Part shown: positions 1-64,000 of the stretch, one piece after another
How the letters are laid out: the number at the start of each line of letters is the position of its first letter
Numbering within the stretch: position 1 is the stretch's first letter
Source: Candidatus Omnitrophota bacterium
GTDB taxonomy: Bacteria; Omnitrophota; Gorgyraeia; Gorgyraeales; Gorgyraeaceae
DNA length: 64,000 bases
Direction: 5' to 3'
Assembly: GCA_018814825.1 (NCBI GenBank)
Contig: JAHIYJ010000090.1
Coordinates: 1,321-65,320, forward strand
Notes under the pieces: model-generated
What the model saw: only the letters and a program-made list of their open reading frames with translations
Told to the model about the DNA's origin: nothing
Database searches by the model: none
Made by a program: the position numbers and the translations under genes

Positions 1-884
1 ACCCCAGATGCAGAGAGATACTTAAGGCCAGCCCGCATATTGACGAGATAATAGTATATGACGAGAAAGGACGCAATAGACACCTCTTATCCAAGTTCGC
101 AGTTATATCACAGCTGAAGTCGAAAAAATTCGACACTGCGTTCATATTACGCAAGTCCCTCTCCAGGAGCATGCTTCTGTTCCTGTCCAAGATACCGGAA
201 CGCATAGGGTATGACAATAAACGAGCGGGATTTTTGCTCACTAAGAAGATACCTTTACCAAAAGAGGTTTTGCATAAGGCGGAATATTTTTTAGGACTGG
301 CGAGGGCAGTTGGCATAGATCCGCAAAAAGCGGCTTATGAGTTTCGCGTATCAGACGCAGGCAGGGAGAAGGCGGCGGAGATATTAAAAGAGGCGGGTCT
401 TAAAGAGAAAGAAAGTTTTATAGCCATAAACGCCGGCGGAAACTGGGATTTAAAGAGATGGCCTGCCGAGAATTTTGCTGAGTTAGGAGGCAGGATTTAC
501 GATAAGCTAAATCTTAAAGTGGTTCTTACCGGAGCCGTAAAGGATATTGAGCTGTGTAAAAAGATATCAGGCCTCATGAGGCGTAAACCAATATTGTTGT
601 GCGGGAAGACAGATCTGAATACTCTAGGCGCGGTGTTTGAAAAGGCTAAGTGGGTTATTTCAAATGACTCAGGCCCTATGCATATAGCGGCTGGTATAGG
701 CGCGTCTCTGGTGGCCTTATTCGGCCCGACTTCCCCGGAGATAACAGGCCCTTATGGTAATGGCGTTTGCGTGGTGTTCCGTAAGGATACCGGGTGCACA
801 ATACCCTGTTACAGGCTTTCGTGTAATGATAATAAATGCATGAAGGCAATAACTGTAGAAGAAGTTTTAAGAGCCATATCGTGA
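1..884 (+). CDS. ADP-heptose:LPS heptosyltransferase (GT9 family), 5'-partial; the frame is open from the window edge into the listed 171..884 ORF
   Basis: Translating from nt 3 (..ILKASPHIDEIIVYDEKG..KFDTAFILRKSLSRSMLLFLSKIPERIGYD..) gives no stop before 884. C-terminal GT9 hallmarks are present (GPMHIAAGIGA..LFGPTSP). The true start lies upstream of the window. Confidence 0.8.
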   Translation, partial: PRCREILKASPHIDEIIVYDEKGRNRHLLSKFAVISQLKSKKFDTAFILRKSLSRSMLLFLSKIPERIGYDNKRAGFLLTKKIPLPKEVLHKAEYFLGLARAVGIDPQKAAYEFRVSDAGREKAAEILKEAGLKEKESFIAINAGGNWDLKRWPAENFAELGGRIYDKLNLKVVLTGAVKDIELCKKISGLMRRKPILLCGKTDLNTLGAVFEKAKWVISNDSGPMHIAAGIGASLVALFGPTSPEITGPYGNGVCVVFRKDTGCTIPCYRLSCNDNKCMKAITVEEVLRAIS

Positions 885-893
885 AAATCCAAA

Positions 894-1856
894 ATGCGAA
901 AAGTCCTATTTATTACGCTTAGTAATATCGGTGACGTGATCTTGACATTGCCTGTCCTGTCTGGGTTAAAGTACAGTTTCCCGACCGCCAGGATAGATGT
1001 TGTGGTGGGTCCAAGGCCAAGCGAAATATTCAAAAAAGACCCGAGGGTGGGGACTGTCTATGTATACGATAAACAGGACCCGTTAAAAGAAAGGCTCTAT
1101 TTTTTAAGAAAGCTGCGGAGTGAAAAATATGACCTGGCGGTTGACATGAAAACCAGCCTTGTTCCGCTTTTAATAGGAGCTAAAAAGAGGTCTTCTCTGG
1201 TCGCGAGACGCAGTAATGGCGGGAGACATAAAAGCGCGGTTCATCTGGATAAATTGAGAGAATTAGGCTTAGCTCATAGCCCTGAGCCTAGCATTTACAT
1301 TGATGATAGTGACAGAGAAAAGATAGAGGCTCTCCTTAAAAAACATGGCATTGGTAAACCTCACCTGATAGCAGGAATAAGCCCCTCCACGCGAGGCACG
1401 TTAAAGCAGTGGCATACAGACGGATTCATAGAAGTTATCCGGGGGCTCTTGAAGGATGAGAGGCTCAGGATAATCCTTATAGGTGATGGCAGTCAAGTTG
1501 ATATTTCCGGGAAGATAATGGATTACATAAAAAGCGGATCAGTGATAGATCTTACTGGAAAGATTGACCTGAATGGGCTGTTTGCCCTGATAGAGCGCAT
1601 GAGCGTTATGCTTACAGGGGATAGCGCCGCGCTGCATATAGCGTCCGACCTTAGGATAAAGACGGTCGCCTTATTCGGCCCGACTTCTCCGGAAGAATAT
1701 GGTCCCAGAGGCAAGGATGATATCGTGATCAGGAAAAAACTGAAATGTTCTCCCTGCAAGAAGGCTGCCTGTTCGTTTAACCACGAATGCATGAAAGAGA
1801 TAAAACCTGCTGAGGTATTAGAAGCATTAAAAAGACTCTTAAATGGATATTGCTAA
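894..1856 (+). CDS. ADP-heptose:LPS heptosyltransferase (GT9 family), paralog 2
   Basis: 320 aa. N-terminus MRKVLFITLSNIGDVILTLPVL and C-terminal GDSAALHIAS..LFGPTSP are typical of the RfaF/RfaC/RfaQ family. It follows the upstream paralog after a 9-nt gap. Confidence 0.8.
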   Translation: MRKVLFITLSNIGDVILTLPVLSGLKYSFPTARIDVVVGPRPSEIFKKDPRVGTVYVYDKQDPLKERLYFLRKLRSEKYDLAVDMKTSLVPLLIGAKKRSSLVARRSNGGRHKSAVHLDKLRELGLAHSPEPSIYIDDSDREKIEALLKKHGIGKPHLIAGISPSTRGTLKQWHTDGFIEVIRGLLKDERLRIILIGDGSQVDISGKIMDYIKSGSVIDLTGKIDLNGLFALIERMSVMLTGDSAALHIASDLRIKTVALFGPTSPEEYGPRGKDDIVIRKKLKCSPCKKAACSFNHECMKEIKPAEVLEALKRLLNGYC

Positions 1857-2880
1857 AGTCAAGAGAATACTGATAGTCAGGACTGACAGGATAGGCGATG
1901 TGGTGCTTTCAACGCCCGTGATTACGGCTGTAAGGGCCGCTTTTCCGGAAGCCTATATCGCGGTGATGGTTTCTCCCCAGACCAGGGAGATTGTTTCGGG
2001 CAACCCGTATCTTAATGAAGTCATAGCTTATGATAAAATCTCAAAACATAAAGAGTTCTTAAAAACTTTTTTATTCGCAAACTGGCTTAGGGGCAAGAGA
2101 TTTGATCTGGCTCTTATACTGCATTCCACGATAAGAATCAACATTATTTGCTGCCTCGCGGGTATCCCGAGAAGGATAGGCTATGCCAGGGGCAAGATGG
2201 ATTTTCTTTTAACCCATAGGCTGGAATATGTGAAACGGTTAGGAGAAAAGCATGAGATAGAATATTCGCTTGATGTATTACGTTCCTTAGGCGTAAAAGC
2301 GGAGCCATCGCCTCTTGTAATGCCTCTGAAAGAAAGCGTTGTTAAAGAGGCTGATAGTTTGCTATTCGAATCAGGTTTAAAAAAAGACGAGAGGTTCGTC
2401 GTTATCAGTCCCGGTGCCAGCTGTGTTTCCAGGATTTGGCCTTCCGCGAATTTTGCCAGATTGGCCGATATCCTGAAAGAGTGTTTTGGCCTGTCGACAG
2501 TTCTTGTTTCAGGTCCTGAGGAGGTAAAGATAGGAGAGAAGGTCAGGGAGTCGATGAGCAGTAAACCTGTTTTTTTATGCGGCAGGACGTCGCTGGGTGT
2601 TTTAGCGGCAGTATTGAAGCGTGCGTCATTATTAATCTCTAATGATTCAGGACCTGTCCATATAGCGTGCGTCGTTAAAACACCGGTTATTTCCATATTT
2701 TCAAGAAAACAAAAAGGGCTTAGTCCCACGAGGTGGGGGCCCTATGGCGAAAGAAACGCCATTATCCATAAAGACGTTGGATGCGTTAAATGCCTTGCGC
2801 ATAATTGCAGTAAAGGGTTTTTGTGCCTCTACTCGATAACCGTGGAAGAGGTGCTGGAGAAGGCAAGGGAGTTACTCTAA
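1843..2880 (+). CDS. ADP-heptose:LPS heptosyltransferase (GT9 family), paralog 3
   Basis: 345 aa. ILIVRTDRIGDVVLSTPVI, ..NDSGPVHIAC.. and a C-terminal Cys-rich motif. It overlaps the upstream gene by 14 nt, consistent with translational coupling. Confidence 0.8.
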   Translation: MDIAKVKRILIVRTDRIGDVVLSTPVITAVRAAFPEAYIAVMVSPQTREIVSGNPYLNEVIAYDKISKHKEFLKTFLFANWLRGKRFDLALILHSTIRINIICCLAGIPRRIGYARGKMDFLLTHRLEYVKRLGEKHEIEYSLDVLRSLGVKAEPSPLVMPLKESVVKEADSLLFESGLKKDERFVVISPGASCVSRIWPSANFARLADILKECFGLSTVLVSGPEEVKIGEKVRESMSSKPVFLCGRTSLGVLAAVLKRASLLISNDSGPVHIACVVKTPVISIFSRKQKGLSPTRWGPYGERNAIIHKDVGCVKCLAHNCSKGFLCLYSITVEEVLEKARELL

Positions 2881-2915
2881 CTTGACAAAACTTACATTGT
2901 AAGATTTGTCAAGTT
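2879..2915. repeat. 17-bp-arm palindrome AACTTGACAAAACTTAC-att-GTAAGATTTGTCAAGTT placed right after a stop codon and right before an SD (AAGGGGG)
   Basis: Read directly from the sequence. The arms have one mismatch. A second copy with compensatory changes is at 61984..62020. Confidence 0.6.
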
Positions 2916-2923
2916 AAGGGGGT

Positions 2924-3742
2924 ATGAAAATGGCAAGGCTTGTAGTTTTGGTTATTTTAGTGTGCTTGATGGTTGGGTGTGGGATAGCTGCTCAATATAG
3001 AATAGCGGAGCCTCCTGAGGATGTTTCAATAGAGGCCCCTGCCAAAAAACTGGACATCGGGGAAAAATTCACATACAAGGCGGAATGGCTTGGTATGGAT
3101 GTGGGCATTGCCACTTTGTCTGTGCAGGGCATTACGGAACGAAACGGCAGAAAAGTCTATCATATACTCGCCACGGCGGAAACAGTGCCTATTATCTCTA
3201 AGATCTATAAAGTCGAAGACAGGATTTCCAGTTACCTTGATACGGAGAAGCTTTACCCCGTAAGGTTTGAGAAGCAGCAGAGAGAAGGTGGTTATCGCTC
3301 AGATGAATATACTGATTTTGACCAGACTAAAGGAAAGGCTTATTATTTTTCCAGGCGGAACCACACCAAAAAAGAATATGAGATACCGGAAAAAGTCCAG
3401 GACCCCTTGAGCTGTATGTATTATTTCAGACTCCAGGACGTGGCCGTGGGAGAGTCTGTATTCGCGAATGTCAACACTGACGAGAAGAATTATCTGCTAG
3501 AGGCCAAGATACTCAAAAAAGGCATTGTCAGGATTGAGGGCGTGGGAGAATGGGAGGCTTTTATGGTTGAGCCTCTGCCCTGGTTCCAGGGTAAAGTGAC
3601 CAGAAAGGCGAAAGTCACTATGTGGCTTTCATCGGATGAGAAGAGGATACCCCTTTTACTGGTGACAAAAGGCATCCCTTTTGTGGGGACGGTTACCATA
3701 ACCCTCCAGAAAATAGAGTGCCTTGACACTGTGAAAGAATAA
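2924..3742 (+). CDS. Lipoprotein, DUF3108-like (LPS-locus associated), function unknown
   Basis: Signal peptide plus lipobox (MKMARLVVLVILVCLMVGCG). GEKFTYKAEWLGMDVGIATLSV resembles the DUF3108 motif. It sits inside the LPS core gene block. Confidence 0.45.
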   Translation: MKMARLVVLVILVCLMVGCGIAAQYRIAEPPEDVSIEAPAKKLDIGEKFTYKAEWLGMDVGIATLSVQGITERNGRKVYHILATAETVPIISKIYKVEDRISSYLDTEKLYPVRFEKQQREGGYRSDEYTDFDQTKGKAYYFSRRNHTKKEYEIPEKVQDPLSCMYYFRLQDVAVGESVFANVNTDEKNYLLEAKILKKGIVRIEGVGEWEAFMVEPLPWFQGKVTRKAKVTMWLSSDEKRIPLLLVTKGIPFVGTVTITLQKIECLDTVKE

Positions 3743-3776
3743 TGTTAAAATAGTCAGAATATAACGGGAATTATAA

Positions 3777-4715
3777 ATGTCCAAAGATATAAACTTAGAT
3801 AAACTCAAGACTTATCCAATAGCCAAAAGAAAAAGCGAGGTCTCTTACAAGGATTTTGCGAAACCTCCCTTAAAGAACGCCGCTTTCTCTGATTTTTATG
3901 ACTCCCTTCCCCGTATACTTTCGGGCACGAGCTTCAGGCAGGTCGTCGATGCCGTAATTTCAGCGCGCAAAAGGAAAAAACCCGTCATAGCCATGATGGG
4001 TTCGCACGTGATTAAATGCGGACTGAATCCGGTGATAATAGAACTAATAAACAGGAAAATAATTACCGCTATCGCATTGAACGGTTCTGGCGCTATACAT
4101 GATTTTGAGATCGCCCTTATCGGCAAGACATCGGAAGACGTGGAAGAGGCCCTCGAAGACGGCAGTTTTGGCATGGCTAAGGAAACAGCCCTGTATCTCA
4201 ATGGCGCGATGGGAGAGGCAGTGGAAAAGGATATAGGCGCCGGCCTCGCCATAGGTCAGGTTATAGAGGAAGAAAAGCTTTCTTTCAGGAAATTGAGCCT
4301 TCTGTATAACTGCGCCAGGCAGGGAATACCTGCCACCGTGCATATAGCCATAGGTACTGATATTATCCATCAGCACCCGAGTTCGGACGGCGCGGCTCTA
4401 GGAGAGGCTTCGTTGAGAGATTTTCATAATTTTATAGATGTAGTCGCGGGGCTGGGTGATGGAGGCGTGGTTCTGAACATTGGCTCATCAGTGATTCTGC
4501 CGGAGGTTTTCCTGAAGGCCCTTAATGTGGCCAGGAATCTAGGGCATAAAGTCAGGAATTTTACGGCATGCAATTTTGACATGATAAACCATTACAGGCC
4601 TTATCAGAATGTGGTTAAGCGTCCGACAAAATCAGGAGGTTCAGGATATACGATTATAGGCCATCACGAGATAATGATTCCGCTTCTGGCGCAGGCCGTT
4701 ATTGAGAAAATATGA
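3777..4715 (+). CDS. Deoxyhypusine synthase-like protein (DHS/homospermidine synthase fold)
   Basis: VIAMMGSHVIKCGLNPVIIELINRKIITAIALNGSGAIHDFEIAL aligns, from memory, with the DHS motif ..GYTSNLISSGIRE..VDVLVTTAGGVEEDLIKCL. IPATVHIAIGTD matches the later IP..A.TD segment. Confidence 0.4.
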   Translation: MSKDINLDKLKTYPIAKRKSEVSYKDFAKPPLKNAAFSDFYDSLPRILSGTSFRQVVDAVISARKRKKPVIAMMGSHVIKCGLNPVIIELINRKIITAIALNGSGAIHDFEIALIGKTSEDVEEALEDGSFGMAKETALYLNGAMGEAVEKDIGAGLAIGQVIEEEKLSFRKLSLLYNCARQGIPATVHIAIGTDIIHQHPSSDGAALGEASLRDFHNFIDVVAGLGDGGVVLNIGSSVILPEVFLKALNVARNLGHKVRNFTACNFDMINHYRPYQNVVKRPTKSGGSGYTIIGHHEIMIPLLAQAVIEKI

Positions 4716-5686
4716 GGAAGAACAGATTAAAAAAGATAATCCCGGCCTTTACCGATAAAAAGGTCCTTATAATAGGCGACCTGATACTGGATGAGTTTTT
4801 ATGGGGCGATGTCTCAAGGATATCACCGGAGGCGCCGGTGCCTGTCGTGTGGATCCGTTCTGAATCGTTTATGCCGGGCGGCGCGGCGAACGTGGCGAAT
4901 AACATTCAATCTTTCGGAGGTAAGACATATCTGGCCGGAGTAATCGGAATGGATGAACGGGGCAGGACGCTTAAAGAGCTCCTCAAAAAGAATGGCGTAG
5001 ATGTGGGAGGTATAGTTGTTGACAGCGAAAGGCCTACCATACTTAAGACAAGGGTCATTGCTCATCACCAGCAGGTTGTGAGGATTGACAAGGAAAAGAT
5101 GGATAACTTGAGCGCGGATCTTATAAGCCAGATTATAATGTATGTTAAGGCCATAATTATAGATATAGACGCCATTATAATAGAAGACTATGGCAAGGGT
5201 GTTATAACGCCCAGGTTATTACGCGAGGTCCTGAGGCTGGCAAAGAAGCATGGCAAAATAGTAATGGTAGACCCAAAAGAAGAGCATTTTAATTATTATA
5301 AAGGGGTGACAGGTATAACCCCAAATCATCACGAGGCGTCAAAGGCAACCGGCATAAAGGTAACGGACGATAAGAGCCTCATAAGAATAGGAAAGGAGTT
5401 CTTAAAAAAATTAAAATCAGAAAGTGTCCTCGTGACTCTTGGCGAGAACGGAATGCGGCTTTTTGAGAAAGGCGGCAGGATTACACATATACCAACCGTG
5501 GCACAGGACGTATTTGACGTATCAGGCGCGGGCGATACTGTCATAAGCACGTTTACGCTGGCGCTCGCGGCAGGGGCATCCATGATAGAGGCTGCCCATA
5601 TTTCTAATCTCGCGGCGGGTATAGTCGTGGGCAAGGTAGGCATCGCTACGGTAACGCAGGAAGAATTATTAAATAAGATAAAATAA
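4712..5686 (+). CDS. hldA: D-glycero-beta-D-manno-heptose-7-phosphate kinase (RfaE domain I, HldA-type; no adenylyltransferase domain)
   Basis: KVLIIGDLILDEFLWGDVSRISPEAPVPVVWI..MPGGAANVANNI is the RfaE/HldE kinase-domain signature. At 324 aa it is a kinase-only form. Confidence 0.8.
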   Translation: MRKNRLKKIIPAFTDKKVLIIGDLILDEFLWGDVSRISPEAPVPVVWIRSESFMPGGAANVANNIQSFGGKTYLAGVIGMDERGRTLKELLKKNGVDVGGIVVDSERPTILKTRVIAHHQQVVRIDKEKMDNLSADLISQIIMYVKAIIIDIDAIIIEDYGKGVITPRLLREVLRLAKKHGKIVMVDPKEEHFNYYKGVTGITPNHHEASKATGIKVTDDKSLIRIGKEFLKKLKSESVLVTLGENGMRLFEKGGRITHIPTVAQDVFDVSGAGDTVISTFTLALAAGASMIEAAHISNLAAGIVVGKVGIATVTQEELLNKIK

Positions 5687-5746
5687 AAAATGAGTGCTTG
5701 GTTATCAGCAGCTGATAGCTGATAACTGATAGCTGAAAGCTGATAT
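5687..5746. repeat. Heptamer-periodic inverted repeat, (AGCTGAT)n with a GTTATCAGC/GCTGATAAC stem
   Basis: The sequence reads gttatcagcagctgatagctgataactgatagctgaaagctgatat. The 7-nt register is visible by eye. Confidence 0.6.
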
Positions 5747-6505
5747 ATGGATGTTATAGGGATAATTCCGGCGAGATACGGCGCGACGCGATTTGAGGGC
5801 AAGCTTCTGGCTGACCTGTGCGGTAAGCCTGTTATACAGCACACATGGGAGAATGCCAAGAAGTCCAGATCAATAGAAGACCTTTTAATCGCTACTGACG
5901 ATAAGCGTATTTACAATACCGCTAAGGGCTTTGGCGCTAAAGCGGTATACACCTCAAAAGCTCACAAAAGCGGTTCAGACAGGCTGACAGAGATCGCCAG
6001 CCAGTTTGAGGCCAAAATCATCGTGAATATCCAGGCAGATGAGCCATTGCTGCACCCCTCGATGATCGACAATATAGTAGACCCTCTCCTTAGAGATAAG
6101 GATATTCAGATGGCAACTCTCTGTCATAAGATTGAATCAGAGCACGAGCTCTTTGACAGGAATACGGTAAAAGTCGTGCTCGACAGGAAGGGTTTCGCCC
6201 TGTATTTTTCCAGAGCGGCCATTCCTTATAAGCCGCGTTCTATCCATAACGGCAACAGGATCTCGAATTGTTATAAACATATCGGACTCTACGCTTATAC
6301 CAGGGATTTTCTTTTCACGTTCAAGAGCCTGCCTCAGTCAACGCTGGAGAAGATAGAGAAATTAGAGCAGTTAAGAGTGATAGAGAACGGATATAAGATA
6401 AAAGTGGTTGAGACAAAATACGATACGGTGGGCATAGATACTCCTGAGGACCTGGCCCGGGCGAGGGAATTGATACAGGGGTCAAAGCAGTTGAGTTTTT
6501 TGTAA
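5747..6505 (+). CDS. kdsB: 3-deoxy-manno-octulosonate cytidylyltransferase (CMP-Kdo synthetase)
   Basis: IIPARYGATRFEGKLLADLCGKPVIQHTWENA is a KdsB-type N-terminus. 252 aa. Confidence 0.85.
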   Translation: MDVIGIIPARYGATRFEGKLLADLCGKPVIQHTWENAKKSRSIEDLLIATDDKRIYNTAKGFGAKAVYTSKAHKSGSDRLTEIASQFEAKIIVNIQADEPLLHPSMIDNIVDPLLRDKDIQMATLCHKIESEHELFDRNTVKVVLDRKGFALYFSRAAIPYKPRSIHNGNRISNCYKHIGLYAYTRDFLFTFKSLPQSTLEKIEKLEQLRVIENGYKIKVVETKYDTVGIDTPEDLARARELIQGSKQLSFL

Positions 6506-6534
6506 ATAGAAGTTGGTTTATGGGTATGGAAACT

Positions 6535-6605
6535 GGTTAAGAAATTAGAAGTAGAAGCTGGGTACTGGATATCAGGCTTCCAGTACCCACTTCCAGCTTC
6601 CTAGC
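6535..6605. repeat. Hairpin repeat of the GAAGCTG/CAGCTTC heptamer family (GGGTACTGG-loop-CCAGTACCC core stem)
   Basis: The sequence reads gaagctgggtactggatatcaggcttccagtacccacttccagcttc, lying between kdsB and pyrG. Confidence 0.55.
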
Positions 6606-6649
6606 AAGCCTCCACAACAATAAACCAGCTTCAACAGCCTAAATTTAAT

Positions 6650-8272
6650 ATGCCAAAGTATATATTCATAACAGGGGGCGTTGTTTCCAGCCTCGGGAAA
6701 GGTATTACCTCAGCCTCTATAGGCAAGCTTCTTGAATCCAAGGGCCTGAAGATAACAATACAGAAATGCGACCCTTACATAAACGTGGATCCCGGGACCA
6801 TGAATCCATTCCAGCACGGCGAGGTATATGTGACAGACGACGGAGCCGAAACAGACCTGGACCTTGGCCATTACGAGCGTTTTACAAGTGTGCCTCTCGG
6901 CAAGGATAACAATATCACTACCGGGAAAATCTATGATTCAGTTATTACAAAGGAACGCAGGGGTGATTATCTCGGAGCGACCATCCAGGTCGTCCCTCAT
7001 ATAACGAACGAGATAATATCTAACATAAAAAAGGTATCGAGCGGCAAGGACGTTGATATTGTCATCTGCGAGATAGGGGGGACAGTAGGTGACATAGAAA
7101 GCCTTCCTTTTCTTGAGGCCATCAGGCAGTTCAAGCAGTACGTGGGCAGGGGCAATGCCATAAATATCCACCTGACCCTGGTCCCATATATCAAGGCCGC
7201 AGAGGAAGTAAAGACCAAGCCCACGCAGCACAGTGTCGGCAAGATGAGGGAAATAGGTATCCAGCCGGATATATTGATCTGCAGGACCGAGAAACCCATT
7301 TCAAAGAAGGTAAAACAGAAAATAGCCCTTTTCTGCAACGTGGATGAAGACGCTGTAATAGATACGCCTGACGTGAAAGATATATATGAGATCCCTTTAT
7401 TGTTCCAACAACAAGGACTGGGGAAGATTATATTAAGGCTGCTGGAATTGAGATATAGAGAAGGTGACCTGAGCGCGTGGCGCGATAAAGTGGTTAAAAG
7501 GGCGCTTCACCCGACAAAAAGGGTCACGATAGCCGTTGTCGGAAAATATATAGAGCTGAATGACGCGTATAAATCTATCTATGAGTCCTTAAAGCACGCA
7601 GGCGTGGAAAATGACGCTAAAGTGGACATCAGGAAGATAGATTCGGAGGAGATAGAGGAAAAAAACGTGGATAACTTTCTTAATGACGCGGACGGGATCC
7701 TTGTCCCGGGGGGATTCGGCTCACGCGGCATAGAGGGTAAGATCAGGGCAATAAAATTTGCCAGGGAAAATAATATACCCTTTTTTGGCATATGTCTAGG
7801 TATGCAGTGCGCTGTCGTAGAGTTTGCCAGAAACGTATGCAAGTTAAAAAAGGCCCATTCAACGGAATTTGACAAATCAACGCCCTTCCCTGTAATAAGC
7901 CTGCTCGAGGAACAAAAAAGAGTGAAAGATATGGGGGGCACCATGAGATTAGGCGCCTATCAATGCAGGCTGAAAAAGGCGACGCGCACGTACGAGGCGT
8001 ATGGTAAAGAGAGGATCTCAGAAAGACACAGGCACAGGTATGAGTTTGACACGCACTATAAAAGGAGCATGGAAAAAGAAGGCCTTGTCATATCAGGGAC
8101 TTCTCCTGATCTTAGGCTGATGGAGGTAGTCGAGATAAAAAACCATCCATGGTTTGTGGCGTGCCAGTTTCATCCTGAGTTTAAATCAAAACCTGATAAC
8201 TGCCATCCGCTGTTCAGGGATTTTGTAAAAGCGTCTCTGGCCCACGGGAAAAAAGGCAAGACAAGCAAATGA
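6650..8272 (+). CDS. pyrG: CTP synthase
   Basis: [64 protein letters not shown], plus a C-terminal GATase domain (GICLGMQ). 540 aa. Confidence 0.95.
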
Positions 8273-9105
8273 CGAAAGAGATAAAGATAGGGAATATAAA
8301 GATAGGCGGCAATAATACCATTACCTTAATCGCCGGGCCATGTGTTATCGAGAGCGAGCGGCACGCCATGCGTCACGCGGAAGCTATCAAAAAGATATGC
8401 GGTAAACAAGAGATATCTTTTATATACAAATCCAGCTATGACAAGGCGAACCGCTCAAATGTCAAATCTTACAGGGGGCCTGGCATAGAAAAGGGCCTTA
8501 AAATACTGGCGAAGGTAAAGAAAGAAACAGGTGTTCCTGTATTAAGCGATGTACACTGCAGGGCGGAGCTTTCAGAAGCGTCTGGTGTCCTTGATATCAT
8601 CCAGATACCGGCTTTTTTATGCAGGCAGACGGATTTCATAGTAGAAGCGGCAAAGACAAAAAAGGTCATCAATGTGAAAAAGGGCCAGTTCCTTGCGCCA
8701 TGGGACATAAAAAACATAGTAGAAAAAATAGAGGTCAGCGGCAATAAAAATATCATCATTACGGAACGCGGCACGATGTTCGGGTACAATAATTTAGTCA
8801 GTGATTTCAGGTCCCTGGATATAATGAGAGAGTTTGGCTATCCTGTGGTTTATGACGCGACTCACAGTGTCCAGCTGCCGGGGGGCAGAGGTTCTTCTTC
8901 GGGCGGAGATAGGAAGTTTGTGGCGTCTCTTTCCCGCGCGGCAGTAGCTGTCGGGTGCGATGGATTATTTTTGGAAGTACACGAAAACCCAGACAAAGCG
9001 CCATGCGATGGCCCGAATATGATTGATTTGAAGACGCTGGAAAAATTATTGAGTGAAGTCAAAGATATAAATCGGGTAATATTTCAAACCCGCATTGCAA
9101 TTTAA
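8269..9105 (+). CDS. kdsA: 2-dehydro-3-deoxyphosphooctonate aldolase (Kdo-8-P synthase)
   Basis: [46 protein letters not shown]. 278 aa. Confidence 0.9.
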
Positions 9106-9120
9106 TTGCAATGCGGGTTT
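9086..9120. repeat. Palindrome with 15-bp arms AAACCCGCATTGCAA and a 5-nt centre TTTAA, spanning the kdsA stop codon
   Basis: Read directly from the sequence. Identical arms recur at 59309..59343. Confidence 0.7.
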
Positions 9121-9130
9121 GAAAATAAGG

Positions 9131-10096
9131 ATGGATATGCTAAAACAACGCGCTAAACAGGTCCTTAAAATCGAGTCAGACTCGATAAAACGGCTAATAT
9201 CCAGGATAAACAAGGATTTTGAGAAGGCCGTTAACCTGATATTCGCCTCAAAAGGCAGGGTAGTTGTTACCGGCATGGGCAAGGCCGGTATTATCGGGGA
9301 AAAGATTTCCGCTACACTTGCATCCACTGGCACGCCGAGCCTGTGGATGCATTCAGCGGAGGCCATACACGGCGACCTGGGCCGGGTAAAAAAAGAAGAC
9401 CTGATAATAGCCATATCGAATAGCGGTGAAACAGAAGAAACCATAAGGCTTATCCCTCACATAAAGAAAATAGGAGCCAGGCTTATTGCCATAACAGGTA
9501 ATATGCGCTCCACTCTGGCGAAGAACAGCGACGCTGTTCTGGATGTCTCGATAAAAGAAGAGGCGTGTCCGTTAGGCCTTGCGCCTATGGCAAGCACTAC
9601 CACTATGCTCGCGATGGGCGACGCTCTTTGCGCGGCATTGATAGACAAGAGAGGTTTTAAAAAAAGTGATTTCGCCTTCCTCCATCCCGGCGGGAGCCTG
9701 GGCAAGCAATTGCTTCTTAAGGTGGAGGACATTATGAGAAAAGGCCCTTCAAACCCTATTGTAAAAGAGAATGTGAAAGTGAAAGACGTGCTGTTAAAGA
9801 TTACGACCGCGAGGGCCGGGAGCGCAACGGTGGTTGACAAAAAAGGCAGGTTGGCAGGTATATTCACGGACGGTGATTTGAGAAGGCATTTAGAGGAGGG
9901 GCTTGATCTTTCAAAGAAAAAAGTAAAAGACGTGATGACGAAAAAACCTAAGGCCATGAAAAAAGGAGCGCTTGCCGTTGAGGCGCTGAAGGTTTTGCAG
10001 GATTACAGGATTGACGAGATTCCGATAGTGGATGAGAAGGGCAGGGCAATAGGGCTGGTGGATGTGCAGGATCTGCTGAAAGCAGGGCTTATATGA
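9131..10096 (+). CDS. kdsD: Arabinose-5-phosphate isomerase (KdsD/KpsF; SIS domain plus tandem CBS domains)
   Basis: SIS motif VVVTGMGKAGIIGEKISATLASTGTP and a C-terminal CBS pair. The listed 9095 start lies inside the palindrome. ATG 9131/9137 after AGGA is the more plausible start. Confidence 0.85.
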   Translation: MDMLKQRAKQVLKIESDSIKRLISRINKDFEKAVNLIFASKGRVVVTGMGKAGIIGEKISATLASTGTPSLWMHSAEAIHGDLGRVKKEDLIIAISNSGETEETIRLIPHIKKIGARLIAITGNMRSTLAKNSDAVLDVSIKEEACPLGLAPMASTTTMLAMGDALCAALIDKRGFKKSDFAFLHPGGSLGKQLLLKVEDIMRKGPSNPIVKENVKVKDVLLKITTARAGSATVVDKKGRLAGIFTDGDLRRHLEEGLDLSKKKVKDVMTKKPKAMKKGALAVEALKVLQDYRIDEIPIVDEKGRAIGLVDVQDLLKAGLI

Positions 10097-10608
10097 TAAA
10101 AGAACGCGCTAAAAAAATCAAATTACTGATACTTGATGTAGACGGCGTCCTTACAGAAGGCCATATAATCTACGATAATTTCGGGGATGAGCTTAAATGT
10201 TTTAACGTCCAGGACGGGCTGGGCATGTTCCTTCTTAATAAGGCTGGCATAAAGTCCGTGATCATAACTGCTAAAAAAAGCAAGGCCGTAAAGCGCAGGG
10301 CCCATGACATGAGGGTCTCTGCGGTATATTCAGCCCACGATAAACTTAAAGTCTACCAGAAGGTTCTTAAGAGATTCAGGGTAAAGAATGAAGAAGTATG
10401 TTTTATGGGAGATGAGCTTTTGGACCTGCCATTGATAAAAAGGGCAGGGCTCGCTATAGCGCCGCCGAACGCGGCGGAAGAGGTGAAAAACACAGCCCAT
10501 TATGTTACCAAAGAACACGGTGGCAGAGGCGCGGTGCGCGAAGTAATAGAAATCATCCTGAAATCCCAGGGCCTTTGGGATAAGGTAATCGCGAGGTATA
10601 TGGTATGA
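10093..10608 (+). CDS. kdsC: 3-deoxy-D-manno-octulosonate 8-phosphate phosphatase (HAD family)
   Basis: LLILDVDGVLTEGHIIYDNFGDELKCFNVQDGLG..KSVIIT..LFMGDELLDLP. 171 aa. Confidence 0.85.
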   Translation: MIKERAKKIKLLILDVDGVLTEGHIIYDNFGDELKCFNVQDGLGMFLLNKAGIKSVIITAKKSKAVKRRAHDMRVSAVYSAHDKLKVYQKVLKRFRVKNEEVCFMGDELLDLPLIKRAGLAIAPPNAAEEVKNTAHYVTKEHGGRGAVREVIEIILKSQGLWDKVIARYMV

Positions 10609-11282
10609 CGCGGTTTTTCAGGTTTGTTATCGTAGGAAGCGCTATTTTTCCAGCGTTATTTTTTTGCCAGTGCGCCTTCGCGTTTGATGACGGCGACTGG
10701 CAATACTGGGATACAGAAAGCGCATCCGCAGAGCTCTCTCGTAAATGGAGGTTTGGCATTGAAGAGGAGTTTCGCCGGGGCGATGATATGAAAAATCCCT
10801 ACTATAACCATACCGATATAGAGGTTGTATATTCTGGGCTGGCAGACTGGTTTGACCTTGGATTGAATTACAGGCATATAAACGAGGAAAGAAGCGGGGG
10901 CTGGAAAACAGAATACAGGCCACATCTTAACGGCACTGTCAAATGGAAATGCCGCGGCTTTTCCTTAAGTAACCGCGGAAGGTTAGAATTTAGAGAGAGA
11001 GAGGATGCGGATGAGGCCTGGCAGTACAGGAATAAAATATCAGTTAAGCCGCCCATGTCGTTCACGAAACATCAGATCCAACCCTATATCGCGGATGAGA
11101 CATTTTTTGATTCTGATTCAAAAGAGCTCAATAGGAACAGGTTTTACTCAGGCTTTTCATTTCAAATATTCAAAAATATAAAAGCGGAACCATATTACCT
11201 GTGGCAACGCTCCAAATCGTCTTCCTCGGGTAAGTGGTCGGATTATAATATAATAGGGACAAAATGGAAGCTTTTGTTTTGA
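10605..11282 (+). CDS. Secreted, W/Y-rich hypothetical protein (possible outer-membrane protein)
   Basis: N-terminal signal peptide (FVIVGSAIFPALFFCQCAFA). No confident family assignment. Confidence 0.4.
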   Translation: MTRFFRFVIVGSAIFPALFFCQCAFAFDDGDWQYWDTESASAELSRKWRFGIEEEFRRGDDMKNPYYNHTDIEVVYSGLADWFDLGLNYRHINEERSGGWKTEYRPHLNGTVKWKCRGFSLSNRGRLEFREREDADEAWQYRNKISVKPPMSFTKHQIQPYIADETFFDSDSKELNRNRFYSGFSFQIFKNIKAEPYYLWQRSKSSSSGKWSDYNIIGTKWKLLF

Positions 11283-11311
11283 TGAGTCAGGCAGGGATGT
11301 GTTGGGGTTGA

Positions 11312-12469
11312 TTGAAAATGACAAAACAACAGAGAATAAATGAATTAGAGCAGGAGCTTTTAAAGGCACATCAGGACATTGAAAAGCTGGTCAGGATTAA
11401 ATCCGATTTCGTGTCCATAATCTCTCATGAATTACGCACGCCTCTAACGTCTATCAAGGAGAGCGTTTCCCTGGTTTTAGACGGGGTGACAGGCCCTCTA
11501 AATGAAAACCAGAGTGAGTTCCTGGCTATCGCCAAAAATAATATAGGCAGGCTCACCAGGCTTATAACAGACATACTTGATTTTTCAAAGCTGGAATCCG
11601 ACAGGATTAGTATGCGTAAAAGAAAAGTCAATATAAACGAGCTGATAAAAGAAGCCTATTCCATGGCCGGGACTGGCGCCGGTAAGAAGAAGCTGAGTTT
11701 TGATCTGGAGCTCTCTGACGCCTTGGAAGACGTATGGCTTGACCCCGAAAGGCTCGGCCAGGCCTTAAATCATCTCATATCTAATGCTATAAAGTTTAAC
11801 AGAGAAAATGGCAGGATAAAGATCATTAGCTCAATGGAAAATATTGACGGCCGCGGTGCGGTAAAAGTTGTCATAGAAGACACAGGCATAGGCATCATGG
11901 AGAACGATATCCCCAATCTTTTTAATCATTTCAGCCCGCTGGACACAAGCATGACGCGAGCCTCGAACGGTGTAGGGCTTGGCCTCGCCATAAGTAAGCA
12001 GATAATAGAGCTGCATGGCGGGGATATATGGGTGGAGTCAAAGAAAGACGTGGGGAGCAACTTTATTTTTACCCTGCCTGTATATAAGGAGGGCGAAGAG
12101 TTTGAATTTATCCTTGAAGAGTCTATAGAGCGCTCAGAGCAAAATGATATGAATTTAGCCCTTATCCTATTTGGGATTGATTCCCATAAAGATTCCAAAA
12201 AAGAGACATTAGACCGGATAGAGAAGATTATAAGCTCAAGCGTTAGAGGCCCTGAGGATAAAACCGTGAGATTTAAAAAAGGGGAGTTTGTGGCTGTTAT
12301 GGCCGGGACTGACAGGACAGGCGCGATGAAGATAATCAACAGGCTCAGAGGCAAGCTGGAAACGCCTGTATGTTTTGGGCTGGCCATCTATCCTGATGAA
12401 TCTCTGGATAAAGATAAGCTGGTAAAAAAGGCTGAAAAGGATTTAAAGACAGGTAAACATTTCATATAA
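11312..12469 (+). CDS. Cytoplasmic sensor histidine kinase (HisKA + HATPase_c) with a C-terminal degenerate GGDEF-like domain
   Basis: H-box SHELRTPLTSI. G-boxes DTGIGI and GVGLGLAIS. In the C-terminal segment the GG(D/E)EF position reads RFKKGEF and the upstream DxD reads GID, so cyclase activity is unlikely. Confidence 0.65.
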   Translation: MKMTKQQRINELEQELLKAHQDIEKLVRIKSDFVSIISHELRTPLTSIKESVSLVLDGVTGPLNENQSEFLAIAKNNIGRLTRLITDILDFSKLESDRISMRKRKVNINELIKEAYSMAGTGAGKKKLSFDLELSDALEDVWLDPERLGQALNHLISNAIKFNRENGRIKIISSMENIDGRGAVKVVIEDTGIGIMENDIPNLFNHFSPLDTSMTRASNGVGLGLAISKQIIELHGGDIWVESKKDVGSNFIFTLPVYKEGEEFEFILEESIERSEQNDMNLALILFGIDSHKDSKKETLDRIEKIISSSVRGPEDKTVRFKKGEFVAVMAGTDRTGAMKIINRLRGKLETPVCFGLAIYPDESLDKDKLVKKAEKDLKTGKHFI

Positions 12470-12481
12470 CGGGGGTGCGGG

Positions 12482-12847
12482 ATGGATAAGAAAAAGATAC
12501 TGGTGGTAGACGATGACCCTGATTTGCTTAGGATGCTGAAACTCAGGATGGAATCGGAAGGCTATGAGTTTTTGTCAGCTCAGGACGGAGAAGAGATGTT
12601 AAAGATAATGAAGGCTAAAAGGCCGGATGCCGTGCTTTTGGATATAATGCTTCCCAAGGTTGACGGGTATACTGCGTTACGCGAGATGAGAAAAGAAGAT
12701 TCCTTTAAAGATACACCTGTGATAGTTATGACCGCGAAAGAGCAAAAAAAAGTAGGAGATCTGTTTGCGCTCGAAAAAGTAGCATTTTTCGTGGAAAAAC
12801 CTTTTGATTCAAAAGACTTGTTAGAGAAAATAAAAGAGGTGTTATGA
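12482..12847 (+). CDS. Single-domain CheY-like response regulator (paralog 1 of 3)
   Basis: ILVVDDDPD..DAVLLDIMLPKVDGY..VIVMTAKE..EKPF. Confidence 0.8.
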   Translation: MDKKKILVVDDDPDLLRMLKLRMESEGYEFLSAQDGEEMLKIMKAKRPDAVLLDIMLPKVDGYTALREMRKEDSFKDTPVIVMTAKEQKKVGDLFALEKVAFFVEKPFDSKDLLEKIKEVL

Positions 12848-13215
12848 TGAACAGAAAAAGGATACTTATAGTGGATGATGAGGATGACCTGAGAAAGATG
12901 TTGAGGTTCAGGTTGGAGGCGGCGGGGTATGATATTGATGAAGCCGGCGATGGACAGGAAGGCCTTGATAAGGCGAGGTCTCACTGGCCGGATCTGATTC
13001 TGCTGGATCTTATGCTTCCCAAGATCGACGGTTACAAGGTATGCAGGATGCTCAAGTTTGATGAGAAGCATAAGCATAAACCTGTTATCATGTTCACTGC
13101 GCGCGCCCAGGAGAAAGACATGGAGCTCGGCAAAGAAATGGGGGCTGACGCGTATATAACCAAACCATTTGAGCCTAAGGTTCTTTTGGATAAGATAAAG
13201 GAATTATTAAAATAG
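12844..13215 (+). CDS. Single-domain CheY-like response regulator (paralog 2 of 3)
   Basis: ILIVDDEDD..DLILLDLMLPKIDGY..VIMFTAR..TKPF. The start overlaps the upstream stop. Confidence 0.8.
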   Translation: MMNRKRILIVDDEDDLRKMLRFRLEAAGYDIDEAGDGQEGLDKARSHWPDLILLDLMLPKIDGYKVCRMLKFDEKHKHKPVIMFTARAQEKDMELGKEMGADAYITKPFEPKVLLDKIKELLK

Positions 13216-13256
13216 CGTATAGCGGGCAGCGTTTAGCGGATAGGAAAAACTAAAAC

Positions 13257-13643
13257 ATGGAGGATAATATGCCAGGCCAAAAAAAGATTCTTGTGATTGA
13301 TGACGAAGAGGACATACTGAAGCTCCTTAAGATAAGGCTGGAGCAGGAAAATTTCAATATCATAACTGCCTCTGACGGTGACGTGGGCGTGAAGGCGGCT
13401 GAACAGGAAGTGCCGGATCTGATCATTCTTGATATCATGATGCCTAAGATGGACGGCTATAGCTGTCTTAAGGAGATAAGAGGCCTTCCGAAGACAAAGG
13501 ATATCCCTGTTCTTATGCTGAGCGGGAAGGAAGAGGAAAAGGTGCGGGATCTATTCGCATTTCAGAAAATAAGCGGTTATATAGAGAAGCCATTTGAGCT
13601 GGATAATGTAGTGGCAAAGGTAAAAGAGATACTTAATAGATAA
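13257..13643 (+). CDS. Single-domain CheY-like response regulator (paralog 3 of 3)
   Basis: ILVIDDEED..DLIILDIMMPKMDGY..VLMLSGK..EKPF. ATG 13269 is an alternative start. Confidence 0.8.
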   Translation: MEDNMPGQKKILVIDDEEDILKLLKIRLEQENFNIITASDGDVGVKAAEQEVPDLIILDIMMPKMDGYSCLKEIRGLPKTKDIPVLMLSGKEEEKVRDLFAFQKISGYIEKPFELDNVVAKVKEILNR

Positions 13644-13659
13644 GGAAAAAAAGGCTATT

Positions 13660-15354
13660 ATGTCAGGGAAACAGAAAAAAGCTTTAGGTGAGAGCCTTGT
13701 GGAAGAGGGCATAATAACAGCTGAGCAGTTGAAACAGGCTAAGACAGAAGAAAAACGTTCGGGTCTCAGGTTAAGAAAAGCCCTCGTGAAAACAGGGTTG
13801 ATTACGGAAGAAGACCTTGTAATGTTTCTGAGCGGTAAGCTAGGTATACCACGGATAGAGCTAGGCAGTTATTTGATAGACTCTAAAGTAACGGAATTGG
13901 TGTCGGAGGATCTGGCGCGGAAATACGAGCTTATACCGATATTTAAAATAGGCAATCGTCTCACCTGCGCCATGGTCGATCCCTGGAATGTATTTGCCCT
14001 GGATGAGATAAGGCTCAAGACAAATTTGATTATAGAGCCTGCGGTGGCGACAGAGGCTGAGATAAAAAAGGCCCTGGATGAACATTATGGCGCGAAGGGG
14101 ACCATGGAAGACGTGATAAAGTCTATTGATGAGAAAGGCATTGGCGCAAAGGACGGAAAAGAAATAGACCTCAAGGAATTAGAGGGAATCGCTGAAGAGC
14201 CAGTAGTCATAAAATTGGTAAATCTGATTATAATGAAGGCTGTCCGCGAAGGCGCCAGCGATATCCATATAGAGCCCGAAGAGGATACGCTAAAGACGAG
14301 ATTCAGGGTAGATGGCGTGTTACACGAGGTATCTGCCTCGCCTAAACATCTTCAATCAGCAATTATTTCAAGGATTAAGATAATGGCGAATCTGGACATA
14401 GCGGAGAGGAGGGCGCCTCAGGACGGCAGGTTCACGCTCAAGATGGAAGGCAGGGAGATCGATATACGGGTTTCCTGTATGCCTACCATATATGGAGAGA
14501 ATGTCGTATTGCGAATATTGGATGTATCGAGTGCCCTATTGGACTTCAAAGATACGGGTTTTTCAGAAGATATTTTAGAAAAATATCAGAAACTTATTTT
14601 TCATCCGCATGGCATGATATTGGTCACTGGACCGACAGGATGCGGGAAAACTACCACGCTTTATGTCTCATTGGACAAAATAAATACAGTTGAGAAGAAT
14701 ATTATAACTATTGAAGATCCCGTTGAGTATAAACTATCTGGTATAAGGCAAATGCAGGTGAATCCCAAGGTAGATCTGACGTTTGCCAATGGTTTGAGGT
14801 CGATGTTAAGACAGGATCCTGACGTGATAATGGTAGGCGAGATCAGAGATTTCCAGACAGCAGAGATAGCGATTCACGCTGCCCTGACCGGGCATCTGGT
14901 CTTTTCCACGCTCCACACGAATGACGCGGCAGGGGCATTAACGAGGATGATTGATATGGGTGTCGAGCCGTTTCTTGTCTCCTCTTCCCTAATTGCTGTC
15001 TTGGCGCAGAGGCTTGTGAGGACTATCTGTAAGGATTGCAAAGAAGAATATACCCCGACAGAGGAAACCATGCGAGACATCGGCCTTCTCGACGAGCGAC
15101 GAATAAAATTCTATCGCGGCAAAGGCTGTTCCAAATGCATGAATACAGGCTATAAAGGCAGGATCGGGATATTTGAGTTGATGCCAATAGATGAGAATAT
15201 ACGCAAACTGACTATAGCCAGAGCGCCGCATGATGAGGTCAAAAAACAGGCTATAGCCTCAGGCATGATAACGCTGAAACAGGACGGCATTAAAAAGGTA
15301 AAAGAAGGTATTACTACTGTTGAAGAGATGCTTCGCGTGATCCAGGAGGAGTAA
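13660..15354 (+). CDS. pilB: Type II/IV filament assembly ATPase (GspE/PilB family), copy 1
   Basis: N-terminal T2SSE_N-like domain. Walker A GPTGCGKTTT and a C-terminal tetracysteine motif (CKDC..CSKC). 564 aa. Confidence 0.9.
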   Translation: MSGKQKKALGESLVEEGIITAEQLKQAKTEEKRSGLRLRKALVKTGLITEEDLVMFLSGKLGIPRIELGSYLIDSKVTELVSEDLARKYELIPIFKIGNRLTCAMVDPWNVFALDEIRLKTNLIIEPAVATEAEIKKALDEHYGAKGTMEDVIKSIDEKGIGAKDGKEIDLKELEGIAEEPVVIKLVNLIIMKAVREGASDIHIEPEEDTLKTRFRVDGVLHEVSASPKHLQSAIISRIKIMANLDIAERRAPQDGRFTLKMEGREIDIRVSCMPTIYGENVVLRILDVSSALLDFKDTGFSEDILEKYQKLIFHPHGMILVTGPTGCGKTTTLYVSLDKINTVEKNIITIEDPVEYKLSGIRQMQVNPKVDLTFANGLRSMLRQDPDVIMVGEIRDFQTAEIAIHAALTGHLVFSTLHTNDAAGALTRMIDMGVEPFLVSSSLIAVLAQRLVRTICKDCKEEYTPTEETMRDIGLLDERRIKFYRGKGCSKCMNTGYKGRIGIFELMPIDENIRKLTIARAPHDEVKKQAIASGMITLKQDGIKKVKEGITTVEEMLRVIQEE

Positions 15355-15420
15355 CCTTATCGTTTACCGTGTACCGTTTACCGCACGAGACGGTACACGG
15401 TAAACTGTAAGCGAAACACG
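15355..15420. repeat. Heptamer-periodic hairpin (CGTTTAC/CGTGTAC units; 15-bp stem TTTACCGTGTACCGT / ACGGTACACGGTAAA)
   Basis: The sequence reads cgtttaccgtgtaccgtttaccgcacgagacggtacacggtaaactgtaagcgaaacacgg, lying between pilB and pilC. Confidence 0.65.
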
Positions 15421-15431
15421 GAGGTTTTAAG

Positions 15432-16646
15432 TTGCCTACTTACATTTATAAAGCCAGGGATGCCACAGGTAAGTTAGTGAAAGGCACCATGGACGCGTCC
15501 AATAGAGACGAACTTACAGAGAAACTCCAAAGAATGGGGTATATGACTACCTATGCCGCGGAGATCACTCCCGGAGTCAGGGTCGAATCTATATTTGAAA
15601 GGATGAGGAGGATAAGCGCCGAGGACATGATAATATTTAATGTCCAGCTCGCCAATATGATAAATTCAGGTATACCTATTCTGGTCTGCCTGGATACGCT
15701 GGATAAACAGATTGAAAACAGGACGCTGAGGATCACCGTCGGTAATGTGAAGAGAAATCTTGAGTCAGGCGACAGCTTCTCTCAGGCCCTGGCGAGGCAC
15801 CCGCGGGTATTCTCCAAGTTATTTATAAATATGGTAAAGACCGGTGAGGCCAGCGGAAAGCTGGATACTGTTTTGACCGGGTTTGCTGAATTTACTGAAC
15901 GACAGGAAGAGTTAAAGCAGAAGATTAAAGGTGCGCTTTTTTACCCGATCATACTTTTATTCGCCGGTATCGCGGTCACGATTTTCATAGTTACTTTTAT
16001 TATCCCTCAGTTTGCCGAGATTTTCATGAAGGTAGGCATAAAATTACCCGCGCCTACATTGATCCTTTATAGGATTGGGACGGCCATCAAGAGTTACTGG
16101 TATTTAATAGGCCTTTTTTTTGCGGTAACATGCATAGGCGTAAAATATTATATAAGGACAGAAAAAGGTAGATTTAATTTTGATAGACTTAAATTAAAAG
16201 CACCTGTGCTTGGCCCATTGTTTCGTAAAGTGGCGATATCGAGATTTGCCAGGACATTGGCGACGCTTGTCTCAAGCGGTGTTTCTATATTGGTATCACT
16301 GGATATTACAAAGGAGGTAATTGGGAATGAAGTACTGAGTCGTGTTATTACAAATGTCCGCGCTTCTGTTGAGAAAGGAGAAGGCATTGCCGAGAGCCTG
16401 AAGATAAGCGGGGAATTCCCCCAGGATACAGTGCAGATGATCTCGGTAGGAGAGGAGACAGGAAATTTAGAGGGCATGCTGAATAAGATCTCGGATTTTT
16501 ACAATATGTCTTTAGGATACACCATAAAAAAGTTGACTACTATAATAGAGCCTTTATTTTTGGTCATCATGGGGAGCATGGTGGGTTTTATCATGGCGTC
16601 GATGCTTTTACCGATGTTTGACATGATGAAGGTATTGAGACATTGA
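15432..16646 (+). CDS. pilC: Inner-membrane platform protein (GspF/PilC family), copy 1
   Basis: Apparent TTG start after GGAGG. MPTYIYKARDATGK.. plus two T2SSF repeats. 404 aa. Confidence 0.85.
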   Translation: MPTYIYKARDATGKLVKGTMDASNRDELTEKLQRMGYMTTYAAEITPGVRVESIFERMRRISAEDMIIFNVQLANMINSGIPILVCLDTLDKQIENRTLRITVGNVKRNLESGDSFSQALARHPRVFSKLFINMVKTGEASGKLDTVLTGFAEFTERQEELKQKIKGALFYPIILLFAGIAVTIFIVTFIIPQFAEIFMKVGIKLPAPTLILYRIGTAIKSYWYLIGLFFAVTCIGVKYYIRTEKGRFNFDRLKLKAPVLGPLFRKVAISRFARTLATLVSSGVSILVSLDITKEVIGNEVLSRVITNVRASVEKGEGIAESLKISGEFPQDTVQMISVGEETGNLEGMLNKISDFYNMSLGYTIKKLTTIIEPLFLVIMGSMVGFIMASMLLPMFDMMKVLRH

Positions 16647-16686
16647 TCTCGTATATCGTATGTAGTATGTCGTATATAGTATATCG
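16647..16686. repeat. Heptamer tandem repeat (TCGTATA/TCGTATG units), forward orientation
   Basis: The sequence reads tctcgtatatcgtatgtagtatgtcgtatatagtatatcg, immediately after the pilC stop. Confidence 0.65.
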
Positions 16687-16725
16687 TTTTTCATTGAACA
16701 CTGAATGCAAAAAAAGGGGGTGGTT

Positions 16726-17175
16726 ATGAGAAAAGGTTTTACACTAATTGAGCTATTGATAGTCATTGCGGTGATATCTATCCTGATCGGGATCGCTCTC
16801 CCGCGTTTTAAGGGGATGCAGGATGAAGGAAATATTGCCAAAGCAAAGGGAGAATTAAAAACGCTTCAAGTCGCAGTAGAGAGTTATTATATCCATAATA
16901 ATAATACCTATCCAGCCACAGGTTCTGCAGCGCTTGAGACAGCATTAGCCAGCGCCACCCCTAGCATCATAACTTCTGTGCCTACGGATCCTTTTCGTTC
17001 TACCGGGGCGGATTATGTATATGTAAGAGGTGGTACAAACGGCAAATACTATATTATTTATTCTGTGGGGCCGGGCGGCAATGGAAGCGCGTCTATATCG
17101 AGCAATGCAGTCAGCGAGACGAATGGCTCGAGCTGCATCTATGTCTCTAATATGGGGGAGGATGTACAGCCATAA
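16726..17175 (+). CDS. gspG: Major pseudopilin / type IV pilin, GspG-like (short MRKG leader, class III signal)
   Basis: MRKG|FTLIELLIVIAVISILIGIALP, then ..YP..LP/VPTDPF..YYIIYSVGPGGNG, which resembles the GspG C-terminal signature. The ATG at 16726 follows GGGGGTGG. The listed ORF starts earlier, at 16705. Confidence 0.65.
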   Translation: MRKGFTLIELLIVIAVISILIGIALPRFKGMQDEGNIAKAKGELKTLQVAVESYYIHNNNTYPATGSAALETALASATPSIITSVPTDPFRSTGADYVYVRGGTNGKYYIIYSVGPGGNGSASISSNAVSETNGSSCIYVSNMGEDVQP

Positions 17176-17210
17176 CTCGTATGTAGTATGTCGTACATAG
17201 CATATCGTAA
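17176..17210. repeat. Heptamer tandem repeat (forward type), left flank of the four-helix-bundle gene
   Basis: The sequence reads ctcgtatgtagtatgtcgtacatagcatatcgtaa. Confidence 0.6.
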
Positions 17211-17211
17211 T

Positions 17212-17574
17212 ATGGATAAGAAGATCAGAAGTTTTAAGGATTTGAAAATTTGGCGAAAAGGTATAGAGATTGTCAAAGATACTTACGGGCTAACAGAGAG
17301 CTTTCCAGATAAAGAATTATATGGTTTAACGTCTCAGATGAGAAAGGCAGCTGTATCTCTGCCGTCAAATATAGCTGAAGGATTTAAAAGGTATCATAAT
17401 AAAGAATATAAGCAATTTTTACATATAGCCTTAGGATCAGCGGCAGAATTGGAAACACAGTTTATAATAGCACAAGAGCTTGACTATATTAACAAGGAAG
17501 AACTCGAAAATATCTCAGAAAAGTTAGATCATCTTTCAAAGATGATAACTGCCTTAATACATAAGTTAAGATAA
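17212..17574 (+). CDS. Four-helix-bundle protein (23S rRNA intervening-sequence protein family, PF05635-like)
   Basis: FPDKELYGLTSQMRKAAVSLPSNIAEGFKR is the hallmark motif of this family. About 120 aa. It lies between inverted copies of the heptamer repeat. Confidence 0.75.
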   Translation: MDKKIRSFKDLKIWRKGIEIVKDTYGLTESFPDKELYGLTSQMRKAAVSLPSNIAEGFKRYHNKEYKQFLHIALGSAAELETQFIIAQELDYINKEELENISEKLDHLSKMITALIHKLR

Positions 17575-17963
17575 TGACATGCCTACGATATACGATATAC
17601 GATATACGATATACGAAATGTGGGTTCACTCTACTCGAGATCCTGATTACCATCATCATCCTCACAATAGGCGTGGTTACATTGACCAGCGCTTTTAGTT
17701 CAGGGCTCTTCGCCACTACCGATGTTGAGAATGTGGATCTGGCATTAAATATTGCGCAGGCAAAGATGGAGCAGATCAAGAATACAGCCTTTGCCAGTTT
17801 AGTTGACAGCGGGCCTACTGCTGATGCGAATTTCTCGAACTTTAACGTAACCGTAGATGTGGCCGAGGGCGATGATCCTATGCAGGTGGATGTTACAGTT
17901 AGTTGGAATGTTAAAGGCGGCTCGCCGAGCATTACGTTGACGACGCTGGTCGTTGATTACTGA
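17574..17963 (+). CDS. Minor pseudopilin, GspI/PilV-like; the predicted leader MTCLRYTIYDIRYTKCG is encoded by heptamer repeats
   Basis: The prepilin motif G|FTLLEILITIIILTIGVV is followed by ALNIAQAKMEQIKN. The only in-frame ATG upstream of the cleavage site is 17574, which overlaps the TAA of the previous gene as TAATG. Confidence 0.6.
   Translation: MTCLRYTIYDIRYTKCGFTLLEILITIIILTIGVVTLTSAFSSGLFATTDVENVDLALNIAQAKMEQIKNTAFASLVDSGPTADANFSNFNVTVDVAEGDDPMQVDVTVSWNVKGGSPSITLTTLVVDY
17583..17610. repeat. (CGATATA)n heptamer repeat, reverse orientation, inside the 5' coding end of the GspI-like gene
   Basis: The sequence reads cctacgatatacgatatacgatatacgaa. Confidence 0.65.
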
Positions 17964-17964
17964 T

Positions 17965-17985
17965 TATCGTATATAGTATATCGTA
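17965..17985. repeat. Heptamer repeat, forward type (TCGTATATAGTATATCG)
   Basis: Nearly the reverse complement of 18044..18060, with one mismatch. Confidence 0.6.
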
Positions 17986-17987
17986 AA

Positions 17988-18590
17988 ATGCAAAACCATA
18001 ATTCAAAACTAGGATTATTAAACCCCCAATTTTTACCCAAAAAGCGATATACGATATACGACATACGACATACGAAACAAGGTTTAACTCTCATTGAGCT
18101 AATGATAACAATCGCGATGTTCAGTATTCTGGCAGTAGTTACCGTATATATATTTCGAGCGGTTTTATTAAGCTGGTCAAGTCAGGAGACAAGGGCAGGG
18201 ATTGATATAGTCCTTGATAGAGGCATAGAAGAGATGGTGCGGGATTTAAGAGAGGCAAAAGAGATTCAATCCACTGGCGGTTATGACGAGATAAGATTTT
18301 CACAGGACCAGAGCACTTATTATATCTACTACCTTTATAATGCCAGAGATTCTTATGCTCCTCCGCCAGCCTTTGACCAGACTGTATACGAATTGAGGAA
18401 AGCGGTTTTAACAGGAGATATAAACGGAAGTTTTACGTATGGCTCAGGCCAGATTATAATAACCGATGTCCTTCCTCCTGCTGTTTCTGATTTGTCCTTG
18501 AGTGGTAATATAGTGGCTATTGACCTGAGTGTTGCCAGGGGCGATGAAGCGATTCGCTCGAGGACCGAAGTGATGCCGAGAAATCTTTGA
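17988..18590 (+). CDS. Minor pseudopilin, GspJ/PilW-like; long repeat-containing leader
   Basis: ..KKRYTIYDIRHTKQG|LTLIELMITIAMFSILAVV. The leader segment MQNHNSKLGLLNPQFLPKK is paralogous to the one in the next gene. Confidence 0.55.
   Translation: MQNHNSKLGLLNPQFLPKKRYTIYDIRHTKQGLTLIELMITIAMFSILAVVTVYIFRAVLLSWSSQETRAGIDIVLDRGIEEMVRDLREAKEIQSTGGYDEIRFSQDQSTYYIYYLYNARDSYAPPPAFDQTVYELRKAVLTGDINGSFTYGSGQIIITDVLPPAVSDLSLSGNIVAIDLSVARGDEAIRSRTEVMPRNL
18044..18078. repeat. (CGATATA/CGACATA)n heptamer repeat, reverse orientation, in-frame within the leader
   Basis: The sequence reads gcgatatacgatatacgacatacgacatacgaaac. Confidence 0.65.
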
Positions 18591-18629
18591 TTCGTATATA
18601 GCATATCGTATGTAGTATATTGTAAAATG
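18591..18629. repeat. Heptamer repeat, forward type
   Basis: The sequence reads ttcgtatatagcatatcgtatgtagtatattgtaaaatg. Confidence 0.6.
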
Positions 18630-19766
18630 ATAGACAAAAACTTAAAACCAGGATTTTTAAACAAATCTTTTTTACTACCAAACGATATACGATATACGAC
18701 ATACGATATACGAAACATGCGATATGCGAAACGAGGCTCTGTCCTGATCATGACTTTCATAATCATGGCAACTCTTATTTCTATAACTTTAGGCTTTTTA
18801 TTTATGATGTCTATACAGCTTAAAGGTTCGGGATATGATGTGGCGAGTTCAAAGGCCCTCTGGCTGGCTGAGGCGGGATTGCAGAAGGTTATTTATCAGA
18901 TCAAAAATAGCTCTAGTTTTAGAGATAATCCGACTACCATAACCGGAAATTTAGAAAATGGGGGTTATTCTGTGAGTGTGAGTAAAAATGGAATCACATA
19001 CTCGCTTAGCTCAACCGGGACAGAATCTGACATATCGAGAACAGTAGAGTTGGATGCAGTTGTCAGCTCAAATGGAGGTAGTTATCCCGATGGCGCCCCT
19101 GAGGCATTTAATTATGCCATGCATTCTTTTGGCAATCACATCAAGTTCAAAGATTCCGAGGGCACTATTAACGGAAATGTGGCCTCGGCCAACAGTGTGC
19201 AAAATTCAGGCGATCCAACGATAAACGGCATCGTAACCAGTAATTCCACCGTACCCACGCCTTTTACGGTTAATATGGCTGGTTATCAGTCTATAGCCGA
19301 TAACGTTGAGAGCAGTAATTATACTTTTACGGAAGGTAATACCTATGGCTCCTCTGGCAGCGAACAAATTTGGTATGTGCAGGGGAATGTTACGATAGAA
19401 GAAAATGTTGCTATCTATGGCACAGTTGTTGCTGAGCATAATGTCACTTTGGGCAGTGAAGATATAACAATCGATGCAGCATCTGGTTACCCCGCTCTCA
19501 TCGCAGGCAATAATATTAGCGGAGATGGATTAGAAAATAGTGCTATAAATGGGTTGATTGCCGCAGAAAACAATATTGATTTTGATAACATCAAAGATGC
19601 TACTATCAATGGGGCAATACTCGCCGGCAATAATATAACTATGAGAGATGGCGAAGATTTTACAGTTAATTACGACTCAGATATAACATCCAATCCGCCC
19701 CCATATTTTAGCGGCTATGGGGGCACTACTACTGTTACGACACAGGGTTGGAATGAGATTACATGA
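18627..19766 (+). CDS. Minor pseudopilin, GspK/PilX-like (PilX_N-like N-terminus, no Glu5), with a large N/G/T-rich C-terminal domain
   Basis: ..RYAKRGSVLIMTFIIMATLISITLGFLFMM..ALWLAEAGLQKV is PilX/GspK-type. An alternative internal start is ATG ~18717 (MRYAKRG..). Confidence 0.55.
   Translation: MIDKNLKPGFLNKSFLLPNDIRYTTYDIRNMRYAKRGSVLIMTFIIMATLISITLGFLFMMSIQLKGSGYDVASSKALWLAEAGLQKVIYQIKNSSSFRDNPTTITGNLENGGYSVSVSKNGITYSLSSTGTESDISRTVELDAVVSSNGGSYPDGAPEAFNYAMHSFGNHIKFKDSEGTINGNVASANSVQNSGDPTINGIVTSNSTVPTPFTVNMAGYQSIADNVESSNYTFTEGNTYGSSGSEQIWYVQGNVTIEENVAIYGTVVAEHNVTLGSEDITIDAASGYPALIAGNNISGDGLENSAINGLIAAENNIDFDNIKDATINGAILAGNNITMRDGEDFTVNYDSDITSNPPPYFSGYGGTTTVTTQGWNEIT
18683..18733. repeat. 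(CGATATA)n heptamer repeat, reverse orientation, 7 units
   Basis: The units read cgatata|cgatata|cgacata|cgatata|cgaaaca|tgcgata|tgcgaaa. Confidence 0.65.
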
Positions 19767-19835
19767 TCGTTTACCGTTACGGTTAACGGTAAACAGCGAG
19801 GCGAAGCCGAGCGGGTAAACGGTAAACGCAACAAG
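19767..19835. repeat. Hairpin repeats of the CGGTAAA/CGTTTAC heptamer family
   Basis: GTTTACCGTT-acggtt-AACGGTAAAC forms a perfect 10-bp stem. It is followed by gggtaaacggtaaacg. Confidence 0.6.
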
Positions 19836-19845
19836 GGATACATAA

Positions 19846-21438
19846 ATGAATGTAAGAGGGGTTTTTCAGAAAGATTACATAGTAGGGCTGGACATCGGAT
19901 CTTCTTCTATAAAATTGGCCAAATTTTTGAAAACTCCGGACGGTTTATGTCTTATAAAGACCGATATAGAAGAGGTTAGCAGCTATGCAGTTGATGAGGC
20001 CTTGCGCGGGAAAGAAATACAAAGTCTTCTAAAAAAAATTACCAGAGGGGTAGATGTAAGCAACTCTAAATTTATTGTCACTATCAATTGTCCCAAGACC
20101 GCCATAAAAAAAGCGATAGTGCCTTATATGCCAAGGACAGAATTGCGTAATGCCATAAGATTGGCGGTAAAGAATTATTTCCCGTTTCCAATAGACGACT
20201 CCTTGGTAGATTTTGAGATATCGGGCGAGGTGATTGAAAAAGGTGTTAAAAAATTTGAGGTCCTGGTCGCGACCTCCCCTAAAAAGACAGTTAACGAATT
20301 TTTATCTATATTGAAGGAAGCAGGTGTAAAACCAGTTTCATTCATTGCCGTTCCTTATGCGATGCAAAGATTAGCCCATGCATTTTATCCTGGCGAGGGC
20401 CAGACAAGGTGTTTTCTTGATATAGGCAGTTGTCATACAGAATTGGTTATATTAAAAGGAAAGGGCCTGGTTTTTTCCCGTAAGATCCCTGTTGCAGGCA
20501 ATGATATTACTAAAGAGATGACAGGAGTTTTGGTCTCGGACAAGGGCAGGACAGAGCTTTCATTGGACGAGGCTGAAAAAATAAAGCGGAAAATAGGGCT
20601 ACCTCCTGAAGGCGAATCAAAGATGATAAATGACAAGATTTCCACGACTCAAATTTTATCTATGATAAGGATGCCTTTGGAGCAATTAGTAAATGAGATA
20701 GAAAGATGTTTTGATTATTACAGGGAAGAGGCGGAAGGCGGAAAGATAGATTCGTTTGTTCTATTAGGCGGAGGCTCTTCTCTCAGGAGACTTACGGATT
20801 TTCTTTCTAAGGAATTAGGAATAGAAGTAAAGTTGTTAAGCTCCCTCGAGGGTATAAAAATTGAGCCTGGGGCAATAGACGGACGCGCGCCCGAACTACA
20901 TAGATTAGCCCTGGCTATAGGCGCGGGTTTAGGTGGGGTAAAGGGGCTTAATCTGCTGCCCCTGGAAATTAAAGAAGAGACGAAAAAAACCTTTAAACGA
21001 GCGGGCATTCAGGCCGTGGTTACAGGGGTTATTATTACTCTGGCCCTTGTCTATATCGGGATGAGAATACAGGTTACGAGTTTTCAGAAAAGGATCGCGG
21101 CCAGCAGGATAGAGATGTTAAGTTTAAAGCCCCAGATGGAACAGGTCAAGGCGCAGAATTTGACAAGCGAGATATTGCGAAATGAGCCATACTGGGAAGA
21201 CGTGTTTAGGGAGTTGAGTAATATAGTTCCTGACGATAGCTATCTTACACAATTTACCATGAAGGACAAGACCTTTAAGATGCGAGGCGTGGTTATATCC
21301 AGTGCGCCTGAAGAGATCTTGTCTGGTTTTATACTTGCGCTTGAAAAGGGTATATTTAAGGACGTGAGGCTTATTAGCACAAAAGAGATCAGAGATACGA
21401 CCGGCAATGAATTTGAATTAGAATGTCGAATCGATTAA
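19846..21438 (+). CDS. PilM-PilN fusion (MshI-like): actin-like ATPase-fold domain + TM + PilN domain
   Basis: IVGLDIGSSSIKLAKF is the PilM N-terminus. The C-terminal third has a TM segment (AVVTGVIITLALVYIG) followed by a PilN-like periplasmic domain. 530 aa. Confidence 0.75.
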   Translation: MNVRGVFQKDYIVGLDIGSSSIKLAKFLKTPDGLCLIKTDIEEVSSYAVDEALRGKEIQSLLKKITRGVDVSNSKFIVTINCPKTAIKKAIVPYMPRTELRNAIRLAVKNYFPFPIDDSLVDFEISGEVIEKGVKKFEVLVATSPKKTVNEFLSILKEAGVKPVSFIAVPYAMQRLAHAFYPGEGQTRCFLDIGSCHTELVILKGKGLVFSRKIPVAGNDITKEMTGVLVSDKGRTELSLDEAEKIKRKIGLPPEGESKMINDKISTTQILSMIRMPLEQLVNEIERCFDYYREEAEGGKIDSFVLLGGGSSLRRLTDFLSKELGIEVKLLSSLEGIKIEPGAIDGRAPELHRLALAIGAGLGGVKGLNLLPLEIKEETKKTFKRAGIQAVVTGVIITLALVYIGMRIQVTSFQKRIAASRIEMLSLKPQMEQVKAQNLTSEILRNEPYWEDVFRELSNIVPDDSYLTQFTMKDKTFKMRGVVISSAPEEILSGFILALEKGIFKDVRLISTKEIRDTTGNEFELECRID

Positions 21439-21448
21439 AGGGGCTGGG

Positions 21449-21958
21449 ATGGAACTTACTAAAGATAGAGCTGCGATAATTATAACGGGTGTGATTGCAG
21501 TAGTTACCTTGGGGGTATATCTATTTTTGTATAGGCCGGCTATTTCCAAATGCAGTGAGGCTGGTTGCGAGTGCAGGATGATTGAATCAGAAGTTTTAAG
21601 GGCCAGAGAGTCAATGTATCTTTTAAAACAGGATGCTGCGAAACGTGTATTCGTGTCAGAAAACAATATATCTGTTGCCATAGATGAGTTGACGAAACAA
21701 GGCAGGTCTAAAGGCATTAATTTTACCTCTATTACCCCGGGAAAAATCGAGAATCCTGGAGATGTCGGGTATAAGATCCTTCCTATAGACATGGAGATAG
21801 AGTCAACTTATAAGGAATTGGCGGTATTTCTGGGTTTACTGGAAGGGCTGAAGGAGAGCCTTGTTACAGTAAAGGATATTGATATTGCCTCCGAAGAGAT
21901 AAGAAGCGCAAAACTAAGGGCCAGATTGATACTGAATATGTATCTTTCATACCAATAG
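21449..21958 (+). CDS. pilO: PilO/GspM-like inner-membrane assembly protein
   Basis: N-terminal TM plus coiled-coil. Size and position match PilO (169 aa). Confidence 0.5.
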   Translation: MELTKDRAAIIITGVIAVVTLGVYLFLYRPAISKCSEAGCECRMIESEVLRARESMYLLKQDAAKRVFVSENNISVAIDELTKQGRSKGINFTSITPGKIENPGDVGYKILPIDMEIESTYKELAVFLGLLEGLKESLVTVKDIDIASEEIRSAKLRARLILNMYLSYQ

Positions 21959-22058
21959 CAGTTATACATGTTTCGTGTACCGTTAACCGCTAACCGTTTA
22001 CCGTAACGGTTCACGATAAACGCTAAACGCTACACGGTAAACGGTAAACGGTAAAGCA
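21959..22058. repeat. About 100-nt array of heptamer repeats (CGTTAAC, CGCTAAC, CGTTTAC ... CGGTAAA x3) with inverted halves
   Basis: The right half reads cgataaa|cgctaaa|cgctaca|cggtaaa|cggtaaa|cggtaaa. It lies between pilO and pilP. Confidence 0.65.
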
Positions 22059-22490
22059 ATGCAGAATAAGAAAATAATAACGTTGATTATTTTAGGGATC
22101 CTAGCTGTCTTTAGCCTGGTTTATGGGATAGTTACTCCTTCAAAGGCAAGGCGCGGGATTTCTCGAGGGCCTATCGAGACTAAAAAGAAAGTGACAATTA
22201 GTGCAGGGGCAGAGACAATTTCTGGGGTAGGACGGCCGCAAAGGACCAGTTTCTCCGACTGGGGCAGAGATCCTTTTTCCGCGGTTTCGACGCTATCCCT
22301 ATCAACAAATATTTCCGATATGAGCCTTACAGGCATACTGTGGGACGACGTGGCGCCTCTCGCCATGATCAATGACAATCTCATAGGAATAGGAGATAAG
22401 ATCGGTGAGTATACTGTGGCGGAGATTAAAAAAGATCGAGTAATCCTGACTGATGGCACCAATGATTATCAACTCACCCTTCCTTATTAA
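22059..22490 (+). CDS. pilP: PilP-like periplasmic protein
   Basis: TM anchor and a C-terminal beta domain (EYTVAEIKKDRVILTDGTNDYQLTL). Position follows PilO. Confidence 0.45.
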   Translation: MQNKKIITLIILGILAVFSLVYGIVTPSKARRGISRGPIETKKKVTISAGAETISGVGRPQRTSFSDWGRDPFSAVSTLSLSTNISDMSLTGILWDDVAPLAMINDNLIGIGDKIGEYTVAEIKKDRVILTDGTNDYQLTLPY

Positions 22491-22604
22491 GATGGAATTG
22501 GCGTAGATTTTATTTATCAGATACTAGGTGGTTAAAAACCAGGATTCAAGGATAGGGTTGCTTATCAAGGGAGATATAGAAAGGCTTATGAAAAAGGACA
22601 CGCC

Positions 22605-23360
22605 ATGAATAACTCTAAGGGCATTAGTTTATTCAGTACTGTTTTGCTGATCGTATTCCTGTTGATTGTGTTTTACCTCATGGGATTCTTTTTAAGTTTC
22701 CAGATAGGCAGTTTGGATGGAGTCAGTCTTGCCTTCCTATGTGTGTTCCTTATTTTAACTTCTTTTTCTTTAGGTACGCTTATAATTTCTTTAGACCCGC
22801 CGTTTTTTAAAAACAGTCTTTCACGGTATGTATCTTTTGTGGCCCTCTTGTTATCTGTCCTTACGCTCATTACCTCTGCAGGCACAGCTGTATTCAAGGT
22901 AATAGTTCTAATAGCCCTTCCCGCACTTTTCTTCCATCTTTTTATTCTAGCAGTTCATGTAGCAAATTTTTTAAGAGAAAGAATAAGTCTGAGGCCTAAG
23001 AGGATAGTGGATTTTAGCGAAAAAAGAAGATATATGCGTATCAAAGGTTATGCGACTGCGCAATATCTGTCAAATGGGAAGAATTGGAAGGGGCTGGGTG
23101 TCTATGATATCAGTGCCTCAGGCATGAGGTTAATTATGCGGGAGGAGATGAATGTAGGCCAGAATATAGAGTTGAAAATAATCATACCCTATGACACCAG
23201 GCCGATCTTTGCTAGAGGCGAGATAATCTGGAAAAGGGAGTTTCTTTTAGAAACAAAGGTATTCCATATCGGAGTAAGATTTATAAAGATTGATTCCTCA
23301 GATGTTTTGAGGTTGTCCCTTAAGCAAGTTTATAGCTTATTTCAGGAGCATGTAACCTGA
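22605..23360 (+). CDS. Polytopic membrane protein with a C-terminal PilZ (c-di-GMP receptor) domain
   Basis: Four or five N-terminal TM segments. The PilZ motifs RRYMR (RxxxR) and DISASG (D/NxSxxG) are intact. Confidence 0.7.
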   Translation: MNNSKGISLFSTVLLIVFLLIVFYLMGFFLSFQIGSLDGVSLAFLCVFLILTSFSLGTLIISLDPPFFKNSLSRYVSFVALLLSVLTLITSAGTAVFKVIVLIALPALFFHLFILAVHVANFLRERISLRPKRIVDFSEKRRYMRIKGYATAQYLSNGKNWKGLGVYDISASGMRLIMREEMNVGQNIELKIIIPYDTRPIFARGEIIWKREFLLETKVFHIGVRFIKIDSSDVLRLSLKQVYSLFQEHVT

Positions 23361-23494
23361 TATGAAGATAGCAATAAGTAGAAAGGTCAGTCTCTTGGTA
23401 TTGTTTTTATATCCATATAGAATTACAGGATTTCAGGGTAGGTATCCTTTCAAACCAGAAGAACTTTTGGCTAAGATAAAGGAAGTTTAAAAAA

Positions 23495-26029
23495 ATGACT
23501 GATTCTTCCCCCGATGACCTGAAGAATATAACCCCTGCCGGTTATGAAGATTTGATAAAGGCCTTAAACCTGGCAGTGATTCAGTATACTATGTATCCGC
23601 ATGAACATATCCTGGCCAAAGGTGCATTAGAGACTGCCTATAACTCCCTAACCGAGGCGTTAAAAGATAAAAAAGATCTTATATTTGGCATCGTGGAGAA
23701 CAGGTTGTTGGTGGAGGATGCTGTCCTTAATGACGCAGTCTCTTTAATTGCCAGATTTTTCGATAACTTTAAGAAATTAAAAATAGACTCATTGACTTTT
23801 TCTGCAGGCATAACAAAACAAGAATTAAGTTCGCTTATCGCTGTCATGGCAATGCGCGAAGATACCATTGAGGCCAGCGGAGGTGCAAAAAAACTCCTGG
23901 CTTCCAATGCCACCCCAAATATTAAATTAGAAAATGTGCGGTATGAGAGAGTTGGCGAGGGCGAGACTGTTGTTTCTTTGGAGGACGGGGAAAAGATAGT
24001 AAAGGTTAGCGAGGGGGAAAGACTGGTTGTTGAGAAGGCAGATGAGCATAAGGTGCAAAAGCAACCCTTTTATAAAACCATGCTTCGATATTTAAAGGGC
24101 GAGATTAAAAATTTGAAATCTGAAGTTGATGAAAAGAAATTATTGGCAGAATTGACAAAGAATCCCAAGCGCACTGTTACCCTGCTTCTTGAGGTAGGCA
24201 GGGAGATCAGAAATCTACAATTTGTCGTGGAGAGATTAGGCGATTGGCTTGCAGATTTAGTTCATCGCGAGGGGAGTTCGTTAAAAAAGGATATTTCTCA
24301 AGTAATGGCTATTTTTGGGAAAAGACTTCAGGAGGAGCTCTTGAGTTCAGGCAAGACTACAGAATCGCTGAAAACCTCTGAAACCCTGGGCACCATTGTT
24401 TCTCAATATGTGGATCGCATTAAGGTAGACATGATCACTTCTAAATTTAAGATGTCAAAAAAGAAATCACCTAAAGAGCTCGAGAGGATTATGGGAAAAG
24501 TTGTCCAGTCAAAAGATGAAATGGATAGAATTTTGCCTCAACTTTCCACTCGTCTTCAGGGTTCAGGGGTATTGAGCGATGCAGAATTTAATGATGCCAT
24601 AAAAAGGGTCAAAGAAACGCCGCTTAAAGAAAAGAAGGTAGAAATATCAGAGGTAGAGCTCAGGCGTTTATACGAACTTGAGAAGATAGCCAGGGGAAAA
24701 CAGGTACGGCCTGTGCCAGCTAAAAAAGAGACGGCGAAAATGCCACAGGCTGTTTCGGAAGACACTGATCCGGGAAAAGAAAAGACCGGTGAAAAGTCGA
24801 ATGCCCCCGAAGAAGGAAAACAGGCGATAATTAAATCCGACGAGGTGGTTGTTTCAAGGCAAGAATTAGAGAGGCTTCGTCATGGTTTTCATGGATTTGA
24901 GGATGAGATAGCGTCAAGGGTGAAGGCCGCAACTAAACACCTTGCAGAGCGCAATAGAGAGCTTAGCGCTGATTTGGAGAGGCAATACACTCTTTTGCAT
25001 GAATGTTCTTCAGGGATTATTGTTGTTGACAGGGAAGACAAGGTCATATTAATGAACCGCGCGGCAGAAGAGCTTTTGGGTGTCCCTAAAGAAAAGATGA
25101 TAGGGCATTATATTTTAGACCAGCTCAGAGAGGAACATCTTTTGGCCTTAACAAGGAGAAAGGAATTTTCATCAGATAAGACTATCAAGCAGGTTGAAGT
25201 CTCCGCCGTCAATTCCGGGACAAGAGATACGATTAAGGCATCTACAGCTGTGGTTGAAGATGAAGACGGCAAAACCATTGGCATGCTCTTTGTCCTTACC
25301 GATGTTATTAAGCAGAGAGAATTGGAGGAGATAAAGAAGAATTTTTTATCCAGGGTTTCTATTCATTTGCTAGGCCCTGCAACAAGTATTCGCGACAATC
25401 TTATTGTCCTGTTGAATCAGACTGCAGGAGATCTTAATGAAGAGCAGAAAAGGCTAGTTTCAATGGGCAGGGATAATGTAGAGCACCTGGCCAGGACTAT
25501 CGGCGAACTTTTGATTGCTTCAGAGATTCGAAAAAAGGAGCTTAAATTAAACCTGACTAGATTTGACCTTGTTTCCCTTATAGAAACTTCTATAACAGGG
25601 TTTCAGAGATTTGCAGTGGAGAAAAAGATATCTATAAAAAAGGAATTGCCTAAAACAACCTTGGAAATTAATGCAGACAGGGAAAAGGTTTTTATGGTAT
25701 TGGATAGTCTCATTGCCAATGGCCTTAAGGCTGCTTCTAATGGCGGAGAGGTGACCATAGGCACTGGCCCCTATATTGACGAACAACAGATGAAAACAGG
25801 CTTTGTGTTGGTTTATGTGGCAGATACAGGCAGTGGTATACCGGCTTCAGAAATCGATGAGATATTCGACGAGTTTTATAATGCCGGGATTAACGATGAG
25901 AAATTTAGCGGTTTGGGCCTTGGATTATCCTCCGCCAAAGAAATAATAAATATGCACGGAGGAAAGATTTGGGTAGAAACTAGGCGGGGGAAAGGAAGCA
26001 AGTTTAGTTTAATCCTGCCGGTTAAATAG
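23495..26029 (+). CDS. Large cytoplasmic sensor histidine kinase (coiled-coil N-terminal region, PAS, HisKA, HATPase_c)
   Basis: PAS-like segment SGIIVVDREDKVILMNRAAEELLG. HATPase motifs DTGSGIP and GLGLGLSSAK. 844 aa. No receiver domain. Confidence 0.7.
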   Translation: MTDSSPDDLKNITPAGYEDLIKALNLAVIQYTMYPHEHILAKGALETAYNSLTEALKDKKDLIFGIVENRLLVEDAVLNDAVSLIARFFDNFKKLKIDSLTFSAGITKQELSSLIAVMAMREDTIEASGGAKKLLASNATPNIKLENVRYERVGEGETVVSLEDGEKIVKVSEGERLVVEKADEHKVQKQPFYKTMLRYLKGEIKNLKSEVDEKKLLAELTKNPKRTVTLLLEVGREIRNLQFVVERLGDWLADLVHREGSSLKKDISQVMAIFGKRLQEELLSSGKTTESLKTSETLGTIVSQYVDRIKVDMITSKFKMSKKKSPKELERIMGKVVQSKDEMDRILPQLSTRLQGSGVLSDAEFNDAIKRVKETPLKEKKVEISEVELRRLYELEKIARGKQVRPVPAKKETAKMPQAVSEDTDPGKEKTGEKSNAPEEGKQAIIKSDEVVVSRQELERLRHGFHGFEDEIASRVKAATKHLAERNRELSADLERQYTLLHECSSGIIVVDREDKVILMNRAAEELLGVPKEKMIGHYILDQLREEHLLALTRRKEFSSDKTIKQVEVSAVNSGTRDTIKASTAVVEDEDGKTIGMLFVLTDVIKQRELEEIKKNFLSRVSIHLLGPATSIRDNLIVLLNQTAGDLNEEQKRLVSMGRDNVEHLARTIGELLIASEIRKKELKLNLTRFDLVSLIETSITGFQRFAVEKKISIKKELPKTTLEINADREKVFMVLDSLIANGLKAASNGGEVTIGTGPYIDEQQMKTGFVLVYVADTGSGIPASEIDEIFDEFYNAGINDEKFSGLGLGLSSAKEIINMHGGKIWVETRRGKGSKFSLILPVK

Positions 26030-26051
26030 TCAGCACGGTGTTATTGAAGCC

Positions 26052-27110
26052 ATGAAGAAGGCAAAAAAAATTTTCAGAAAGGACAATTTTAAGCTTCGCC
26101 TTGCAGTTATATTACCCTTATTGTTTGTCATTTTGATCTCCGGTTATGGGATAGCTGTTTTCTATAATCTGTCGCATTTTTTTAATTCACCAAAGGCGAT
26201 TTTTAACCCACGCATATACCTCATTATCACTATAATTAGCTCTTTTTGTATCGGGTTAGCCCTGACTTATGCAATACTCATGCCCATAAGGAGGTTAAGG
26301 CAGATGCTGAAAGATATAGAAAGGAATAATTTTAGTTTAACTAAGCATCCGAACGTTGAACAGGAGATCGAAGAGGTTTTTCAATCATTTGAGCATTTAC
26401 ACTCATCTCTAGAAATCAGGAGAAGACGAGAAGTGCTTCAAAGGCTTGCCTCGCTTGGCCAGCTTGCCGCAGGGGTCGCTCATGAGATTAGGAACCCCCT
26501 TGGCTCTATAAAGGGCCTTATGAATTTAATAGCTGAGAGTTTGCCTGATGGCGATCCGAGAAATGAGTATGCCGAGGTAATATTAAGAGAGGTTGGGCGC
26601 ATGGAAGGCATTATCAATAGATTCTTAAGCGTATCCCCGTCTAAATACATGGAGATAAATCAAGAAGAGATAAATCTGGATTTAATCTTGGACGAGGCTA
26701 TATCTTTGGCAAAACTTAGCTGCTCTCAGACTAACGAGATAGAGATTATTAAAGAAGGTAATCTCGATGTAAATATAATAGGTGACAGGGAAAAATTAGG
26801 CCAGGCCTTATTTAATGTCATACTAAATGCCCATCAAGCTATGCCTAAAGAAGGCGGAACTCTGAGAGTTTCTATTAAAAGATTAGAAGATAATAGTATA
26901 CAAGTGAAATTTTCAGATACGGGGATGGGCATTGCCGAAGAAAATATAGAGAGGATATTCGACCCATTCTATACAAGCAAGGAAGAAGGAGTAGGTTTGG
27001 GCTTGACAATTACACATCAAATTATAACAGCGCATAAAGGTGATATCAGGGTGGAAAGCATCAAAGGTAAGGGATCAGATTTTATTATTTCCCTGCCGGT
27101 TGGAGGTTAA
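26052..27110 (+). CDS. pilS: Membrane sensor histidine kinase, NtrB/PilS-like
   Basis: Two TM segments. H-box LAAGVAHEIRNPLGSIKG, then HATPase_c (DTGMGI, GVGLGL). It sits immediately upstream of a sigma-54 activator. Confidence 0.65.
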   Translation: MKKAKKIFRKDNFKLRLAVILPLLFVILISGYGIAVFYNLSHFFNSPKAIFNPRIYLIITIISSFCIGLALTYAILMPIRRLRQMLKDIERNNFSLTKHPNVEQEIEEVFQSFEHLHSSLEIRRRREVLQRLASLGQLAAGVAHEIRNPLGSIKGLMNLIAESLPDGDPRNEYAEVILREVGRMEGIINRFLSVSPSKYMEINQEEINLDLILDEAISLAKLSCSQTNEIEIIKEGNLDVNIIGDREKLGQALFNVILNAHQAMPKEGGTLRVSIKRLEDNSIQVKFSDTGMGIAEENIERIFDPFYTSKEEGVGLGLTITHQIITAHKGDIRVESIKGKGSDFIISLPVGG

Positions 27111-27112
27111 AA

Positions 27113-28486
27113 ATGAGTAAGGACAGGGTTCTAATAGTGGATGATGACAGATCAATGCGTTTCATGCTTTCCGAGGCACTAAAAAAAGATGGCTACGAGA
27201 TAACGGTTACCCCTGATGCCTTAGAGGCTATTGAAAAAGTCAAAAGCCAAGTTTTTTCTGTAATTATAATGGATATAAAGATGCCAAAGATGAATGGACT
27301 GGATGCGCTTCTGAATATCAGCCATATCAGGCCTTTTATATCTTCAATCGTCCTTACTGCTTATGGCTCGGAGCAGGTAAATTTTAAAGGACTCAAAGAA
27401 TTACCTTTTGCTTATTTTACCAAGCCATTTGATTTAGAGAAACTGCGTTTAACTGTCAGACATGCAGTAGAAAAATATAGGCTGTATGAGGATAAGGCTT
27501 GCCAGAATAATCTTGCCTACAAGGATATTATTGGTGAGAGCGCTGCCATGAGAGAGGTGCGGGATTTTATTGTTAAGGTTTCAGAGACGCCGGTTACCGT
27601 ACTGATTCAAGGAGAGAGCGGCACAGGAAAAGAACTTGTAGCCAGGGCTATACACCTTTGCAGTCCAAGAAGGGATAAACCATTTATACCAATTACCTGT
27701 TCAGCTATCCCTGAAACGCTTTTAGAAAGCGAATTATTTGGTTATAAGAAAGGCGCCTTTACTGATGCCAAAGAATCTAAACCGGGCAAATTTGAATTGG
27801 CAGATGAAGGGACGGTTTTCCTCGATGAGTTTGCAGATATGAGCCCGGCTTTACAAGCAAAACTCCTGAGGGTTCTTGAGCAGAAAGAGCTCGAGGTATT
27901 AGGAGCGGTTAAGCCAGTCAAAGTCGATGTGCGTATAGTTGCCGCTACAAATAAAGATTTGCACACTGAAGTGAGAGAGCAGAGATTCCGAGAGGATCTC
28001 TATTATAGAATAAATATTGCGTCTTTGAATTTACCCCCCTTGCGTCAACGAAAAGGGGATATTCCTCTTCTTTTGGAACATCTTATAGGCAAATTTAATA
28101 AAAAGTTTAATAGGAATATTGAAAGTGTTTCGGTTGAAACATTGGAGTTTCTGATTAATTACAGTTGGCCGGGCAATGTTCGAGAATTAGAAAATATCTT
28201 ACAGCGCTCAATGCTTTTAGAGACAGGGTCTATCCTGACGTATGAAGCCTTAACTTCTTCTCTGAAAAATTTAGAAGACATAACACAGAAGACAAGCCAA
28301 ATGGATTCAACTAGGTTCCTTTCTTTAAAACAGGCCGTGAAGCAGTCTGCCTATAAAATTGAAAAGGAAATGATCCAGAAATGCCTTATAAAGCATAATA
28401 TGAACCGTAACCTTGTCAGCAGAGAGCTGAAGATAAGTCGAAAGACACTCTATAGTAAGATGAAAGAACACGGACTTTATAGTTAA
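27113..28486 (+). CDS. pilR: Sigma-54-dependent response regulator (NtrC/PilR family: REC + AAA+ + Fis-type HTH)
   Basis: REC domain (LIVDDDRSMR..IIMDIKMPKMNG). Walker A GESGTGKE. GAFTDA is the sigma-54 contact motif. The C-terminal HTH is present. Confidence 0.85.
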   Translation: MSKDRVLIVDDDRSMRFMLSEALKKDGYEITVTPDALEAIEKVKSQVFSVIIMDIKMPKMNGLDALLNISHIRPFISSIVLTAYGSEQVNFKGLKELPFAYFTKPFDLEKLRLTVRHAVEKYRLYEDKACQNNLAYKDIIGESAAMREVRDFIVKVSETPVTVLIQGESGTGKELVARAIHLCSPRRDKPFIPITCSAIPETLLESELFGYKKGAFTDAKESKPGKFELADEGTVFLDEFADMSPALQAKLLRVLEQKELEVLGAVKPVKVDVRIVAATNKDLHTEVREQRFREDLYYRINIASLNLPPLRQRKGDIPLLLEHLIGKFNKKFNRNIESVSVETLEFLINYSWPGNVRELENILQRSMLLETGSILTYEALTSSLKNLEDITQKTSQMDSTRFLSLKQAVKQSAYKIEKEMIQKCLIKHNMNRNLVSRELKISRKTLYSKMKEHGLYS

Positions 28487-28577
28487 GCATATGGGTAATA
28501 ATTTACACATTTTTATAAAGGATTACCCAACTCTTAGTTTTTGTTAATGCCAAAAACTGACATATGGCAGAAATAGT

Positions 28578-28593
28578 GCTGTATTGCTGTATT
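28578..28593. promoter_or_regulatory. Candidate enhancer (UAS): perfect tandem 8-mer GCTGTATTGCTGTATT about 100 bp upstream of the sigma-54 promoter. A nearby inverted repeat TGCCA-N12-TGGCA is at 28547..28568.
   Basis: Read directly from the sequence. The distance is typical of bacterial enhancer-binding-protein sites. The binding specificity is unknown. Confidence 0.25.
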
Positions 28594-28678
28594 AATATAG
28601 TTGTATAACTAATTATTATTAAAATAGTTATAGCAAAATATACTTTATTAGTTAAAAAATCTTATAAAAAATGTAATT

Positions 28679-28694
28679 TTGGCACGATTTTTGC
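28679..28694 (+). promoter_or_regulatory. Sigma-54 (-24/-12) promoter TGGCACG-attt-TTGCT
   Basis: TTGGCACGATTTTTGCTT matches YTGGCACGrNNNTTGCW, with 10 nt between GG and GC. It lies 32 nt upstream of the pilA ATG. pilR and rpoN are both in this window. Confidence 0.8.
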
Positions 28695-28725
28695 TTATAA
28701 TTATAGTAAAAAGGAGGTGATATTT

Positions 28726-29061
28726 ATGAACAAGAAAGGTTTTACGTTAATTGAATTGATTATGGTCATCGTTATACTTGGTATCTTGGCAGCTGTAGCT
28801 ATCCCTAAATTTGTAGGGCTGCAGGATGAAGCCAAGCAGGCAAGCTGCGATGGAAATTTGGCCGCAGTCAGGTCAGCTCTATCTGCTTATTATGCTGTAA
28901 CAGCAGTTAGGATCGGCACAGCAACATTTCCAAGCGCGCTTACTAACACAACATTTACAGACAACTATTTTACAGAGCAGACATTGCCTGTTTGTCCGTT
29001 TGGCTCAACATGGAGCTACAACTCTGCGACCGGCGCAGTAAGCGGTCATGGCCACACATAG
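28726..29061 (+). CDS. pilA: Short type IVa major pilin (PilA-like)
   Basis: MNKKG|FTLIELIMVIVILGILAAVAIPKF, 111 aa. The C-terminal third is Ser/Thr-rich. The RBS AGGAGGTG precedes it. The listed 28717 start is a GTG inside the RBS. Confidence 0.8.
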   Translation: MNKKGFTLIELIMVIVILGILAAVAIPKFVGLQDEAKQASCDGNLAAVRSALSAYYAVTAVRIGTATFPSALTNTTFTDNYFTEQTLPVCPFGSTWSYNSATGAVSGHGHT

Positions 29062-29155
29062 TATGAATAGGACTTAACAAGCAGTATGATTTTACGATGG
29101 GGGAGAAAGAAAGGGGATAAACAAAGCCTTCGTTCTCCCCCTGTTTTTATGGCCT

Positions 29156-30307
29156 ATGGATAATAAGATAAATATTTTTTCTATCTTCGCAATTATATTA
29201 TTGGGCGTCATAATCTATTCTAATGCCCTGAAAGGTCCTTTTGTCTATGATGATTTTCACAGCATAACAGATAATCCCTATATAAAACAACCGAGTCTTC
29301 TTTCTTCCCTGTTCGATCTCTCTTATGTAACTCATCCATCTCAGGCAAGATCAATATACCGTCCAGTGTTGATGTTTACATTTTTTTTAAACTATGCATT
29401 TGGCAGTTTTAACCCCATAGGCTATCATTTAGTAAATATTTTTCTGCATATCATGAATGGATTCCTGGTCTTTTTCCTGATAAAGGAACTTTTAGGGCCG
29501 GCGTATATTTTTAGAGAGAGGATTGCCTTATTTTCTGCCCTGATTTTTATCAGTCACCCCGTACAAACTGAAACCGTAAATTATATTATCTGCCGCTCAG
29601 AGTTATTGGCCGGATTTTTTCTTCTTTTATCTTTCTCTCTTTATATAAAGGCAGTGCGCTCTACGAAAGAAAGGTATAGTTTTTATAGAGCTTCTCTTAT
29701 TGCCTTTGGCCTCGGGCTTTTGTCCAAAGAGACGGCTCTTATGCTGCCCCTAATAATCTTTTTCTACGAATGCCTGTTTATTGGTTGGAAAAATTTTAAG
29801 GAATTCCTATGGCGGTTAAAAAGATACTATTCTTTTTTTGCTGTTATGGCCGTCATATATATCCTTTTACGGACGTTTCTATTAGGGAATTTTTTGGGGA
29901 AGTTGAGCATAAGTTCTCCGGTGAGGCCCCTTTTTATAAATCTCCTGACCCAAGCCAAGGTATGTGTTTTTTATTATCTTCGGCTGCTCTTTTTCCCATT
30001 CGGACTTTCTATCGATCACTATGTCCCTGTAGCTAAGCCTATTTTTGAATTCCCTGTTTTAATGTCTATTATTTTAATCATTATTCTTTTAGCCTCTGCT
30101 TTTATACTGCGGCGCAAGAATAAAGCTGTATCATTTTTTATTCTTTGGTTTTTCATTAACCTTATCCCAACAGGCATTATTCCTCTGCACATTATTATGA
30201 ATGAACACAGACTTTACCTTTCTACCGTTAGTTTCGGTTTTCTTGTTTCCTTGGCCTTGATAAGCGCCCCCGTCCTAAAAAAAAACCGCAATTTCTTAGT
30301 CAGTTGA
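29156..30307 (+). CDS. TMTC-like (PMT_2/DUF1736) GT-C glycosyltransferase, membrane domain; apparently split from its TPR domain
   Basis: GPFVYDDFHSITDNP and YRPVLMFTFFLNYAFGSFNPIGYHLVNIFLHIMNGFLVFF match the GFVWDD / YRPL..LSF..GYHL.N..LH signature of TMTC-like O-mannosyltransferase-like proteins. About 10 TM segments. Confidence 0.6.
   Translation: MDNKINIFSIFAIILLGVIIYSNALKGPFVYDDFHSITDNPYIKQPSLLSSLFDLSYVTHPSQARSIYRPVLMFTFFLNYAFGSFNPIGYHLVNIFLHIMNGFLVFFLIKELLGPAYIFRERIALFSALIFISHPVQTETVNYIICRSELLAGFFLLLSFSLYIKAVRSTKERYSFYRASLIAFGLGLLSKETALMLPLIIFFYECLFIGWKNFKEFLWRLKRYYSFFAVMAVIYILLRTFLLGNFLGKLSISSPVRPLFINLLTQAKVCVFYYLRLLFFPFGLSIDHYVPVAKPIFEFPVLMSIILIIILLASAFILRRKNKAVSFFILWFFINLIPTGIIPLHIIMNEHRLYLSTVSFGFLVSLALISAPVLKKNRNFLVS
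30277..30285. repeat. A9 homopolymer 20 nt before the stop of the TMTC-like membrane-domain ORF
   Basis: An A10 tract would read ..LKKKPQFLSQLIPSLCVIFF.. and fuse 29156..30307 in-frame to 30304..31095. Confidence 0.7.
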
Positions 30308-31095
30308 TTCCCAGTCTATGCGTAATCTTTTTTTCTGTATTAACGCTAAACAGAAACCCCTATTGGCAGGATGGGATTGAGCTCTGGAAGGCATCTGTTA
30401 AGGTAACGCCCTATTCTAATCGCAGTCATCATAATCTGGGTATAGAATATCTTAAAAAAGAGAGATATGGCGAGGCAGAAGAAGAATTTAAAGAGGCTAT
30501 AAGGCTAAAGCCGGATTATTATTATGCCTATGCCTGCCTGGGTTATCTGTATCATAAGAAAGGTGATTACGGGAAGGCGATAGAGTGTTATCGCTATAGC
30601 CAGAAACTTCAGCCAAATTTGTTTATTACCTTTTATCTCTCAGGAAATATTTATGACGATGAAGGGAAGATTGATGAGGCTATAATCGAGTATCAGAAAG
30701 CCCTTTGGCTTAATCCGGATTTCGGGATGGGGCATTTTCGGCTGGGAGTGCTTCTTGACAAAAAGAGATTTTATTCTGATGCAGAAGCTGAGTATAAAAG
30801 GGCGATATACCTTGACCATAAGATCCCTGAGGCACATTATAATTTAGGCATTATTTACGGTAAACAGGGTAATGCCCTTGCAGTTGAGGAATTCAGAAAG
30901 GCGATAAAGATAAACCCAGGATACCCTGAGGCACATTATAATTTGGCCATAACTTACGCCGCCCTGATGCCCCCAGATCTTAGACTGGCCCGAGAACATT
31001 TCGACAAGGCAAGAGAATTAGGTTATAATGTCGATGAGGGATTGGTGGATACCTTGTTAAATTTTAATGACAAAGATGAAGACAAAAGGCCTTAA
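30304..31095 (+). CDS. TPR-repeat domain, probable C-terminal part of the TMTC-like glycosyltransferase; as annotated it has a TTG start overlapping the upstream stop by 4 nt
   Basis: A last TM helix (IPSLCVIFFSVLTL) is followed by RNPYWQDGIELWKASVKVTPYS..NLG and at least 5 TPR units. Confidence 0.55.
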   Translation: MIPSLCVIFFSVLTLNRNPYWQDGIELWKASVKVTPYSNRSHHNLGIEYLKKERYGEAEEEFKEAIRLKPDYYYAYACLGYLYHKKGDYGKAIECYRYSQKLQPNLFITFYLSGNIYDDEGKIDEAIIEYQKALWLNPDFGMGHFRLGVLLDKKRFYSDAEAEYKRAIYLDHKIPEAHYNLGIIYGKQGNALAVEEFRKAIKINPGYPEAHYNLAITYAALMPPDLRLAREHFDKARELGYNVDEGLVDTLLNFNDKDEDKRP

Positions 31096-31795
31096 TGCCG
31101 GTTTTCTAATTCTTGCATCTCTTCTTGTATTATTTTCATATCTCTCTATAAAGAGGAATATTATCTGGAGTGACCCGCTCAAGATATGGGAAGAAGCAGT
31201 GAGGCTCTCGCCATACTCTAGCATGGCTCATTATAACTTGGGTATAGTTTTAGATAAGGATGGACAGCTGGATCTGGCCATGGAGGAATTTCAGGAGGCA
31301 ATAAGGCTTAACCCTTCACATGCCCTTGCCCATACCTCCTTAGGGGTTGCCTATAACCAGAAAGGCCTTTTGGATTTAGCAATAGAAGAACATAAAAAAG
31401 CCATACTTTTAGATCCGGATCTGTCAGAGGCCTATAATAATTTAGGCCTTGCTTTCTCAGCGAGTTCTCAGTTTAATGAGGCCATTGAAAACTACAAGAT
31501 AGCATTGGGGTTAAATCCGTGGCTGCTGGAGGCCTATAACAATATAGGCATTGCTTACAGAAAGAACATGATGTTTAAAGAGGCTTTAGAAACCTACGAA
31601 AAGGCAATAACGATTGATCCAGGCTTTAGTGCGGCTTATAATGGTATTGGCGTCGTGTATACCAATCTGGGCAATTTTAAAGAGGCAGAATACTGGTTTA
31701 GAAAGACGATCGAGATATCGCCTGAAAGCAAGGCTGCTCAGCTCGCAGCTGATAATTTAGCCCGTCTTGATATATTGTTAAAAACCGGATATTGA
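31067..31795 (+). CDS. Membrane-anchored TPR-repeat protein, paralog of the preceding TPR segment
   Basis: A TM helix (FLILASLLVLFSYL) is followed by IWSDPLKIWEEAVRLSPYSSMAHYNLG and 5 to 6 TPRs. Confidence 0.55.
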   Translation: MTKMKTKGLNAGFLILASLLVLFSYLSIKRNIIWSDPLKIWEEAVRLSPYSSMAHYNLGIVLDKDGQLDLAMEEFQEAIRLNPSHALAHTSLGVAYNQKGLLDLAIEEHKKAILLDPDLSEAYNNLGLAFSASSQFNEAIENYKIALGLNPWLLEAYNNIGIAYRKNMMFKEALETYEKAITIDPGFSAAYNGIGVVYTNLGNFKEAEYWFRKTIEISPESKAAQLAADNLARLDILLKTGY

Positions 31796-32655
31796 AAGGA
31801 GGTATTGTGGCCAGGATAAGCATTGTCATCCCTGCATATAATGAGGAGGCTTCCATCAAACAGGTGTTGATGGGGCTGAAGAAACTGGATAATGATTATG
31901 AGGTTATTGTGGTTGATGATGGCTCAAAAGATAATACTTATTCTCTGGTAAAGGAGTCGGGGGTGAAGGTGATCCGCCATCCTTACAATAAGGGTTATGG
32001 AGCAGCAATTAAAACTGGAACGAAAGTGGCTGGTTCTGAGATAGTGTTTTTGATGGATGCCGACACACAGCATAATCCCGCGGACATCCCGCGGCTTTGT
32101 GAATACATGGAAGAATTTGACATGGTCGTGGGCCAGAGGAGTAAGGGCTCAAAGGCCCCATTGGCACGCAGGCTTGGTAAGTGGGCCTTAAAAAGGGCCG
32201 CTGTTTTTTTGGCAAGGATGGATATCCCTGATTTAAACTCAGGATTCAGGGTAGTTAAAAAAGAGGTTATCCTGAAATTTATGCATATTCTGCCAGATAC
32301 ATTTTCTCTTTCGACCACTTTAACTTTGGCAGTCATAAAAGGAGGGTATACAATTAAGTATGTCCCGATAACCACAAAAAAGAGGGTTGGTAAGAGTTCA
32401 CTAAACCTCTTTAGGGATGGCTATAGGACTATACTTTTAATATTATCAACCATTGCCCTTTTTGACCCATTAAGGGTATTTACTCCTTTGGCGATCAGCC
32501 TCTTTATTCCCGGATCCATCTACACCGGCTATCAATTGGTCTTTTTCCACAATGTCCCTGATTCAGGGATCTTACTGGTTATCTCCGGCATGTTAATCTT
32601 TTTTTTCGGAATATTGGCAGAGCAGATTAGTCAGATGAGACGTCAGATGAGATGA
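31792..32655 (+). CDS. GT2-family polyprenyl-phosphate sugar synthase-like glycosyltransferase (DPM1/ArnC/GtrB-like) with C-terminal TM helices
   Basis: ISIVIPAYNEEASI..YEVIVVDDGSKDNT and a DAD motif (LMDADTQH). Two C-terminal TM segments. Confidence 0.7.
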   Translation: MKGGIVARISIVIPAYNEEASIKQVLMGLKKLDNDYEVIVVDDGSKDNTYSLVKESGVKVIRHPYNKGYGAAIKTGTKVAGSEIVFLMDADTQHNPADIPRLCEYMEEFDMVVGQRSKGSKAPLARRLGKWALKRAAVFLARMDIPDLNSGFRVVKKEVILKFMHILPDTFSLSTTLTLAVIKGGYTIKYVPITTKKRVGKSSLNLFRDGYRTILLILSTIALFDPLRVFTPLAISLFIPGSIYTGYQLVFFHNVPDSGILLVISGMLIFFFGILAEQISQMRRQMR

Positions 32656-34064
32656 AGGCACTGTTAATTTACCCGCCCAAGCAGCACATGATCAAGACAA
32701 ACGTCCCTGAATTTGTTGATAAGGAGACAGGTTCATACCCGCCGTTAGGGCTTTTGTACATAGCCGGTTTTATTCAAAGGAACAGCAGTCACGAGGTCGA
32801 GGTTTTGGATACACAGGCTGAGGGATTGGATTATGTGCAGATCGAAGAAAAGATAAGAGAAAAAAGACCTGATATTGTGGGAATACAGGTCTTTACCTTT
32901 ACCCTCATAGATGCTATCCTGACTGCTGAAACAGTCAAGAAGGTGAGCAATAATATCCTGGTATGTTTTGGAGGGCCACATGTGAATATATATCCTGAAG
33001 AGACGATAAATATCCCTGAAGCCGACTTTCTTATTATGGGAGAGGGTGAGATCAGGTTTACGAGACTACTGGATGCCTTAGATAAAAGAGAAGGATTGAT
33101 GGATATAGATGGGATCATTTTTAAGGATAATTCCAGGATTATCAGGACGCCTCTAAGAGGATATATTGAAGATCTGGATTCCATTCCTTTTCCAGCCCGC
33201 AGACTCAGCCCGTATAAAAAATATTACTCCTTGCTGGCTAAACAGACGCCTGTTACCACGATGATAACATCCCGAGGCTGTCCATTCAGGTGTCTTTTTT
33301 GCGGCCGCCCGCACCTCGGAAAAAAGTTCCGTGCCAGGTCTGCCGCTAATGTGGTGGATGAGATAGAGGATTCTCTAAAGATAGGGATACGGGAATTCTT
33401 TTTTTATGACGACACATTTTCAGTAAATAGGGATAGGGCCTACGATATCTGTGACGAGATTTTAAAGAGGGGCCTGGAGGTCAGCTGGGATGTACGCACA
33501 CGCATTGATACAGTGGACGAGGGGCTGTTGAAGAGATTGAAAAAAGCAGGCTGTGAAAGGATACATTATGGAGTTGAGGCAGGAACAAAGGAGATATTAA
33601 ATGTTTTATGTAAAGATATCGATCTTAAAAAGGCAAAGGAGATTTTTAAAAAAACAAAGGATTTAGGGATAACTACTCTGGCCTATTTTATGATCGGTTC
33701 GCCTACGGAAACAAAAGACCAGATATTAAGGACAATAGATTTTGCAATCGAACTGGATCCTGATTTCGTTCATTTTTCTATTACCACGCCATTCCCTGCA
33801 ACCGAACTATATCGCCTCGGCCTGGAAAGAGGGGTTTTAAAAAAAGACTACTGGAGAGAATTTGCTTCAGAACCTAAAAAAAATTTTATCCCTGAGATGT
33901 GGGAAGAAAACCTCTCACGGGATGAGCTATCCGCATTATTAAAGTTTGCCTATAAGCGATTCTATGCCAGGCCCTGTTATATCATGAAAGAATTGGCCAA
34001 GGTCAGAGATGTCAGGGAATTATTGAGAAAGATAAAGGCTGGATTAAATGTAATCAAGAGTTAG
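32652..34064 (+). CDS. B12-binding-domain radical SAM enzyme (class B rSAM), copy 1
   Basis: N-terminal B12-binding Rossmann segment (PPLGLLYIAGFI..DIVGIQV). rSAM cluster MITSRGCPFRCLFCG. 470 aa. Confidence 0.7.
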   Translation: MKALLIYPPKQHMIKTNVPEFVDKETGSYPPLGLLYIAGFIQRNSSHEVEVLDTQAEGLDYVQIEEKIREKRPDIVGIQVFTFTLIDAILTAETVKKVSNNILVCFGGPHVNIYPEETINIPEADFLIMGEGEIRFTRLLDALDKREGLMDIDGIIFKDNSRIIRTPLRGYIEDLDSIPFPARRLSPYKKYYSLLAKQTPVTTMITSRGCPFRCLFCGRPHLGKKFRARSAANVVDEIEDSLKIGIREFFFYDDTFSVNRDRAYDICDEILKRGLEVSWDVRTRIDTVDEGLLKRLKKAGCERIHYGVEAGTKEILNVLCKDIDLKKAKEIFKKTKDLGITTLAYFMIGSPTETKDQILRTIDFAIELDPDFVHFSITTPFPATELYRLGLERGVLKKDYWREFASEPKKNFIPEMWEENLSRDELSALLKFAYKRFYARPCYIMKELAKVRDVRELLRKIKAGLNVIKS

Positions 34065-34066
34065 AA

Positions 34067-35494
34067 ATGAATATCGTCTTAATCAATGTCCCTTATTTAG
34101 AGGTATACGGTAAGTTAAACGTAGGAAAGAATTCAAGCTTTCCTTTGGGTTTGGGCTATATCGCCGCGGTTTTAAGACAGGCAGGGTATAATGTTAATTT
34201 GCTTGATCCAGAGCCGCAGGGAATGGACTTAATTAATATAAGGGCATATCTTCTGCAAAAGAGGCCTGATATGGTGGGCCTTTCCTGCGCTACAGCAAAC
34301 TTTAAGAATGCTTTAGCTATTGGGGCCATTGTCAAAGAAGCAATAGGCGTTACAGTAGTTCTTGGGGGGGTGCATGCCTCGGCATTACCCAGAGAAATTT
34401 TAAGTAACTTTTCCCAATTTGATTTTTTAGTAATCGGCGAGGGCGAAGAGACAATAGTCGGGCTTGCTGCTTTTTTGGAGAGCGGCTATGGAAGCCTGGA
34501 TGATATAAGGGGCATTGCCTATAGAAAAGACAAGATGATTAAACTAACAGCGCCGAGGCCTTTTATGTCCATAGAAAAGTTGGCAGAGCTCCCTTTTCCA
34601 GCAAGGGATTTGGTTGATATCAGCCTGTACCGTCCCCAGGCGCATTTGGATCGCGGTAAACCTGCGGCAAGCATGATTACCTCCAGGGGTTGTCCTGCCA
34701 GATGCACTTTTTGCGCATCTTACCTGACGACTGGATATGCCTTTCGCTGGCGCAGTCCTGAAAGTGTGGTCAGGGAAATCGAGGATTTGGTTTATAATTA
34801 TAGGATAGAACACATTATATTTGTAGATGATACATTTACTTTTCTTGAGGATAGGGCAAAAAAGATTTGCCAGCTTATTTTAGAAAAAGGCCTTGAGATT
34901 GACTGGTATTGCTTTGCCCGCGCAGACAAGGTTTCAGAGGAACTGCTGTTAGCAATGAAACAGGCAGGCTGCTTCAGTCTTTTATTTGGCGTAGAATCCG
35001 GGGATGAAGACATATTGAGGAATATTAAGAAAGGGATAACTCCCCAACAGTCTAAACAGGCATTGGATACGGCAAATAGAATGGGATTTAAGACCTTGGC
35101 AGGGTTTATGTTCGGTAATCCTGGCGAGACGCCTGAGACTGCGAAAAAAACACTGGATTTTGCTGTAGAACTTAATCCAACCATCGCTTCTTTTAATATC
35201 CTGGTGCCGTATCCAGGGACAGAGGTATTTAAAACGCATTACAGGGAGAGGTTTAAAGATCCTGCAACCTGGGATAGTTTTTTGCCCAGGGCAGTAGAAC
35301 CAGTTGCTGAAACAGAGGCCCTTACGAATAAAGATTTGACGCGCTGGGCTTCCTGGGCCTTTATAAGATTTTATGCGTTACGTCCTTGGCATGTTCTGGG
35401 TATGCTGAGGAAGATAAAGACATGGGGAGAGATCAAGTCTTATCTAAGAGGTGCATGGGGTTTGACGCAGAGGATCTGGGAGTGGAGAAAATGA
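34067..35494 (+). CDS. B12-binding-domain radical SAM enzyme (class B rSAM), copy 2
   Basis: FPLGLGYIAAVL..DMVGLS and MITSRGCPARCTFCAS. 475 aa. Paralogous to the preceding gene. Confidence 0.7.
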   Translation: MNIVLINVPYLEVYGKLNVGKNSSFPLGLGYIAAVLRQAGYNVNLLDPEPQGMDLINIRAYLLQKRPDMVGLSCATANFKNALAIGAIVKEAIGVTVVLGGVHASALPREILSNFSQFDFLVIGEGEETIVGLAAFLESGYGSLDDIRGIAYRKDKMIKLTAPRPFMSIEKLAELPFPARDLVDISLYRPQAHLDRGKPAASMITSRGCPARCTFCASYLTTGYAFRWRSPESVVREIEDLVYNYRIEHIIFVDDTFTFLEDRAKKICQLILEKGLEIDWYCFARADKVSEELLLAMKQAGCFSLLFGVESGDEDILRNIKKGITPQQSKQALDTANRMGFKTLAGFMFGNPGETPETAKKTLDFAVELNPTIASFNILVPYPGTEVFKTHYRERFKDPATWDSFLPRAVEPVAETEALTNKDLTRWASWAFIRFYALRPWHVLGMLRKIKTWGEIKSYLRGAWGLTQRIWEWRK

Positions 35495-36165
35495 TGACGG
35501 TAAAACAATTCCAGACGCACCAGAAACGTTATTGGGAAAGAAATGGCTTGGCAAAGAGAAGGCACCCTGCGCATCCTGTGATAGAAGCATATGTCCTCCC
35601 AAAGATTAACATTCTGCGCAGTTACGTTGACCTAAAACCCGAGACTCGACTTTTGGATGTTGGCTGCGGCAATGGCTTTTTTACTTTCTACTTTGACAAG
35701 ATCTGCAATGCTTATGGCATAGACTATTCTGAGATAATGTTACAGATGAACCCTGTTAAAAAGACCTCCATTATGAATGCCAGTGACTTGAGATTTGAAG
35801 ACAATTCATTCGACGCAGTCTTCTGCCATGCCTTGTTACACCATGTCGATGATATTGATAGAGTAATACAGGAGATGAGACGTGTTTCCAGAAGATATGT
35901 AATAATCCTTGAGCCAAACAGAAATAACCCTTTGATGTTTTTGTTTTCACTGCTAGTCAAGGAAGAAAGGCAGGCTATAAGGTTTTCACTGCCATATCTG
36001 ATAAGGGCACTCAATAGGAATGCCTTATCTGTCATAGCCTCTTTTTCATACGGCATGATTGCGCCTAATAAAACACCGGCATTTTTTATTCCATTGGCAG
36101 GCTTGTTCAATTTCAAGCATCCACTGGGAATCACAAATTTCATAATAGCGGAAAAGTTGCAATAG
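35491..36165 (+). CDS. Class I SAM-dependent methyltransferase
   Basis: LLDVGCGNGFFTFYF is the SAM-binding motif I. ATG 35491 overlaps the upstream stop (ATGA). The listed 35386 start is an in-frame upstream extension inside the preceding gene. Confidence 0.65.
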   Translation: MMTVKQFQTHQKRYWERNGLAKRRHPAHPVIEAYVLPKINILRSYVDLKPETRLLDVGCGNGFFTFYFDKICNAYGIDYSEIMLQMNPVKKTSIMNASDLRFEDNSFDAVFCHALLHHVDDIDRVIQEMRRVSRRYVIILEPNRNNPLMFLFSLLVKEERQAIRFSLPYLIRALNRNALSVIASFSYGMIAPNKTPAFFIPLAGLFNFKHPLGITNFIIAEKLQ

Positions 36166-36198
36166 CTATATGTGCAGAGAAAACACCCGTTCAGTTTG

Positions 36199-36226
36199 TT
36201 GATTTTGGTACGAGATGTGATATAAT
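36199..36226 (+). promoter_or_regulatory. Sigma-70-like promoter TTGATT-N16-(TGa)TATAAT upstream of the second minor-pilin operon
   Basis: The sequence reads ttgattttggtacgagatgtgatataat. It has an extended -10 TG and lies about 35 nt from the start. Confidence 0.4.
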
Positions 36227-36257
36227 TTATAAAACATTCGGGTTAAAGATCTGGGGT

Positions 36258-36782
36258 TTGTTTATGATGCGAAGGGGATTTACTATTATCGAACTTATAA
36301 TGGTGATGGTGATTATCGCCATTTTGGCAGTAATTGCCATACCTAGGTTTGAGAGTTTTTATGAGATAAAATTAAGAGGCACGGCAAATAGACTGGTTTT
36401 AGATATTAGGTATGCCCAAAGGGTGGCGATCTCCGAACATGAAAGCTATGGCTTGGAGTTTGATGCTGCAAACGAGAGATATCGGGTATACCAAGTGTCA
36501 ACAGATTTGCCAGCCAGAGATCCTTTGACTCGATCGACAGGCACGGCGCAATGGAACGGCGGCCTTGTTTTAGACTATAATTCAGATTCAGAATATGGCG
36601 GCATTGACCTGACTTCTGCTAATTTTAATGGAACAGACAGGCTGCGCTTTACTTCCTTAGGTGTCCCTCAAGATGCGAATGGCACTAACCTTAGTTCGAT
36701 AGGGACAGTATCTATTTCTTATGAGGGATCGAGCGAGACAGTCAATGTCACGCCTAATACAGGAAAAGTGACCCTACAATGA
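36258..36782 (+). CDS. Minor pseudopilin, GspH/FimT-like
   Basis: MFMMRRG|FTIIELIMVMVIIAILAVIAIPRF is followed by ..LVLDIRYAQRVAISE.. 174 aa. Confidence 0.6.
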   Translation: MFMMRRGFTIIELIMVMVIIAILAVIAIPRFESFYEIKLRGTANRLVLDIRYAQRVAISEHESYGLEFDAANERYRVYQVSTDLPARDPLTRSTGTAQWNGGLVLDYNSDSEYGGIDLTSANFNGTDRLRFTSLGVPQDANGTNLSSIGTVSISYEGSSETVNVTPNTGKVTLQ

Positions 36783-37264
36783 GACAGGAAGCAGGTATTA
36801 CCTTGATCGAACTGGTCTTAATTATTGTCCTTATCGGATTGGTCGTGCCGCCATTATTAACTGTATTTTCTGATATCACCAGAAGGAGTGCCCAGGCAGA
36901 ACTCATCTCTACGGCCAATGCTTTAACAAGGAGCTTGCTGGAAGAGATTGTTAGCAAGAAATATGATGAAAAGAATTCTTCTCCATGGAGCAATCCTTTA
37001 GGCGCTGATTCCGGGGAGACAAACCGGGATGCTTACGATGATGTCGATGATTTCGATGGATTTTCAGAGCCTTCTGTTCCTGGTTTTCCTGGTTTTTCCA
37101 GGAGTGTTACGGTTTATTACGTCAATCCCGACAGTTCTAATTTAGATACCCCTCAACCAGACTCCTGCAACACGTTGGATTATAAACGCGTAGATGTTAC
37201 AGTCAATCATCAATTAATAGGGGATTTAAAAATGTCTTCTATTGTTTCAAGGAGCCATTTTTGA
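36779..37264 (+). CDS. Minor pseudopilin, GspI/PilV-like
   Basis: MRQEAG|ITLIELVLIIVLIGLVV..AQAELISTANALTRSLLEEI. Confidence 0.55.
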   Translation: MRQEAGITLIELVLIIVLIGLVVPPLLTVFSDITRRSAQAELISTANALTRSLLEEIVSKKYDEKNSSPWSNPLGADSGETNRDAYDDVDDFDGFSEPSVPGFPGFSRSVTVYYVNPDSSNLDTPQPDSCNTLDYKRVDVTVNHQLIGDLKMSSIVSRSHF

Positions 37265-37265
37265 T

Positions 37266-37757
37266 ATGAATAAAGGCTTTACAATTATTGAATTAATCAT
37301 GGTGATTGTCATAGCAGGCGTATTGACAGCTGGAACAGCGCCGTATATTAATGCAGTGATAGAACGCTGGCAATTTTTGCAGTTTCGCAATGAAGCAGGG
37401 ACGCAGGCAAGGAATGCGCTTGATTGGATGGTCAGAGAGATAAGAGAGGTAAAGGACAACAATAGTTTTGATATTGCTGATAGCTCTCGGCTTAAATTTA
37501 CCAATAGCAGTGATATCTCCATTGACTATACTCTATCGGGTAATACGCTTATGCGTAACAGCGATGCATTGGTAAGCGGCGTAAATAGCCTGCAGTTTGA
37601 ATATAGAAACGTCCAGAATAACATTATGAGTTCTTTGCCTCTTTCCTCAGGACAGAGAAAACAGATATGGCGTATTAGGGTAATCTTGACACTGAGTAGC
37701 GGAGGAGAAACCCTGACCCTGGAAACCGATATCTTTCCTCGGAATCTGGGAAGTTGA
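37266..37757 (+). CDS. Minor pseudopilin, GspJ/PilW-like
   Basis: MNKG|FTIIELIMVIVIAGVL..NALDWMVREIREV. ATG 37266 is used. The listed 37242 start lies inside the previous gene. Confidence 0.55.
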   Translation: MNKGFTIIELIMVIVIAGVLTAGTAPYINAVIERWQFLQFRNEAGTQARNALDWMVREIREVKDNNSFDIADSSRLKFTNSSDISIDYTLSGNTLMRNSDALVSGVNSLQFEYRNVQNNIMSSLPLSSGQRKQIWRIRVILTLSSGGETLTLETDIFPRNLGS

Positions 37758-37760
37758 AAA

Positions 37761-38114
37761 ATGAAGAGACTATTTAAGGATTCAGATGGCGCAGCCTTAG
37801 TAATAATTGTGTTTGCAATGCTTGTTTTTGCAATGCTTGGAGCTGTTATTGCTTCGATGCAGTCTAGCTATTATGAAACATCTCGAACACACCTCCGTTC
37901 AAACCAGGCTTTTTTTATCTCAGATAGTGGTATGGAGAGAGGAAAGGAATTATTGAATGATAGTTTAGGCTCTTGGCGTCCGCCTGACCCTCCGGGCTAC
38001 TTAAGGGAATATATGACTGTGGGCGGAACCTTGGGCCACTACGATATCTACGTTGAAAGTGCTGGCGGGGGCAGTGTAAGACTGATAGTAGAAAGCGAAA
38101 TGAATGCAGAATAG
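37761..38114 (+). CDS. Short GspK/PilX-N-like minor pseudopilin (no Glu5)
   Basis: GAALVIIVFAMLVFAMLGAVIASM..QAFFISDSGMERG follows the PilX_N pattern. 117 aa. Confidence 0.5.
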   Translation: MKRLFKDSDGAALVIIVFAMLVFAMLGAVIASMQSSYYETSRTHLRSNQAFFISDSGMERGKELLNDSLGSWRPPDPPGYLREYMTVGGTLGHYDIYVESAGGGSVRLIVESEMNAE

Positions 38115-38118
38115 GGCT

Positions 38119-38147
38119 TGAAATAGTGTTAGAAATCAGGTATAATA
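38119..38147 (+). promoter_or_regulatory. Sigma-70-like promoter TTGAAA-N17-TATAAT. A second candidate, TTGACA-N17-TACCAT, is at 38234..38262.
   Basis: Read from the AT-rich 175-nt intergenic region upstream of 38291. Confidence 0.35.
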
Positions 38148-38290
38148 TATATATATGATGAGTAACTAAATACTGAGAAAAGAGGTTATTTTTATCTAGA
38201 TATTTTATGTTTTTTAAAATAGCAAATAAAGTCTTGACACACAATAGTAGCTCTGTTACCATAAAAAGAAGACTATGGGAGGCATAAAAG

Positions 38291-39868
38291 ATGAAGCTAA
38301 AAATACAATTGATTGTATGCACAATAATTGTTTCGGCATTTATTTTTATAGAGGCACAAGTTCAAGCTCAAGAGGCACGAAAGGTTTCTCTGGCAGGAAG
38401 AAAGATTTTAGTAAGCGAGGAATTACTCCCTTACTTGGGAGCCTTGACTTTTATTGTTCCGCAAGAAGCTGAACACCCGCGCCCTAAAGTTCATGGGATG
38501 GCCAAGAGCGCTGATCTGTCACGTATCAATGGTTATAATCATTCGCTCGAAGGAGAACCTGTTGGTTCTGGTGCAGCTATAGGCGGCCTACCAGGCATTG
38601 CTACCAATGCTAGAGAAAAAGAGCTTTCTGTGCACCGGGTCGTGGTAACAGGTGACCCAGTACCCATAAAAGATGAAATAGACTATATTGATATCCCTGT
38701 CCTGGTCGATTACCTTAAAGAACAAGCTGATATTACAATAACGCAGGATACGGTCTATAAAGGAGGCAATATAGGCACCAAAGAGGATCCTAAGATCGTT
38801 GTAGTCAATGGTTCGAGGCTTAAGCTCATGCATGACTTCGAAGGTTATGGTATTCTCATACTTACAGGAGAGAGGACAGATAATCCGCGCTGGGATGACG
38901 AATCTGAAGAAGACGATATTGATGCCGAAAAAAGCACATTATACCAGGTTATCCGTAAAATAGGCGACGAACTGGATCTTGACTTTCCTCGTGAACAGCG
39001 TGTGAAGAGAAGATTAAGGCTGGTTATGGAAGATACATCTTCGTGGTATGGGATGATTATCTCTGATATCGGCTCTGAAACACTCATAGAAACTGATATA
39101 GATAGAGAGATCAATGTCCATGAGCGCCGGATAAATGACCTTAAGAAAGGCCGCAGGAATGATTCTGAAGACGAAAGAAAACTGCGTGATAGATGGGAGA
39201 GAGAGGAAAGAGAATCTCCTTCCAGGCAAAGGGAATCTTCGAACAGGTCTTTTAGAGAATTGTTCGCGCGGTTATTCGATGTCCAGCTTGCCTATGCTGA
39301 AGATAAAGATGACGATAAAGCCAAAGAGGAAAAAGATAAAAAGGAAAAGAAACACTTTATAGTTTACCCTAAAAAAGAGATAAAATACCATAAACCGGTA
39401 TGGCATCGCCATGGGGCCAAAGGTGTAGTGATGATCTTAGGAAGGCAGCATGGCTATTGGCACCCGCCCTATCCATGGCCTGTTATAGAGGAGGATATGG
39501 TTCCTGATTCTCCAAGGTATAAATGGATACATAAGTTAAAATCTTCCTCAATGGATTACTGGAATAAGTGGAGAGATTTTATGTCAAGGCCTGCTTATGC
39601 AAAGAACGACAAGGATGAGGACGAGGATAAAGATAAAGATAAAGACAAAGAAAAAGAAGGCAAGAGTGAAAAGAAAGTGCCGCGTAGATCCGAAGCAAAA
39701 CCTGGAGACGGCGTCAGGGTGTATGGGGCAATGCTTATAGGTGGTGAAAGGCCAATGGTTATCATGAAACTCGCTGATGTTTTTTATTCGAAAGAGGCCA
39801 TTGATATGGTGGATAAAAAACTTTCGAGTCTGCGCTTTACCTGGAGTGAATATAAAGAAGAAGAATAA
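38291..39868 (+). CDS. Secreted protein with highly charged K/D/E low-complexity tracts, function unknown
   Basis: Signal peptide (LIVCTIIVSAFIFIEAQVQA). Tracts DKDDDKAKEEKDKKEKK and DKDEDEDKDKDKDKEKEGKSEKK. 525 aa. It sits directly after an H/I/J/K minor-pilin set. Confidence 0.5.
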   Translation: MKLKIQLIVCTIIVSAFIFIEAQVQAQEARKVSLAGRKILVSEELLPYLGALTFIVPQEAEHPRPKVHGMAKSADLSRINGYNHSLEGEPVGSGAAIGGLPGIATNAREKELSVHRVVVTGDPVPIKDEIDYIDIPVLVDYLKEQADITITQDTVYKGGNIGTKEDPKIVVVNGSRLKLMHDFEGYGILILTGERTDNPRWDDESEEDDIDAEKSTLYQVIRKIGDELDLDFPREQRVKRRLRLVMEDTSSWYGMIISDIGSETLIETDIDREINVHERRINDLKKGRRNDSEDERKLRDRWEREERESPSRQRESSNRSFRELFARLFDVQLAYAEDKDDDKAKEEKDKKEKKHFIVYPKKEIKYHKPVWHRHGAKGVVMILGRQHGYWHPPYPWPVIEEDMVPDSPRYKWIHKLKSSSMDYWNKWRDFMSRPAYAKNDKDEDEDKDKDKDKEKEGKSEKKVPRRSEAKPGDGVRVYGAMLIGGERPMVIMKLADVFYSKEAIDMVDKKLSSLRFTWSEYKEEE

Positions 39869-39890
39869 CTTGTTGGTTGTATGGAATTTT

Positions 39891-39936
39891 AATCCCCTTA
39901 TTATTTAGTCACTATTATAATAAGGGGATTTTTTAT
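39891..39936 (+). terminator. Rho-independent terminator: 14-bp perfect stem AATCCCCTTATTAT/ATAATAAGGGGATT, 12-nt loop, then TTTTT
   Basis: Read directly, 23 nt after the stop of 38291..39868. Confidence 0.7.
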
Positions 39937-40004
39937 CAATAAGAATTTACATTGTATCTAACATGGCATAGGTGTATAATTTTTATTAAAAAGGGGGCGA
40001 TATT

Positions 40005-40265
40005 ATGACTCATAAGATAACTGTAGGTTTACTATCAGCGGCGTTGATTTTTGTCCTAATAGGACTTGTCTATGCCGGCAGAGAGACCGGTTCGGTGCTT
40101 TTACCTGAAGAAACATTGCAAAAGATTTTTGAGAAACTAGACAAGATCTCAAGAGAGCAAGATGCCATGAAGAGCAGGATGAATACAAGGCTCGATCAGA
40201 TTCTTGCTAATCAGGAAGCGGCAAAGGATGAATTGAAGACAATTAGGATAAGGAGTTTCCGATGA
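40005..40265 (+). CDS. Small membrane-anchored coiled-coil protein (hypothetical)
   Basis: TM helix (VGLLSAALIFVLIGLVYA), then a charged helical region. 86 aa. Its own RBS is GGGGG. Confidence 0.4.
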   Translation: MTHKITVGLLSAALIFVLIGLVYAGRETGSVLLPEETLQKIFEKLDKISREQDAMKSRMNTRLDQILANQEAAKDELKTIRIRSFR

Positions 40266-40373
40266 AGTGGCCCTATTTAATACTTGTAAAAGTTATAGTA
40301 TATGATATACTTATTGGAAAGTATTAATAAGTATTAGTTACCTTTACATAATATTAAATAGGGGGTATCCAAT

Positions 40374-40631
40374 ATGACAATAGAAAAAAACATATTGACA
40401 ATTGATGAGGTATCTAAGTTATTCAGCCTTTCTAAAGCAAGCATTAACTATTATATCAATATGGGGCTGATCGATGTATCCATGCGCAGGGGGAATAAGC
40501 GTTTTTTTGAATATGATATAATTAAGCATCGCATGAATACGATACAGCAATTGCAAGAAAAAGGTTTCTTACTGCGCCAGATCAAGGAAAAGATAATGCA
40601 GGAGAAATACAGGGAAGTCTCGCCGCGATGA
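40374..40631 (+). CDS. Small MerR-type HTH DNA-binding protein
   Basis: LTIDEVSKLFSLSKASINYYINMGLI matches the MerR N-terminal HTH. 85 aa. It overlaps the start of the downstream mshI-like gene by 4 nt. Confidence 0.55.
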   Translation: MTIEKNILTIDEVSKLFSLSKASINYYINMGLIDVSMRRGNKRFFEYDIIKHRMNTIQQLQEKGFLLRQIKEKIMQEKYREVSPR

Positions 40632-42361
40632 AAAAACAAACCTTATTTCAGAGACCTTTATTTCATACACTGTTATTAGATAACCTGAAGACTTGCCTTA
40701 AGAGCATAGGTGTGGTAACGGGTTTGGATATAGGGGCTTCTTCCTTGAAGATTGTCGAGCTCAAAAAGACAAGAGAGGGATTTAGCGTAAACAATTTTGT
40801 CTTTGACGTTATACCTGCTTCTGTAAGGGCTGATGATAAGGAGCTCGCGCAGTTTATTATCAATAGTATAAGAGAGGCAGTAAGACAGGATAAGCTTATG
40901 ACTAGGGGGGGGTTTTTAGCCTTGAGCGGCAAAGAGGTAAAGATCTTTTCGCTGACCTTTCCTAAAATAGCCAGACGTGACTTGAAGAATGCCATCCCGC
41001 TTGAGATCAAAAAACAGATGGTATTTGACCCTAAAAAGAGCTTTTTTGACTTTCAGGTTTCTTCTGAGTTTTCTGATCGCACTGGGCCAAAATTACAGAT
41101 CATTGCCGCAGTAGCAGATAGGAATGTCGTGCAAGAAAAAATAGATATTTTGCAGAAGGCTGGTATACGGCCTTTGGGCATAAGTATCATCCCTAATGCG
41201 TTGGGCAGTGTGCTGGAGAGGATAAGCGGGATTAATCCTGAAGAGGTAGTTTCTGTATTAGATATGGGCGCCAAGTTTACTGCCTTATGCATATTTAAAG
41301 GATCTAAATTGGAATTCAGCAGGGATATTCCGGTCGGAGGAGATCATCTAACCCAGGGATTAGTAAGAAAGATAACCCTGCCAGACAGGGAGATTAATAT
41401 TACCCTTGAACAGGCAGAGATAATCAAGAAGGAATGCGGCATACCCAGAAAGGAAGAATTGGAGCAAAGCGTAGGCCCCTTGTCAAAATCGCATATACTG
41501 GCTATAATGAAACCGACCTTAGAACGCTTGACCAGTGACATCCTGCGTTCAATCAATTATTACCGCCAGTATTTTAAGATACCGAAGATTGATAGGCTAT
41601 TGCTTAGCGGGGGCGGCTCGAGACTCAAGAACATAGAAGAATTTTTATCAACGAACTTAAAAGATATAAAGGTTGATAGGCTTAATCCGTTAGCGACAGT
41701 GGCAGTATGGACAGACAAGGGAGTTTCAAATCAGGAGTTATTAGAGGAATTGGCGCCGCATCTCAGTGTTGGGTTTGGCCTGGCCTTTGGGAAAAAGGGC
41801 GCAAAAGTAGACCTTTTGCCTTTTGAGACAAGGCTTCAACAAAAAGTTGAAACAGTAAAATTTATACTTAAAACCACAGTCCCTGTTGTTACTGCAGTTA
41901 TTTTTCTTTTATATGTTGCCTTTTCTGCCCAATCTTCTCATTATCGCAGGCTTATTACGCAGGCCAAGGCATCCTTAGAATCATTTGAGTCGACAAGACA
42001 GTCTATTAATGAATACGATGCGTTAAAAGAGAGAATGGAGCAGAGAAAAAACCTTCTGGAAAAGGCCGTGGGCAGGCAGCCTCTTTGGCGCGGGGTTCTA
42101 AAGGAGTTAGGGCGGGTTGGACCCGAAGGCATAACCTTGCATAGATTAGCTGTAGTAAAAGGTCAAAGTCCTATTAAGCTGAGATTAAATGGGGAGATAG
42201 TACCTTCTTATACAAGCATAGACCTGGTACTTTCACAGTATCTTATGGCGCTGGATGAATCGCCCTTTTTTGAGAACGTAGAGCTGGTCTCTCAGGTACG
42301 GGATGCATATTCATCCACGCCAAAAGCAAGATTTGAGATTATGCTTAAATTGGTGTATTAG
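40628..42361 (+). CDS. PilM-PilN fusion (MshI-like), copy 2
   Basis: The actin-like N-terminal domain (VTGLDIGASSLKIVEL) is followed by a TM segment and a PilN-like domain. 577 aa. Confidence 0.7.
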   Translation: MKKQTLFQRPLFHTLLLDNLKTCLKSIGVVTGLDIGASSLKIVELKKTREGFSVNNFVFDVIPASVRADDKELAQFIINSIREAVRQDKLMTRGGFLALSGKEVKIFSLTFPKIARRDLKNAIPLEIKKQMVFDPKKSFFDFQVSSEFSDRTGPKLQIIAAVADRNVVQEKIDILQKAGIRPLGISIIPNALGSVLERISGINPEEVVSVLDMGAKFTALCIFKGSKLEFSRDIPVGGDHLTQGLVRKITLPDREINITLEQAEIIKKECGIPRKEELEQSVGPLSKSHILAIMKPTLERLTSDILRSINYYRQYFKIPKIDRLLLSGGGSRLKNIEEFLSTNLKDIKVDRLNPLATVAVWTDKGVSNQELLEELAPHLSVGFGLAFGKKGAKVDLLPFETRLQQKVETVKFILKTTVPVVTAVIFLLYVAFSAQSSHYRRLITQAKASLESFESTRQSINEYDALKERMEQRKNLLEKAVGRQPLWRGVLKELGRVGPEGITLHRLAVVKGQSPIKLRLNGEIVPSYTSIDLVLSQYLMALDESPFFENVELVSQVRDAYSSTPKARFEIMLKLVY

Positions 42362-42363
42362 AA

Positions 42364-42918
42364 ATGAATAACTTTAAAATTAAAGAGATAATTCTTGCTA
42401 CAGGGATTTCAATCATTGCCATTTCTATGACATATTACCTACTTTATGTGCCGAAGGCCAGGCAGATAGCAGGGCTTCAAAAGGAAACGAAAAGCTTTCA
42501 CGAAGACATAGAAGAAATGGAAAAGATGATTTGCCGCGTTCCTAATCCCAAGAAAGAAATAGAAGTCCTGGGAGAGAGGCTGCAAAAACTTAAAGAAAAG
42601 GCCACGGATAAAGAGCAGACTCCTCGGATCATACAGCAGTTATTTCAAAAAACAGGGGAATTGAATATAGAGGTTATTTCTATTAACCCGCGCGAAGAAA
42701 CAGGGGAGAGCTCCATAGATATACCTGAAGGGGTAGGCAAGATCTATGTTGAGATAAAGATACGTTGTTCATATAAAACCTTATTAGCATACATAGAGGC
42801 CTTAAATCACCTGCCTCTTTTATTTACGCTTGAGGATTTATCCATTGAAAAAGCTGGTAAAGAGGCATCAGAAAATGTAGAGGTCCTCTTGCTTTTGAGC
42901 GCCTATGTCATGGCTTAG
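42364..42918 (+). CDS. PilO/MshJ-like protein, copy 2
   Basis: TM anchor plus coiled-coil. 184 aa. Position follows the PilMN fusion. Confidence 0.5.
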   Translation: MNNFKIKEIILATGISIIAISMTYYLLYVPKARQIAGLQKETKSFHEDIEEMEKMICRVPNPKKEIEVLGERLQKLKEKATDKEQTPRIIQQLFQKTGELNIEVISINPREETGESSIDIPEGVGKIYVEIKIRCSYKTLLAYIEALNHLPLLFTLEDLSIEKAGKEASENVEVLLLLSAYVMA

Positions 42919-42930
42919 GAAGGCAGAAAG

Positions 42931-43428
42931 ATGACGTTAGATAAAAGCAGGAAACAATTAATTATTACAGGGATACTTGTCCTGGCGCTGGTATTCATCA
43001 GCATTAATACCTTTTCAAATTCAAAGAAAGGAAAGAGAGAGAAGGCAAAAAAACAAAACGCGAGAGTTTCAATAACCCAGGAGGCCCCAAGTGGAGGGTC
43101 AGGGGATATATCTGTTCAGAAAACTGCTATGGAGGGTTTTGCGCCACTGGATCATAGAACAATTCAATTGCAACTTGTCAGAATAGCAGAAGAGGAGCCT
43201 ATAAAAGATCCATTTTATCCGATGGAGAAAAAAGAAACATTTAAAAGAGGTTCTATAGTCTTAAAGGGGATTTCCTGGAAGGAAAAGGCCCCGTCATTTG
43301 CAATTATAAACGAACAAATTATAAAAGTAGGCGATAGCGTAGGAGATAGCAAGGTTATGCGTATCGAGGAAAAGTCAGTTGTGCTAGAAAAAGACAATCG
43401 GGAATATATCCTGGTTCTGGAGGAATAA
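42931..43428 (+). CDS. PilP/MshK-like protein, copy 2
   Basis: TM anchor and a C-terminal beta domain (GDSKVMRIEEKSVVLEKDNREYILVL). Confidence 0.45.
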   Translation: MTLDKSRKQLIITGILVLALVFISINTFSNSKKGKREKAKKQNARVSITQEAPSGGSGDISVQKTAMEGFAPLDHRTIQLQLVRIAEEEPIKDPFYPMEKKETFKRGSIVLKGISWKEKAPSFAIINEQIIKVGDSVGDSKVMRIEEKSVVLEKDNREYILVLEE

Positions 43429-43429
43429 A

Positions 43430-44866
43430 ATGAGAAAATTACCTGTTATATTGTTGTTTTTTTTCCTGATCTTTTACTTTTCTTCAGAAGTTTTTCCCCA
43501 GGAGGACAAAGATTTTATATCGGTTGATTTCAGGGATACCGAAATTGGTGATGCCTTGAGACTTTTGTCTAAACAGCACAACTTGAATATCATTATCTCA
43601 GAATACGTAAAAGGGCCGATAACTGCGCAGTTTTCCAATGTTACTGTGCAGGAGGCAATAGACGCAATCGTTACTATTAATGGGTATGCTTATACTAAAC
43701 GCGGTAATGTGATAAAGGTTACTTCTCCAGAGGCAGCTGAGCTTGAACCGGCTGTCACGCGCCTATTTAAGTTAAACAATGCCACGGCATCAGAGCTCAA
43801 AGAGTCGTTTGCAAAGGTGTTATCCGAGACAGGTAATATCGAGATAGATGAGCGTTCTAATGCTCTCATAGTCACTGATAACTCTAAGGTTATAGAGAAG
43901 ATTCAGGAATTGATTGAAGGATTGGATGGAATTACCCCTCAGATAATGATAGAGGCCAAGGTTATAGAGACAATCTTGTCAGATTCTGATAGACTGGGTA
44001 TCGACTGGACAACGCAGATAACCGCCACGGGCGCTAATCGGCCTACAACATTTCCTTTTGACAGGAAGTCACAAGGCGGCAGGTGGTTTCCGGTAGGCGA
44101 CGCAACAGCTGATGCAGGTGATAACGCAGGCACATTTCCGCCTGATCCAGCCACAGGCTTTCCCCTGGCATTGCCATCAAATTTTACCTTAGGTTCTCTT
44201 GATTTTACCCAGCTTCAGGCAGTGCTCGAGATACTGGAGTCAAGGTCTAACACAACCACCCTTTCTAATCCAAAGATCGTTACTATGAATAACAAAGAGG
44301 CGAGTGTATTGGTAGGAACGCGTATGCCGATTCCTATATATGAGCGCAATGAAGCAACAGGGACATTTGAGATCACTGGTTACGATGAAGAGAAAGTAGG
44401 TGTATCCCTGAAGGTGGTCCCTCAGGTTAATTCACAGGGTTATATAAAACTTAAATTATCTCCAGAGGTCAGTTCTATTACCAGCTATACAGGCCCCAAT
44501 AATGAGCGCCCTATTATTTCTACGCGCCAGGCGCAAACCGAAGTCCAGATCAAGGATGGGCACACAGTTGTCATTGGAGGCCTGATCAAAGAAGAAAATA
44601 TCAAGACAGTAAGAAGGGTGCCTATCTTGGGACACATACCTATCCTTAGCTTACTATTTAAAAAGACAGAAGATACTAAAGGTAAAACTGATTTGCTTAT
44701 TTTTGTTACAGCCCATATTATTTCTGAAGATAAAGCCAAGAGTTTCACCCAGGAGGCTATTTATAAATCAAAACGGCCGGATCTCTTTCCAGAAGAAAAA
44801 CAGAAAAAGAATCTTAAGCCGAAAAAAGAAACAACAGAGGCAAAATCGTATAAACCATTGAAATAA
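43430..44866 (+). CDS. pilQ: Secretin (PilQ/MshL/GspD family)
   Basis: Signal peptide. The N-terminal domain ISVDFRDTEIGDALRLLSK..NIII is MshL/PilQ-like. The C-terminal secretin core is GGLIKEENIKTVRRVPILGHIPILSLLFKK..DLLIFVTAHII. 478 aa. Confidence 0.8.
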   Translation: MRKLPVILLFFFLIFYFSSEVFPQEDKDFISVDFRDTEIGDALRLLSKQHNLNIIISEYVKGPITAQFSNVTVQEAIDAIVTINGYAYTKRGNVIKVTSPEAAELEPAVTRLFKLNNATASELKESFAKVLSETGNIEIDERSNALIVTDNSKVIEKIQELIEGLDGITPQIMIEAKVIETILSDSDRLGIDWTTQITATGANRPTTFPFDRKSQGGRWFPVGDATADAGDNAGTFPPDPATGFPLALPSNFTLGSLDFTQLQAVLEILESRSNTTTLSNPKIVTMNNKEASVLVGTRMPIPIYERNEATGTFEITGYDEEKVGVSLKVVPQVNSQGYIKLKLSPEVSSITSYTGPNNERPIISTRQAQTEVQIKDGHTVVIGGLIKEENIKTVRRVPILGHIPILSLLFKKTEDTKGKTDLLIFVTAHIISEDKAKSFTQEAIYKSKRPDLFPEEKQKKNLKPKKETTEAKSYKPLK

Positions 44867-44893
44867 TATTGGCAGAGCCTTAAAATTAAGGAG

Positions 44894-46219
44894 ATGAGGA
44901 TGAAAACAAAAAAGGACTGGATAATAATAGGTTTATTTTTAGCTTCTTTATTATTGGGATACAAGAGTTTAAATTTAGCAGGGGTTAATAAACATCTGAA
45001 ACATAAGTTTAAATCTAACCAAGAGGAGGTTATCCAGGCTAAAAGGCGGATAAGTCAGCTGTCCATGCTTAACACCTCCCTTAATTCAGAGATAGAAAAA
45101 TTAAACGCTCAGATTGAAGGCTTCCCCTTATCTTTACAGTCCAAGGAAGAAGAGAACAAAAGATTAAAAGAACAGATGGCCACGCTAAATATAGATTTTG
45201 ATGGGTTGAAAAGGGCCCTTGTGAATTTTGAATCAGAATTCCAAAAAAATCAAGAGCTGAAATTAATAGATTCTCTCAAACAGGAAAACAAGGCCTTTAA
45301 AAATGTCAACCAGGAACTGCAGAAGGAGATCAGGTTGTTTCAGGGGCAATTAATAGAAACAGATAAAGAATTCAGCTCTATGCAAAGGGATATGCAAGAA
45401 TTTGACAGGCGCTTAAAGGATAAGGATGAAGAATTGGCAAAAAAGGAAGAAGAGATAGGCCTGCTTAAGGATGAACTGGCTAAAGTGCGTTCAGAAAAAG
45501 ATGTAATCAAGGTGGGGACAGAGGCAATAAAAGCAGAGCTCGATACAGCTACCAAGGCTGCTGTGTTTTTAAATAACAAGAGCATGGAGCTTGATAGGTC
45601 GTTAAGCGAGAAATCTTCACAGTTGGCTAAGCTGCAGGAAGAGATAGAAGCGCTCAGGTCACAAAGGAATAGTCTTCAGGAAGAACTCTCCTCATCTTTG
45701 GCCAGTCAAAAACAAGCCAATGGCCAGCTTATCCAGACTATGCAAACTATTTCTTTATTGCAAGACAGGTTCAAGGGTCTGTCAGAGTTATTGGAAAACA
45801 AATCCCCTGAAACAAAATCAGCGGCTGAGGTGAATTTGCCAAAGATAGAGATATTAATACCTAGGACAGATATTGAAGCCAAGGGAAAGACAGAAGGCAG
45901 AGCTGGCTCTAGCGGCAGTAAAGAGAAACATAAGACTAGAGAAGAAGCTATCGAATGCTATAATAACGGCCTGAAATACGCAGTAGAAGAGAACTATAAA
46001 AAAGCTGAAGAGAGCTTCCTGAAGGCCATTAAGATCAACCCTGAAGATGCTGATAGTTGTTACAACTTGGCAATTATCTATGATGACCACCTGGGTAATA
46101 AAAAGAAGGCCGCCTATTATTACAGGAAATACCTGGAATTAAGGCCGGATTCAGAAGATCGGGATATGGTTATGGAATGGCTGAGAAAGACAGACCGTAA
46201 TATAAAAAAGGGGAGGTAG
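44894..46219 (+). CDS. TM-anchored long coiled-coil protein with C-terminal TPR repeats (FimV/pilotin-like?)
   Basis: N-terminal TM segment, about 300 aa of heptad-rich coiled coil, and a C-terminal TPR region (AIECYNNGLKY..SCYNLAIIYDD). Confidence 0.45.
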   Translation: MRMKTKKDWIIIGLFLASLLLGYKSLNLAGVNKHLKHKFKSNQEEVIQAKRRISQLSMLNTSLNSEIEKLNAQIEGFPLSLQSKEEENKRLKEQMATLNIDFDGLKRALVNFESEFQKNQELKLIDSLKQENKAFKNVNQELQKEIRLFQGQLIETDKEFSSMQRDMQEFDRRLKDKDEELAKKEEEIGLLKDELAKVRSEKDVIKVGTEAIKAELDTATKAAVFLNNKSMELDRSLSEKSSQLAKLQEEIEALRSQRNSLQEELSSSLASQKQANGQLIQTMQTISLLQDRFKGLSELLENKSPETKSAAEVNLPKIEILIPRTDIEAKGKTEGRAGSSGSKEKHKTREEAIECYNNGLKYAVEENYKKAEESFLKAIKINPEDADSCYNLAIIYDDHLGNKKKAAYYYRKYLELRPDSEDRDMVMEWLRKTDRNIKKGR

Positions 46220-46221
46220 GC

Positions 46222-46488
46222 ATGAAAGTGACAATGATTCTGTTTGTTTTAGGAGGCTTGAGTTTAGGGTTTAGCCTGCTGTTTTTTTTGGCCCCAAAAC
46301 AGATAAATTCACGACAGATATTGGATCTGTATATAGGTCCAAAGGCTAAACAGGAAGGATTAGAAGGGCTTATAAACAGGATTATTACTATTGATGATAA
46401 GATTACTATGGCAGCCCAAGCTATGGGGGTTTTTCTAGTTTTTTTTACATTGATTTTATTTTGGACTGGCCTGGCGTTGATCCAATAA
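46222..46488 (+). CDS. Small two-TM membrane protein (hypothetical)
   Basis: 88 aa with two hydrophobic helices. Good RBS (AAAAGGGGAGG). Confidence 0.4.
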   Translation: MKVTMILFVLGGLSLGFSLLFFLAPKQINSRQILDLYIGPKAKQEGLEGLINRIITIDDKITMAAQAMGVFLVFFTLILFWTGLALIQ

Positions 46489-46546
46489 AAAATATTGCGT
46501 ATAAGGTTATTAAAGGTTACAACACAAGAGAACAGCTGGCTTAGAA

Positions 46547-46921
46547 ATGACAAAAAAAATTCTAATAGCTGACAGTGATCCTTTATTTCTAGAGACCATA
46601 GCGACTCAGATAAAAGATAATAGGGGCTATGAAGTCATTACGGCTTTTGATGGCATGGAGGCATTAAAGAAGGCAAGAAGGGAGAATCCGGATATTATTA
46701 TACTTGAAGATACCCTTGTATTTATAGACGGATTTAAATTGTGCCGGTTCTTAAAATTTGATAAACAACGCAGGCATATCCCTATAATACTTTTAACACC
46801 ACATATTAGTGATGCAAATGTGGCCCTGGCGAAAGAGGTAGGCTCAGACGACTATTTGTTGCATTCGGTTAACGATAATCTTTTAGAGAAAATAGATTCT
46901 TATCTTTCAAAGACTGATTAA
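46547..46921 (+). CDS. Receiver-like domain protein with a degenerate active site (pseudo-receiver)
   Basis: Paralogous to the 12844 receiver (..CR.LKFD....H.P.I..T). The acidic pocket is DSD instead of DDD, the phospho-Asp region reads IIILEDTLVFIDG, and KPF is replaced by HSV. Confidence 0.5.
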   Translation: MTKKILIADSDPLFLETIATQIKDNRGYEVITAFDGMEALKKARRENPDIIILEDTLVFIDGFKLCRFLKFDKQRRHIPIILLTPHISDANVALAKEVGSDDYLLHSVNDNLLEKIDSYLSKTD

Positions 46922-46923
46922 TT

Positions 46924-48762
46924 ATGGAAGACACAGAGCTGATACAGGAACTTACTTCACAGGGGCTGCTTACTGCGGAACAGTTACAAAAAGCTGAGGC
47001 AGAGGCGACTAAGAGAAGGGTATCTCTTGCGCAGACAATCCTGGATTTGAAACTTGTCAGCAAAGAGGATTTTTATGGCATTATAGCGCAAGAGAAAGAG
47101 ATTATCTATGTAGATCTTGATACTTACCAGCCTGATGCAAACCTTAAAGAGTCTATTCCCGAAGAACTCTGCAGGGCCCATATTTTCTTCCCGATTTTTA
47201 AAATCAAGGAAACCTTAACCATAGCTACTCCAGATCCTCTGAATCTTATGATGTTGGACCAGATAGGTATGAAGATAAGCTTGCAGGTAGAGTGCGTTTA
47301 TAGCCCGGAACATGAGGTCTTAAGGGCAATAGATAGATATTACGGGAAGAAGGATTCTACCCAGGAATTGATTGAAAAGATGGGTGAGGTCTCTCTATCG
47401 CAATCAGGTACAGGCGTTTCTGCTGAAATAACAGCAGAATCGCCGATTGCCAAATTAGTAGATCTTATAATCACTCAGGCAGCCCGCGACCGCGCAAGTG
47501 ATGTTCATATTGAACCTGAAGTGGATTTCTTGCGTGTCCGTTTCCGTATTGATGGTATACTGCACGAGATCCCTTCTCCGCCGAAACACCTGGAATTAGC
47601 TATCATATCTCGGATAAAAGTCTTGTCTGGCATGGATATTGCTGAGAGCCGTGCCCCTCAAGACGGGCATTTTCAGATAGACGTAGACAATCGGGTGATT
47701 GATCTGCGTGTCTCAAGTTTTCCTACTGTAAATGGAGAGAATATAGTAATGCGTCTTTTAGACACAGGAGGTGTTCTTGCCGGGCTGGAGAAAATGGGTT
47801 TTGGTAAAGAGGCGTTAAGGAAATATGAGGAAGTTATTTTGAGTCCTTACGGGATAATTTTAAGCACCGGACCAACTGGCTCAGGTAAAACAACTACTTT
47901 ATATTCTGCTTTGATGCGGATCAACTCTGTAGATAGAAAGATTGTCACGATTGAAGATCCTGTAGAGTATCGTATTGGTCTGATTCGTCAGACGCAGGTA
48001 AATCCCAGAGCAGGACTTACCTTTGCCAATGGTTTGCGTTCTATCTTAAGGCAGGATCCGGATGTTATAATGGTTGGGGAAATCAGAGATTTGGAAACGG
48101 CAGTAATTGCTATACAGGCGGCTCTTACAGGGCATCTTGTTTTCTCTACTCTTCATACGAATGATGCGGCATCCTCCATTACCCGTTTAATCAATATGGG
48201 AGTAGAGCCTTTTCTTATCTCTGCTTCCTTGGCAGGTGTAATGGCGCAGCGTCTTATTCGTTTGATTTGTGAAGAATGCAAGGAGGCATACGAACCTTCC
48301 AAGTCCTTGGCGCAGAGATTAGGCTTGAGAAACAAAGGAAAGGTGCAATTCTTTAAGGGTAAAGGTTGCGGAAATTGCAAGGGTACAGGGTATAAAGGAC
48401 GCACCGGCATCTTTGAGCTCATGATCATGGATGATGAATTGAGAGAGATGGTTATTCAGGGTTCATCCGCACTCGCTATTAGAGAGAAGGCCTGCGAAAA
48501 AGGGATGAAACTTCTTCGCCAGGATGGTTTAGAAAAGGTGCTGGCAGGTTTAACTACCTGGGAAGAGGTTTCCAGGGTAACGGAAGAGAGATTGGATGTA
48601 AAGCCATCCATAGAGATATCGACGACACTAGAAAGAGTGGTGACAGTGCCGAAAGAGGAACCGCCGGTGTTCGAAACGACTAAGGCTGAAGTAAGAATAA
48701 AACCTGTAGAGGTCGAAGAATATCAGAAAAAGATCAGTAATTGGTTAGCCAGGAAGAAATGA
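46924..48762 (+). CDS. pilB: Type II/IV filament assembly ATPase (GspE/PilB/MshE family), copy 2
   Basis: Walker A GPTGSGKTTT. Tetracysteine motif (CEECK..CGNCKGTG). 612 aa with a C-terminal extension. Confidence 0.9.
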   Translation: MEDTELIQELTSQGLLTAEQLQKAEAEATKRRVSLAQTILDLKLVSKEDFYGIIAQEKEIIYVDLDTYQPDANLKESIPEELCRAHIFFPIFKIKETLTIATPDPLNLMMLDQIGMKISLQVECVYSPEHEVLRAIDRYYGKKDSTQELIEKMGEVSLSQSGTGVSAEITAESPIAKLVDLIITQAARDRASDVHIEPEVDFLRVRFRIDGILHEIPSPPKHLELAIISRIKVLSGMDIAESRAPQDGHFQIDVDNRVIDLRVSSFPTVNGENIVMRLLDTGGVLAGLEKMGFGKEALRKYEEVILSPYGIILSTGPTGSGKTTTLYSALMRINSVDRKIVTIEDPVEYRIGLIRQTQVNPRAGLTFANGLRSILRQDPDVIMVGEIRDLETAVIAIQAALTGHLVFSTLHTNDAASSITRLINMGVEPFLISASLAGVMAQRLIRLICEECKEAYEPSKSLAQRLGLRNKGKVQFFKGKGCGNCKGTGYKGRTGIFELMIMDDELREMVIQGSSALAIREKACEKGMKLLRQDGLEKVLAGLTTWEEVSRVTEERLDVKPSIEISTTLERVVTVPKEEPPVFETTKAEVRIKPVEVEEYQKKISNWLARKK

Positions 48763-48772
48763 GGTTCGCTGT

Positions 48773-49588
48773 ATGTATGAAAAATATTGGAAACTAGACG
48801 TTAAGCCTTTTAGCAATACCCCTGATCCTAGATTTCTTTACCTATCCAGCCAGCATGAAGATGTCATGATGAAGCTTAGTTATTGTATTGTGGAAAAGAT
48901 GGGTGCAGGGCTTTTGACTGGCGTATTTGGCTGCGGAAAGACGCTTCTGGGTAAGGCCATTTTAAAAGAGCTGGGGGAGGATAAATATAAGGCCGTCTTT
49001 ATTAATAATCCTCAGGTGACATACGTGGAACTGTTGCGGGCGATTGTGCGGAATTTGAAATCCAGTGCCTTGCCTTCTCGCGCTGATGAGCTGCTGGCCG
49101 ACCCGCTTTTAGAAACATTGCATAATATCTTATTGGATAACATGCGGGATGGCAAAGAAACCGTGATCATTATTGATGAGGCACATATTATTCAGGATGA
49201 AAGAATATTCGAGGAATTAAGGCTGTTGCTTAATTTCCAGCTAGAAGACCGGTTTTTGCTTACCCTTATACTTTCTGGCCAGCCAGAGCTTAAAAATAAG
49301 ATTGCAGATTTGAGGCAGTTTGAGCAACGGATTGCCATTTGTTGTCACTTGGATGCCTTGAGCGAAAAGGATACTCAGGAATATGTACTTCATCGGATAA
49401 AAATTGCTGGCGGGAAAAACAATATTTTTACCCTTGATGCAATAAAATTTATCCATGACCGCAGCGGAGGTATTCCCAGGCGCATAAATCGCATGTGCGA
49501 TCTGGCGCTTCTGACAGGTTTTGGCAAGAAGTTGACCAAGATCGATAAAGATGTGATAAAACAGGTTGGAGAAGATTTTGGAGTTTAA
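48773..49588 (+). CDS. ExeA/GspA/MshM-like AAA ATPase
   Basis: ..FSNTPDPRFLYLSSQHEDVMMKL.. with the P-loop GVFGCGKTLL. 271 aa. Confidence 0.65.
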   Translation: MYEKYWKLDVKPFSNTPDPRFLYLSSQHEDVMMKLSYCIVEKMGAGLLTGVFGCGKTLLGKAILKELGEDKYKAVFINNPQVTYVELLRAIVRNLKSSALPSRADELLADPLLETLHNILLDNMRDGKETVIIIDEAHIIQDERIFEELRLLLNFQLEDRFLLTLILSGQPELKNKIADLRQFEQRIAICCHLDALSEKDTQEYVLHRIKIAGGKNNIFTLDAIKFIHDRSGGIPRRINRMCDLALLTGFGKKLTKIDKDVIKQVGEDFGV

Positions 49589-49590
49589 AG

Positions 49591-50814
49591 ATGCCCACAT
49601 ATAAGTATAAAGCGCAGAACATGGAAGGTAAAATAGTCACAGGATCCATTGTTGCCCCTCGCGAGACAGTAGTAACTGCACGTCTGGATAAACAAGGTTA
49701 TTTACCTCTCTCTATCACCTTAGAGAAGGAACTCATCATTGACTTTAAAGCTTTCTTTAAGCCGCGAGAAAAGGTAAAGATGCGAGATCTAGTTACCTTT
49801 ACGCGGCAATTCGCTACTATTGTTAAAGCAGGCGTACCCATACTTACAGGTTTAAAAGCACTTTCCGAGCAGTCAGAGACCCCTGTATTTGCAAAGGTTT
49901 TAAAGAATATTGGGCAGGATATTGAAGGAGGCTCAAGCCTGTCTCAGGCAATTGATAAGCACCCTAATATATTTTCAGAGCTTTATGTAAACTCTGTGGT
50001 TGCTGGTGAGGCTGGGGGTGTTCTGGACAAGGTGTTATTGCGTTTGGCTGAGATGATGGAGCGTGATATGGAAACCGCTACTGATGTCAAAACTGCTATG
50101 CGTTATCCCGTATTGACAGTTTTTGCAATGATTATCGCTTCTTTTGTTTTGGTGATTTTTGTTGTTCCAAATTTCTCATCAATGTATGCGCGTTTCGAAA
50201 CACAACTCCCGCTTCCCACAAGGATTCTAATTGCCGCTAATTATTTTATCACTCGTCTCTGGTATATAGGCATCCCTTCATTGATAGCTGCCGGGTATGG
50301 TTTCTACCGTTTTATCAATACAAAGATCGGAAGATGGCAATTCGATAGCCTCAAGTTAAAGTTGCCGGTCTTTGGCAAGCTTTTTACCAAGGTAGCTATG
50401 CTGAGGTTTGCTACTATGCTCAATGTATTGAATGAAAGCGGCCTTCCTATATTAAGGACATTAGAGATAGTCTCTATTACCATTGGCAATGTTGTTATCG
50501 GAAAAGAGGTTGAAAACATGCGCCAGAGTGTGGCTGACGGGAGAGGTATCTCTGGCTCTATGATGAAAAGTAAGATATTTCCTCCTCTTATGGGGCACAT
50601 GGTTGCCATCGGAGAGAAGACAGGGGCGCTTTTAGATATGCTAAATGCCATTTCAGAATACTATGATTTAGAGATCAAATCAACGGTCAAGAATCTTACC
50701 ACTCTGATTGAGCCGATGATGACCGCCATACTGGGTATGGTTGTCCTGGGCATGGCCCTGGCCATATTTTTACCGCTCTGGAATATGATTAAATTATTCA
50801 GAGGGGCGGCTTAA
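49591..50814 (+). CDS. pilC: Inner-membrane platform protein (GspF/PilC/MshG family), copy 2
   Basis: MPTYKYKAQNMEGKIVTGS. 407 aa. Paralog of 15432..16646. Confidence 0.85.
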   Translation: MPTYKYKAQNMEGKIVTGSIVAPRETVVTARLDKQGYLPLSITLEKELIIDFKAFFKPREKVKMRDLVTFTRQFATIVKAGVPILTGLKALSEQSETPVFAKVLKNIGQDIEGGSSLSQAIDKHPNIFSELYVNSVVAGEAGGVLDKVLLRLAEMMERDMETATDVKTAMRYPVLTVFAMIIASFVLVIFVVPNFSSMYARFETQLPLPTRILIAANYFITRLWYIGIPSLIAAGYGFYRFINTKIGRWQFDSLKLKLPVFGKLFTKVAMLRFATMLNVLNESGLPILRTLEIVSITIGNVVIGKEVENMRQSVADGRGISGSMMKSKIFPPLMGHMVAIGEKTGALLDMLNAISEYYDLEIKSTVKNLTTLIEPMMTAILGMVVLGMALAIFLPLWNMIKLFRGAA

Positions 50815-50840
50815 TTTAATGAGCCATGTGAAGAAAGATA

Positions 50841-53024
50841 ATGACGATATGCAGAGGATGTAAAAGCGAGATAGATGAAAAAGAATTTTTTTGCAGTCTT
50901 TGCAATGAAAGGATTCAAAGAGATTTAGGTGAGGCAAAGGGATATTTAGGGCAGTATGATTTTAAAAAGGCCCTGGATAAATTAGGTCAAGTTTTAGCAG
51001 TCGATAAAGAAAATGCTGTTGCCAGGACCCTGAAAGAAGAGATAGAGAGTAAGCTTAAGGCTATACAGGAGAACAAGATTCAAGTAGATAGATGTTTTAA
51101 AAAGGGCCTCTATAAGGAGGCCATTTTTTATTTGGAAGAGATCTTAAAGATTATGCCTCTGGATGAAAACCTTAGATTACAAAAACAGATGTCGGAGGTT
51201 TTAAGCTTTGCTGAATCGCAGCATTCTATCCACGAACCCAGGCGTAGATCCAGATTGCCGGACTGGGCAAAGGCGAATCATTACATGCACTCCGGATGGT
51301 TGTTGCTGGTGATGGCCTTGATTGTAATTTCTATCATGGGGTTTTTTGGTGACCTTGTTTACAGAAACCACGTAAAGAAGACAAATGCTCAGGACCTTTA
51401 TCAGATCCTGCGCCAGAAGATTGCCAATAGGGAGTATTATGGCAATGGTTTTATGGATGATTACAGCAGGCTGATAAAGGATTATAGCAAGACTAAGTAT
51501 GCCCGGAAGATAAAGGAGGAATTTTTAGATGCATCGCGTCAGATAATTCAGGGATATATAGACAAAGGAAATGAATATTTTAATCAAGGCAGGTACCGCG
51601 AGGCATTAGAGACTTATTCAAAGATCCTGGAAATAGAGCCTTTTTCCAGAGAGGCGTTTTCTTTAATTCAGGAGGCAAAAGAAAAAATTACCCTGAAAAA
51701 GTTACCGTCTTTTAGGCCAAAGATAAGATTGGATCAAGCCCGTTCTTCGCGTACTACCGCTGAAGATAAACCAGTGTCTCCTCAAGAAACACCTTTGGCT
51801 GAAACAGATGCTGCCAAAAGGCATATACTAAAAGGCCAGATTTATTTTGAAGAGGCGAGATATAATGATGCCATAGATGAATGGAACAAGGCAAAGGACT
51901 TAATGCCCCCTGAAGATAATGCAAAAATACAGGCCTTTATTGACAAGGCAGAGGAGTTTTCTTTAAGAAAAGAAGAGAATTATAATGCCCTAATCAAACA
52001 GGGGCATAAATTTATGGAGGCAGAAGATTGGGAAGAAGCGCTGCCTGTCTTTAAAACGGCGCTTAAGATTAAGCAGAATGATCCAGATGTCTTGCAGAAA
52101 ATAAACATAATTAAATCAAGATTAACGCCTGCCAAAACATCCGATGTAATCATAAAGAAGGCGCCTTCTGTGAATGTAGAAGAGAAAAATTTCATTTTTA
52201 AAATAATAGAGTCTTTAAAAGAAAAATATCAGCAGAAAAAACAGCATAGGGCCCGTTCCTATTATAATAGGGCATTAGAGGAGGAAAAAAGAGGGAGATT
52301 GCTCAAAGCGAATTATTATTATGATAAGTCAAGCCAGTATAAATTTAACCCACTGATTATTAAACAGATAAAGATAAACCGCATGATTGAGGCATTACGA
52401 AGACAGGAGGCGCTCTACCCCAAGGACCCTATTGTAAAAATTTCTCTGGGGAACCTTTATTATGCTAAGGGCTGGCTGGATAAAGCAGAGAGTATATGGG
52501 ACAGTATCCTTTTTGCGCATCCAGATGCATCGTCATTAGACCCGCTGATTCTTGGCCTGAAGGCAAAGATTTATGAAAAGAGAGGCCAGTTTATTGAAGC
52601 CAAAAGTAGGTATGAAGAATCTCTGGACAAGGCCGAGATATTCTATATAAGAAATAGTCTGGCAAAGATGCTTTACGAAGAAGGTTTTTATGATGAGGCA
52701 ATTGGATGTTGGAGGAAAATACTTGAGTCTAATCCATTTCAGCTCGATGTGATAAATTCTTTAGCAGAGGCCTATATTATTTTTGGCAGATTTGAAGAAG
52801 CCAGACTCTTGTTAAAACCCATCCCTCAATTAAGCCCTTTTGAATTAAGAAAGAGGCAGATCTATCCACTAGAGGTTGATCCTGAATATTTTGTGGGCAT
52901 TGTTCAAGAAAAGGATTATTTTTCCCGAAATACGTTTTTACTTAGCCAGTTCTATTCCTCTTTAGGAGATATAGCTGAGGAAATTCATTGGAATATCATT
53001 TCCGTGCAGATACAAGGGCAGTAA
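50841..53024 (+). CDS. Zinc-ribbon + single TM + extensive TPR-like repeat protein (MshN-like?)
   Basis: N-terminal CxxC..CxxC (MTICRGCKSE..FFCSLCNE). TM segment (LLLVMALIVISIMGFF). TPR-like helical repeats throughout. 727 aa. Confidence 0.5.
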   Translation: MTICRGCKSEIDEKEFFCSLCNERIQRDLGEAKGYLGQYDFKKALDKLGQVLAVDKENAVARTLKEEIESKLKAIQENKIQVDRCFKKGLYKEAIFYLEEILKIMPLDENLRLQKQMSEVLSFAESQHSIHEPRRRSRLPDWAKANHYMHSGWLLLVMALIVISIMGFFGDLVYRNHVKKTNAQDLYQILRQKIANREYYGNGFMDDYSRLIKDYSKTKYARKIKEEFLDASRQIIQGYIDKGNEYFNQGRYREALETYSKILEIEPFSREAFSLIQEAKEKITLKKLPSFRPKIRLDQARSSRTTAEDKPVSPQETPLAETDAAKRHILKGQIYFEEARYNDAIDEWNKAKDLMPPEDNAKIQAFIDKAEEFSLRKEENYNALIKQGHKFMEAEDWEEALPVFKTALKIKQNDPDVLQKINIIKSRLTPAKTSDVIIKKAPSVNVEEKNFIFKIIESLKEKYQQKKQHRARSYYNRALEEEKRGRLLKANYYYDKSSQYKFNPLIIKQIKINRMIEALRRQEALYPKDPIVKISLGNLYYAKGWLDKAESIWDSILFAHPDASSLDPLILGLKAKIYEKRGQFIEAKSRYEESLDKAEIFYIRNSLAKMLYEEGFYDEAIGCWRKILESNPFQLDVINSLAEAYIIFGRFEEARLLLKPIPQLSPFELRKRQIYPLEVDPEYFVGIVQEKDYFSRNTFLLSQFYSSLGDIAEEIHWNIISVQIQGQ

Positions 53025-53186
53025 AGTTTATTTTTCATGTTGGAAGAATTGATGATTTGGAGTATTTTTTAAATGTTATTAAAAATTTTTTAAATTAGTT
53101 GAAAATCAAGAATTAGTATGTTAAAATATATAATGTATAATTTAACCCATGTAGGTAGTTAAATAATCAATAATCTGGAGGTAATC

Positions 53187-54161
53187 ATGAACGAGAAAAG
53201 AAAATCCGTCCGTTTAAATCTTCCGACAAAAGTAGAGAGCAGATTATTAAAGGAAAACTCGATAACTGCTTCTAGTTGCTTAGGCACGGATATTAGCGCG
53301 GGAGGGATGCGCCTACGTGTCAAAAGGAGAATCGAGGCCCTGTCTCCTTTAGGGCTAAGAGTTTATCTACCTGATGAATGGCAGCCTATTTTAGTCGAAG
53401 GAGAAATTGCCTGGTTCAGGGCAATAGCCGACAGAGAGGAAGGGGATCTGCAGGGGGATTATGAGGCAGGTGTGAGGTTTTCTGAAATAAGCGGCTTCGA
53501 TAGATCTCGTATAGTAAGGTTAGTAACTATGGAAATGGAAAGACAAAGGTCTTGTGACACCAGTCCTTTGAGTAGGATTACCAGGGTAGAATTGGAGGAT
53601 AAAGAAGAGATGCTGTTGCTTGTGAAAAAAGGTATTGGAACCATAGAGCAGGGATTAAGGATAATAGATGAAAAAATAAATCTGAAAGAAGGAGGTATGC
53701 TAGATCTATTAGGCCTGGATTCGAGCGGTCAGTTGGTCATTATTAAATTAACGATTGAAGAAAACGAATCTATGCTTATCGAAGCACTGAAACACTATGA
53801 TTGGATCTTACGTAATGTATCTTTGCTAGGGCGCATTTACCGCGAAGACATTGATTTTAAACAAAATCCAAAGATAATTCTTATCGGGCCGTTATTTTCT
53901 GAGTTCTTTAAACGCCAGATTTCATACATTAAGCCGCTAAAGATAGAAGTTTTTGACTATTATTGTCTCAGTATTGACGGGCAAAAGGCCTTATTTTTTG
54001 AAAACAAAGAAACTAAAAGAGAAAGCTTTAATAGACAGGAATGGGCAGAGGACTTGTCTTTTACAGATGAACAACGATCTGTTTCGCTGGACTCAGAAGA
54101 GATTGCTGGTATAGATGAACAGCACAAAAAGATTGTGCGATGGCTTTGGAAAAGAAGGTGA
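53187..54161 (+). CDS. PilZ domain fused to a NucS/DUF91-like (PD-(D/E)xK fold) domain
   Basis: The N-terminal PilZ motifs are intact: RKSVR (RxxxR) and DISAGG (DxSxGG). The C-terminal segment is GTIEQGLRIIDEKINLKEGGMLDLLGLDSSGQLVIIKLT..LIEALKHYDWI, described in findings. Confidence 0.55.
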   Translation: MNEKRKSVRLNLPTKVESRLLKENSITASSCLGTDISAGGMRLRVKRRIEALSPLGLRVYLPDEWQPILVEGEIAWFRAIADREEGDLQGDYEAGVRFSEISGFDRSRIVRLVTMEMERQRSCDTSPLSRITRVELEDKEEMLLLVKKGIGTIEQGLRIIDEKINLKEGGMLDLLGLDSSGQLVIIKLTIEENESMLIEALKHYDWILRNVSLLGRIYREDIDFKQNPKIILIGPLFSEFFKRQISYIKPLKIEVFDYYCLSIDGQKALFFENKETKRESFNRQEWAEDLSFTDEQRSVSLDSEEIAGIDEQHKKIVRWLWKRR

Positions 54162-55921
54162 AGATAAAGGCGTTTCATCTAGCCATAGGCTTTATTTTTA
54201 TTGGCTTGAGTACTATTTTTTCTTTAAGCGGCATAAGCAGTATGCCCCGACAGTGGGAATCCAAAGCCCTGAGCTTATTGGCCAGCATTAATCCTGGGAC
54301 AAGATCTCAATCTGATATTGTGACCGTAGAAACAGATAAGTATTTTTTTCAGAAATATAACAATTTCCCTGGTGACAAAAAATTAATTCAACTTATAGAC
54401 TTACTTTTAAGGCAAGGCGTGTATTCGATTGGAATAACGACTATGCCAAGCAGAGAGAGACCTTTACTATTTCATGGCGGGTTAGAGAACCGTGTCTTTT
54501 ACTCAATTTTATTTAGAAAAATTGGTATCTTAGAGAAAAAAAAGGGTATATTTTTAGCCAAAGAAGTAAGGAGGCCTTCTCCTGCGCAGAGCTTTAAAAT
54601 AACAGAAAATATCGGCCATATAAATTATAAAGCCGAAGGTCCTCTTATAAGTTTTCCGCCAATAGTCAGTTATAAAAAGAACGATTATTTTGCATTGCCT
54701 GTAGTTTTAGCGGCTGACTATTTACATACCAGACCTTCTAATATTAAAATTCCCGTGGACAGCAAATCTGGCGCAGCATTTGTCAATATCCAGAAAAGGA
54801 GATTCGATAATTATTTGTATAAAGAAATAGAACAATCGGACTCGTTAAATCTAAAAGGTAAGATTTGCCTGATCGGTTTATCGGGAGTTGTGCAGGCACA
54901 GGCCAATTCTTTAAGTTCTATTCTTGCGGGGGATATTATCCGTTTTTGTCCTGAAGGCGTAGCTGTATCAATAAGCCTGATCTTAGGTTTGACCCTAAAT
55001 ACCCTTTTATTAAGGGTTAGACTTGTAAGATTTATCTTATTCGATCTCGGACTTTTGGTATTTTATATTTTAGTAGTTAGCCTATTGTTTATCTCCATGC
55101 ATATCTATTTCTATACGCTGGGGCCTGTGATGATTTGCCTTGGCTTTCTGCTGATCTCAGGCATAGATTGTTTGCTTAAGACAAAGAAACTGCATGGGAT
55201 TTTAAAGCCTAACTGCAAGGTAAAGATAATGTCACAGACTTTGCCACAGATTAAAGGTTTTGGTATTGGGTTTATGTATTGTCTATCCGGAGCTGATGCG
55301 CAGAAGGGTTTATGTGAGTTCGCAGTACTGTCGGATAATTGCACGGGCCTATTGATAGGAGACGTCCCTAAAAACGGGAGAGAAGCAGATATGTATAAAA
55401 AGAAATTAAGAACCGTTTTTAAGAATCAGGCCTCTCCTGATTTGGAAGCAAATCAAACTTTAGCAATAATAAATGATTTCTTGATTAAAGAGAATAAAAA
55501 GTTGTTTGCCAGCGTGGTCTATTTAATTTTAGAATCTGAAACAAAATCAGTTAGATTTTCTAATGCTGGAAGTAACCCCATAATTATATTCCGCTCTAAA
55601 CATAAGATTTTTGAGATTTTTTCTCAGGATGATATAACACCTTTAGGGGTAGTGAAGGGGGCTATCTTTCCTGAAGGATGTATTCAGCTTGAAGAAGAAG
55701 ATATAATTCTGTTATGTAATAATGGAGTAATAAAGGCAAGAAATAAACAGGAGAGGCTATTTGGCGTGGAAGGGCTGAAGGAATCTTTTGGAGCAGATGA
55801 TAAGGCCCTTTCTGCCCAAGAGCTGGCAAGAAAGGTCTTTGAGCAAATATGTAGCTTTAGTAAAGACAAGATTCTGGAAGGTGATTTACTACTTGTAACA
55901 ATAAAACCATTCAAGTCATGA
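54140..55921 (+). CDS. Membrane sensor (CHASE2-like extracytoplasmic domain + TM helices) fused to a PP2C/SpoIIE-type Ser/Thr phosphatase
   Basis: N-terminal TM segment and a roughly 250-aa extracytoplasmic domain. Three TM helices (~aa 270-330). The C-terminal PP2C-like motifs are LLIGDVPKNGREAD, NAGSNPIIIF and LLCNNGVIKARN..ERLFG. Confidence 0.55.
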   Translation: MALEKKVKIKAFHLAIGFIFIGLSTIFSLSGISSMPRQWESKALSLLASINPGTRSQSDIVTVETDKYFFQKYNNFPGDKKLIQLIDLLLRQGVYSIGITTMPSRERPLLFHGGLENRVFYSILFRKIGILEKKKGIFLAKEVRRPSPAQSFKITENIGHINYKAEGPLISFPPIVSYKKNDYFALPVVLAADYLHTRPSNIKIPVDSKSGAAFVNIQKRRFDNYLYKEIEQSDSLNLKGKICLIGLSGVVQAQANSLSSILAGDIIRFCPEGVAVSISLILGLTLNTLLLRVRLVRFILFDLGLLVFYILVVSLLFISMHIYFYTLGPVMICLGFLLISGIDCLLKTKKLHGILKPNCKVKIMSQTLPQIKGFGIGFMYCLSGADAQKGLCEFAVLSDNCTGLLIGDVPKNGREADMYKKKLRTVFKNQASPDLEANQTLAIINDFLIKENKKLFASVVYLILESETKSVRFSNAGSNPIIIFRSKHKIFEIFSQDDITPLGVVKGAIFPEGCIQLEEEDIILLCNNGVIKARNKQERLFGVEGLKESFGADDKALSAQELARKVFEQICSFSKDKILEGDLLLVTIKPFKS

Positions 55922-56006
55922 TGCCCCTTTTTATGTCCTCCTATACTGTCTGTAATTAACTTAGTAGCATTATTCGTGCCAAGAACTATTTTAGTTGTAA
56001 AAAAGC

Positions 56007-56034
56007 TTTACAAAAGCCTGTAACATGTTATAAT
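56007..56034 (+). promoter_or_regulatory. Sigma-70-like promoter TTTACA-N16-TATAAT upstream of rpoN
   Basis: The sequence reads ctttacaaaagcctgtaacatgttataat. A 7-bp hairpin (GACACTT..AAGTGTC) lies at ~56114..56134, just before the ORF. Confidence 0.35.
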
Positions 56035-56131
56035 ATCTTTACATTAAAATTTATAAAAAACCTTAAAAATTACCTGAAATAATTATTTATCATTCAAAAA
56101 TTGTTACTTTAAATAGACACTTTTAGGTAAA

Positions 56132-57457
56132 GTGTCGAGATTTTTGAACACTCATATGGAACAGAGACTGGTTCAAAAGCAGGTGCAGAAACTAATCTTC
56201 GGGCAAAAGATGCAGGAGTCCATGCACATCCTGCAGATGCCTTTGATAGAGCTCAAGAATCTCATAGAAAACGAAATGGAGACCAATCCCCTCCTTGAAG
56301 AAAGCCAGCTTCCTCCTTCTTCTCCGGATAGACTAAGGCATAAAATAGATAAAAACGATGTCAGGAGAGAGCTGCGGTTGACAAAACCCCTTACCCTGCA
56401 GGATCATTTGTTGAGGCAGTTGGGATTACTGGCTGCTACAGAGGAAGAGAGCGATATAGGCGAAGAGATTATAGGCAATATCGATGATGACGGGTATTTA
56501 AAGGCCGGGCTTGACGAGATCGCCCAGCCCCTGGGAGTGAACATATTAAAGATAGAGGCCATGGTAGTGGTGATACAGAGTTTTGAACCGGCAGGCGTGT
56601 GCGCAAGAGACCTGAAGGAATGTTTATTGATACAGCTAGAGGCCAATGGCAAGGAAGGTTCTATTGCATGGAAGATCGTTGAAGCCCACCTGGATGAGTG
56701 CGGTAAAAAACAGTACGCTAAGATAGCAAAGGCATTGGGGGTATCTATGGACAAGGTGCAGGCCGCCGTGGCAGAGATTGCCAGGCTCGAGCCCAAACCA
56801 GGAAGAAAATACTCTGATAAGGCTGAAACGCAATATATCGTGCCTGATATATTTGTAAAGAAAGTGGATGACGAATACCAGATATTGAGCAACCAGTTTG
56901 ATATCCCGAGCGTAAGGGTAAGTTCATTATACAGGGATATATTGAACGATAAGAATTCTGATGAGAAAACGCAGGATTATATAAGGGAAAAATTGACTGC
57001 CGCCAATTTTATGATAAAGTGCATCCGCCAGCGCCAGGAAACCATGCGCAAGATCACTGAATTCCTGGTCAAGGAACAGGGCGAATGCCTGGAAAAGGGC
57101 CGCTCGTTTATGAAGCCCCTGAACTTCGAAACCATAGCAAAGGCCATTGGCAGGCACCAGTCCACTATCTCAAGGGCCATAGCCAATAAATATATAGATA
57201 CGCCTTCCGGGATTTATGAATTAAGGGAATTTTTCAACGGCAAGATAGCACATACGAGTTCGGAAGATGACCATTCATCCACCAGCGTAAAGCTGGAGCT
57301 CAAGAATATAATAGACAATGAAGACAAGCGAAAGCCCCTGAGCGACCAGAAGCTCCAGAAGATACTGACTGATAAGGAGATAAAAATATCCCGCAGAACC
57401 ATCGCCAAATACCGCGAAGAGCTAAAGATCCTCCCGTCTTACCTTAGAAAGAACTGA
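56132..57457 (+). CDS. rpoN: RNA polymerase sigma-54 factor
   Basis: Region I is Q/L-rich (LVQKQVQKLIFGQKMQESMHILQMPLIEL). HTH is HQSTISRAIANKYI. RpoN box is SRRTIAKYREEL. 441 aa. The start could be ATG 56156. Confidence 0.9.
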   Translation: MSRFLNTHMEQRLVQKQVQKLIFGQKMQESMHILQMPLIELKNLIENEMETNPLLEESQLPPSSPDRLRHKIDKNDVRRELRLTKPLTLQDHLLRQLGLLAATEEESDIGEEIIGNIDDDGYLKAGLDEIAQPLGVNILKIEAMVVVIQSFEPAGVCARDLKECLLIQLEANGKEGSIAWKIVEAHLDECGKKQYAKIAKALGVSMDKVQAAVAEIARLEPKPGRKYSDKAETQYIVPDIFVKKVDDEYQILSNQFDIPSVRVSSLYRDILNDKNSDEKTQDYIREKLTAANFMIKCIRQRQETMRKITEFLVKEQGECLEKGRSFMKPLNFETIAKAIGRHQSTISRAIANKYIDTPSGIYELREFFNGKIAHTSSEDDHSSTSVKLELKNIIDNEDKRKPLSDQKLQKILTDKEIKISRRTIAKYREELKILPSYLRKN

Positions 57458-57575
57458 TAGGACACCAAGTCACCTCTGTTATATTAGACACACAAGGCGG
57501 TCCTTTTCTTTAAAATTATTACACACAGAACATTTCGTAAAGTTATTGACTTATGTGTGATATATATGCTAATAT

Positions 57576-58481
57576 ATGGCGGTTATGGCAAGGAAAAAGC
57601 CAAGAAGGTACTCTATCTTTCTGCTCTTTAGGGGGCTTAGTTTTATCGTATATATCCTACCCATGCGGTTAGGGATTTTTATAGGTAAGGCACTTGGGGC
57701 TCTGGCCTTTTGTATTCTCAAAAAAGAGAGAAACCTGGCTTTCTTGAATCTTGAAAGTGCGTTTGGGAATACCAAGAGCAAAAAGGAGAAAAGGCTTATT
57801 GCCAGAAAGGTCTTTGAAAACCTGGGAAAGAATTTTGTCGAGGTCATATCTCTTTCAAAATTCAATAAGGATAATATAGACGCCTATGTTAAGTGCCGGG
57901 GCCGGGAAGTGATAGACAGTCTTGTCCGACAGGGCAAGGGTGGCATAGTGCTTACGGCTCATTTCGGCAACTGGGAACTCCTGGCGCATTATTTTGCCAT
58001 AAAAGGCTACAGGGTAAATGTAATAGCCAGGCATGTCCGCATGGAGTATTTTGAGAAAATCCTGGATGGTATAAGGAAAAAGCACGGCGTTAATGTCCTT
58101 TACAGGGACTCTTCCGCCAAGGATGTCATCAGGCTGCTTAAGAATAATGAGTTCGTGGGCATAATACCGGACCAGGACATGGATAGTGTTTCAGGTGTGT
58201 TCGTGGATTTTTTCGGCAAACAAACGTATACTCCCAGCGGACCGGCTATTCTGAATCTCTTGACGGGCGTTTCCATTATTCCGTGTTTTATCGTTCGGAA
58301 TACAACCGGACATGAGATAATAATGGAACGACCTCTTGAGCTAAACTCTACAGGGGATAAAGAGAGAGATATACTGGAAAGTACTCAGCTCTACACAAAG
58401 GTCATAGAGAGTTATATAAAAAAATCTCCCGAACAATGGGTATGGTTTCACGAAAGATGGAAAACTTCCCGGGAATCATGA
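57576..58481 (+). CDS. lpxL: Kdo-lipid A secondary (lauroyl/myristoyl) acyltransferase, LpxL/LpxM family
   Basis: The HX4E active-site motif is TAHFGNWEL. N-terminal membrane anchor. 301 aa. Confidence 0.7.
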   Translation: MAVMARKKPRRYSIFLLFRGLSFIVYILPMRLGIFIGKALGALAFCILKKERNLAFLNLESAFGNTKSKKEKRLIARKVFENLGKNFVEVISLSKFNKDNIDAYVKCRGREVIDSLVRQGKGGIVLTAHFGNWELLAHYFAIKGYRVNVIARHVRMEYFEKILDGIRKKHGVNVLYRDSSAKDVIRLLKNNEFVGIIPDQDMDSVSGVFVDFFGKQTYTPSGPAILNLLTGVSIIPCFIVRNTTGHEIIMERPLELNSTGDKERDILESTQLYTKVIESYIKKSPEQWVWFHERWKTSRES

Positions 58482-59326
58482 TAAAAGTGAAGGTCTTGTT
58501 TTTGATATCGGCCGTGATTATATGCCCTGTATGCATGGCGCAGGAGGATAATAAGGCGGCTGATCAGGAGATCAACGGTTTTTCTCTTGTGCAATATAGT
58601 GACTCCGGTGACAAGAAGTGGGAACTGAACGGACGATCAGCGGAACTGGAAGAAAATAGCGTAAAGATAGATGATGTCTCCATCTTAGCGTCAGGAGATG
58701 AAACGTTTCTTAAATTAAAGGCGAGAGAGGGTAATTTTGACAGGGATGAGAGCCTAGCGCGTCTTAAGAAAGACGTTGTCCTGAAAACAACAGACGGCAT
58801 TACTATCAAAACAGACGCGCTCAACTGGGATGCTGAGGCAAAGAACGTTTTTACGGAAGAACCTGTAAACATAAAAAGGGCGGATTTCGAGGTCAATGGC
58901 AGGGGCGCCACCTGTGATCTGGAGAATAAGACAGCTGAGGTAAAAAAAGACGTGACGGCAAACATTAACGCCGCTATGCCAGCGTATATGGCTGCTGTAA
59001 GCGGTGATAGACAGAAAACAGTAATAACCTGTGACGGCCCGCTCGAGATAAATTACAGCAAAAACAAAGCCTCTTTTCTAAATAACGTTAAAGTCGAAGA
59101 TTCTCAGGGTAATATACTGGCGGACAGGATAGATGTTTATTTCGATGCTGGCTCAAGACGCGTAAAGTGCGTTGTGGCGAGAGGCGGCGTGGAGATTATT
59201 AACGGAGGAAATGTTACTTACAGTGAAAAGGCCATATATCTTGTTGATGAGGGCCGGGTGATTTTGCCAAAAAGGCCCAAATTAGTAATCCAAAGCGAAC
59301 CAAATCTCAAACCCGCATTGCAATAG
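58478..59326 (+). CDS. lptA: Periplasmic LPS-transport protein of the LptA/LptC (OstA-like) family
   Basis: Signal peptide (MIKVKVLFLISAVIICPVCMA). The OstA-like beta-jellyroll repeats have the ..TGN..L pattern, and the gene sits immediately upstream of lptB. At 283 aa it is longer than a typical LptA and may be an LptC-LptA fusion. ATG 58478 overlaps the upstream stop. The listed 58436 start is inside the preceding gene. Confidence 0.6.
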   Translation: MIKVKVLFLISAVIICPVCMAQEDNKAADQEINGFSLVQYSDSGDKKWELNGRSAELEENSVKIDDVSILASGDETFLKLKAREGNFDRDESLARLKKDVVLKTTDGITIKTDALNWDAEAKNVFTEEPVNIKRADFEVNGRGATCDLENKTAEVKKDVTANINAAMPAYMAAVSGDRQKTVITCDGPLEINYSKNKASFLNNVKVEDSQGNILADRIDVYFDAGSRRVKCVVARGGVEIINGGNVTYSEKAIYLVDEGRVILPKRPKLVIQSEPNLKPALQ

Positions 59327-59343
59327 ATTTGCAATGCGGGTTT
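59309..59343. repeat. Second copy of the AAACCCGCATTGCAA 15-bp-arm palindrome (centre TAGAT), spanning the lptA stop codon
   Basis: Identical arms to 9086..9120. Both copies sit at junctions within LPS operons. Confidence 0.7.
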
Positions 59344-59358
59344 GATGAGGATAAAGAC

Positions 59359-60093
59359 ATGATAGACAATATTCATTTGTTGACTATAGAAAACCTCAGG
59401 AAGGCCTATGACGGCAAGACAGTCGTGGATGGCGTAAACATGAAGATCAAGAGAGGAGAGGTCGTGGGGCTGCTCGGGCCTAATGGCGCTGGGAAGACTA
59501 CCACGTTTTATATGGTGGTAGGTATGCTCAGGCCTGATGACGGAAGGATAATATTTGACGGTAATGATATAACCAAGCTGCCCATGCATATGCGTTCGCG
59601 AAACGGAATAGGCTATCTGTCTCAGGAACCTTCCGTATTCAGGAAGCTTACGGTCGAGGAAAATATAATGGCTATACTGGAGACCCTGGATCTACCGCGG
59701 TCTGTCAGGAAGAAAAGGCTGGAAGAGTTACTGAACGAATTAGACATAGCCCGACTTGCCGAGAAAAAGGCGTATATGCTTTCAGGAGGTGAGCGAAGGC
59801 GCCTGGAAATAACAAGGGCTCTCGTGACGAACCCTTTGTTTATACTGCTTGATGAGCCTTTCAGCGGCATAGACCCTATCGCGGTTTCTGACGCCCAGGA
59901 GATAATATCCGACCTGAAAAGAAAAGGCCTTGGCATTCTTCTTACCGACCACAACGTTAGAGAAACACTTGAAATAACGGACTATTCGTATATAATGGCA
60001 GAGGGAAGAATACTTATATCAGGCAATGCCGAGGAATTGACAAAAGATCCAAAGGCGCGCGAGATTTATCTGGGCGAGAAGTTTAGGATGTAA
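59359..60093 (+). CDS. lptB: LPS export ABC transporter ATP-binding protein
   Basis: Walker A GPNGAGKTT. Signature LSGGERRRLEI. 244 aa. ATG 59359 follows GAGGA. The listed 59329 start lies inside the palindrome. Confidence 0.85.
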   Translation: MIDNIHLLTIENLRKAYDGKTVVDGVNMKIKRGEVVGLLGPNGAGKTTTFYMVVGMLRPDDGRIIFDGNDITKLPMHMRSRNGIGYLSQEPSVFRKLTVEENIMAILETLDLPRSVRKKRLEELLNELDIARLAEKKAYMLSGGERRRLEITRALVTNPLFILLDEPFSGIDPIAVSDAQEIISDLKRKGLGILLTDHNVRETLEITDYSYIMAEGRILISGNAEELTKDPKAREIYLGEKFRM

Positions 60094-60101
60094 GTGAGGC
60101 C

Positions 60102-60136
60102 ATAAGTTACGTCAATCTTTGATTGACGTAACTTAT
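60102..60136. repeat. Perfect 16-bp-arm palindrome ATAAGTTACGTCAATC-ttt-GATTGACGTAACTTAT, 9 nt after the lptB stop
   Basis: Read directly. It probably acts as a terminator or stability hairpin. No U-tract follows. Confidence 0.6.
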
Positions 60137-60312
60137 TCGGCCGAACTTATCCTTGACATTTTCTGGTGCTTGAAATTGTTTTATATGGTAAGCATACCAG
60201 AAGATGTCAAGGATGAACGCAGCGCAAGGCGCTGCAGCTACAACTTCACACTTTTTTGTGTGTCACGGATGTGTGAAGTAATTGCTTTGCTCGCAATGAC
60301 AGGTGGTGTATA

Positions 60313-61365
60313 GTGAAATCCAGCATTAAAAAGCTAAAAAATTGCAAAAAGATAGTAGAAGTTAAACTTGCCCCCGATAAAGTTAAAGAGGAATTTGACA
60401 GGGTCTACGAGGGCATCAAAAAGGTCGCGAATGTGCCAGGTTTCAGGCCCGGGATGGCCCCGCGGGATCTACTGGAAAAACACTACAATGAGACCGCCAG
60501 GGAAGAGGTGATAAAAAAACTAGTGCCGGATACCTATAAGATGATCATCGAAGAACATAAGCTCGACCCCATAGGCTACCCTGAGATAACGGACTTGAAG
60601 CTTGATCTGGATGGGGGGTTCTCCTATACCGCCAGTATTGAAACCAGGCCGGAGCTTAGTCTTAAGAATTACAGAGGCATTAAACTAAAAAAGAAAAAAA
60701 GAGAGGCGAAGGAAGAGGATGTCCAGAAGAACCTCCAGGCCCTGAGAGAGACATATGCCCAGAAGGCGCCCAAAGAGGGAGGAGAGGAAAAGGAAAAGAT
60801 ATTGCCTAAACTGGATGATGACTTTGCGAAAGACCTGGGACTGGAAAATCTGGAGAAGCTGAAGGAAGCCGTAAAGTTAAATTTACAGCATAGGCTTGAG
60901 CAGGAAAGCCGGGCTGACCTGGAGATGCAGGTCATAAGTTACCTTACAGACGGCGTTAATTGCGAGGTACCGAATTCCCTGGTAAATTCAGAAAAAGATA
61001 GATTATTAAAGGACGCTAACAGCCGCATCGCGTACATACAGGCTACGCAGAAAAAACAAACTCCTGATAAAAAATTCGAACTCAGCGATAAAGAGAGAAA
61101 AGAGCTGGAGGAAAATTCCCGTAAACAGGCGATCCGTCAGGTAAAGACGTTTTTTATACTCGATAAAATAGCCCATGCCGAGAAGATATATATTAAAAGC
61201 GAAGAGCTTGACAGGGAGATAGAAAATATGGCGGAAGAGTATCAAAAGCCGAAAAAAGAGATAGAGGATTACCTTGAAAAAAATCACAAGATGGATGAGA
61301 TAGCGGTTAATATGCGTAACGCGAAGGTCATGGAGTTTTTATTAAAGGAGGCGAAAGTCTCCTAA
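60313..61365 (+). CDS. tig: Trigger factor (ribosome-associated chaperone), short form apparently lacking the FKBP/PPIase domain
   Basis: The N-terminal ribosome-binding domain carries the GFRPG motif (VPGFRPGMAPRDLL). A C-terminal arm domain is present. At 350 aa it is about 80 aa short of typical TF. clpP follows. Confidence 0.7.
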   Translation: MKSSIKKLKNCKKIVEVKLAPDKVKEEFDRVYEGIKKVANVPGFRPGMAPRDLLEKHYNETAREEVIKKLVPDTYKMIIEEHKLDPIGYPEITDLKLDLDGGFSYTASIETRPELSLKNYRGIKLKKKKREAKEEDVQKNLQALRETYAQKAPKEGGEEKEKILPKLDDDFAKDLGLENLEKLKEAVKLNLQHRLEQESRADLEMQVISYLTDGVNCEVPNSLVNSEKDRLLKDANSRIAYIQATQKKQTPDKKFELSDKERKELEENSRKQAIRQVKTFFILDKIAHAEKIYIKSEELDREIENMAEEYQKPKKEIEDYLEKNHKMDEIAVNMRNAKVMEFLLKEAKVS

Positions 61366-61377
61366 AGAGGAGGAAAC

Positions 61378-61977
61378 ATGTCTATGCTAGTCCCCATAGT
61401 CGTTGAGCAGTCAGATCGAGGCGAACGCGCGTATGATATTTACTCAAGATTATTAAAAGACAGGATCATATTCATAGGATCCGCCATAGATGACGTTGTG
61501 GCGAATCTTGTCATTGCCCAGATGCTCTTCTTACAGACAGAGGATCCTGATAGGGACATCAATATATATATAAATACCCCGGGAGGCATGGTAACATCCG
61601 GGCTTGCCATATATGATACCATGCAGTTCGTTAAGCCGGATATCTGCACTTATTGTATGGGACAGGCCACCAGCATGGGCGCCGTACTCCTGGGCGCGGG
61701 CACCAAGGGTAAACGCCTTGCCCTCCCTAACTCCAGGGTAATGATACATCAGCCATGGGGCGGAGTGCAAGGCCAGGCAGCCGACATCAATATACAGGCA
61801 AAGGAGATCCTGAAGATGCGAGACAGGATTAATGATATACTCGCGAATCACACTGGACAGAATCTGGATAAGATACAAAAAGACACTGACAGGGATTATT
61901 TCATGTCAGCCGAAGAGGCAAAAGAGTATGGGATTATAGACGAGGTAATAGTAAGCACCAAGAAAAACAAAAAATAA
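61378..61977 (+). CDS. clpP: ATP-dependent Clp protease proteolytic subunit
   Basis: [44 protein letters not shown] carries the Ser-His-Asp triad context. 199 aa. Confidence 0.9.
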
Positions 61978-61983
61978 CCGCTT

Positions 61984-62020
61984 AACTTGACGAAAGTTAC
62001 AATGTAACTTTCGTCAAGTT
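61984..62020. repeat. Perfect 17-bp-arm palindrome AACTTGACGAAAGTTAC-aat-GTAACTTTCGTCAAGTT, placed right before the SD of the aminotransferase gene
   Basis: Second member of the family seen at 2879..2915. The two copies differ by two compensatory base-pair changes. Confidence 0.65.
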
Positions 62021-62037
62021 AAGGTTTAAGGAGAGTT

Positions 62038-63174
62038 ATGAAAAACTATTTACTTACACCAGGGCCGACTCCTGTGCCTCCCGAAGCTCTGGAGTCGATG
62101 GCAAGGCCGATAATACACCACAGGACGCCGCAGTTTCAGGAGATCTTGAAGGAAGTGGAAGACAACCTGAAATATGTATTCCAGACCACAAACCCGGTTC
62201 TTATATTTTCTTCAAGCGGTACAGGCGCAATGGAAGGCGCGGTTACCAGCCTCCTTTCCCCTGGAGATAAGGCCATAGTGGTAAGGGGCGGAAAATTCGG
62301 AGAAAGATGGGGGGAGCTTTGCGCGGCTTACGGCATAGAATTTATCCCCGTGGATGTGGAATGGGGCAAATCGGTTAGTCCGCAGGAGATAAAGAAAATT
62401 CTTGAAGCTGAAGGCTCAAGGCTGAAGGCTGTATATGTAACGCTATGCGAGACTTCAACAGGCGTTACGACTGATATAGAGGCTCTCGCGAAGATCACAA
62501 AAAGTTCCGAGGCTGTCTTGGTGGTTGATGCAATAAGCGCTCTGGGAGCCGTTCCTTTAAAGACTGATGAATGGGGGATTGACGTCGTGGTGTCAGGTTC
62601 GCAGAAGGGGCTGATGATCCCACCCGGGCTCGCGTTTGTAAGCCTGAGTGAAAAGGCCTGGAAACTGGCCGAGGAGTCCACATTGCCAAAGTATTATTTC
62701 AATTTCAAGGCATATAAAAAATCTATCGAGAAAAACGATACGCCTTACACACCGGCCGTGAATCTTATCATGGCCTTAAGAGAGGTTTTAAAACTGATAA
62801 GAAAAGAAGGCATTGATAACCTGATAAACCGCCACAGAAAAAACAGTAAGGCGGTACGGGACGCCGTTAAGGCTCTTGGCCTTGAGCTATTCGCTCCTCA
62901 GGCGTATTCAGAGGCGGTTACCGCGGTCATGGTACCAGAAGGTGTTGACGGAGGCAAACTTGTAAAGACCATGCGTGATAAGTACGGTGTGGCGATCGCC
63001 GGCGGCCAGTCACAGCTAAAAGGGAAAATATTCAGGATAGCCACCATGGGTTACATAACAGAGGATGATTTGAAAAAGGGTTTTGAGGTCCTGGAGATAG
63101 TCCTTGCGGAGCTGGGATATAAATTCGAGAAGAGCGCAGGAGTTAAAGCGCTGGAAAGAGGATTAGCAAGTTAG
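62038..63174 (+). CDS. Class V PLP-dependent aminotransferase (AGXT/SerC-like); possibly the phosphoserine aminotransferase, given the adjacent serA
   Basis: MKNYLLTPGPTPVP.. 378 aa. It is contiguous with a D-3-phosphoglycerate dehydrogenase gene. Confidence 0.65.
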   Translation: MKNYLLTPGPTPVPPEALESMARPIIHHRTPQFQEILKEVEDNLKYVFQTTNPVLIFSSSGTGAMEGAVTSLLSPGDKAIVVRGGKFGERWGELCAAYGIEFIPVDVEWGKSVSPQEIKKILEAEGSRLKAVYVTLCETSTGVTTDIEALAKITKSSEAVLVVDAISALGAVPLKTDEWGIDVVVSGSQKGLMIPPGLAFVSLSEKAWKLAEESTLPKYYFNFKAYKKSIEKNDTPYTPAVNLIMALREVLKLIRKEGIDNLINRHRKNSKAVRDAVKALGLELFAPQAYSEAVTAVMVPEGVDGGKLVKTMRDKYGVAIAGGQSQLKGKIFRIATMGYITEDDLKKGFEVLEIVLAELGYKFEKSAGVKALERGLAS

Positions 63175-63180
63175 AATTAG

Positions 63181-63250
63181 TGAGCTTTCAGCCTTCAGCC
63201 ATCAGCCTTCAGCAGCTGACAGCTGAAAACTGGAAGCTGATGGCTAACAT
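63181..63250. repeat. Heptamer-periodic inverted repeat (YTTCAGC)x4 then (AGCTGAN)x4, forming a hairpin
   Basis: The units read tttcagc|cttcagc|catcagc|cttcagc|agctgac|agctgaa|aactgga|agctgat. Confidence 0.65.
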
Positions 63251-63262
63251 TAGGAGAAGCAT

Positions 63263-64000
63263 ATGTACAAGATACTAATTAGCGATTCACTGGCAGAAGA
63301 AGGTATTGAGATACTGAAAAAAGTAAAGGAGTTTCAGGTGGATGTGAAGCTCAAACTTCCGCCCGATGAGCTTAAAAAAGTCATAACGGATTATGACTGC
63401 CTTCTGGTTAGGAGCGGGACAAAGGTGACAAAAGAGATTATTGAGGCTGCTGATAAATTAAAGGTTATAGGCCGCGCTGGGGTCGGGCTTGACAATGTCG
63501 ACCTTGAGACTGCTTCAAAGCGGGGCATTATAGTAATGAATACACCTGGCGGAAATACTATCTCCACCGCGGAGCATACCATGTCCTTGATTCTGGCCCT
63601 TTCAAGGAATATACCCGCGGCAGACGCGTCCACAAAAAAAGGCGGATGGGAGAGGAAGAAATTCATGGGAGTGGAGTTATACGGCAAGATACTCGGTATC
63701 ATAGGCCTTGGCAGGATCGGGAGCGAGGTCGCGAAGCGCGCCGGAGCGTTTGGTATGAAAATAATAGCCTATGACCCGTTTCTCGCGCTCGAGAAGGCAA
63801 AAGAATTGGGGATAGAGTCCGTTGAGTTGAATGATATATTCAAGAGGTCGGACTACATAACCACACACACGCCAATGACAGAGGAAACAAGGCATATTAT
63901 CGACAAAAAGGCGATAAAGGCCATGAAAAAAGGTGTTCGCATAGTAAATTGCGCTAGAGGCGGCATTGTTGACGAAACCGCTCTTATAGAAGGAATAAAA
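63263..64000 (+). CDS. serA: D-3-phosphoglycerate dehydrogenase, 3'-partial (runs off the window)
   Basis: MYKILISDSLAEEGIEIL..VIGRAGVGLDNVDLETASKRGIIVMNTPGGN..GKILGIIGLGRIGSEVAKRA. The ATG at 63263 follows GGAGAAG. The frame is open to the end of the window. Confidence 0.75.
   Translation, partial: MYKILISDSLAEEGIEILKKVKEFQVDVKLKLPPDELKKVITDYDCLLVRSGTKVTKEIIEAADKLKVIGRAGVGLDNVDLETASKRGIIVMNTPGGNTISTAEHTMSLILALSRNIPAADASTKKGGWERKKFMGVELYGKILGIIGLGRIGSEVAKRAGAFGMKIIAYDPFLALEKAKELGIESVELNDIFKRSDYITTHTPMTEETRHIIDKKAIKAMKKGVRIVNCARGGIVDETALIEGIK

Follow-up and report, generated by a model that had tools for sequence, protein, structure and literature searches.

A family of palindromic repeats between stop codons and ribosome-binding sites of Omnitrophota

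Omnitrophota carry a previously undescribed family of palindromic repeats of about 43 bases which are situated between the stop codon of one gene and the ribosome-binding site of the next. These repeats have multiplied within the genome, where they are homogenised or replaced in a genome-specific manner, and short-patch recombination between strains adds them, removes them or puts other families of hairpins in their place. We think that the family is probably a lineage-restricted, dispersed palindrome of the REP/MITE-like type which forms an intercistronic hairpin in the mRNA, with neither a dedicated regulator nor a gene-specific switch being involved. A search of the literature on the repeat content of Omnitrophota yielded no relevant paper.

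Two copies in the window

The window, i.e., the whole stretch of 64,000 nucleotides that was analysed, is itself Omnitrophota DNA, which is consistent with the lineage restriction of the family. Two hairpins had been placed by the initial annotation at 2879-2915 and 61984-62020, and these positions were confirmed as the cores of two copies with a common 17-3-17 core architecture (strand is left unassigned for all palindromes described here). Copy 1 (2876..2918; 63.8 bits with covariance model R1) is the TAACTTGAC-type junction palindrome cTAACTTGAC-AAAAC-TTAC-ATT-GTAA-GATTT-GTCAAGTTAag. Its palindrome spans 2878-2916 with arms of 19 nt, is imperfect owing to a single A.A mismatch at arm position 12, and contains in its 5′ arm the stop codon TAA (2878-2880) of the heptosyltransferase gene. 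Copy 2 (61981..62023; 67.1 bits) reads CTTAACTTGAC-GAAAG-TTAC-AAT-GTAA-CTTTC-GTCAAGTTAAG, is perfectly palindromic over this whole span with arms of 21 nt, and starts 3 nt past the clpP stop codon (61975-61977). The two arm positions at which the copies differ are compensated exactly as noted before (A:T versus G:C and C:G versus G:C). The RNA hairpins are indeed stable, with folding energies of -21.9 kcal/mol for copy 1 (z = -5.6) and -28.4 kcal/mol for copy 2 (z = -7.2). A pattern search for the arms gave 5 matches against 0.58 expected; isolated half-sites occur in the window at chance level only. Neither an Rfam family match nor a tRNA or tmRNA was found anywhere in the window, and an exact look-up of its DUF3108 protein returned no record.

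It had further been stated that each copy is directly followed by AAGG(G/T) as the ribosome-binding site of the next gene. This is true of the DUF3108 gene, whose Shine-Dalgarno sequence AAGGGGG (2916..2922, + strand) abuts copy 1 and shares with it one A, which closes the paired region of the repeat and opens the Shine-Dalgarno sequence; here an extended helix sequesters the Shine-Dalgarno sequence, and the gene likely starts at ATG 2930, which fits AAGGGGG better than ATG 2924. For the class V aminotransferase gene the statement does not hold. Its real Shine-Dalgarno sequence is AAGGAG (62028..62033, + strand; gene start 62038), which follows copy 2 at a distance of 4 nt and is outside the repeat, as judged from the downstream flank, which varies among the family copies. 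What had been read as the AAG of a ribosome-binding site belongs to the outer arm of the element itself, where it pairs with CTT, and it is conserved among the family copies. The TTGAC motif does not qualify as a -35 element, since 34 nt separate it from the 3′ end of the repeat and no -10 box is present at 16-18 nt. A sigma-70 promoter was rejected, since the hexamers 16-18 bp downstream are TTTCGT, TTCGTC and TCGTCA and the promoter scanner reported no site there.

Consensus, covariation and related palindromes

The family has the consensus GCTTAACTTGAC-GAAAC-TTAC-AWT-GTAA-GTTTC-GTCAAGTTAAGC. A strict pattern matched 25 loci in 185,579 species genomes, of which one Omnitrophota MAG accounts for 24 and a second Omnitrophota MAG for the remaining one. 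With the outer arms prescribed and the interior left free 65 metagenome loci were obtained, and in many metagenome contigs the 10-bp outer arms surround other, genome-specific inner stems. Pairing of the interior was not demanded by this search, and among the 22 matches with a 21-nt interior there are 16 in which at least 7 of the 10 inner positions are paired. Present at 25 loci in genomes and at dozens in metagenomes, the repeats form a genuine family, and the worry that the pattern might be a coincidence of n = 2 is gone. Viral contigs gave only 2 incidental matches with non-palindromic interiors. Soil matches ("Group C"), in which the 10-mer occurs three times beside an SDR gene, seem to have nothing to do with the family.

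In an alignment of 54 copies, 43-45 bp in length, 86% of the cells are paired and the covariation score is 0.282 compared with 0.145 in shuffles, with 0 of 500 shuffles reaching the observed value. The covariation resides in the inner stem of 4-5 bp, where columns 18-21/25-28 alternate between UA, GC and AU and at least eight different sequences occur. The outer 11 bp are invariant across the 54 copies, an invariance partly imposed by the search patterns, which fixed the outer arms. In the segment TTGAC[R]A/T[Y]GTCAA all positions are paired and conserved, and the unpaired block, 2 nt long, lies 7 bp further in than the terminal heptamers GCTTAAC...GTTAAGC; columns 15-16/30-31 are mostly unpaired and the commonest state is a 2x2 internal loop of A.A or T.T. 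We cannot uphold the view that selection acts on pairing and not on primary sequence, since sequence conservation is seen in the outer 11 bp as well as in the AWT loop, and the commonest variants (31-32 of 52 distinct copies) carry the unpaired 2x2 block. The two compensated positions, taken before as the signature of selection on pairing, merely distinguish alternative arm types (GAAAC, GAAAG, AAAAC, GATTC and others), which are combined non-complementarily in 18 of 27 copies.

Other palindromes of the same class occupy further gene junctions. The third palindrome of the window, ATAAGTTACGTCAATC-TTT-GATTGACGTAACTTAT at 60102..60136, was found as annotated and has perfect 16-nt arms, but belongs to a different family. 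Its ortholog between lptB and tig of locus L095 has the same outer arms and a different inner part, and the flanking pairs are compensated (GGCC/GGCC versus GGGC/GCCC). The family listed first in the annotation, TTTCAAACCCGCATTGCAATT-T-AATTGCAATGCGGGTTTGAAA, is present at the kdsA>kdsD junction (9082..9124) with the kdsA stop codon in the loop and with identical copies in L051 and L107; a second copy at the lptC>lptB junction (59307..59345) has the lptC stop codon in the loop and is retained in L091. In locus L096, elements of a sister family of the TAACTTTAC type occupy 15 of 19 junctions, and in 10 of 12 cases the stop codon is the element's own TAA.

Position at gene junctions and turnover between strains

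Of 54 copies, 44 lie between co-directional genes and none lies wholly inside an ORF. In 25 of 46 cases the upstream stop codon is found at -10 to +3 nt, in 13 of these inside the element, into which the upstream ORF then runs for 4-10 nt. From the end of the element to the next start codon the modal distance is 10-18 nt, and the element ends just upstream of the Shine-Dalgarno sequence. The genes downstream of the copies are unrelated to each other; the flanking genes are housekeeping genes in a synteny conserved across relatives (lptB-tig-clpP-agt-serA).

Duplicative spread is seen in identical asymmetric 41-mers, which are present at 5 loci and at 3 loci, in an odd variant present at 2 loci, and in composites of the family with GTAG-type palindromes, which are repeated four times. 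Comparison of strains revealed a rapid turnover. Between the window and locus L091 lptB, tig, clpP and agt are 97-99% identical, yet all three intervening spacers are replaced and the divergence is clustered at the gene ends; the pair L092/L093 shows the same pattern. Strains 97-99% identical in the flanking genes have either no element or a different hairpin family. The junction of copy 1 differs between the window and L107, and the MAG with the abundant copies has overlapping genes there. At the clpP>agt junction, the site of copy 2, an element is found in the orthologous loci L095, L092, L094 and L055, with the core of the second family of the annotation (fam2) in the window and L095 and a CGAGT core in the other three, and none is found in L091, L093, L099 and L101. 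At this junction the element has persisted, without a shift by even one nucleotide, in relatives whose proteins are 81-87% identical, which agrees at least as well with a selected function as with a purely selfish element. TA or TAA stands at both ends of the element, TA being self-complementary and continuing the palindrome. A clean filled/empty pair with a target-site duplication was not found among the presence/absence cases, every one of which is a short replaced patch or a deletion.

Nature and possible role of the element

REPs in the strict sense start with a conserved 5′-terminal tetranucleotide GT[A/G]G followed by the palindrome (PMC3686654). The consensus GCTTAACTTGACGAAACTTACAWTGTAAGTTTCGTCAAGTTAAGC contains neither GTAG nor GTGG, and its sole GTAA adjoins the loop, whereas other palindromes of the same MAG do have a GTAG-type tetranucleotide, e.g., TGTAGGGGACCCTTAAGGGTCCCCTACA. 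In other respects the element resembles the RAYT-mobilised REPs and REPINs of Enterobacteria, Pseudomonas and Stenotrophomonas, which are also short, numerous and almost exclusively intergenic imperfect palindromes, form genome-specific classes differing by compensated stem changes, sometimes build mosaics with other palindromes as in BIMEs and are often located between co-transcribed genes (PMC3686654). High copy number and an almost exclusively intergenic location hold for the present family as well (at least 24 copies in one Omnitrophota MAG; 54 copies checked for context). Its units, however, are single, long (20-21 bp) and nearly perfect hairpins and not doublets of short REPs, the one inverted doublet observed being 17 bp apart (L032), and its outer stem is conserved across genomes while in REPs it is the stems that vary. 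A further likeness lies in the RAYT-like Y1 transposases encoded in the lineage, which has GTAG-type REPs as well. REPs in the strict sense flank, in inverted orientation, a RAYT gene that is present as a single copy (PMC3686654). A search with the regular expression HUH...YxxxNP identified one RAYT-like gene, and a homolog was also inspected; both genes (L051 3137-3742 and L106 4001-4483) are flanked by GACGTC-centred inverted motifs, i.e., by other repeats, and the junction element does not flank the RAYT-like gene at either of these two Omnitrophota loci. No transposase or recombinase tied to the element was found, ORF clustering across the loci revealed no recurrent neighbouring transposase, and tblastn with IS608 TnpA gave no match in any locus.

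The element has terminal inverted repeats as MITEs have, namely two arms of 20-21 bp, which is trivially true for a palindrome. Correia or nemis elements of Neisseria are non-autonomous MITEs with inverted repeats which are co-transcribed with their neighbours and are RNase III substrates or binders (PMC2649163). They resemble the Omnitrophota element in having two alternative end types that give symmetric or asymmetric hairpins, TA at the termini and a presence that varies between strains (PMC2649163). They are, however, 104-157 bp long and have an IHF site, a core region and ends that form promoters, in contrast to an element of 43-45 bp with no core. The Omnitrophota element also has no demonstrable target-site duplication and no sequence similarity to them. 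We infer that it is non-autonomous and REP/MITE-like.

Hairpins between cistrons are known from the early mRNA of phage T7, where they are cut by RNase III, and from malE-malF, where REP-type sequences stabilise the mRNA; in these systems a 3′ hairpin is left or protected on the upstream message. The Omnitrophota hairpin is similar in its length of about 20 bp, its internal loop and its location between the cistrons of a polycistronic transcript. The T7 and malE-malF hairpins are unique sites, in contrast to the present dispersed repeat family.

Another reading, and the one closest to the initial annotation, is a dedicated cis-regulatory RNA hairpin in which selection for RNA pairing sets transcript ends or controls initiation or coupling of downstream translation, the copies being kept alike by one RNA-binding factor or RNase. 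The covarying inner stem and the hairpin end 10-18 nt before the start codon, with the sequestered Shine-Dalgarno sequence of copy 1, stand in its favor, as do the occupation of the same junction in relatives of 81-87% identity with changed but complementary cores and the fixed register of the sister family with the stop codons at most L096 junctions. We nevertheless consider it rather unlikely: the most abundant variants are mismatched, the element is missing in strains that are 97-99% identical, the downstream genes are unrelated and there is no Rfam match. Nor is there a strand asymmetry. In gene sense A.A and U.U mismatches are about equally common (38 versus 36), G.U-type and A.C-type mismatches (23 versus 15) do not differ significantly, and the asymmetric form occurs in both orientations, its relation to gene direction (11 versus 5 in fam2, reversed in Group A, 5 versus 6 in the L096 family) being not significant; these neutral strand tests thus add no support for a reading at the RNA level. 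That the hairpins are intrinsic, possibly bidirectional, terminators sharing their sequence by chance is very improbable. They are strong and directly follow stop codons, and on the minus strand copy 2 was reported by a scanner as resembling a terminator, but this match faces no gene, all genes being on the + strand. The stems are AT-rich and no T-run follows on the coding (+) strand, so that the G+C-rich stem and U-tract of an intrinsic terminator are not present; with the next start codon 10-18 nt away there is no room for a promoter, and efficient termination would silence essential downstream genes.

The element could also be a DNA site, as duplex or extruded, for a sequence-specific protein, either a recombinase site of the integron attC or Xer/dif kind or an operator of a nucleoid or regulatory protein, with the outer arms as recognition boxes. 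The attC sites of integrons have R″/R′ boxes of the form RYYYAAC...GTTRRRY, a central spacer that is unpaired and adjoins the R box on its inner side, extrahelical L-box bases and a length of about 57 bp or more, and they are found in arrays of cassettes beside intI/attI. The terminal heptamers GCTTAAC...GTTAAGC conform to this consensus, and the element shares with attC the imperfect hairpin with an unpaired block, the short variable loop and changing interior between arms invariant across genomes, the orientation-independent location after ORFs in co-oriented arrays and the species-specific homogeneity. In the place of the unpaired attC spacer, however, seven fully paired and conserved bp stand next to the R-like box, the element is with 43-45 bp too short, no integrase is linked to it, and its neighbours are the syntenic housekeeping genes and not cassettes. 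Since, moreover, isolated half-sites are not above chance, covariation of the inner stem is unexpected for a duplex operator and the sites are at stop codons within operons and not in promoter regions, we regard a DNA site as improbable. The idea of a control element selected for RNA pairing is supported in part, namely by the existence of a genuine repeat family, the inner-stem covariation and the end just upstream of the Shine-Dalgarno sequence.

Our preferred reading, the dispersed REP/MITE-like palindrome, is as follows. Quasi-palindromes of about 43-45 bp colonise the gap between stop codon and Shine-Dalgarno sequence within co-directional Omnitrophota gene arrays. Each consists, from outside to inside, of an outer stem (G)CTTAAC-TTGAC of conserved sequence, a single R:Y pair, a block of A/T which is often an unpaired 2x2 A.A or T.T loop, a genome-specific yet complementary inner stem of 4-5 bp and an AWT loop. 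Whichever strand is read, each of the three frames of the element contains a stop codon, so that it can land on or replace a gene end harmlessly. A putative sequence-specific protein would recognise the hairpin by its invariant outer stem and its internal loop. With only 10-18 nt left before the next start, transcription must run through the element, which would put a hairpin of 20-21 bp (-22 to -30 kcal/mol) into the polycistronic mRNA. Most plausibly this hairpin, whose length is that of an RNase III substrate, acts as an intercistronic processing or 3′-end-protecting structure that uncouples the two cistrons. A bolder version, to which we give only a small chance, would be a phylum-wide "junction punctuation" of Omnitrophota: genome-specific hairpins of about 43 nt, which share TAAC-TTKAC at their termini and a loop of the AWT type and always contain an internal mismatch, would be set in register with stop codons (in one relative at up to 15 of 19 junctions), would be kept homogeneous by a putative dedicated hairpin-recognising enzyme (transposase, recombinase or nuclease, not a classical RAYT) and would form a new class that both spreads and defines cistron boundaries in the mRNA.

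Omnitrophota are uncultivated, and their tightly packed co-directional operons are populated by fast-turnover hairpins located exactly between stop codon and ribosome-binding site. The family offers a sequence tag for strain typing and for the recognition of Omnitrophota contigs, and annotators should be aware that gene ends and starts at such junctions are mosaic. An outer stem that is invariant, combined with cores that are genome-specific, points to recognition by a protein acting in trans, which may in principle be identifiable. The question whether dispersed palindromes are selfish DNA or have been co-opted as punctuation of the mRNA finds a tractable case in this family.

Window copies and family size

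Both copies of the element are present in the window where the initial annotation had placed them. Copy 1 (2876-2918) lies between the gene of a family-9 glycosyltransferase (heptosyltransferase) and the DUF3108 gene; its palindrome (2878-2916) has arms of 19 nt with a single A.A mismatch and the stop codon of the heptosyltransferase (2878-2880) falls within it. Copy 2 (61981-62023), located between clpP and the class V aminotransferase gene (agt), is a perfect palindrome with arms of 21 nt. All genes of the window are found on the + strand, and the aminotransferase homologs in Omnitrophota grade from 100% to 70% identity, as befits the Omnitrophota origin of the window. At both arm positions which differ between the two copies the partner base is indeed compensated, and folding as RNA yields hairpins of -21.9 (copy 1) and -28.4 kcal/mol (copy 2), well under shuffled sequence. 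Of the ribosome-binding site AAGG proposed for these sites, the AAG is the outer arm of the element itself; the Shine–Dalgarno sequence (SD) of the aminotransferase gene is AAGGAG at 62028-62033.

A search for further copies showed that the element is a family and not a pair. The pattern CTTGAC-N5-TTAC-N3-GTAA-N5-GTCAAG, scanned over 185,579 species, each represented by a single genome, occurs at 25 loci, 24 of them in the Omnitrophota MAG GCA_043822665.1 and one in another Omnitrophota MAG. With the outer arm TAACTTGAC the full consensus reads GCTTAACTTGAC-GAAAC-TTAC-AWT-GTAA-GTTTC-GTCAAGTTAAGC. When only the 10-bp outer arms were fixed and the interior of 17-25 nt was left free, 65 metagenome loci were obtained. 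Of the 22 matches with a 21-nt interior, 16 pair at no fewer than 7 of the 10 inner positions, a pairing not demanded by the search; these interiors belong to other subfamilies, for example AAAACGAGT-AAT-ACTCGAAAT and ACTTTTGAC-AAT-GTCAAAAGT. A covariance model built from 54 copies detected only copies 1 and 2 in the window and had no match in L091 or L107, both of them closely related. The element is a dispersed, lineage-restricted repeat. It matches no Rfam family, and a literature search on palindromic repeats in Omnitrophota found nothing.

On soil metagenome contigs (L029, L030, L038, L054, L057, L059, L063, L068, L077, L078 and L090) the 10-mer GTTAACTTGAC occurs three times with a spacing of about 22 bp between conserved genes, among them one for a short-chain dehydrogenase. 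These sites share the 10-mer but are probably operator-like and unrelated to the element.

Stem covariation and arm types

In the 54 aligned copies the outer 11 bp are invariant, which is partly imposed by the search patterns, and most loops read AWT. A:T and G:C alternate in column 13/33, and column 17/29 together with the four loop-adjacent pairs covaries between UA, GC, AU and CG with few breaks. Because the columns covary with a score above 500 of 500 shuffles and every slid control, pairing of the inner stem is truly kept. Columns 15-16/30-31 are unpaired (A.A or T.T) in 31-32 of 52 distinct copies. The arms come in the types GAAAC, GATTC, GAAAG, AAAAG, AAAAC and AATTC, and these are joined non-complementarily in 18 of 27 copies. 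The compensated positions of the window, initially read as a sign of selection on pairing, represent just two of several arm types. In the copy-rich MAG (L095) the commonest exact sequences are asymmetric and are found at five and at three distinct loci, symmetric ones at two loci at most. An identical mismatched form at several loci indicates copying rather than independent mutation, and shows that imperfect copies spread duplicatively.

Gene junctions and their turnover between strains

The element is restricted to the space that separates a stop codon from the following SD. None of the 54 copies is wholly contained in an ORF, some upstream ORFs ending a few nucleotides inside the element, and 44 of the 54 are flanked by co-directional genes (two by convergent and two by divergent ones) with no orientation bias of the element relative to the genes. 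Of 46 upstream stop codons, 25 fall between -10 and +3 nt relative to the element; 13 of these lie inside it, formed by TAA in CTTAAC or by TGA in TTGAC. Read directly, the consensus contains stop codons in three frames on both strands. The next start codon most often follows after 10-18 nt, leaving space for an SD only, so that the position immediately upstream of an SD noticed for the window copies is a property of the whole family.

The block lpxL-lptC-lptB-tig-clpP-agt-serA is syntenic in every relative fetched. Between clpP and agt, the element begins 3 nt past the stop codon in the window and in L095 (81% identity); at this junction L092, L094 and L055 (85-87%) have identical position and outer arms with a CGAGT-type interior, and L091 (99%), L093, L099 and L101 have no element. 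The interiors are thus genome-specific at a single orthologous site. The genes lptB, tig, clpP and agt are 97-99% identical between window and L091, but three consecutive spacers (60094-60313, 61348-61383 and 61982-62037) are wholly replaced and the divergence is concentrated at the end of lptB (final ~70 nt) and at the start of agt (~20 nt). This is the signature of short-patch recombination bringing in other junction alleles, and the operon junctions of these two strains behave as hypervariable, recombining alleles. The same replacement of spacers is seen between L092 and L093, which are 99.85% identical. Copy 1 is lineage-specific, as the 97% identical strain L107 has a GTAG-type palindrome in its place and in the copy-rich MAG the genes overlap without any element. 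Gain, loss and replacement of the element between strains are fast.

The third palindrome after lptB (60102-60136), also pointed out initially, is real; its ortholog in L095 shares the outer arms exactly, differs in the interior and shows a compensated flanking pair. The long lptB>tig spacer of the window contains two further inverted repeats (60149-60214, ATCCTTGACATTTTCTGGT..ACCAGAAGATGTCAAGGAT; 60236-60286, AGCTACAACTTCACAC..GTGTGAAGTAATTGCT), both missing from L092-L094 with their spacer of 12 nt. The trigger factor of the window (60313-61365) has only 350 aa, with N- and C-terminal domains and no match to a PPIase domain; every Omnitrophota relative fetched likewise has a trigger factor of this kind, with 348-364 aa and no such match.

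In L096 (1521-20169), a relative at 80%, the 54-copy model detects a sister family, quasi-palindromes of 43 nt (TAACTTTACAYTTYAAC...GTTRAARTGTAAAGTTA), which occupies 15 of the 19 gene junctions of this 21-kb locus in both orientations. For 10 of 12 copies a TAA belonging to the element itself ends the upstream gene, and each copy retains one T.G and one C.A mismatch. The sister family was also seen in L097 and L098.

Other junctions of these genomes carry GTAG-type REP-like palindromes or hairpins of 7- to 11-nt tandem repeats. In the copy-rich MAG copies of the element directly abut GTAG-type palindromes, and this composite, the palindrome followed by CACATTAGTAGGGGACCCTTAAGGGTCCCCTACTAATGTG, TGCCTACAAAAAGGAAATTCCTATACTA and TCAAGTTAAG, is repeated four times (L002 7009-7132, L016 1053-1175, L024 2912-3035, L025 about 5610-5728); it looks as if a GTAG-type unit of ~76 nt had inserted at the end of the element with a 10-bp repeat of TCAAGTTAAG. 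A clean insertion of the GTAG-type palindrome TTTATTAATTTATCCACACTGTAGGGGAGGTTTAAGCCTCCCCTACAGTG, bordered by a CTCAGA(A)TATA duplication, is present in L107 (8834-8887), the site being empty in the 97% identical window (3743-3776). Tandem-heptamer hairpins (e.g., CAGCCTT.. / ..AAGCTGA; CCGTTTA..) are found in the window at 15356-15411, 21983-22055 and 63197-63245; the last, at the agt>serA junction, is common to L091 and L099 with differing repeat numbers, and analogous hairpins of 7- to 11-mer repeats occur in L095, L099, L103 and L092. The palindrome family TCAAACCCGCATTGCAA (window 9082-9124 and 59307-59345; L051 6692-6734; L107 4548-4588 and 14219-14259) has identical copies on other Omnitrophota contigs; the window copies have the stop codon of the upstream gene (kdsA, lptC) in the loop, so that the final codons of that gene fall in the left arm.

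Comparison with known repeats and possible role

The initial proposal of a control element under selection on pairing is partly borne out, in that the repeats do form a family with a covarying inner stem and an adjacent SD. Strand-specific tests for selection at the RNA level were neutral (A.A 38 versus U.U 36; G.U-type 23 versus A.C-type 15). An efficient terminator is disfavoured, because with a start codon only 10-18 nt further on, transcripts of the downstream gene have to run through the element; moreover, there is no T-run. The best explanation is a junction palindrome of the mobile type rather than gene-specific control selected on RNA pairing. It is not a REP by the refined definition, which calls for a 5′ GT[A/G]G (PMC3686654), and resembles a MITE, although target-site duplication is not demonstrable. 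Its terminal heptamers match the integron attC R-box consensus, but the attC spacer geometry, length and cassette context are missing.

RAYT-like Y1 transposases are present in the lineage (L051 3137-3742; L106 4001-4483; PF01797, with NCBIfam REP_Tyr_transpos below its cut-off). Both loci inspected are flanked by other repeats, namely inverted GACGTC-centred motifs (GGGGACGTCTTAC / AAAGACGTCCCT), so that association with the element was absent at these two loci and no mobilising enzyme was identified there. In L092-L094 the same motif pair brackets a stretch of ~170 nt between agt and serA.

We envisage that the element is non-autonomous and REP/MITE-like and may be recognized in hairpin form, by way of the conserved outer stem and the internal loop. 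Hairpins of REPs and of T7 intercistronic sites have a role in processing or 3′-end protection. Once transcribed, the element would form an intercistronic hairpin of 20-21 bp, which by analogy could be an RNase III-type processing site or a 3′-end protector. For Correia elements, whether the ends are symmetric or asymmetric determines if the outcome is cleavage or protection (PMC2649163).

We place the element among the dispersed palindromic repeats known from bacteria, as a distinct variant. Unusual are its register with stop codons, the combination of invariant termini and genome-specific cores, and the turnover of junctions between strains at 97-99% identity.

Follow-up and report, generated by a model that had tools for sequence, protein, structure and literature searches.

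Inverted heptamer arrays at gene junctions of an Omnitrophota genome behave as insertions, and one array family bounds a cassette with a PF05635 gene

Introduction

What are the inverted arrays of 7-nt units that fill gene junctions in a Candidatus Omnitrophota genome? The question is raised by a stretch of 64,000 nt (hereafter, the window), in which at least 13 intergenic sites of this kind had been proposed from the letters alone and interpreted as REP-like mobile miniature elements, as transcription attenuators or as protein-binding arrays. The 7-bp periodicity had been called unusual, which is an overstatement, since heptanucleotide repeats are the best-known class of long simple sequence repeats (LSSRs) in bacteria (PMC4692102, PMC4679880). 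In Xanthomonas, 70-75 of about 185 GGGAATC arrays form convergent (inverted), stem-loop-capable pairs (Rehm et al. 2015, PMC4692102), and TAACTGA heptamer repeats have been described in Beggiatoaceae (MacGregor 2015, PMC4679880). We found no description of heptamer arrays in Omnitrophota in the literature.

Results

Period 7 is the sole enriched tandem period within the window. Tandem Repeats Finder places period-7 arrays at 5710, 15357, 16649, 17584, 17965, 18045, 18592/18682, 19814, 21979/22005, 62403 and 63183, and a separate custom scan of the window returned 6-7 arrays of period 7 and 0-1 of any other period from 4 to 15. All 33 gene junctions that are 20 nt or longer were compared individually with 200 dinucleotide shuffles; the period-7 signal reached p<=0.005 in nine of them (5687-5746, 15355-15431, 16647-16725, 17575-17624, 17964-18083, 18591-18738, 21959-22058 and 63175-63263, with the pairs inside them) and p of about 0.015-0.025 at three more (17176-17211, 19767-19845 and 61978-62037). 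From 22.5 to 61.9 kb, every junction lacked a period-7 signal in this test, which agrees with the claim that the arrays are absent from filament system 2.

Each arm comprises 3-6 degenerate 7-nt units and is inversely symmetric to its partner, with predicted hairpin z-scores of -2.5 to -5.7. The arrays and their inverted symmetry, as claimed in the original prediction, are thus real, and we agree that they are not CRISPR arrays. Their number falls to about nine elements; sites listed separately (17176/17583, 17965/18044 and 18591/18683) are the arm pairs of single elements, separated by 374, 58 and 58 nt, respectively. None of the hairpins fits an intrinsic-terminator pattern. Three unit families occur in the window, with a GTAT/ATAC core ("CGATATA"), of CGGTAAA type and of AGCTGAN type. 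In the best-sampled family, a 5-nt core base-pairs with the other arm and the remaining 1-2 nt are mostly unpaired, so that the predicted stem is a series of 5-bp helices separated by small internal loops.

The PF05635 gene at 17212..17574 is the key to the identity of one array family. The GTAT-core family is represented in the window by one PF05635 cassette, two cargo-free copies and one solo arm (all features given here are on the forward strand), and the cassette (17170-17623) that carries this gene as cargo is bounded by the CGATATA arrays as its terminal inverted arrays. The left arm (17170..17210) runs from the pilin stop codon to 1 nt before the cargo ATG, the cargo stop codon overlaps the ATG of pseudopilin A, and the right arm, (TACGATA)4.7 (17584..17623), is read in the sole open frame of the pseudopilin A leader (MTCLRYTIYDIRYTKCG followed by FTLLEIL). 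The arms are 78% complementary over 40 nt; the MFE fold joins 34 of the 41 nt of the left arm to the right arm over the intervening 374-nt IVS gene, and the arm duplex has -36 kcal/mol. The cargo protein is an Avd-like four-helix bundle (PF05635/TIGR02436, "23S rRNA intervening-sequence protein") that matches structure 2GSC (E=5e-27), its closest solved homologue being XCC0516.

The two cargo-free copies follow downstream. Element B (17965..18078; arms 17965-17985 and 18044-18078) has a 58-nt loop containing an ATG at 17988, and element C (18591..18733; arms 18591-18629 and 18682-18733; z=-5.7) has a related loop of 52-58 nt; in both, as in the IVS cassette, an ATG directly follows the left arm. 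The array at 16647..16686, proposed as an inverted array, turned out to be a solo left arm of CGTATAT/AGTATGT units, immediately 3' of the pilC stop codon, which pairs with distant right arms when the whole region is folded. The elements are located at gene junctions, as proposed. Two right arms, at 17584 and 18044, are nevertheless part of the sole usable reading frames of two pseudopilin leader peptides, and these arms are hence not strictly intergenic. The PF05635 gene had gone unnoticed in the original prediction, even though two of the listed arrays enclose it.

Among the CGGTAAA-family elements, the hairpin at 15356..15411 fills the pilB-pilC junction, with TTTACCG units on the left (15356-15377), CGGTAAA units on the right (15390-15411) and arms that are 91% complementary (z=-5.4). 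The element in the gap between pseudopilin C and pilM (19767..19835, p=0.015) combines a small hairpin (19768-19794), a nested GC-rich mini-hairpin and two further GGTAAAC units (19814-19828). The third (21979..22055) has its left array at 21979-22011 and its right one at 22013-22055; it separates pilO from the following gene, whose start codon is 3 nt downstream. The site proposed at 6535-6605, in the kdsB-pyrG gap, contains a strong though imperfect hairpin (GAAGCTGGGTACTGGA ... TCCAGTACCCACTTCCAGCTTC, 6548..6603, z=-3.5), but the weak 7-nt periodicity of this site does not reach significance (p=0.14).

The AGCTGAN family is represented by two elements. The first (5701..5746) follows the stop codon of a PfkB-kinase gene (5686) and consists of a left arm, TTATCAGC, a central A (5710) and five GCTGANA units that end 1 nt before the kdsB ATG (5747); the inverted array proposed at 5687-5746 is hence almost all right arm, with a left arm of only 8 nt. 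The second is a hairpin at the serC-serA junction (63180..63249), GTGAGC-(YWTCAGC)4-A(63214)-(GCTGANA)4-GCTAACA; downstream of it come a Shine-Dalgarno sequence and the ATG (63263). The serC-like coding sequence itself contains an in-frame (TGAAGGC)4 array (62403..62431), which shows complementarity to the left arm of the 63186 element and was missing from the list of 13; at the equivalent position of the protein, one other genome (L184) carries a +21-nt array built from another unit.

In other genomes, the AGCTGAN element recurs with a consensus of ~60 nt, [T]AGC-(YWTCAGC)4-A-(GCTGANA)4-5-GCTA, at stop/start junctions of housekeeping operons. We obtained 64 genome matches, about 27 of them in Omnitrophota, with 2-4 copies in several genomes. 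The elements cannot be called genome-specific: their class extends across the Omnitrophota lineage, and one family also occurs in MAGs labelled Acidobacteriota, Planctomycetia, Deltaproteobacteria and Neomarinimicrobiota. A stop codon 0-10 nt 5' of the left arm and a start codon mostly 0-3 nt 3' of the right arm were found in 23 of 32 strict elements, usually with no Shine-Dalgarno sequence before that start. Occupied junctions include dnaK-dnaJ (two genomes), mlaE-mlaF, nadA-aspartate dehydrogenase and cysE-cysS. The serC-serA junction is occupied in the window and in two other genomes, by an AGCTGAN element in L184 (left arm ~90% identical, flanks only 73%) and by a hairpin of a different unit in L175. 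Moreover, one AGCTGAN hairpin lies between two tRNA genes, as does one IVS cassette, indicating that the elements are not translation-specific.

Watson-Crick pairing in AGCTGAN elements reaches 92-95% at core positions, compared to 21% at position 6. The elements show an orientation bias of 26:5, and in 20 of the 26 sense-oriented ones the mRNA-sense hairpin is predicted to be weaker than the antisense one (means of -33 and -36.5 kcal/mol, respectively), the mRNA-sense stem having C.A mismatches where the opposite strand would form G.U pairs. Near-identical copies occur on separate contigs of one genome (L153/L159 and L176/L179), with a common "CAGT CGTCAGC" signature. No PF05635 gene was found within 4 kb of any of the 64 loci; the CGGTAAA and AGCTGAN families are linked to the cassette by analogy only.

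At about 70 metagenome loci, the PF05635 gene is preceded by a left array and followed by a complementary right one. Arm complementarity is 5.6/7 within a locus and 4.5/7 across loci (permutation p<0.0002), and the cassettes are co-directional with their neighbours (56:3 upstream, 54:2 downstream); a separate cross-locus control is inflated by unit families common to loci. Heptamer arrays bracket PF05635 genes across many other phyla, with cases in Nostoc, Calothrix, Geminocystis, Riemerella, Azospirillum and Xanthomonas. Of 18 PF05635 loci in named taxa, 14 are accompanied on one or both sides by a period-7 array, and the inverted arms are clear in 9-10; a 50-kb Geminocystis plasmid carries only three arrays, two of which flank its single PF05635 gene. 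The arrays are direct rather than inverted in Pseudanabaena and Gemmatirosa, and the PF05635 gene of Calothrix PCC 7716 has no flanking arrays. In Xanthomonas, a GGGAATC array is listed at the start of XCC0516 in a published table (PMC4692102).

The arrays behave as insertions, being absent or swapped for another unit family at the same junctions and present in several copies per genome. In L002 (PilC 81% identical) there are no arrays and the genes abut; L003/L004 (79%) have ACGAATC/TTCGTNG arrays and the same IVS gene in the same position as in the window, and L005 (71%) and L127-L129 have yet other units. In relatives, pilB and pilC overlap (TAATG) where the window has the hairpin 15356..15411, the genes at the element B junction abut and those at the element C junction overlap. 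Overall, orthologous pilus operons have either arrays of other units at matching junctions or no spacer, and one element family is found at differing loci in differing genomes. On these grounds, together with the multiple copies per genome, REP-like mobile miniature elements come closest of the three options first proposed.

Discussion

We favour, with a probability of about one half, the reading that the arrays form the arms of small, IVS-like palindromes inserted into transcribed operon spacers. By analogy with true rRNA intervening sequences, the arms would pair in the polycistronic RNA, loop out the intervening sequence and bring the flanking cistrons together; the long imperfect duplex would probably be cut by RNase III, and such cutting would make the insertion tolerable in mRNA, tRNA or rRNA operons. 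The 7-nt period would reflect slippage-driven growth of heptanucleotide units, the most common class of LSSRs in bacteria. Several observations count against this reading: the weaker mRNA-sense hairpin would not be expected if stable mRNA stems were simply selected for, the non-pairing positions are conserved as such, neither a target-site duplication nor a mobilising gene was found, no PF05635 gene lies close to the AGCTGAN loci, some PF05635 genes have direct arrays or none, and at least one array has grown in place from native sequence (CTATCAG in L005).

A possible but rather unlikely alternative is that the elements are purely DNA-level selfish elements of the REPIN/MITE kind, with no RNA role, whose hairpins form in single-stranded DNA (lagging-strand template) and are copied in trans by an enzyme whose gene lies at another genomic site; their stop-start placement would merely mark tolerated insertion sites in a compact genome. 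Presence or absence at orthologous junctions, near-identical copies on different contigs, the spread of one family across several phyla and the weaker mRNA-sense stem all fit. As all window genes are co-oriented and GC skew is strong, the 26:5 bias could track replication instead of transcription. However, a transposase, a RAYT-like or other mobilising gene and a target-site duplication were looked for and not found, conservation of the serC-serA element exceeds that of its coding flanks, dnaK-dnaJ is occupied in two distant genomes, and the 5-nt core is conserved while adjacent positions drift, which argues for constraint beyond mobility.

That the elements are host regulatory hairpins which tune relative expression within operons, such as that of major and minor pilins, seems improbable. 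The start codon would be sequestered until the upstream cistron is translated, or the upstream mRNA would be protected from 3' exonucleases in a REP-like manner. The stop-hairpin-start geometry, the usual lack of a Shine-Dalgarno sequence, the ATG after the left arm in elements B, C and the IVS cassette and the conserved occupancy of serC-serA and dnaK-dnaJ speak for such a role, and Beggiatoaceae TAACTGA arrays also mostly end 1 nt before start codons (PMC4679880). Yet the same elements lie between tRNA genes and arrays occur within coding sequences, close relatives do without them, and a Shine-Dalgarno sequence precedes only about one in two of the window's genes in any case.

We give an equally low probability to neutral slippage on heptanucleotide seeds, with no element, mobility or function. 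Replication slippage was reportedly offered by Mrazek et al. in 2007 as an explanation for heptamer LSSRs. It is illustrated by the pseudopilin C leader of L005, in which (CTATCAG)4 is an in-place triplication of the native CTATCAGC present in L003 and L002, and by arrays in coding sequence that come in multiples of 21 nt (pilB of L003, serC of L184); heptamer over-representation is also general (PMC4679880), with more than 120 matches in viral contigs. Slippage does not produce complementary partner arrays, though, nor would it account for a near-constant size of 4-5 plus 4-5 units, for whole-element signatures common to several loci and genomes, or for arms that covary locus by locus. Adjacent units differ at variable positions, which indicates no recent homogenisation, and no difference in unit number was seen in three pairs of near-identical strains.

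Less probable still, protein-binding sites with a 5-nt core at 7-nt spacing may be what is maintained, the stems being secondary; the GTAT-family binder could be the PF05635 protein itself. Both arms have a conserved core and a free spacer, and the non-pairing positions are conserved as such, which could equally mean a sequence-specific binder of the core. The PF05635 protein is Avd-like, and Avd binds nucleic acid in diversity-generating retroelements. A GTA core is kept across phyla in the PF05635 clade at 63-83% identity, distant clades using other units, but the two variable nucleotides and the unit sequence vary widely inside that clade, and no PF05635 gene adjoins AGCTGAN or CGGTAAA elements. 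Phase variation, in which minor pilins would be thrown out of frame by gain or loss of a 7-nt unit, 7 not being divisible by 3, is suggested by perfect arrays in leader frames of pilin-like genes in three genomes, but is very improbable given the constant unit number in the three strain pairs, the degeneracy of most arrays and the same class at housekeeping and tRNA junctions.

The elements resemble several known systems. With the heptanucleotide LSSRs (cyanobacterial STRR, Xanthomonas GGGAATC, Beggiatoaceae TAACTGA) they share tandem, mostly intergenic 7-nt units, often within a few nt of a start codon, at sites that are conserved among related species while length and sequence vary. They differ in having degenerate arms of 5+2 design instead of perfect repeats, in spanning exactly stop codon to start codon, in a whole-element consensus common to several genomes and in the link to a cargo gene, which went unremarked in the Xanthomonas work despite a case in its own supplementary table. 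Like the REP/REPIN/BIME sequences of proteobacteria, they are short, imperfect, dispersed, non-autonomous palindromes, extragenic and within operons; REP families are likewise genome-specific, with proposed roles in mRNA stability or translation. REPs, by contrast, have no internal 7-nt periodicity, their defining 5' GTAG and RAYT transposase were not found for the window elements, and the latter can enclose a non-transposase gene.

Closer to IVS-like insertions are the 23S rRNA intervening sequences of Leptospira, Coxiella, Salmonella, Campylobacter and CPR bacteria, which are bounded by inverted repeats, form a long stem, are tolerated within transcribed RNA and, where they have a cargo ORF, encode PF05635; ORF-less versions exist. 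The window-type elements lie in mRNA/tRNA operon spacers rather than rRNA helices, and RNase III excision here is inferred. We know of no report of heptamer periodicity in the stems of rRNA intervening sequences. Correia/NEMIS (Neisseria) and ERIC (enterobacteria) are also miniature palindromic insertions co-transcribed with neighbouring genes, and Correia stems are cut by RNase III; they differ in that their terminal inverted repeats are defined, a TA is duplicated at the target and tandem-unit substructure is lacking, and their sequence is unrelated.

Inverted heptamer arrays were already known from Xanthomonas and cyanobacteria; what appears to be new is their occurrence in Omnitrophota, the hairpin shared across genomes and the link to PF05635. 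This link provides a testable handle on both the heptamer repeats and the PF05635 family, which have long been unexplained.

Heptamer arrays of the window

Tandem Repeats Finder returned period-7 arrays at 5710, 15357, 16649, 17584, 17965, 18045, 18592/18682, 19814, 21979/22005 and 63183, confirming that the sites reported in the original prediction do carry such arrays, and found one at 62403, inside a coding sequence, that had not been listed. In our own scan of the window, period 7 gave 6–7 arrays and each other period from 4 to 15 gave none or one. Moreover, when each of the 33 junctions between genes that measure 20 nt or more was compared with dinucleotide shuffles, p for a period-7 run was ≤0.005 in nine of them and ~0.02 in another three, with no signal in this test between 22.5 and 61.9 kb. 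As in heptamer LSSRs/STRRs, at least three copies of a 7-nt unit stand head to tail over a length greater than expected by chance.

In every related locus, as in the window, the arrays lie at gene junctions, and those of the window are paired as complementary partners (predicted hairpin z-scores of -2.5 to -5.7). By family, the window has two AGCTGAN sites, three CGGTAAA sites and four of GTAT type. The initial count of 13 separate sites has to be lowered, since 17176 and 17583, 17965 and 18044, and 18591 and 18683 are each the two arms of a single element. The supposed inverted array at 16647 has no second half and is a solo left arm, and the one at 5687 is not symmetrical, as its right arm makes up nearly all of it; at 6535–6605, the hairpin stands and the 7-nt periodicity is not significant.

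The dense cluster of arrays coincides with a type IV pilus operon (response regulators, pilB, pilC, pilin, a small gene, three pseudopilins, pilMN and pilO). Given that the + strand carries all ~66 genes of the window and that GC skew is uniformly positive and strong, transcription-linked and replication-linked accounts of element orientation are confounded. An AT-rich 33-nt tandem repeat (2.1 copies, 28613–28679), located in a 230-nt gap 5' of the second filament system, has no relation to the heptamer class.

Orthologous pilus operons

We compared the window with related loci; homologues of its PilC are named Candidatus Omnitrophota or Ca. Orphnella. The contig of NCBI assembly GCA_018824945.1 that carries the window's PilB differs from the window by 22 SNPs per 21.7 kb and no indel. 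In the orthologous operon L002 (PilC 81% identical), arrays and small gene are absent and the genes abut or overlap. In L003/L004 (79%), arrays built from ACGAATC/TTCGTNG occupy the same junctions as in the window, and the small gene has kept its position. L005/L006 (71%) have CGAATCA/TCGTCGT and AGCTGAT/CTATCAG arrays, and L127, L128 and L129 (64–69%) have still other units, the 'complete genome' locus L128 being N-stitched fragments of anecdotal use only. In any of the related operons, period 7 alone was enriched.

The arrays had been thought to be genome-specific; this does not hold, as arrays with other units occur in the orthologous operons of relatives, and the class is thus lineage-wide. 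The unit sequence is uniform inside an operon and differs between genomes, left and right arms changing together, so that the two arms covary. Relative to compact relatives, the elements are, and behave as, insertions. No difference in unit number was found between the window and its near-identical counterpart L001, between L003 and L004 or between L005 and L006; this constancy in three near-identical strain pairs argues against phase variation and a contingency locus.

Translated arrays and pilin leaders

The leader of the major pilin of L003 reads MAKRITNHESRITNNG directly followed by FTLIEL, the array being translated behind a good Shine-Dalgarno sequence, and pseudopilins A and B of the window can be read only in frames that cross the right arms (..RYTIYDIRYTKCG followed by FTLLEIL). 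PilB of L003 contains an in-frame array adding 21 nt, and the (CTATCAG)4 of L005 is the native CTATCAGC expanded in place. Coding-sequence arrays always come in multiples of 21 nt (PilB +7 aa, L003:6806–6840; SerC +7 aa, L184). In an LptC-like gene (L004:11687–11773 versus L003:15525–15611), a 70-nt patch is wholly different in strains that are otherwise 99.7% identical, one having a CGAACNA array and the other a GNNACAA-type array.

A run of N at L004:2905–3004, which is an assembly gap, coincides exactly with the in-frame heptamer array of PilB; heptamer repeats break or confuse metagenome assemblies. The public call for pseudopilin B in L001 starts at an internal Met within the conserved LTLIELMIT (window positions 18102 and 17574), and heptamer-containing leaders evidently mislead start-codon prediction of pilin-like genes. 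For annotation practice, assembly breaks and wrong gene starts at pilin leader peptides are both effects of the arrays.

The PF05635 cassette and its coupling to heptamer arrays

The small gene of the pilus operon (17212–17574) belongs to PF05635 ('IVS protein'), and the nearest homologue of known structure is XCC0516 of Xanthomonas campestris (2GSC). The arms on either side (17170–17210 and 17584–17623) pair mutually over 34 of 41 nt in the minimum-free-energy fold of the 481-nt stretch, with a predicted duplex energy of -36 kcal/mol, and the cassette arms of L003 also pair with each other. The anatomy of the elements is clear, namely complementary heptamer arms with or without a gene between them. 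Elements B (17965–18078) and C (18591–18733) have arms as in the cassette around a 58-nt loop, and are read as derivatives without cargo. When searched by BLAST against all loci compared, these loops resembled only each other, and their alignment with the 5' end of the IVS gene, as a remnant test, was suggestive only. An HMM search found no further PF05635 gene in the window.

A metagenome scan with two small-gene proteins as query gave 80 loci (63–75% identity), nearly all with a left array upstream and a complementary right array downstream. Left-array units included CGTATAT, AGTATAT, CGTACAT, AGTATCG, CGTATTG and others. Complementarity of the arms reached 5.6/7 within a locus versus 4.5/7 across loci (permutation p<0.0002), and is thus locus-specific. 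The elements lie in transcribed spacers: cassettes are co-directional with their neighbours (same strand versus not, 56:3 upstream and 54:2 downstream), and one of them sits between two tRNA genes. Named close homologues of the cassette protein are mostly from Omnitrophica, with others from Atribacteria, Elusimicrobia and Proteobacteria MAGs; the Atribacteria contig (L212) likewise has CGTATAT arrays.

On plasmids, a protein search found PF05635 mainly in Nostoc, Calothrix, Anabaena and other cyanobacteria, plus Riemerella. A period-7 array was present on at least one side of 14 of the 18 named loci, and 9–10 had clearly complementary arms, e.g., Nostoc edaphicum with (AGTAGGG)7/(TCCCTAC)5, Nostoc C052 with (AGGGAAC)4/(CTGTTCC)7, Calothrix brevissima with (AGGGTGT)/(CTACACC), Geminocystis with (AAAAGGG)/(CTTTTCC), Riemerella with (GGTTTAA)/(TAAACCT) and Azospirillum with GGACAGA/TCTGTCT. 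The exceptions are Pseudanabaena and Gemmatirosa, with direct arrays, and one Calothrix locus without any. In a control scan over its full 49.7 kb, the Geminocystis plasmid contained only three period-7 arrays, two of them at 35 and 4 nt from its sole PF05635 gene; over 50 kb, the Nostoc edaphicum plasmid has seven arrays, of which two flank the gene. An independent case of an array beside a PF05635 gene is GGGAATC repeat #15 of X. campestris, located between bccP (XCC0517) and XCC0516 and overlapping the XCC0516 start (Rehm et al. 2015, supplementary table, PMC4692102). Heptamer arrays are coupled to PF05635.

The named cassettes also occupy operon junctions. Among the cyanobacterial plasmid loci (L281, L289, L290 set), the PF05635 gene lies between cas6 and cas4 in Pseudanabaena and Anabaena sp. 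90, and between cmr2 and cmr3 in Picosynechococcus. In Nostoc edaphicum it is antisense, between nrdB and nrdA.

The AGCTGAN family

The window elements at 5704 and 63208 share with L005 the centre WTCAGCAGCTGANAGCTGANA, which was used to scan one genome per species. Sixty-four loci were obtained, with Omnitrophota contributing ~27 and MAGs labelled Planctomycetia ~11; one or more of the latter are syntenic with the window. Further loci are on long Acidobacteriota contigs, in one Deltaproteobacteria MAG and in one Neomarinimicrobiota MAG; the remaining matches look like chance. Several genomes have 2–4 copies on different contigs. True elements have the consensus [T]AGC-(YWTCAGC)4-A-(GCTGANA)4-5-GCTA. 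In the HMM search (0.47 Mb), no AGCTGAN locus had a PF05635 gene less than 4 kb away.

In 23 of 32 strict elements, a long same-strand ORF stops 0–10 nt 5' of the left arm, the next ORF mostly starting 0–3 nt past the right arm. The junctions occupied belong to housekeeping operons, such as dnaK-dnaJ (in two distant genomes), mlaE-mlaF, nadA-aspartate dehydrogenase and cysE-cysS, and in the window PfkB kinase-kdsB and serC-serA; elsewhere, one such hairpin takes up the whole gap between two tRNA genes. At serC-serA, the element is found in the window and in the related locus L184 (flanks 73% identical, left arm ~90% identical), and L175 (76%) holds there a hairpin of another family, CAGAAGA/TCTGTCT. 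One loop of SerC has (TGAAGGC)4 in the window, an ACGGAAT-type array (+21 nt) in L184 and none in L175. It should be noted that a missing Shine-Dalgarno sequence after the hairpins is not a special trait, because only about half of the window genes have one.

The central A is on the mRNA-sense strand in ~26 elements and on the opposite strand in ~5. The five core nucleotides of the stem are 92–95% Watson-Crick paired, position 6 is paired at the random level (21%), and position 7 is A-U in 47% and A.C in 41%. With the core paired and positions 6–7 largely not, the stem is a series of 5-bp helices with 1–2-nt internal loops. A simple model in which the element serves as a stable mRNA stem is disfavoured, as mismatched positions are kept and the hairpin of the sense strand is usually the weaker one. 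The G.U versus C.A strand asymmetry, considered as a sign of RNA-level selection, also came out against this model.

Other palindromes nearby

Perfect 41-nt palindromes, TTAACTTGAC(R)AAANTTACA-T-TGTAANTTT(Y)GTCAAGTTAA, are located at 2877–2917 and 61982–62022, just upstream of genes at 2924 and 62038, with a kindred palindrome (ATAAGTTACGTCAAT...ATTGACGTAACTTAT) at 60103–60135. This family (5 matches versus 0.02 expected) may represent operators or divergent promoters, or be one more set of dispersed repeats. Two gene junctions (9085–9121 and 59308–59344) carry a different palindromic repeat, CAAACCCGCATTGCAAT-N3-ATTGCAATGCGGGTTTG (4 half-sites versus 0.02 expected). Moreover, the 62-nt non-coding stretch 60091–60152 is 95% identical to L178:3478–3539 of another Omnitrophota genome, with far more diverged coding flanks and no Rfam or tRNA match; it is a conserved non-coding element. 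GC-rich mini-hairpins (e.g., GCGAGGCGAAGCCGAGC) are nested in heptamer hairpins at 19795–19813 and, in L169 and L165, near AGCTGAN centres. They recall the small dispersed repeats that Elhai and colleagues are said to have described in 2008 inside cyanobacterial heptamer arrays.

Comparison with known elements

Several element classes resemble the heptamer elements in part. Among them are the rRNA intervening sequences, in which inverted repeats bound the insertion and pair into a long stem, as in the window and ~70 loci, and which optionally carry a PF05635-family ORF, as the heptamer cassette does; however, the heptamer elements lie between protein genes (window) or tRNA genes (elsewhere) and not in a 23S/16S rRNA helix. 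Like REPs/REPINs, they are dispersed, imperfect, extragenic palindromes in many copies, but they lack the 5' GTAG of REPs, the AGCTGAN termini reading [T]AGC...GCTA, and the Pfam table of the locus contains no RAYT (Y1 transposase) or other transposase. Unlike MITEs, they have no target-site duplication, none being convincing when filled and empty junctions were compared, and the sole cargo seen is the PF05635 gene, not a transposase.

Transcription attenuation, one of the roles first suggested, finds no support in the form of intrinsic terminators: none of the 21 terminator-like sites at 5500–22300 coincides with a heptamer hairpin, and no right arm of the window has a T run 3' of it. The exclusion of CRISPR arrays was justified, as the units are 7 nt, contiguous and in inverted halves, versus 24–48-nt repeats with unique spacers. 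Rfam gave only tRNAs at gathering score (window and 17 related loci) and, at E≤10, only generic miRNA-hairpin matches far under threshold. A generic (ACGANNN)4ACGA scan was uninformative (at least 120 matches, viral contigs), and loci L007–L126 were left out of the analysis.

Proposed mechanism and significance

In rRNA intervening sequences, which share the protein domain, RNase III cuts without religation. By analogy, the arms of the heptamer elements would base-pair within the transcript, so that the cargo is looped out and the flanking cistrons come together, and the paired arms would then probably be processed. The simplest explanation of the 7-nt period is that arrays of heptanucleotide units grow by slippage, the account of Mrazek et al. 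(2007) as summarised in PMC4679880. Rival accounts would make these sequences selfish elements at the DNA level, binding sites for a protein that recognises the core, or devices of translational coupling.

To our knowledge, heptanucleotide repeats (STRR, GGGAATC, TAACTGA) have been on record since 1990 and still lack an agreed function. They form a known class, with STRR in cyanobacteria, 186 GGGAATC arrays in X. campestris, 70 of them convergent pairs capable of forming stem-loops (Rehm et al. 2015, PMC4692102), and TAACTGA arrays in Beggiatoaceae, which end mostly 1 nt before start codons (PMC4679880). In the open-access literature, we found no description (earlier ones elsewhere being possible) of the heptamer class in Omnitrophota, of the conserved AGCTGAN stop-to-start hairpin, of a swap of unit families at one junction or of systematic complementary heptamer arrays flanking PF05635 genes, and nothing relevant on the unit sequences and Omnitrophota repeats.

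A broader reading, which we offer tentatively and consider somewhat doubtful, is that PF05635 genes and heptamer arrays are the two parts of a single widespread system. In it, autonomous cassettes, each with a four-helix-bundle gene between a left and a right array, would coexist with cargo-less miniatures in the transcribed spacers of mRNA, tRNA and rRNA operons, from Omnitrophota to cyanobacteria, Bacteroidota and Xanthomonas. The stems would be the target of the Avd-like protein, which might bind, protect, generate or spread them, in a relation like that of RAYT to REP. If true, such a system would account for the classic STRR/heptamer repeats and for the function of an orphan protein family. 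Since arrays and PF05635 are physically coupled across phyla, the repeats are complementary arms around a PF05635 gene, and cargo-less versions fill housekeeping stop/start junctions with base-level precision, these questions become approachable in cultured Nostoc, Riemerella or Xanthomonas.

Follow-up and report, generated by a model that had tools for sequence, protein, structure and literature searches.

Two paralogous type IV filament gene sets in a 64-kb window of a Candidatus Omnitrophota genome

This 64-kb stretch of DNA (hereafter the window) from a Candidatus Omnitrophota metagenome-assembled genome carries two gene sets for type IV filament assembly. This raises the question of how the two sets are related, what kind of machine each one encodes and which secretin serves set 1. 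Genes were called with Pfam and NCBIfam profiles. All genes of both sets are on the + strand and the window totals are two PilB/GspE-type ATPases, two PilC/GspF platforms, two PilM-PilN fusions and one secretin. In both sets the fusion is partnered with a PilO and a PilP-like protein. Results from a six-frame tblastn search of the window gave the same numbers of ATPases (2), platforms (2) and secretins (1). Together, these data confirm the first-pass annotation, which described two paralogous sets on one strand with PilM-PilN fusions and a single secretin. The end coordinate it gave (50814) falls short of the last set 2 gene that it named, which ends at 53024. No GspO-like prepilin peptidase was found in the six frames of the window and no PilT was found in the window, so that neither machine is complete within it. 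In our judgement the window probably contains two type IV filament machines that are independent and diverged long ago, both standard in Omnitrophota.

Divergence of the two sets and their distribution in the phylum

Between set 1 and set 2 the ATPases are 49% identical, the platforms 37% and the PilM-PilN fusions 28%. In neighbour-joining (NJ) trees of the ATPase cores, which included few references, the Omnitrophota sequences formed three families, E1 (set 1), E2 (set 2) and E3, with bootstraps of 57/100, 100/100 and 98/100, respectively. Core identity among these families is 59–61%, compared to 50–52% with GspE and PilB references and 45–47% with MshE. The Omnitrophota ATPases were nearest to Thermus PilF in the NJ tree, and bootstrap support for their joint monophyly is weak (22–56%). 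Ortholog clusters number more than 120 for the set 1 fusion (MN1; at least 50% identity) and likewise more than 120 for E2 (at least 54% identity).

The single strand, the matching component types and the PilM-PilN fusions in both sets are what would be expected if a single T4aP system had recently been duplicated in tandem. This idea is refuted by the low identities between the sets, by orthologs of each set that are 50–84% identical and occur at separate loci in other species, and by the E2 clade recovered in all 100 bootstraps; gene order also differs between the sets. We regard it as having almost no chance of being correct. Phylogeny and comparative genomics thus support the idea that the sets are paralogous, belong to separate ortholog families and are not recent duplicates.

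Across 56 species loci the set 1 operon keeps its synteny. In the phylum this "type 1" operon consists of one or more response regulators, E1, F1, G1, three minor subunits, PilM-PilN, PilO and a PilP-like protein, and homologs of the kinase and response regulators precede E1 in most loci. Directly after set 1, six loci (L002, L027, L068, L049, L050 and L041) have lpxL, lptC, lptB, tig and clpP, which are homologs of window genes from 57576 onward. MN1 of L002 and L027 is 63–67% identical to that of the window, and in L068 pyrG-kdsA-kdsD-kdsC is directly before set 1. Because set 1 abuts lpxL-lptC in close relatives, the adjacency of set 1 and set 2 is lineage-specific. The order of set 2 is kept in L084, L090, L091 and L092, including the MerR-MN2-O2-P2 order in all four; the order of its later part (44894-53024) is conserved in L090 and L092. 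Both sets belong to the usual equipment of the phylum, whereas their side-by-side position occurs in this lineage only. The pair of machines is thus real yet fairly ordinary.

According to passages of a survey with TXSScan, T4aP clusters, often in more than one copy, occur in nearly all Omnitrophota genomes (Seymour et al., 2023; PMC10066038). The systems in the window are of the kind surveyed. Three ATPase families, a GspG-type subunit and an unlinked secretin are not separated in those passages of the paper. New relative to the first-pass annotation are the set 1-type operons with an adjacent secretin in 7–8 species and the lineage-specific juxtaposition of the sets.

Composition and character of set 1

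The genes of set 1 and those directly upstream are as follows:

11312-12469, +, histidine kinase with a weak GGDEF domain, upstream of set 1 (Pfam)
12482-12847, 12844-13215 and 13257-13643, +, three single-domain response regulators, upstream of set 1 (Pfam)
13660-15354, +, E1, PilB/GspE-family assembly ATPase with MshEN-type N-domain (T2SSE 471.8 bits, MshEN 78 bits)
15432-16646, +, F1, PilC/GspF platform (T2SSF 200 bits; PilC and GspF models near-equal)
16705-17175, +, G1, GspG-type major (pseudo)pilin (Pfam T2SSG and N_methyl)
17188-17574, +, 23S-rRNA-IVS-protein, four-helix bundle (PF05635, 135.9 bits)
17574-17963, +, m1a, GspI/PilV-like minor pseudopilin (N_methyl; sub-threshold NCBIfam)
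17988-18590, +, m1b, GspJ-like minor pseudopilin (N_methyl; sub-threshold NCBIfam)
18627-19766, +, m1c, minor pseudopilin with GspK/PilX-like N-terminus (N_methyl; sub-threshold NCBIfam)
19846-21438, +, MN1, PilM-PilN fusion (Pfam PilM_2 and PilN)
21449-21958, +, O1, PilO (Pfam)
22059-22490, +, P1, PilP/GspC-HR-like small bitopic protein (weak match to GspC-HR, GspC_delta; paralogy with P2)
22605-23360, +, membrane protein with C-terminal PilZ domain (PilZ 49.9 bits)

E1 contains a Walker A motif and two CxxC motifs and scored 667 with the NCBIfam PilB model and 642 with that for GspE. The NCBIfam c-di-GMP motif scored 52.8, above its cut-off of 38, and from its sequence the MshEN-type N-domain probably binds c-di-GMP. 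An ATPase with a c-di-GMP-type MshEN domain would be the motor of set 1, which may thus be under c-di-GMP control. MN1 has an actin-like PilM domain, an NLLP motif at residue 369, a transmembrane segment at approximately 386–410 and a PilN domain. The best Foldseek matches of its AF2 model (pLDDT 81) are the PilM:PilN complexes 5eou and 2ych (TM 0.78–0.82). Both O1 and P1 are conserved in set 1-type loci, with P1 present in 34 of 38. P1, earlier named PilP, is PilP-like by its paralogy with the set 2 counterpart, P2 (38% identity over 53 aa of the C-terminal domains); it has no Pfam match and its match to GspC-HR is weak. Matches of the three minor pseudopilins in hhalign are confined to their N-terminal regions. 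Set 1 contains no secretin and no GspH-like gene, as previously noted from its gene content.

Two genes had gone unmentioned before. The gene for the IVS-protein is inserted inside a heptad-repeat hairpin with inverted repeats on its flanks, its site of insertion differs among relatives, and it is no pilus component. The gene for the membrane protein with the PilZ domain is lineage-specific, with a homolog in L058 only, and is the start of a block that is missing from close relatives. We also observed that the leader peptides of the set 1 minor pseudopilins contain translated heptad repeats.

Set 1 is a hybrid: its PilM fold and its PilN motif are of the T4aP type, whereas its major subunit is of the GspG type over its full length. 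G1 matches E. coli GspG over 8–129 with hhalign (98.7%) and over residues 9–125 with BLASTP (30%), and carries one Cys; its AF2 model (pLDDT 48) is too low in confidence for structural use. By contrast, GspL, GspM and GspC are undetectable in set 1 with hhalign, and E1 clusters with GspE in 0/100 bootstraps. "T2SS-like", as set 1 had been called, is therefore too strong because the G subunit is its sole support. The inner-membrane alignment complex of set 1 is of the T4aP type and would polymerise a GspG-type subunit that has no disulfide, with the I/J/K-like tip set priming the polymerisation of G1.

As a comparison, the T4aP systems (Pil of P. aeruginosa and M. xanthus; PilF-PilC-PilMNOWQ and PilA4 of T. 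thermophilus) resemble the window systems in having PilB-type ATPases with MshEN-like N-domains, a PilC platform, the actin-like fold of PilM, the NLLP motif of PilN, PilO, a PilP-like protein, PilS/PilR/sigma54 control of pilA and, in set 2, a secretin. They differ in that PilM and PilN are fused in the window, which has no PilT or PilD, that the set 1 operon has no PilQ and only three minor subunits, and that the conservation of G1 greatly exceeds that of typical surface pilins.

This conservation is one of several points in favour of set 1 being a T2SS-like secretion machine, in which a short endopilus of G1 in the periplasm would drive folded exoproteins through a secretin, either the machine's own, encoded elsewhere, or that of set 2 (SEC2). 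Median identity of G1 across 38 species is 63%, second to the ATPase alone, and phylum-wide the median for its globular part is 53%, unlike fast-evolving surface pilins, compared to 48% for MN1, 40% for P1 and 35% for O1. The order E-F-G-minors-(L-like)-(M-like), ending in the assembly platform, parallels gspE-M, there are three I/J/K-like minor subunits, G1 is a GspG homolog over its whole length and has no disulfide, and the window has no PilT. Published notes put Omnitrophota T2SS/T4P genes near giant secreted proteins, and in L095 a 7263-aa ORF adjoins a module of PilM/N/O/P-like genes, a secretin and ExeA. However, the platform of set 1 is a true PilM with a PilN motif, E1 falls outside the GspE clade, the operon has no GspD or GspH, and no cargo was identified. 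The window systems also differ from the T2SS in that E2, like E1, is outside the GspE clade (0/100 bootstraps) and in that scores with GspF, GspG and GspD are below the NCBIfam equivalog cut-offs. A GspG-like subunit also need not mean secretion because the Thermus PilA4 surface pilin matches G1 too, over residues 12–116. We therefore hold this reading only tentatively, at somewhat less than an even chance, and for the filament of G1 itself the odds between a short secretion endopilus and a surface pilus are roughly even.

The secretin partner of set 1

We agree with the first-pass annotation that the secretin question goes beyond what the window can decide. P1 homologs contact secretin N0 domains. 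In 7–8 species a secretin is adjacent to a set 1-type operon (L004, L029, L038, L045, L046, L047, L048 and the set 1-like L073), and most of these lineages are among those that branch deepest within the E1 clade. There was no linked secretin in 14 of 15 well-flanked set 1 loci. In L004, L029 and L038 the adjacent secretin is similar to the SEC1 family, whose members stand at the end of another kind of operon, "type 3", in L094, L057, L059, L062 and L066; the secretins of L046, L047 and L073 show a comparable closeness to SEC2. Because of this heterogeneity no one family stands out as the secretin of set 1. Several secretins, among them the very conserved SEC1 family, are present in Omnitrophota genomes. 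Most likely, set 1 would need a secretin encoded elsewhere in the genome, with use of SEC2 being less likely.

Sharing of SEC2, with two inner-membrane machines using one outer-membrane channel, would fit the single secretin in 64 kb, the adjacency of the sets and the unlinked set 1 operons. The similarity of the P1 and P2 C-terminal domains also means that both could dock on one N0 domain. However, this adjacency is confined to one lineage, with lpxL adjoining set 1 in close relatives, set 2 is a self-contained module in other loci, 7–8 operons of the set 1 type come with a secretin beside them and Omnitrophota genomes contain several secretins. We consider such sharing unlikely, at perhaps one chance in a few. 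Less likely still, and quite improbable, is that set 1 works with no secretin, as a periplasm-confined machine or a monoderm-style filament. The operon lacks a secretin in or beside it here and in most relatives. By contrast, LPS genes (kds, lpxL, lpt) flank the locus, indicating a diderm with LPS, the PilP/GspC-HR-like P1 is conserved, and the adjacent secretins in 7–8 species, mostly on deep branches, argue against this.

Set 2, pilA and the genes between the sets

The features between the sets, of set 2 and directly after it are as follows:

23495-26029, +, PAS histidine kinase (Pfam)
26052-27110, +, HAMP histidine kinase (Pfam)
27113-28486, +, PilR-like sigma54 enhancer-binding response regulator (Pfam)
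28680-28695, +, sigma54 promoter TGGCACGATTTTTGCT (exact -24/-12 match)
28717-29061, +, pilA, short type IV pilin with 2 Cys (N_methyl)
29156-36165, +, PMT_2-like membrane glycosyltransferase (weak match), two TPR proteins, GT2, two B12-binding radical SAM enzymes and a SAM methyltransferase (Pfam)
36258-36782, +, GspH/FimU-like minor pilin (Pfam, NCBIfam)
36779-37264, +, minor-pilin block gene (Pfam, NCBIfam)
37242-37757, +, minor-pilin block gene with N_methyl (Pfam, NCBIfam)
37761-38114, +, minor-pilin block gene (Pfam, NCBIfam)
38291-39868, +, secreted charged protein of 525 aa in the minor-pilin block
40005-40265, +, small transmembrane protein
40374-40631, +, MerR-type regulator (Pfam)
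40628-42361, +, MN2, PilM-PilN fusion (Pfam, NCBIfam)
42364-42918, +, O2, PilO (Pfam, NCBIfam)
42931-43428, +, P2, PilP/GspC-HR-like (Pfam, NCBIfam)
43430-44866, +, SEC2, secretin of 478 aa with N0/STN, N1 and secretin domains (Secretin 163.8 bits)
from 44894, +, coiled-coil/TPR protein (Pfam, NCBIfam)
from 46222, +, small membrane protein
from 46547, +, response regulator (Pfam, NCBIfam)
46924-48762, +, E2, second assembly ATPase (Pfam, NCBIfam)
48773-49588, +, ExeA/MshM-like AAA ATPase (Pfam, NCBIfam)
49591-50814, +, F2, second platform (Pfam, NCBIfam)
50841-53024, +, TPR protein of 727 aa (Pfam, NCBIfam)
53187-54161, +, PilZ protein (Pfam)
54140-55921, +, CHASE2-PP2C phosphatase (Pfam)
56132-57457, +, rpoN/sigma54 (Pfam)

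Set 2 had been described as MSHA-type, which is too strong and holds for its repertoire and order only. Compared with the msh locus of Vibrio and Aeromonas, the run of PilP-like protein, secretin, TPR protein, ATPase, ExeA-like protein and platform, K-L-(N)-E-M-G, resembles mshK-L-M-N-E-G of the A. caviae MSHA locus (L093), except that the ExeA-like gene is between E2 and F2. MSHA also shares the MshEN domains of the window ATPases; the ExeA-like protein has 32% identity to MshM, and F2 has 34% to MshG. On three comparisons, however, set 2 is no member of MSHA. The E2 core is only 43–45% identical to MshE and grouped with it in 0/100 bootstraps. For MN2, previously called MshI-like, nothing similar was detected in the mshI region. 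SEC2, previously called MshL-like, scored 147 with the NCBIfam MshL model (cut-off 250), lower than with GspD (258) or PilQ (252), with all three below their cut-offs; it clusters with a secretin of the set 2 type from L060. The ExeA/GspA-like AAA ATPase is a likeness to the T2SS (Gsp/Pul/Eps), and E2-ExeA fusion proteins occur in relatives (P0177 and P0213). In comparison with Amuc_1098-1102 of Akkermansia (PVC group), MN1 and MN2 match the Amuc_1101 PilM-like model with 127 and 124 bits (cut-off 650), and SEC2 is a weak match to the Amuc_1098 family, far below the cut-off of 750.

The PilS/PilR-sigma54-pilA module that had been placed between the sets is real, given the Pfam matches and the exact sigma54 promoter before the pilin. 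The genes at 29156-36165 are a probable pilin-modification module; a PMT-like gene recurs beside pilA in type 3 loci. From synteny, pilA is probably the major pilin of set 2, to which the H-like minor pilins probably also belong. This assignment is made because the H-like minor-pilin block also precedes an MN2-type gene in L091, because pilA has a sigma54 promoter and because in L015 and L094 pilA-like genes occur together with H-like minor pilins inside single-operon systems. Counter to this, the synteny comes from few loci, and the pilins of L015 and L094 go with the third ATPase family. Set 2, the PilR/sigma54-driven pilA and the modification genes would together form a surface-pilus system that is self-contained and includes a secretin, accompanied by putative secretin-assembly helpers of the ExeA and TPR kind. 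The PilZ, CHASE2-PP2C and rpoN genes (53187-57457) accompany set 2 in L090 as well.

Gene content of the locus and a putative inserting hairpin cassette

All substantial ORFs of the window, from 171 to 63174, lie on the + strand. Pfam and NCBIfam scans reproduced the gene list of the first-pass annotation almost exactly, including the regulator–pilA and modification modules between two type IV filament gene sets: the kinases, a sigma54 regulator, a pilin with an exact sigma54 promoter and the glycosyltransferase and radical-SAM genes were all present. For set 1 the listed pilus genes were found, and two genes had been overlooked, one for a 23S-rRNA-IVS protein (17188) and one for a TM-PilZ protein (22605). 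Because LPS and envelope genes occupy both flanks, the host is a diderm with LPS. The window proteins are present in two near-identical MAGs (locus tags KKA34_/KKC66_; accessions MBU07599xx/MBU19330xx; NCBI name 'Candidatus Omnitrophica bacterium'), and the set 1 ATPase, E1, is identical to a protein on JAHJFG010000056.1 (GCA_018824945.1, the KKC66_ MAG).

Features of the locus (window coordinates)
Upstream flank, +: LPS/envelope genes (GT9 heptosyltransferases, kdsB-like, pyrG, kdsA, kdsD, kdsC)
13660, +: E1, set 1 ATPase (Pfam/NCBIfam)
15432, +: F1, set 1 platform (Pfam/NCBIfam)
16705, +: G1, GspG-like prepilin (Pfam/NCBIfam)
17188–17574, +: inserted 23S-rRNA-IVS-protein gene (PF05635)
17574, 17988, 18627, +: three prepilin-type minor subunits (weak, sub-threshold GspI/PilV, GspJ and GspK likeness)
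19846, +: MN1, PilM–PilN fusion (Pfam/NCBIfam)
21449, +: O1, PilO (Pfam/NCBIfam)
22059, +: P1, small bitopic protein (weak GspC-HR match and paralogy to P2; no Pfam match)
22605, +: TM-PilZ gene, after set 1
Between the sets, +: two histidine kinases, sigma54 enhancer-binding regulator, 114-aa pilin (Pfam)
28680–28695, +: sigma54 promoter, exact match TGGCACGATTTTTGCT, upstream of the 114-aa pilin
After the pilin, +: modification module of PMT-like glycosyltransferase, TPR proteins, GT2, two B12-radical-SAM enzymes and methyltransferase (Pfam)
36258–39868, +: GspH-like and further minor-pilin block, set 2
40628, 42364, 42931, +: MN2 (PilM–PilN fusion, after a MerR gene), PilO and P2, set 2
43430, +: SEC2, sole secretin in the window
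44894, +: TPR protein, then a response regulator, set 2
46924, 48773, 49591, +: E2 ATPase, ExeA-like AAA (AAA_22) ATPase and F2 platform, set 2
50841–53024, +: 727-aa TPR protein, set 2
Downstream flank, +: LPS/envelope genes (rpoN, lpxL-like, lptC/A, lptB, tig, clpP)

A six-frame tblastn of the window returned two T2SSE-type ATPases, two platforms and one secretin, with no GspO-like peptidase (PilD), PilT or third T2SSE-type ATPase in the window; these may be elsewhere in the genome. At gathering thresholds, Rfam gave no c-di-GMP riboswitch before the pilin genes and no other match in the window. Between 22 and 41 kb, a scan for sigma70 promoters and terminators did no better than shuffles. 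The mechanically called methyltransferase ORF (35386–36165, TTG start at 35386) overlaps the second radical-SAM gene (34067–35494) by about 110 bp; its true start is probably downstream of 35386, and the Methyltransf_11 domain begins at residue 90.

The 23S-rRNA-IVS protein, a four-helix bundle, is encoded inside the set 1 pseudopilin operon, and its gene is bracketed by inverted arrays of ~7-nt tandem units of the CGATATA type (gene and repeats within 16649–18713). The window has 18 matches to this heptad repeat where 0.02 would be expected; they all fall within 2 kb, and no other locus has any. The repeat also forms two 'empty' hairpins, at 17967–18075 and 18592–18713, with RNA fold z-scores of –4.8 and –5.1, and occurs once as a lone arm (16649–16686). 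Translation of the + arms contributes to the leader peptides of the three minor pseudopilins, which are unusually long (..RYTIYDIRYTK..G|FTLLE). IVS-protein genes also occur in homologous loci of other genomes (numbered with L): L014 (7914–8264), L015 (5697–6059 and 18488–18778), L039 (5426–5788), L044 (5870–6238) and L058 (6880–7107). Each one found in a related pilus operon is enclosed by an inverted heptad-like repeat; the repeat unit is distinct in each genome and the insertion point varies (E/F, G/minor or F/pilA). Gene and hairpin together look like an independently inserting cassette. That the IVS protein is a pilus component was ruled out, because the position of its gene varies between genomes and is always inside its own hairpin. 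A full-text literature search by protein-family names returned nothing evidently on such hairpin repeats.

Relationship between the two sets

The two sets had been described as paralogous, and our comparisons indicate old paralogs, not duplicates, with separate large ortholog families. Identities between the sets are 49% for E1/E2, 37% for F1/F2, 28% for MN1/MN2 and 38% over 53 aa for P1/P2. The MN1 ortholog family comprises more than 120 clusters at 50% identity or more, almost all labelled Omnitrophota, and the E2 family more than 120 clusters at 54% or more, some of which are natural E2–ExeA fusions. Two such Omnitrophota proteins, in which the E2-type ATPase is fused to the ExeA-like AAA_22 ATPase, are P0177 (1030 aa) and P0213 (1014 aa), orthologs of 46924–49588. 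As a Rosetta-stone link, these fusions tie the ExeA-like ATPase functionally to E2, that is, a presumed secretin-assembly ATPase to the motor.

The ATPase cores were placed in a neighbor-joining tree (379 columns, 100 bootstraps) with E. coli GspE and HofB, A. caviae MshE, Geobacter and Myxococcus PilB, Thermus PilF, and Vibrio GspE (V. cholerae and V. vulnificus) as references. The PilB, PilF and Vibrio GspE sequences were PDB-derived, and MshE came from an A. caviae chromosome filed in PLSDB; this 4.9-Mb entry (L093, NZ_AP026896.1) is titled 'plasmid pKAM479_3'. Three Omnitrophota families were recovered, E1 (57%), E2 (100%) and a third, E3 (98%), which are 59–61% identical to one another, 50–52% to GspE and PilB and 45–47% to MshE. 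Their joint monophyly had weak bootstrap support (22–56%). Groupings of T2SS with E1, MshE with E2 and MshE with E1 each appeared in 0 of 100 bootstraps of this tree, and E1 and E2 were nearest Thermus PilF, not Geobacter or Myxococcus PilB, with weak support (53–56%). On the NCBIfam PilB equivalog the two ATPases scored 667.1 and 606.4 (cut-off 675.65). On the tree, neither E1 nor E2 is a canonical GspE or MshE.

Recent tandem duplicates were the tree outcome that the first-pass annotation had set against its own view. In the tree, E2 formed its own clade in 100 of 100 bootstraps, which together with the 49, 37 and 28% identities rules out recent duplication of one system. A single composite machine is ruled out as well, given that each set has its own ATPase, platform, MN, O and P genes and the sets are found separately in other genomes.

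Set 1: platform, major subunit and secretin

Both sets gave PilM_2, PilN and PilO Pfam matches above cut-off and passed the TIGR01175 pilM model (137.5 and 144.9, cut-off 133); the PilP-like genes of both are weakly supported. An AF2 model of MN1 (pLDDT 81) had PilM:PilN complexes as its best Foldseek matches (5eou and 2ych, TM 0.78–0.82 on target), with FtsA and MreB next and GspL absent from the top 50. Directly before its TM segment, MN1 has the NLLP motif, which is invariant and corresponds to the PilM-binding peptide of PilN. The family matches, the fold and this motif show that the set 1 platform is T4aP-type. In hhalign comparisons the MN1, O1 and P1 families showed no relation to E. 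coli GspL, GspM and GspC (probability 0.5% or less).

The subunit G1 passed the Pfam T2SSG model (34.6 bits, cut-off 21) and scored 62.7 on the NCBIfam GspG equivalog, below the cut-off of 88.9. With hhalign, the G1 family matched E. coli GspG at 98.7% over residues 8–129 versus 6–131, whereas the T4a pilin PpdD matched over the N-terminal 60 residues only. BLASTP identity to GspG was 30% and included the PxDP(W/F)...Y...G.Y...S.GP.G signature. From these alignments G1 is GspG-type across its whole length. It has a single Cys and therefore no disulfide. A single-sequence AF2 model of G1 (pLDDT 47.8) was too low in confidence for a fold search.

The description of set 1 as T2SS-like, drawn from the GspG signature, thus holds for G1 as a whole-length GspG homolog but not for the T4aP-type platform or for E1, which falls outside GspE. 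Compared with a T2SS, set 1 has the GspG subunit but lacks a GspE-clade ATPase and the GspL/GspM/GspC platform. Both sets resemble T4aP in their PilM–PilN–PilO(–PilP) alignment subcomplex but have no PilT or PilD within the window. E1 scored 641.7 on the NCBIfam GspE model, just above the cut-off of 630, and higher (667) on the PilB model. A curated model of the MshE-type c-di-GMP motif was passed by E1 (52.8, cut-off 38) and failed by E2; response regulators lie upstream of E1 in most set 1-type loci.

Component conservation was measured as the median identity across 38 species. It was 71% for E1, 63% for whole G1 (53% for its globular part), 59% for F1, 48% for MN1, 40% for P1 and 35% for O1. 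The conservation of G1 fits a filament free of surface-antigen pressure, which could be an endopilus or else a pilus under functional constraint. It is no proof of secretion because Thermus PilA4, a surface pilin, also matches G1. In what we regard as an unlikely reading, set 1 would be a phylum-wide hybrid class in which a T4aP-type PilM–PilN/PilO/PilP platform assembles a GspG-type endopilus, serving as the general protein-secretion system of Omnitrophota, with giant surface or secreted proteins among its possible cargo and an unlinked secretin perhaps shared with a pilus system. If so, set 1 would stand as an intermediate in evolution, with T4aP on one side and the proteobacterial T2SS on the other, and a secretion machine on a T4aP platform would bear on the origin of T2SS from pili.

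The stretch from 11312 to 23360 contains no secretin; the only one in the window is SEC2 at 43430. For set 1 the first-pass annotation had named three options, the set 2 secretin, one elsewhere or none. We scanned one genome per species with an MN1 alignment, which returned 80 loci, and searched the ORFs of these for counterparts of the window proteins. In 56 of the 80 the operon [kinase/response regulators]-E1-F1-G1-m1a-m1b-m1c-MN1-O1-P1 was found, where m1a–m1c are the minor subunits. Several contigs that carry clear Omnitrophota set 1 operons are labelled Planctomycetia, Scalindua or Pseudomonadota in their public titles (L003, L004, L008, L009, L015 and others), which probably reflects binning or taxonomy errors. 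An HMM built from all secretin hits found only 15 secretin ORFs in the 80 loci: after P1 (L004, L029, L038 and L048), before E1 (L046 and L047), nearby (L045) or, in the set 1-like L073, after a PilO-like gene. Of 15 loci that extend ≥8 kb downstream and ≥3 kb upstream, one has a secretin, so the set 1 secretin is unlinked as a rule. CP070780.1 is an example of a complete Omnitrophota genome whose set 1 operon has no secretin beside it. The linked secretins are concentrated on the deepest E1-clade branches, a pattern that points to an ancestral linkage lost afterwards. PilP/GspC-HR-like proteins contact the secretin in characterised systems, and P1 is kept in 34 of 38 loci. This machine type clearly works with a secretin.

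Set 2, its neighbourhood and a third system type

Set 2 forms a complete system across the envelope, equipped with a secretin of its own, an ExeA/MshM-like ATPase and TPR proteins. Three loci (L090, L084 and L092) retain the order MerR-MN2-O2-P2-secretin-TPR-x-RR-E2-ExeA-F2-TPR(-PilZ-CHASE2/PP2C). In L090, where E2 is 84% identical, rpoN and kinases lie upstream, not set 1. When JGI metagenomes were scanned with MN2, L084 was the one close relative among the hits and the other five loci were irrelevant, so MN2 evolves fast.

The set had been called MSHA-type, and its repertoire and order do recall mshK-L-M-N-E-G, with MshM-like ATPase and MshN-like TPR genes beside the secretin and ATPase. However, it has no MshE-clade ATPase in the tree, no MshL-grade secretin and no MshI/MshJ-type match. 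The E2 core is 43% identical to A. caviae MshE, SEC2 24% to Aeromonas MshL and the AAA_22 ATPase (48773) 32% to Aeromonas MshM. SEC2 scored 251.6 on the PilQ model (cut-off 284) and 146.9 on MshL TIGR02519 (cut-off 250.2), under its GspD and PilQ scores. The MN1 profile and an MN2 phmmer search gave no match at E ≤10 among ORFs upstream of mshK in the A. caviae locus.

In L091 an H-like minor-pilin block precedes an MN2-type gene, as in the window, with another secretin/ATPase system after it. Because of this synteny, and because pilA lies inside the single-operon systems of L015 and L094, set 2 is the most plausible machine for the sigma54-dependent pilA, which has two Cys, and for the H-like minor pilins. 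At 37761–39868 of the window, a 525-aa secreted protein that is extremely charged (K/E/D/R-rich) and has no family match is encoded 176 bp beyond the gene for a 117-aa protein whose N-terminus is GspK/PilX-like; L091 has proteins of similar size (545 and 100 aa) at this position.

In six loci (L002, L027, L068, L049, L050 and L041), P1 is directly followed by homologs of 57576–63174; MN1 identity is 67% in L002 and 63% in L027, and in L068 pyrG-kdsA-kdsD-kdsC directly precede the set 1 operon. Relative to these loci, 22605–57457 (PilZ, kinases, PilR, pilA, modification genes, set 2, PilZ, CHASE2-PP2C and rpoN) is an insertion or rearrangement. The adjacency of the sets is lineage-specific, two modules being joined as one 40-kb supercluster in the kds-lpt-rpoN region. 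Set 1 itself is embedded in an LPS cluster, kdsB-pyrG-kdsA-kdsD-kdsC / set 1 / lpxL-lptC/A-lptB with rpoN nearby (window 1–11282 and 56132–63174; L068, L002 and L027). This is a split form, kept in several species, of the classic kdsD-kdsC-lptC-lptA-lptB-rpoN neighbourhood.

A third operon type, RR-E3-F3-pilA-minor pilins-MN-O-P-secretin-ExeA(-PG-binding), was found in L057–L066, L069, the second half of L015 and L094, a closed genome (CP070684.1). Its secretin belongs to the same family (SEC1; more than 120 clusters, at least 51% identity) as the secretin after P1 in L004. SEC2, only 27% identical to SEC1, clusters with the set 2-type secretin found in L060. The deep branches of a neighbor-joining secretin tree are star-like and give no clean assignment of the set 1 secretin family. 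Omnitrophota genomes commonly hold multiple secretins. A search with the secretin linked to set 1 in L004, followed by a comparison of accessions and locus tags for 28 proteins, most of them lacking an accession, gave no candidate with the identifiers of the two MAGs.

Omnitrophota are uncultured, nano-sized bacteria suspected of being predators or parasites, and hypotheses of this kind give pili and secretion machines a central role. T4aP clusters, often multiple, have been reported in nearly all of them (PMC10066038), and T2SS/T4P genes beside giant ORFs have also been published. The locus is thus a well-behaved example of known machinery and not a new kind. What is added is the three ATPase families, the T4aP-platform/GspG-subunit hybrid of set 1, its usually unlinked secretin and the lineage-specific supercluster. 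At least three distinct ATPase/platform families in the phylum and a highly conserved set 1 operon allow sharper annotation and hypotheses.

In L094 (583208–604746) the third-type operon ends with the secretin, an ExeA-like ATPase, a small protein and a PG_binding_1 protein, and ComEA-like and ComEC genes lie ~6 kb downstream, beyond leuS. In L095 (CP070797.1, 410780–432345) a giant ORF, called at 7263 aa but extending past the end of the locus, immediately precedes small PilM/N/O/P-like genes, which are accompanied by a SEC1-family secretin and an ExeA-like ATPase, an arrangement that fits the published notes on giant Omnitrophota genes beside T2SS/T4P genes.
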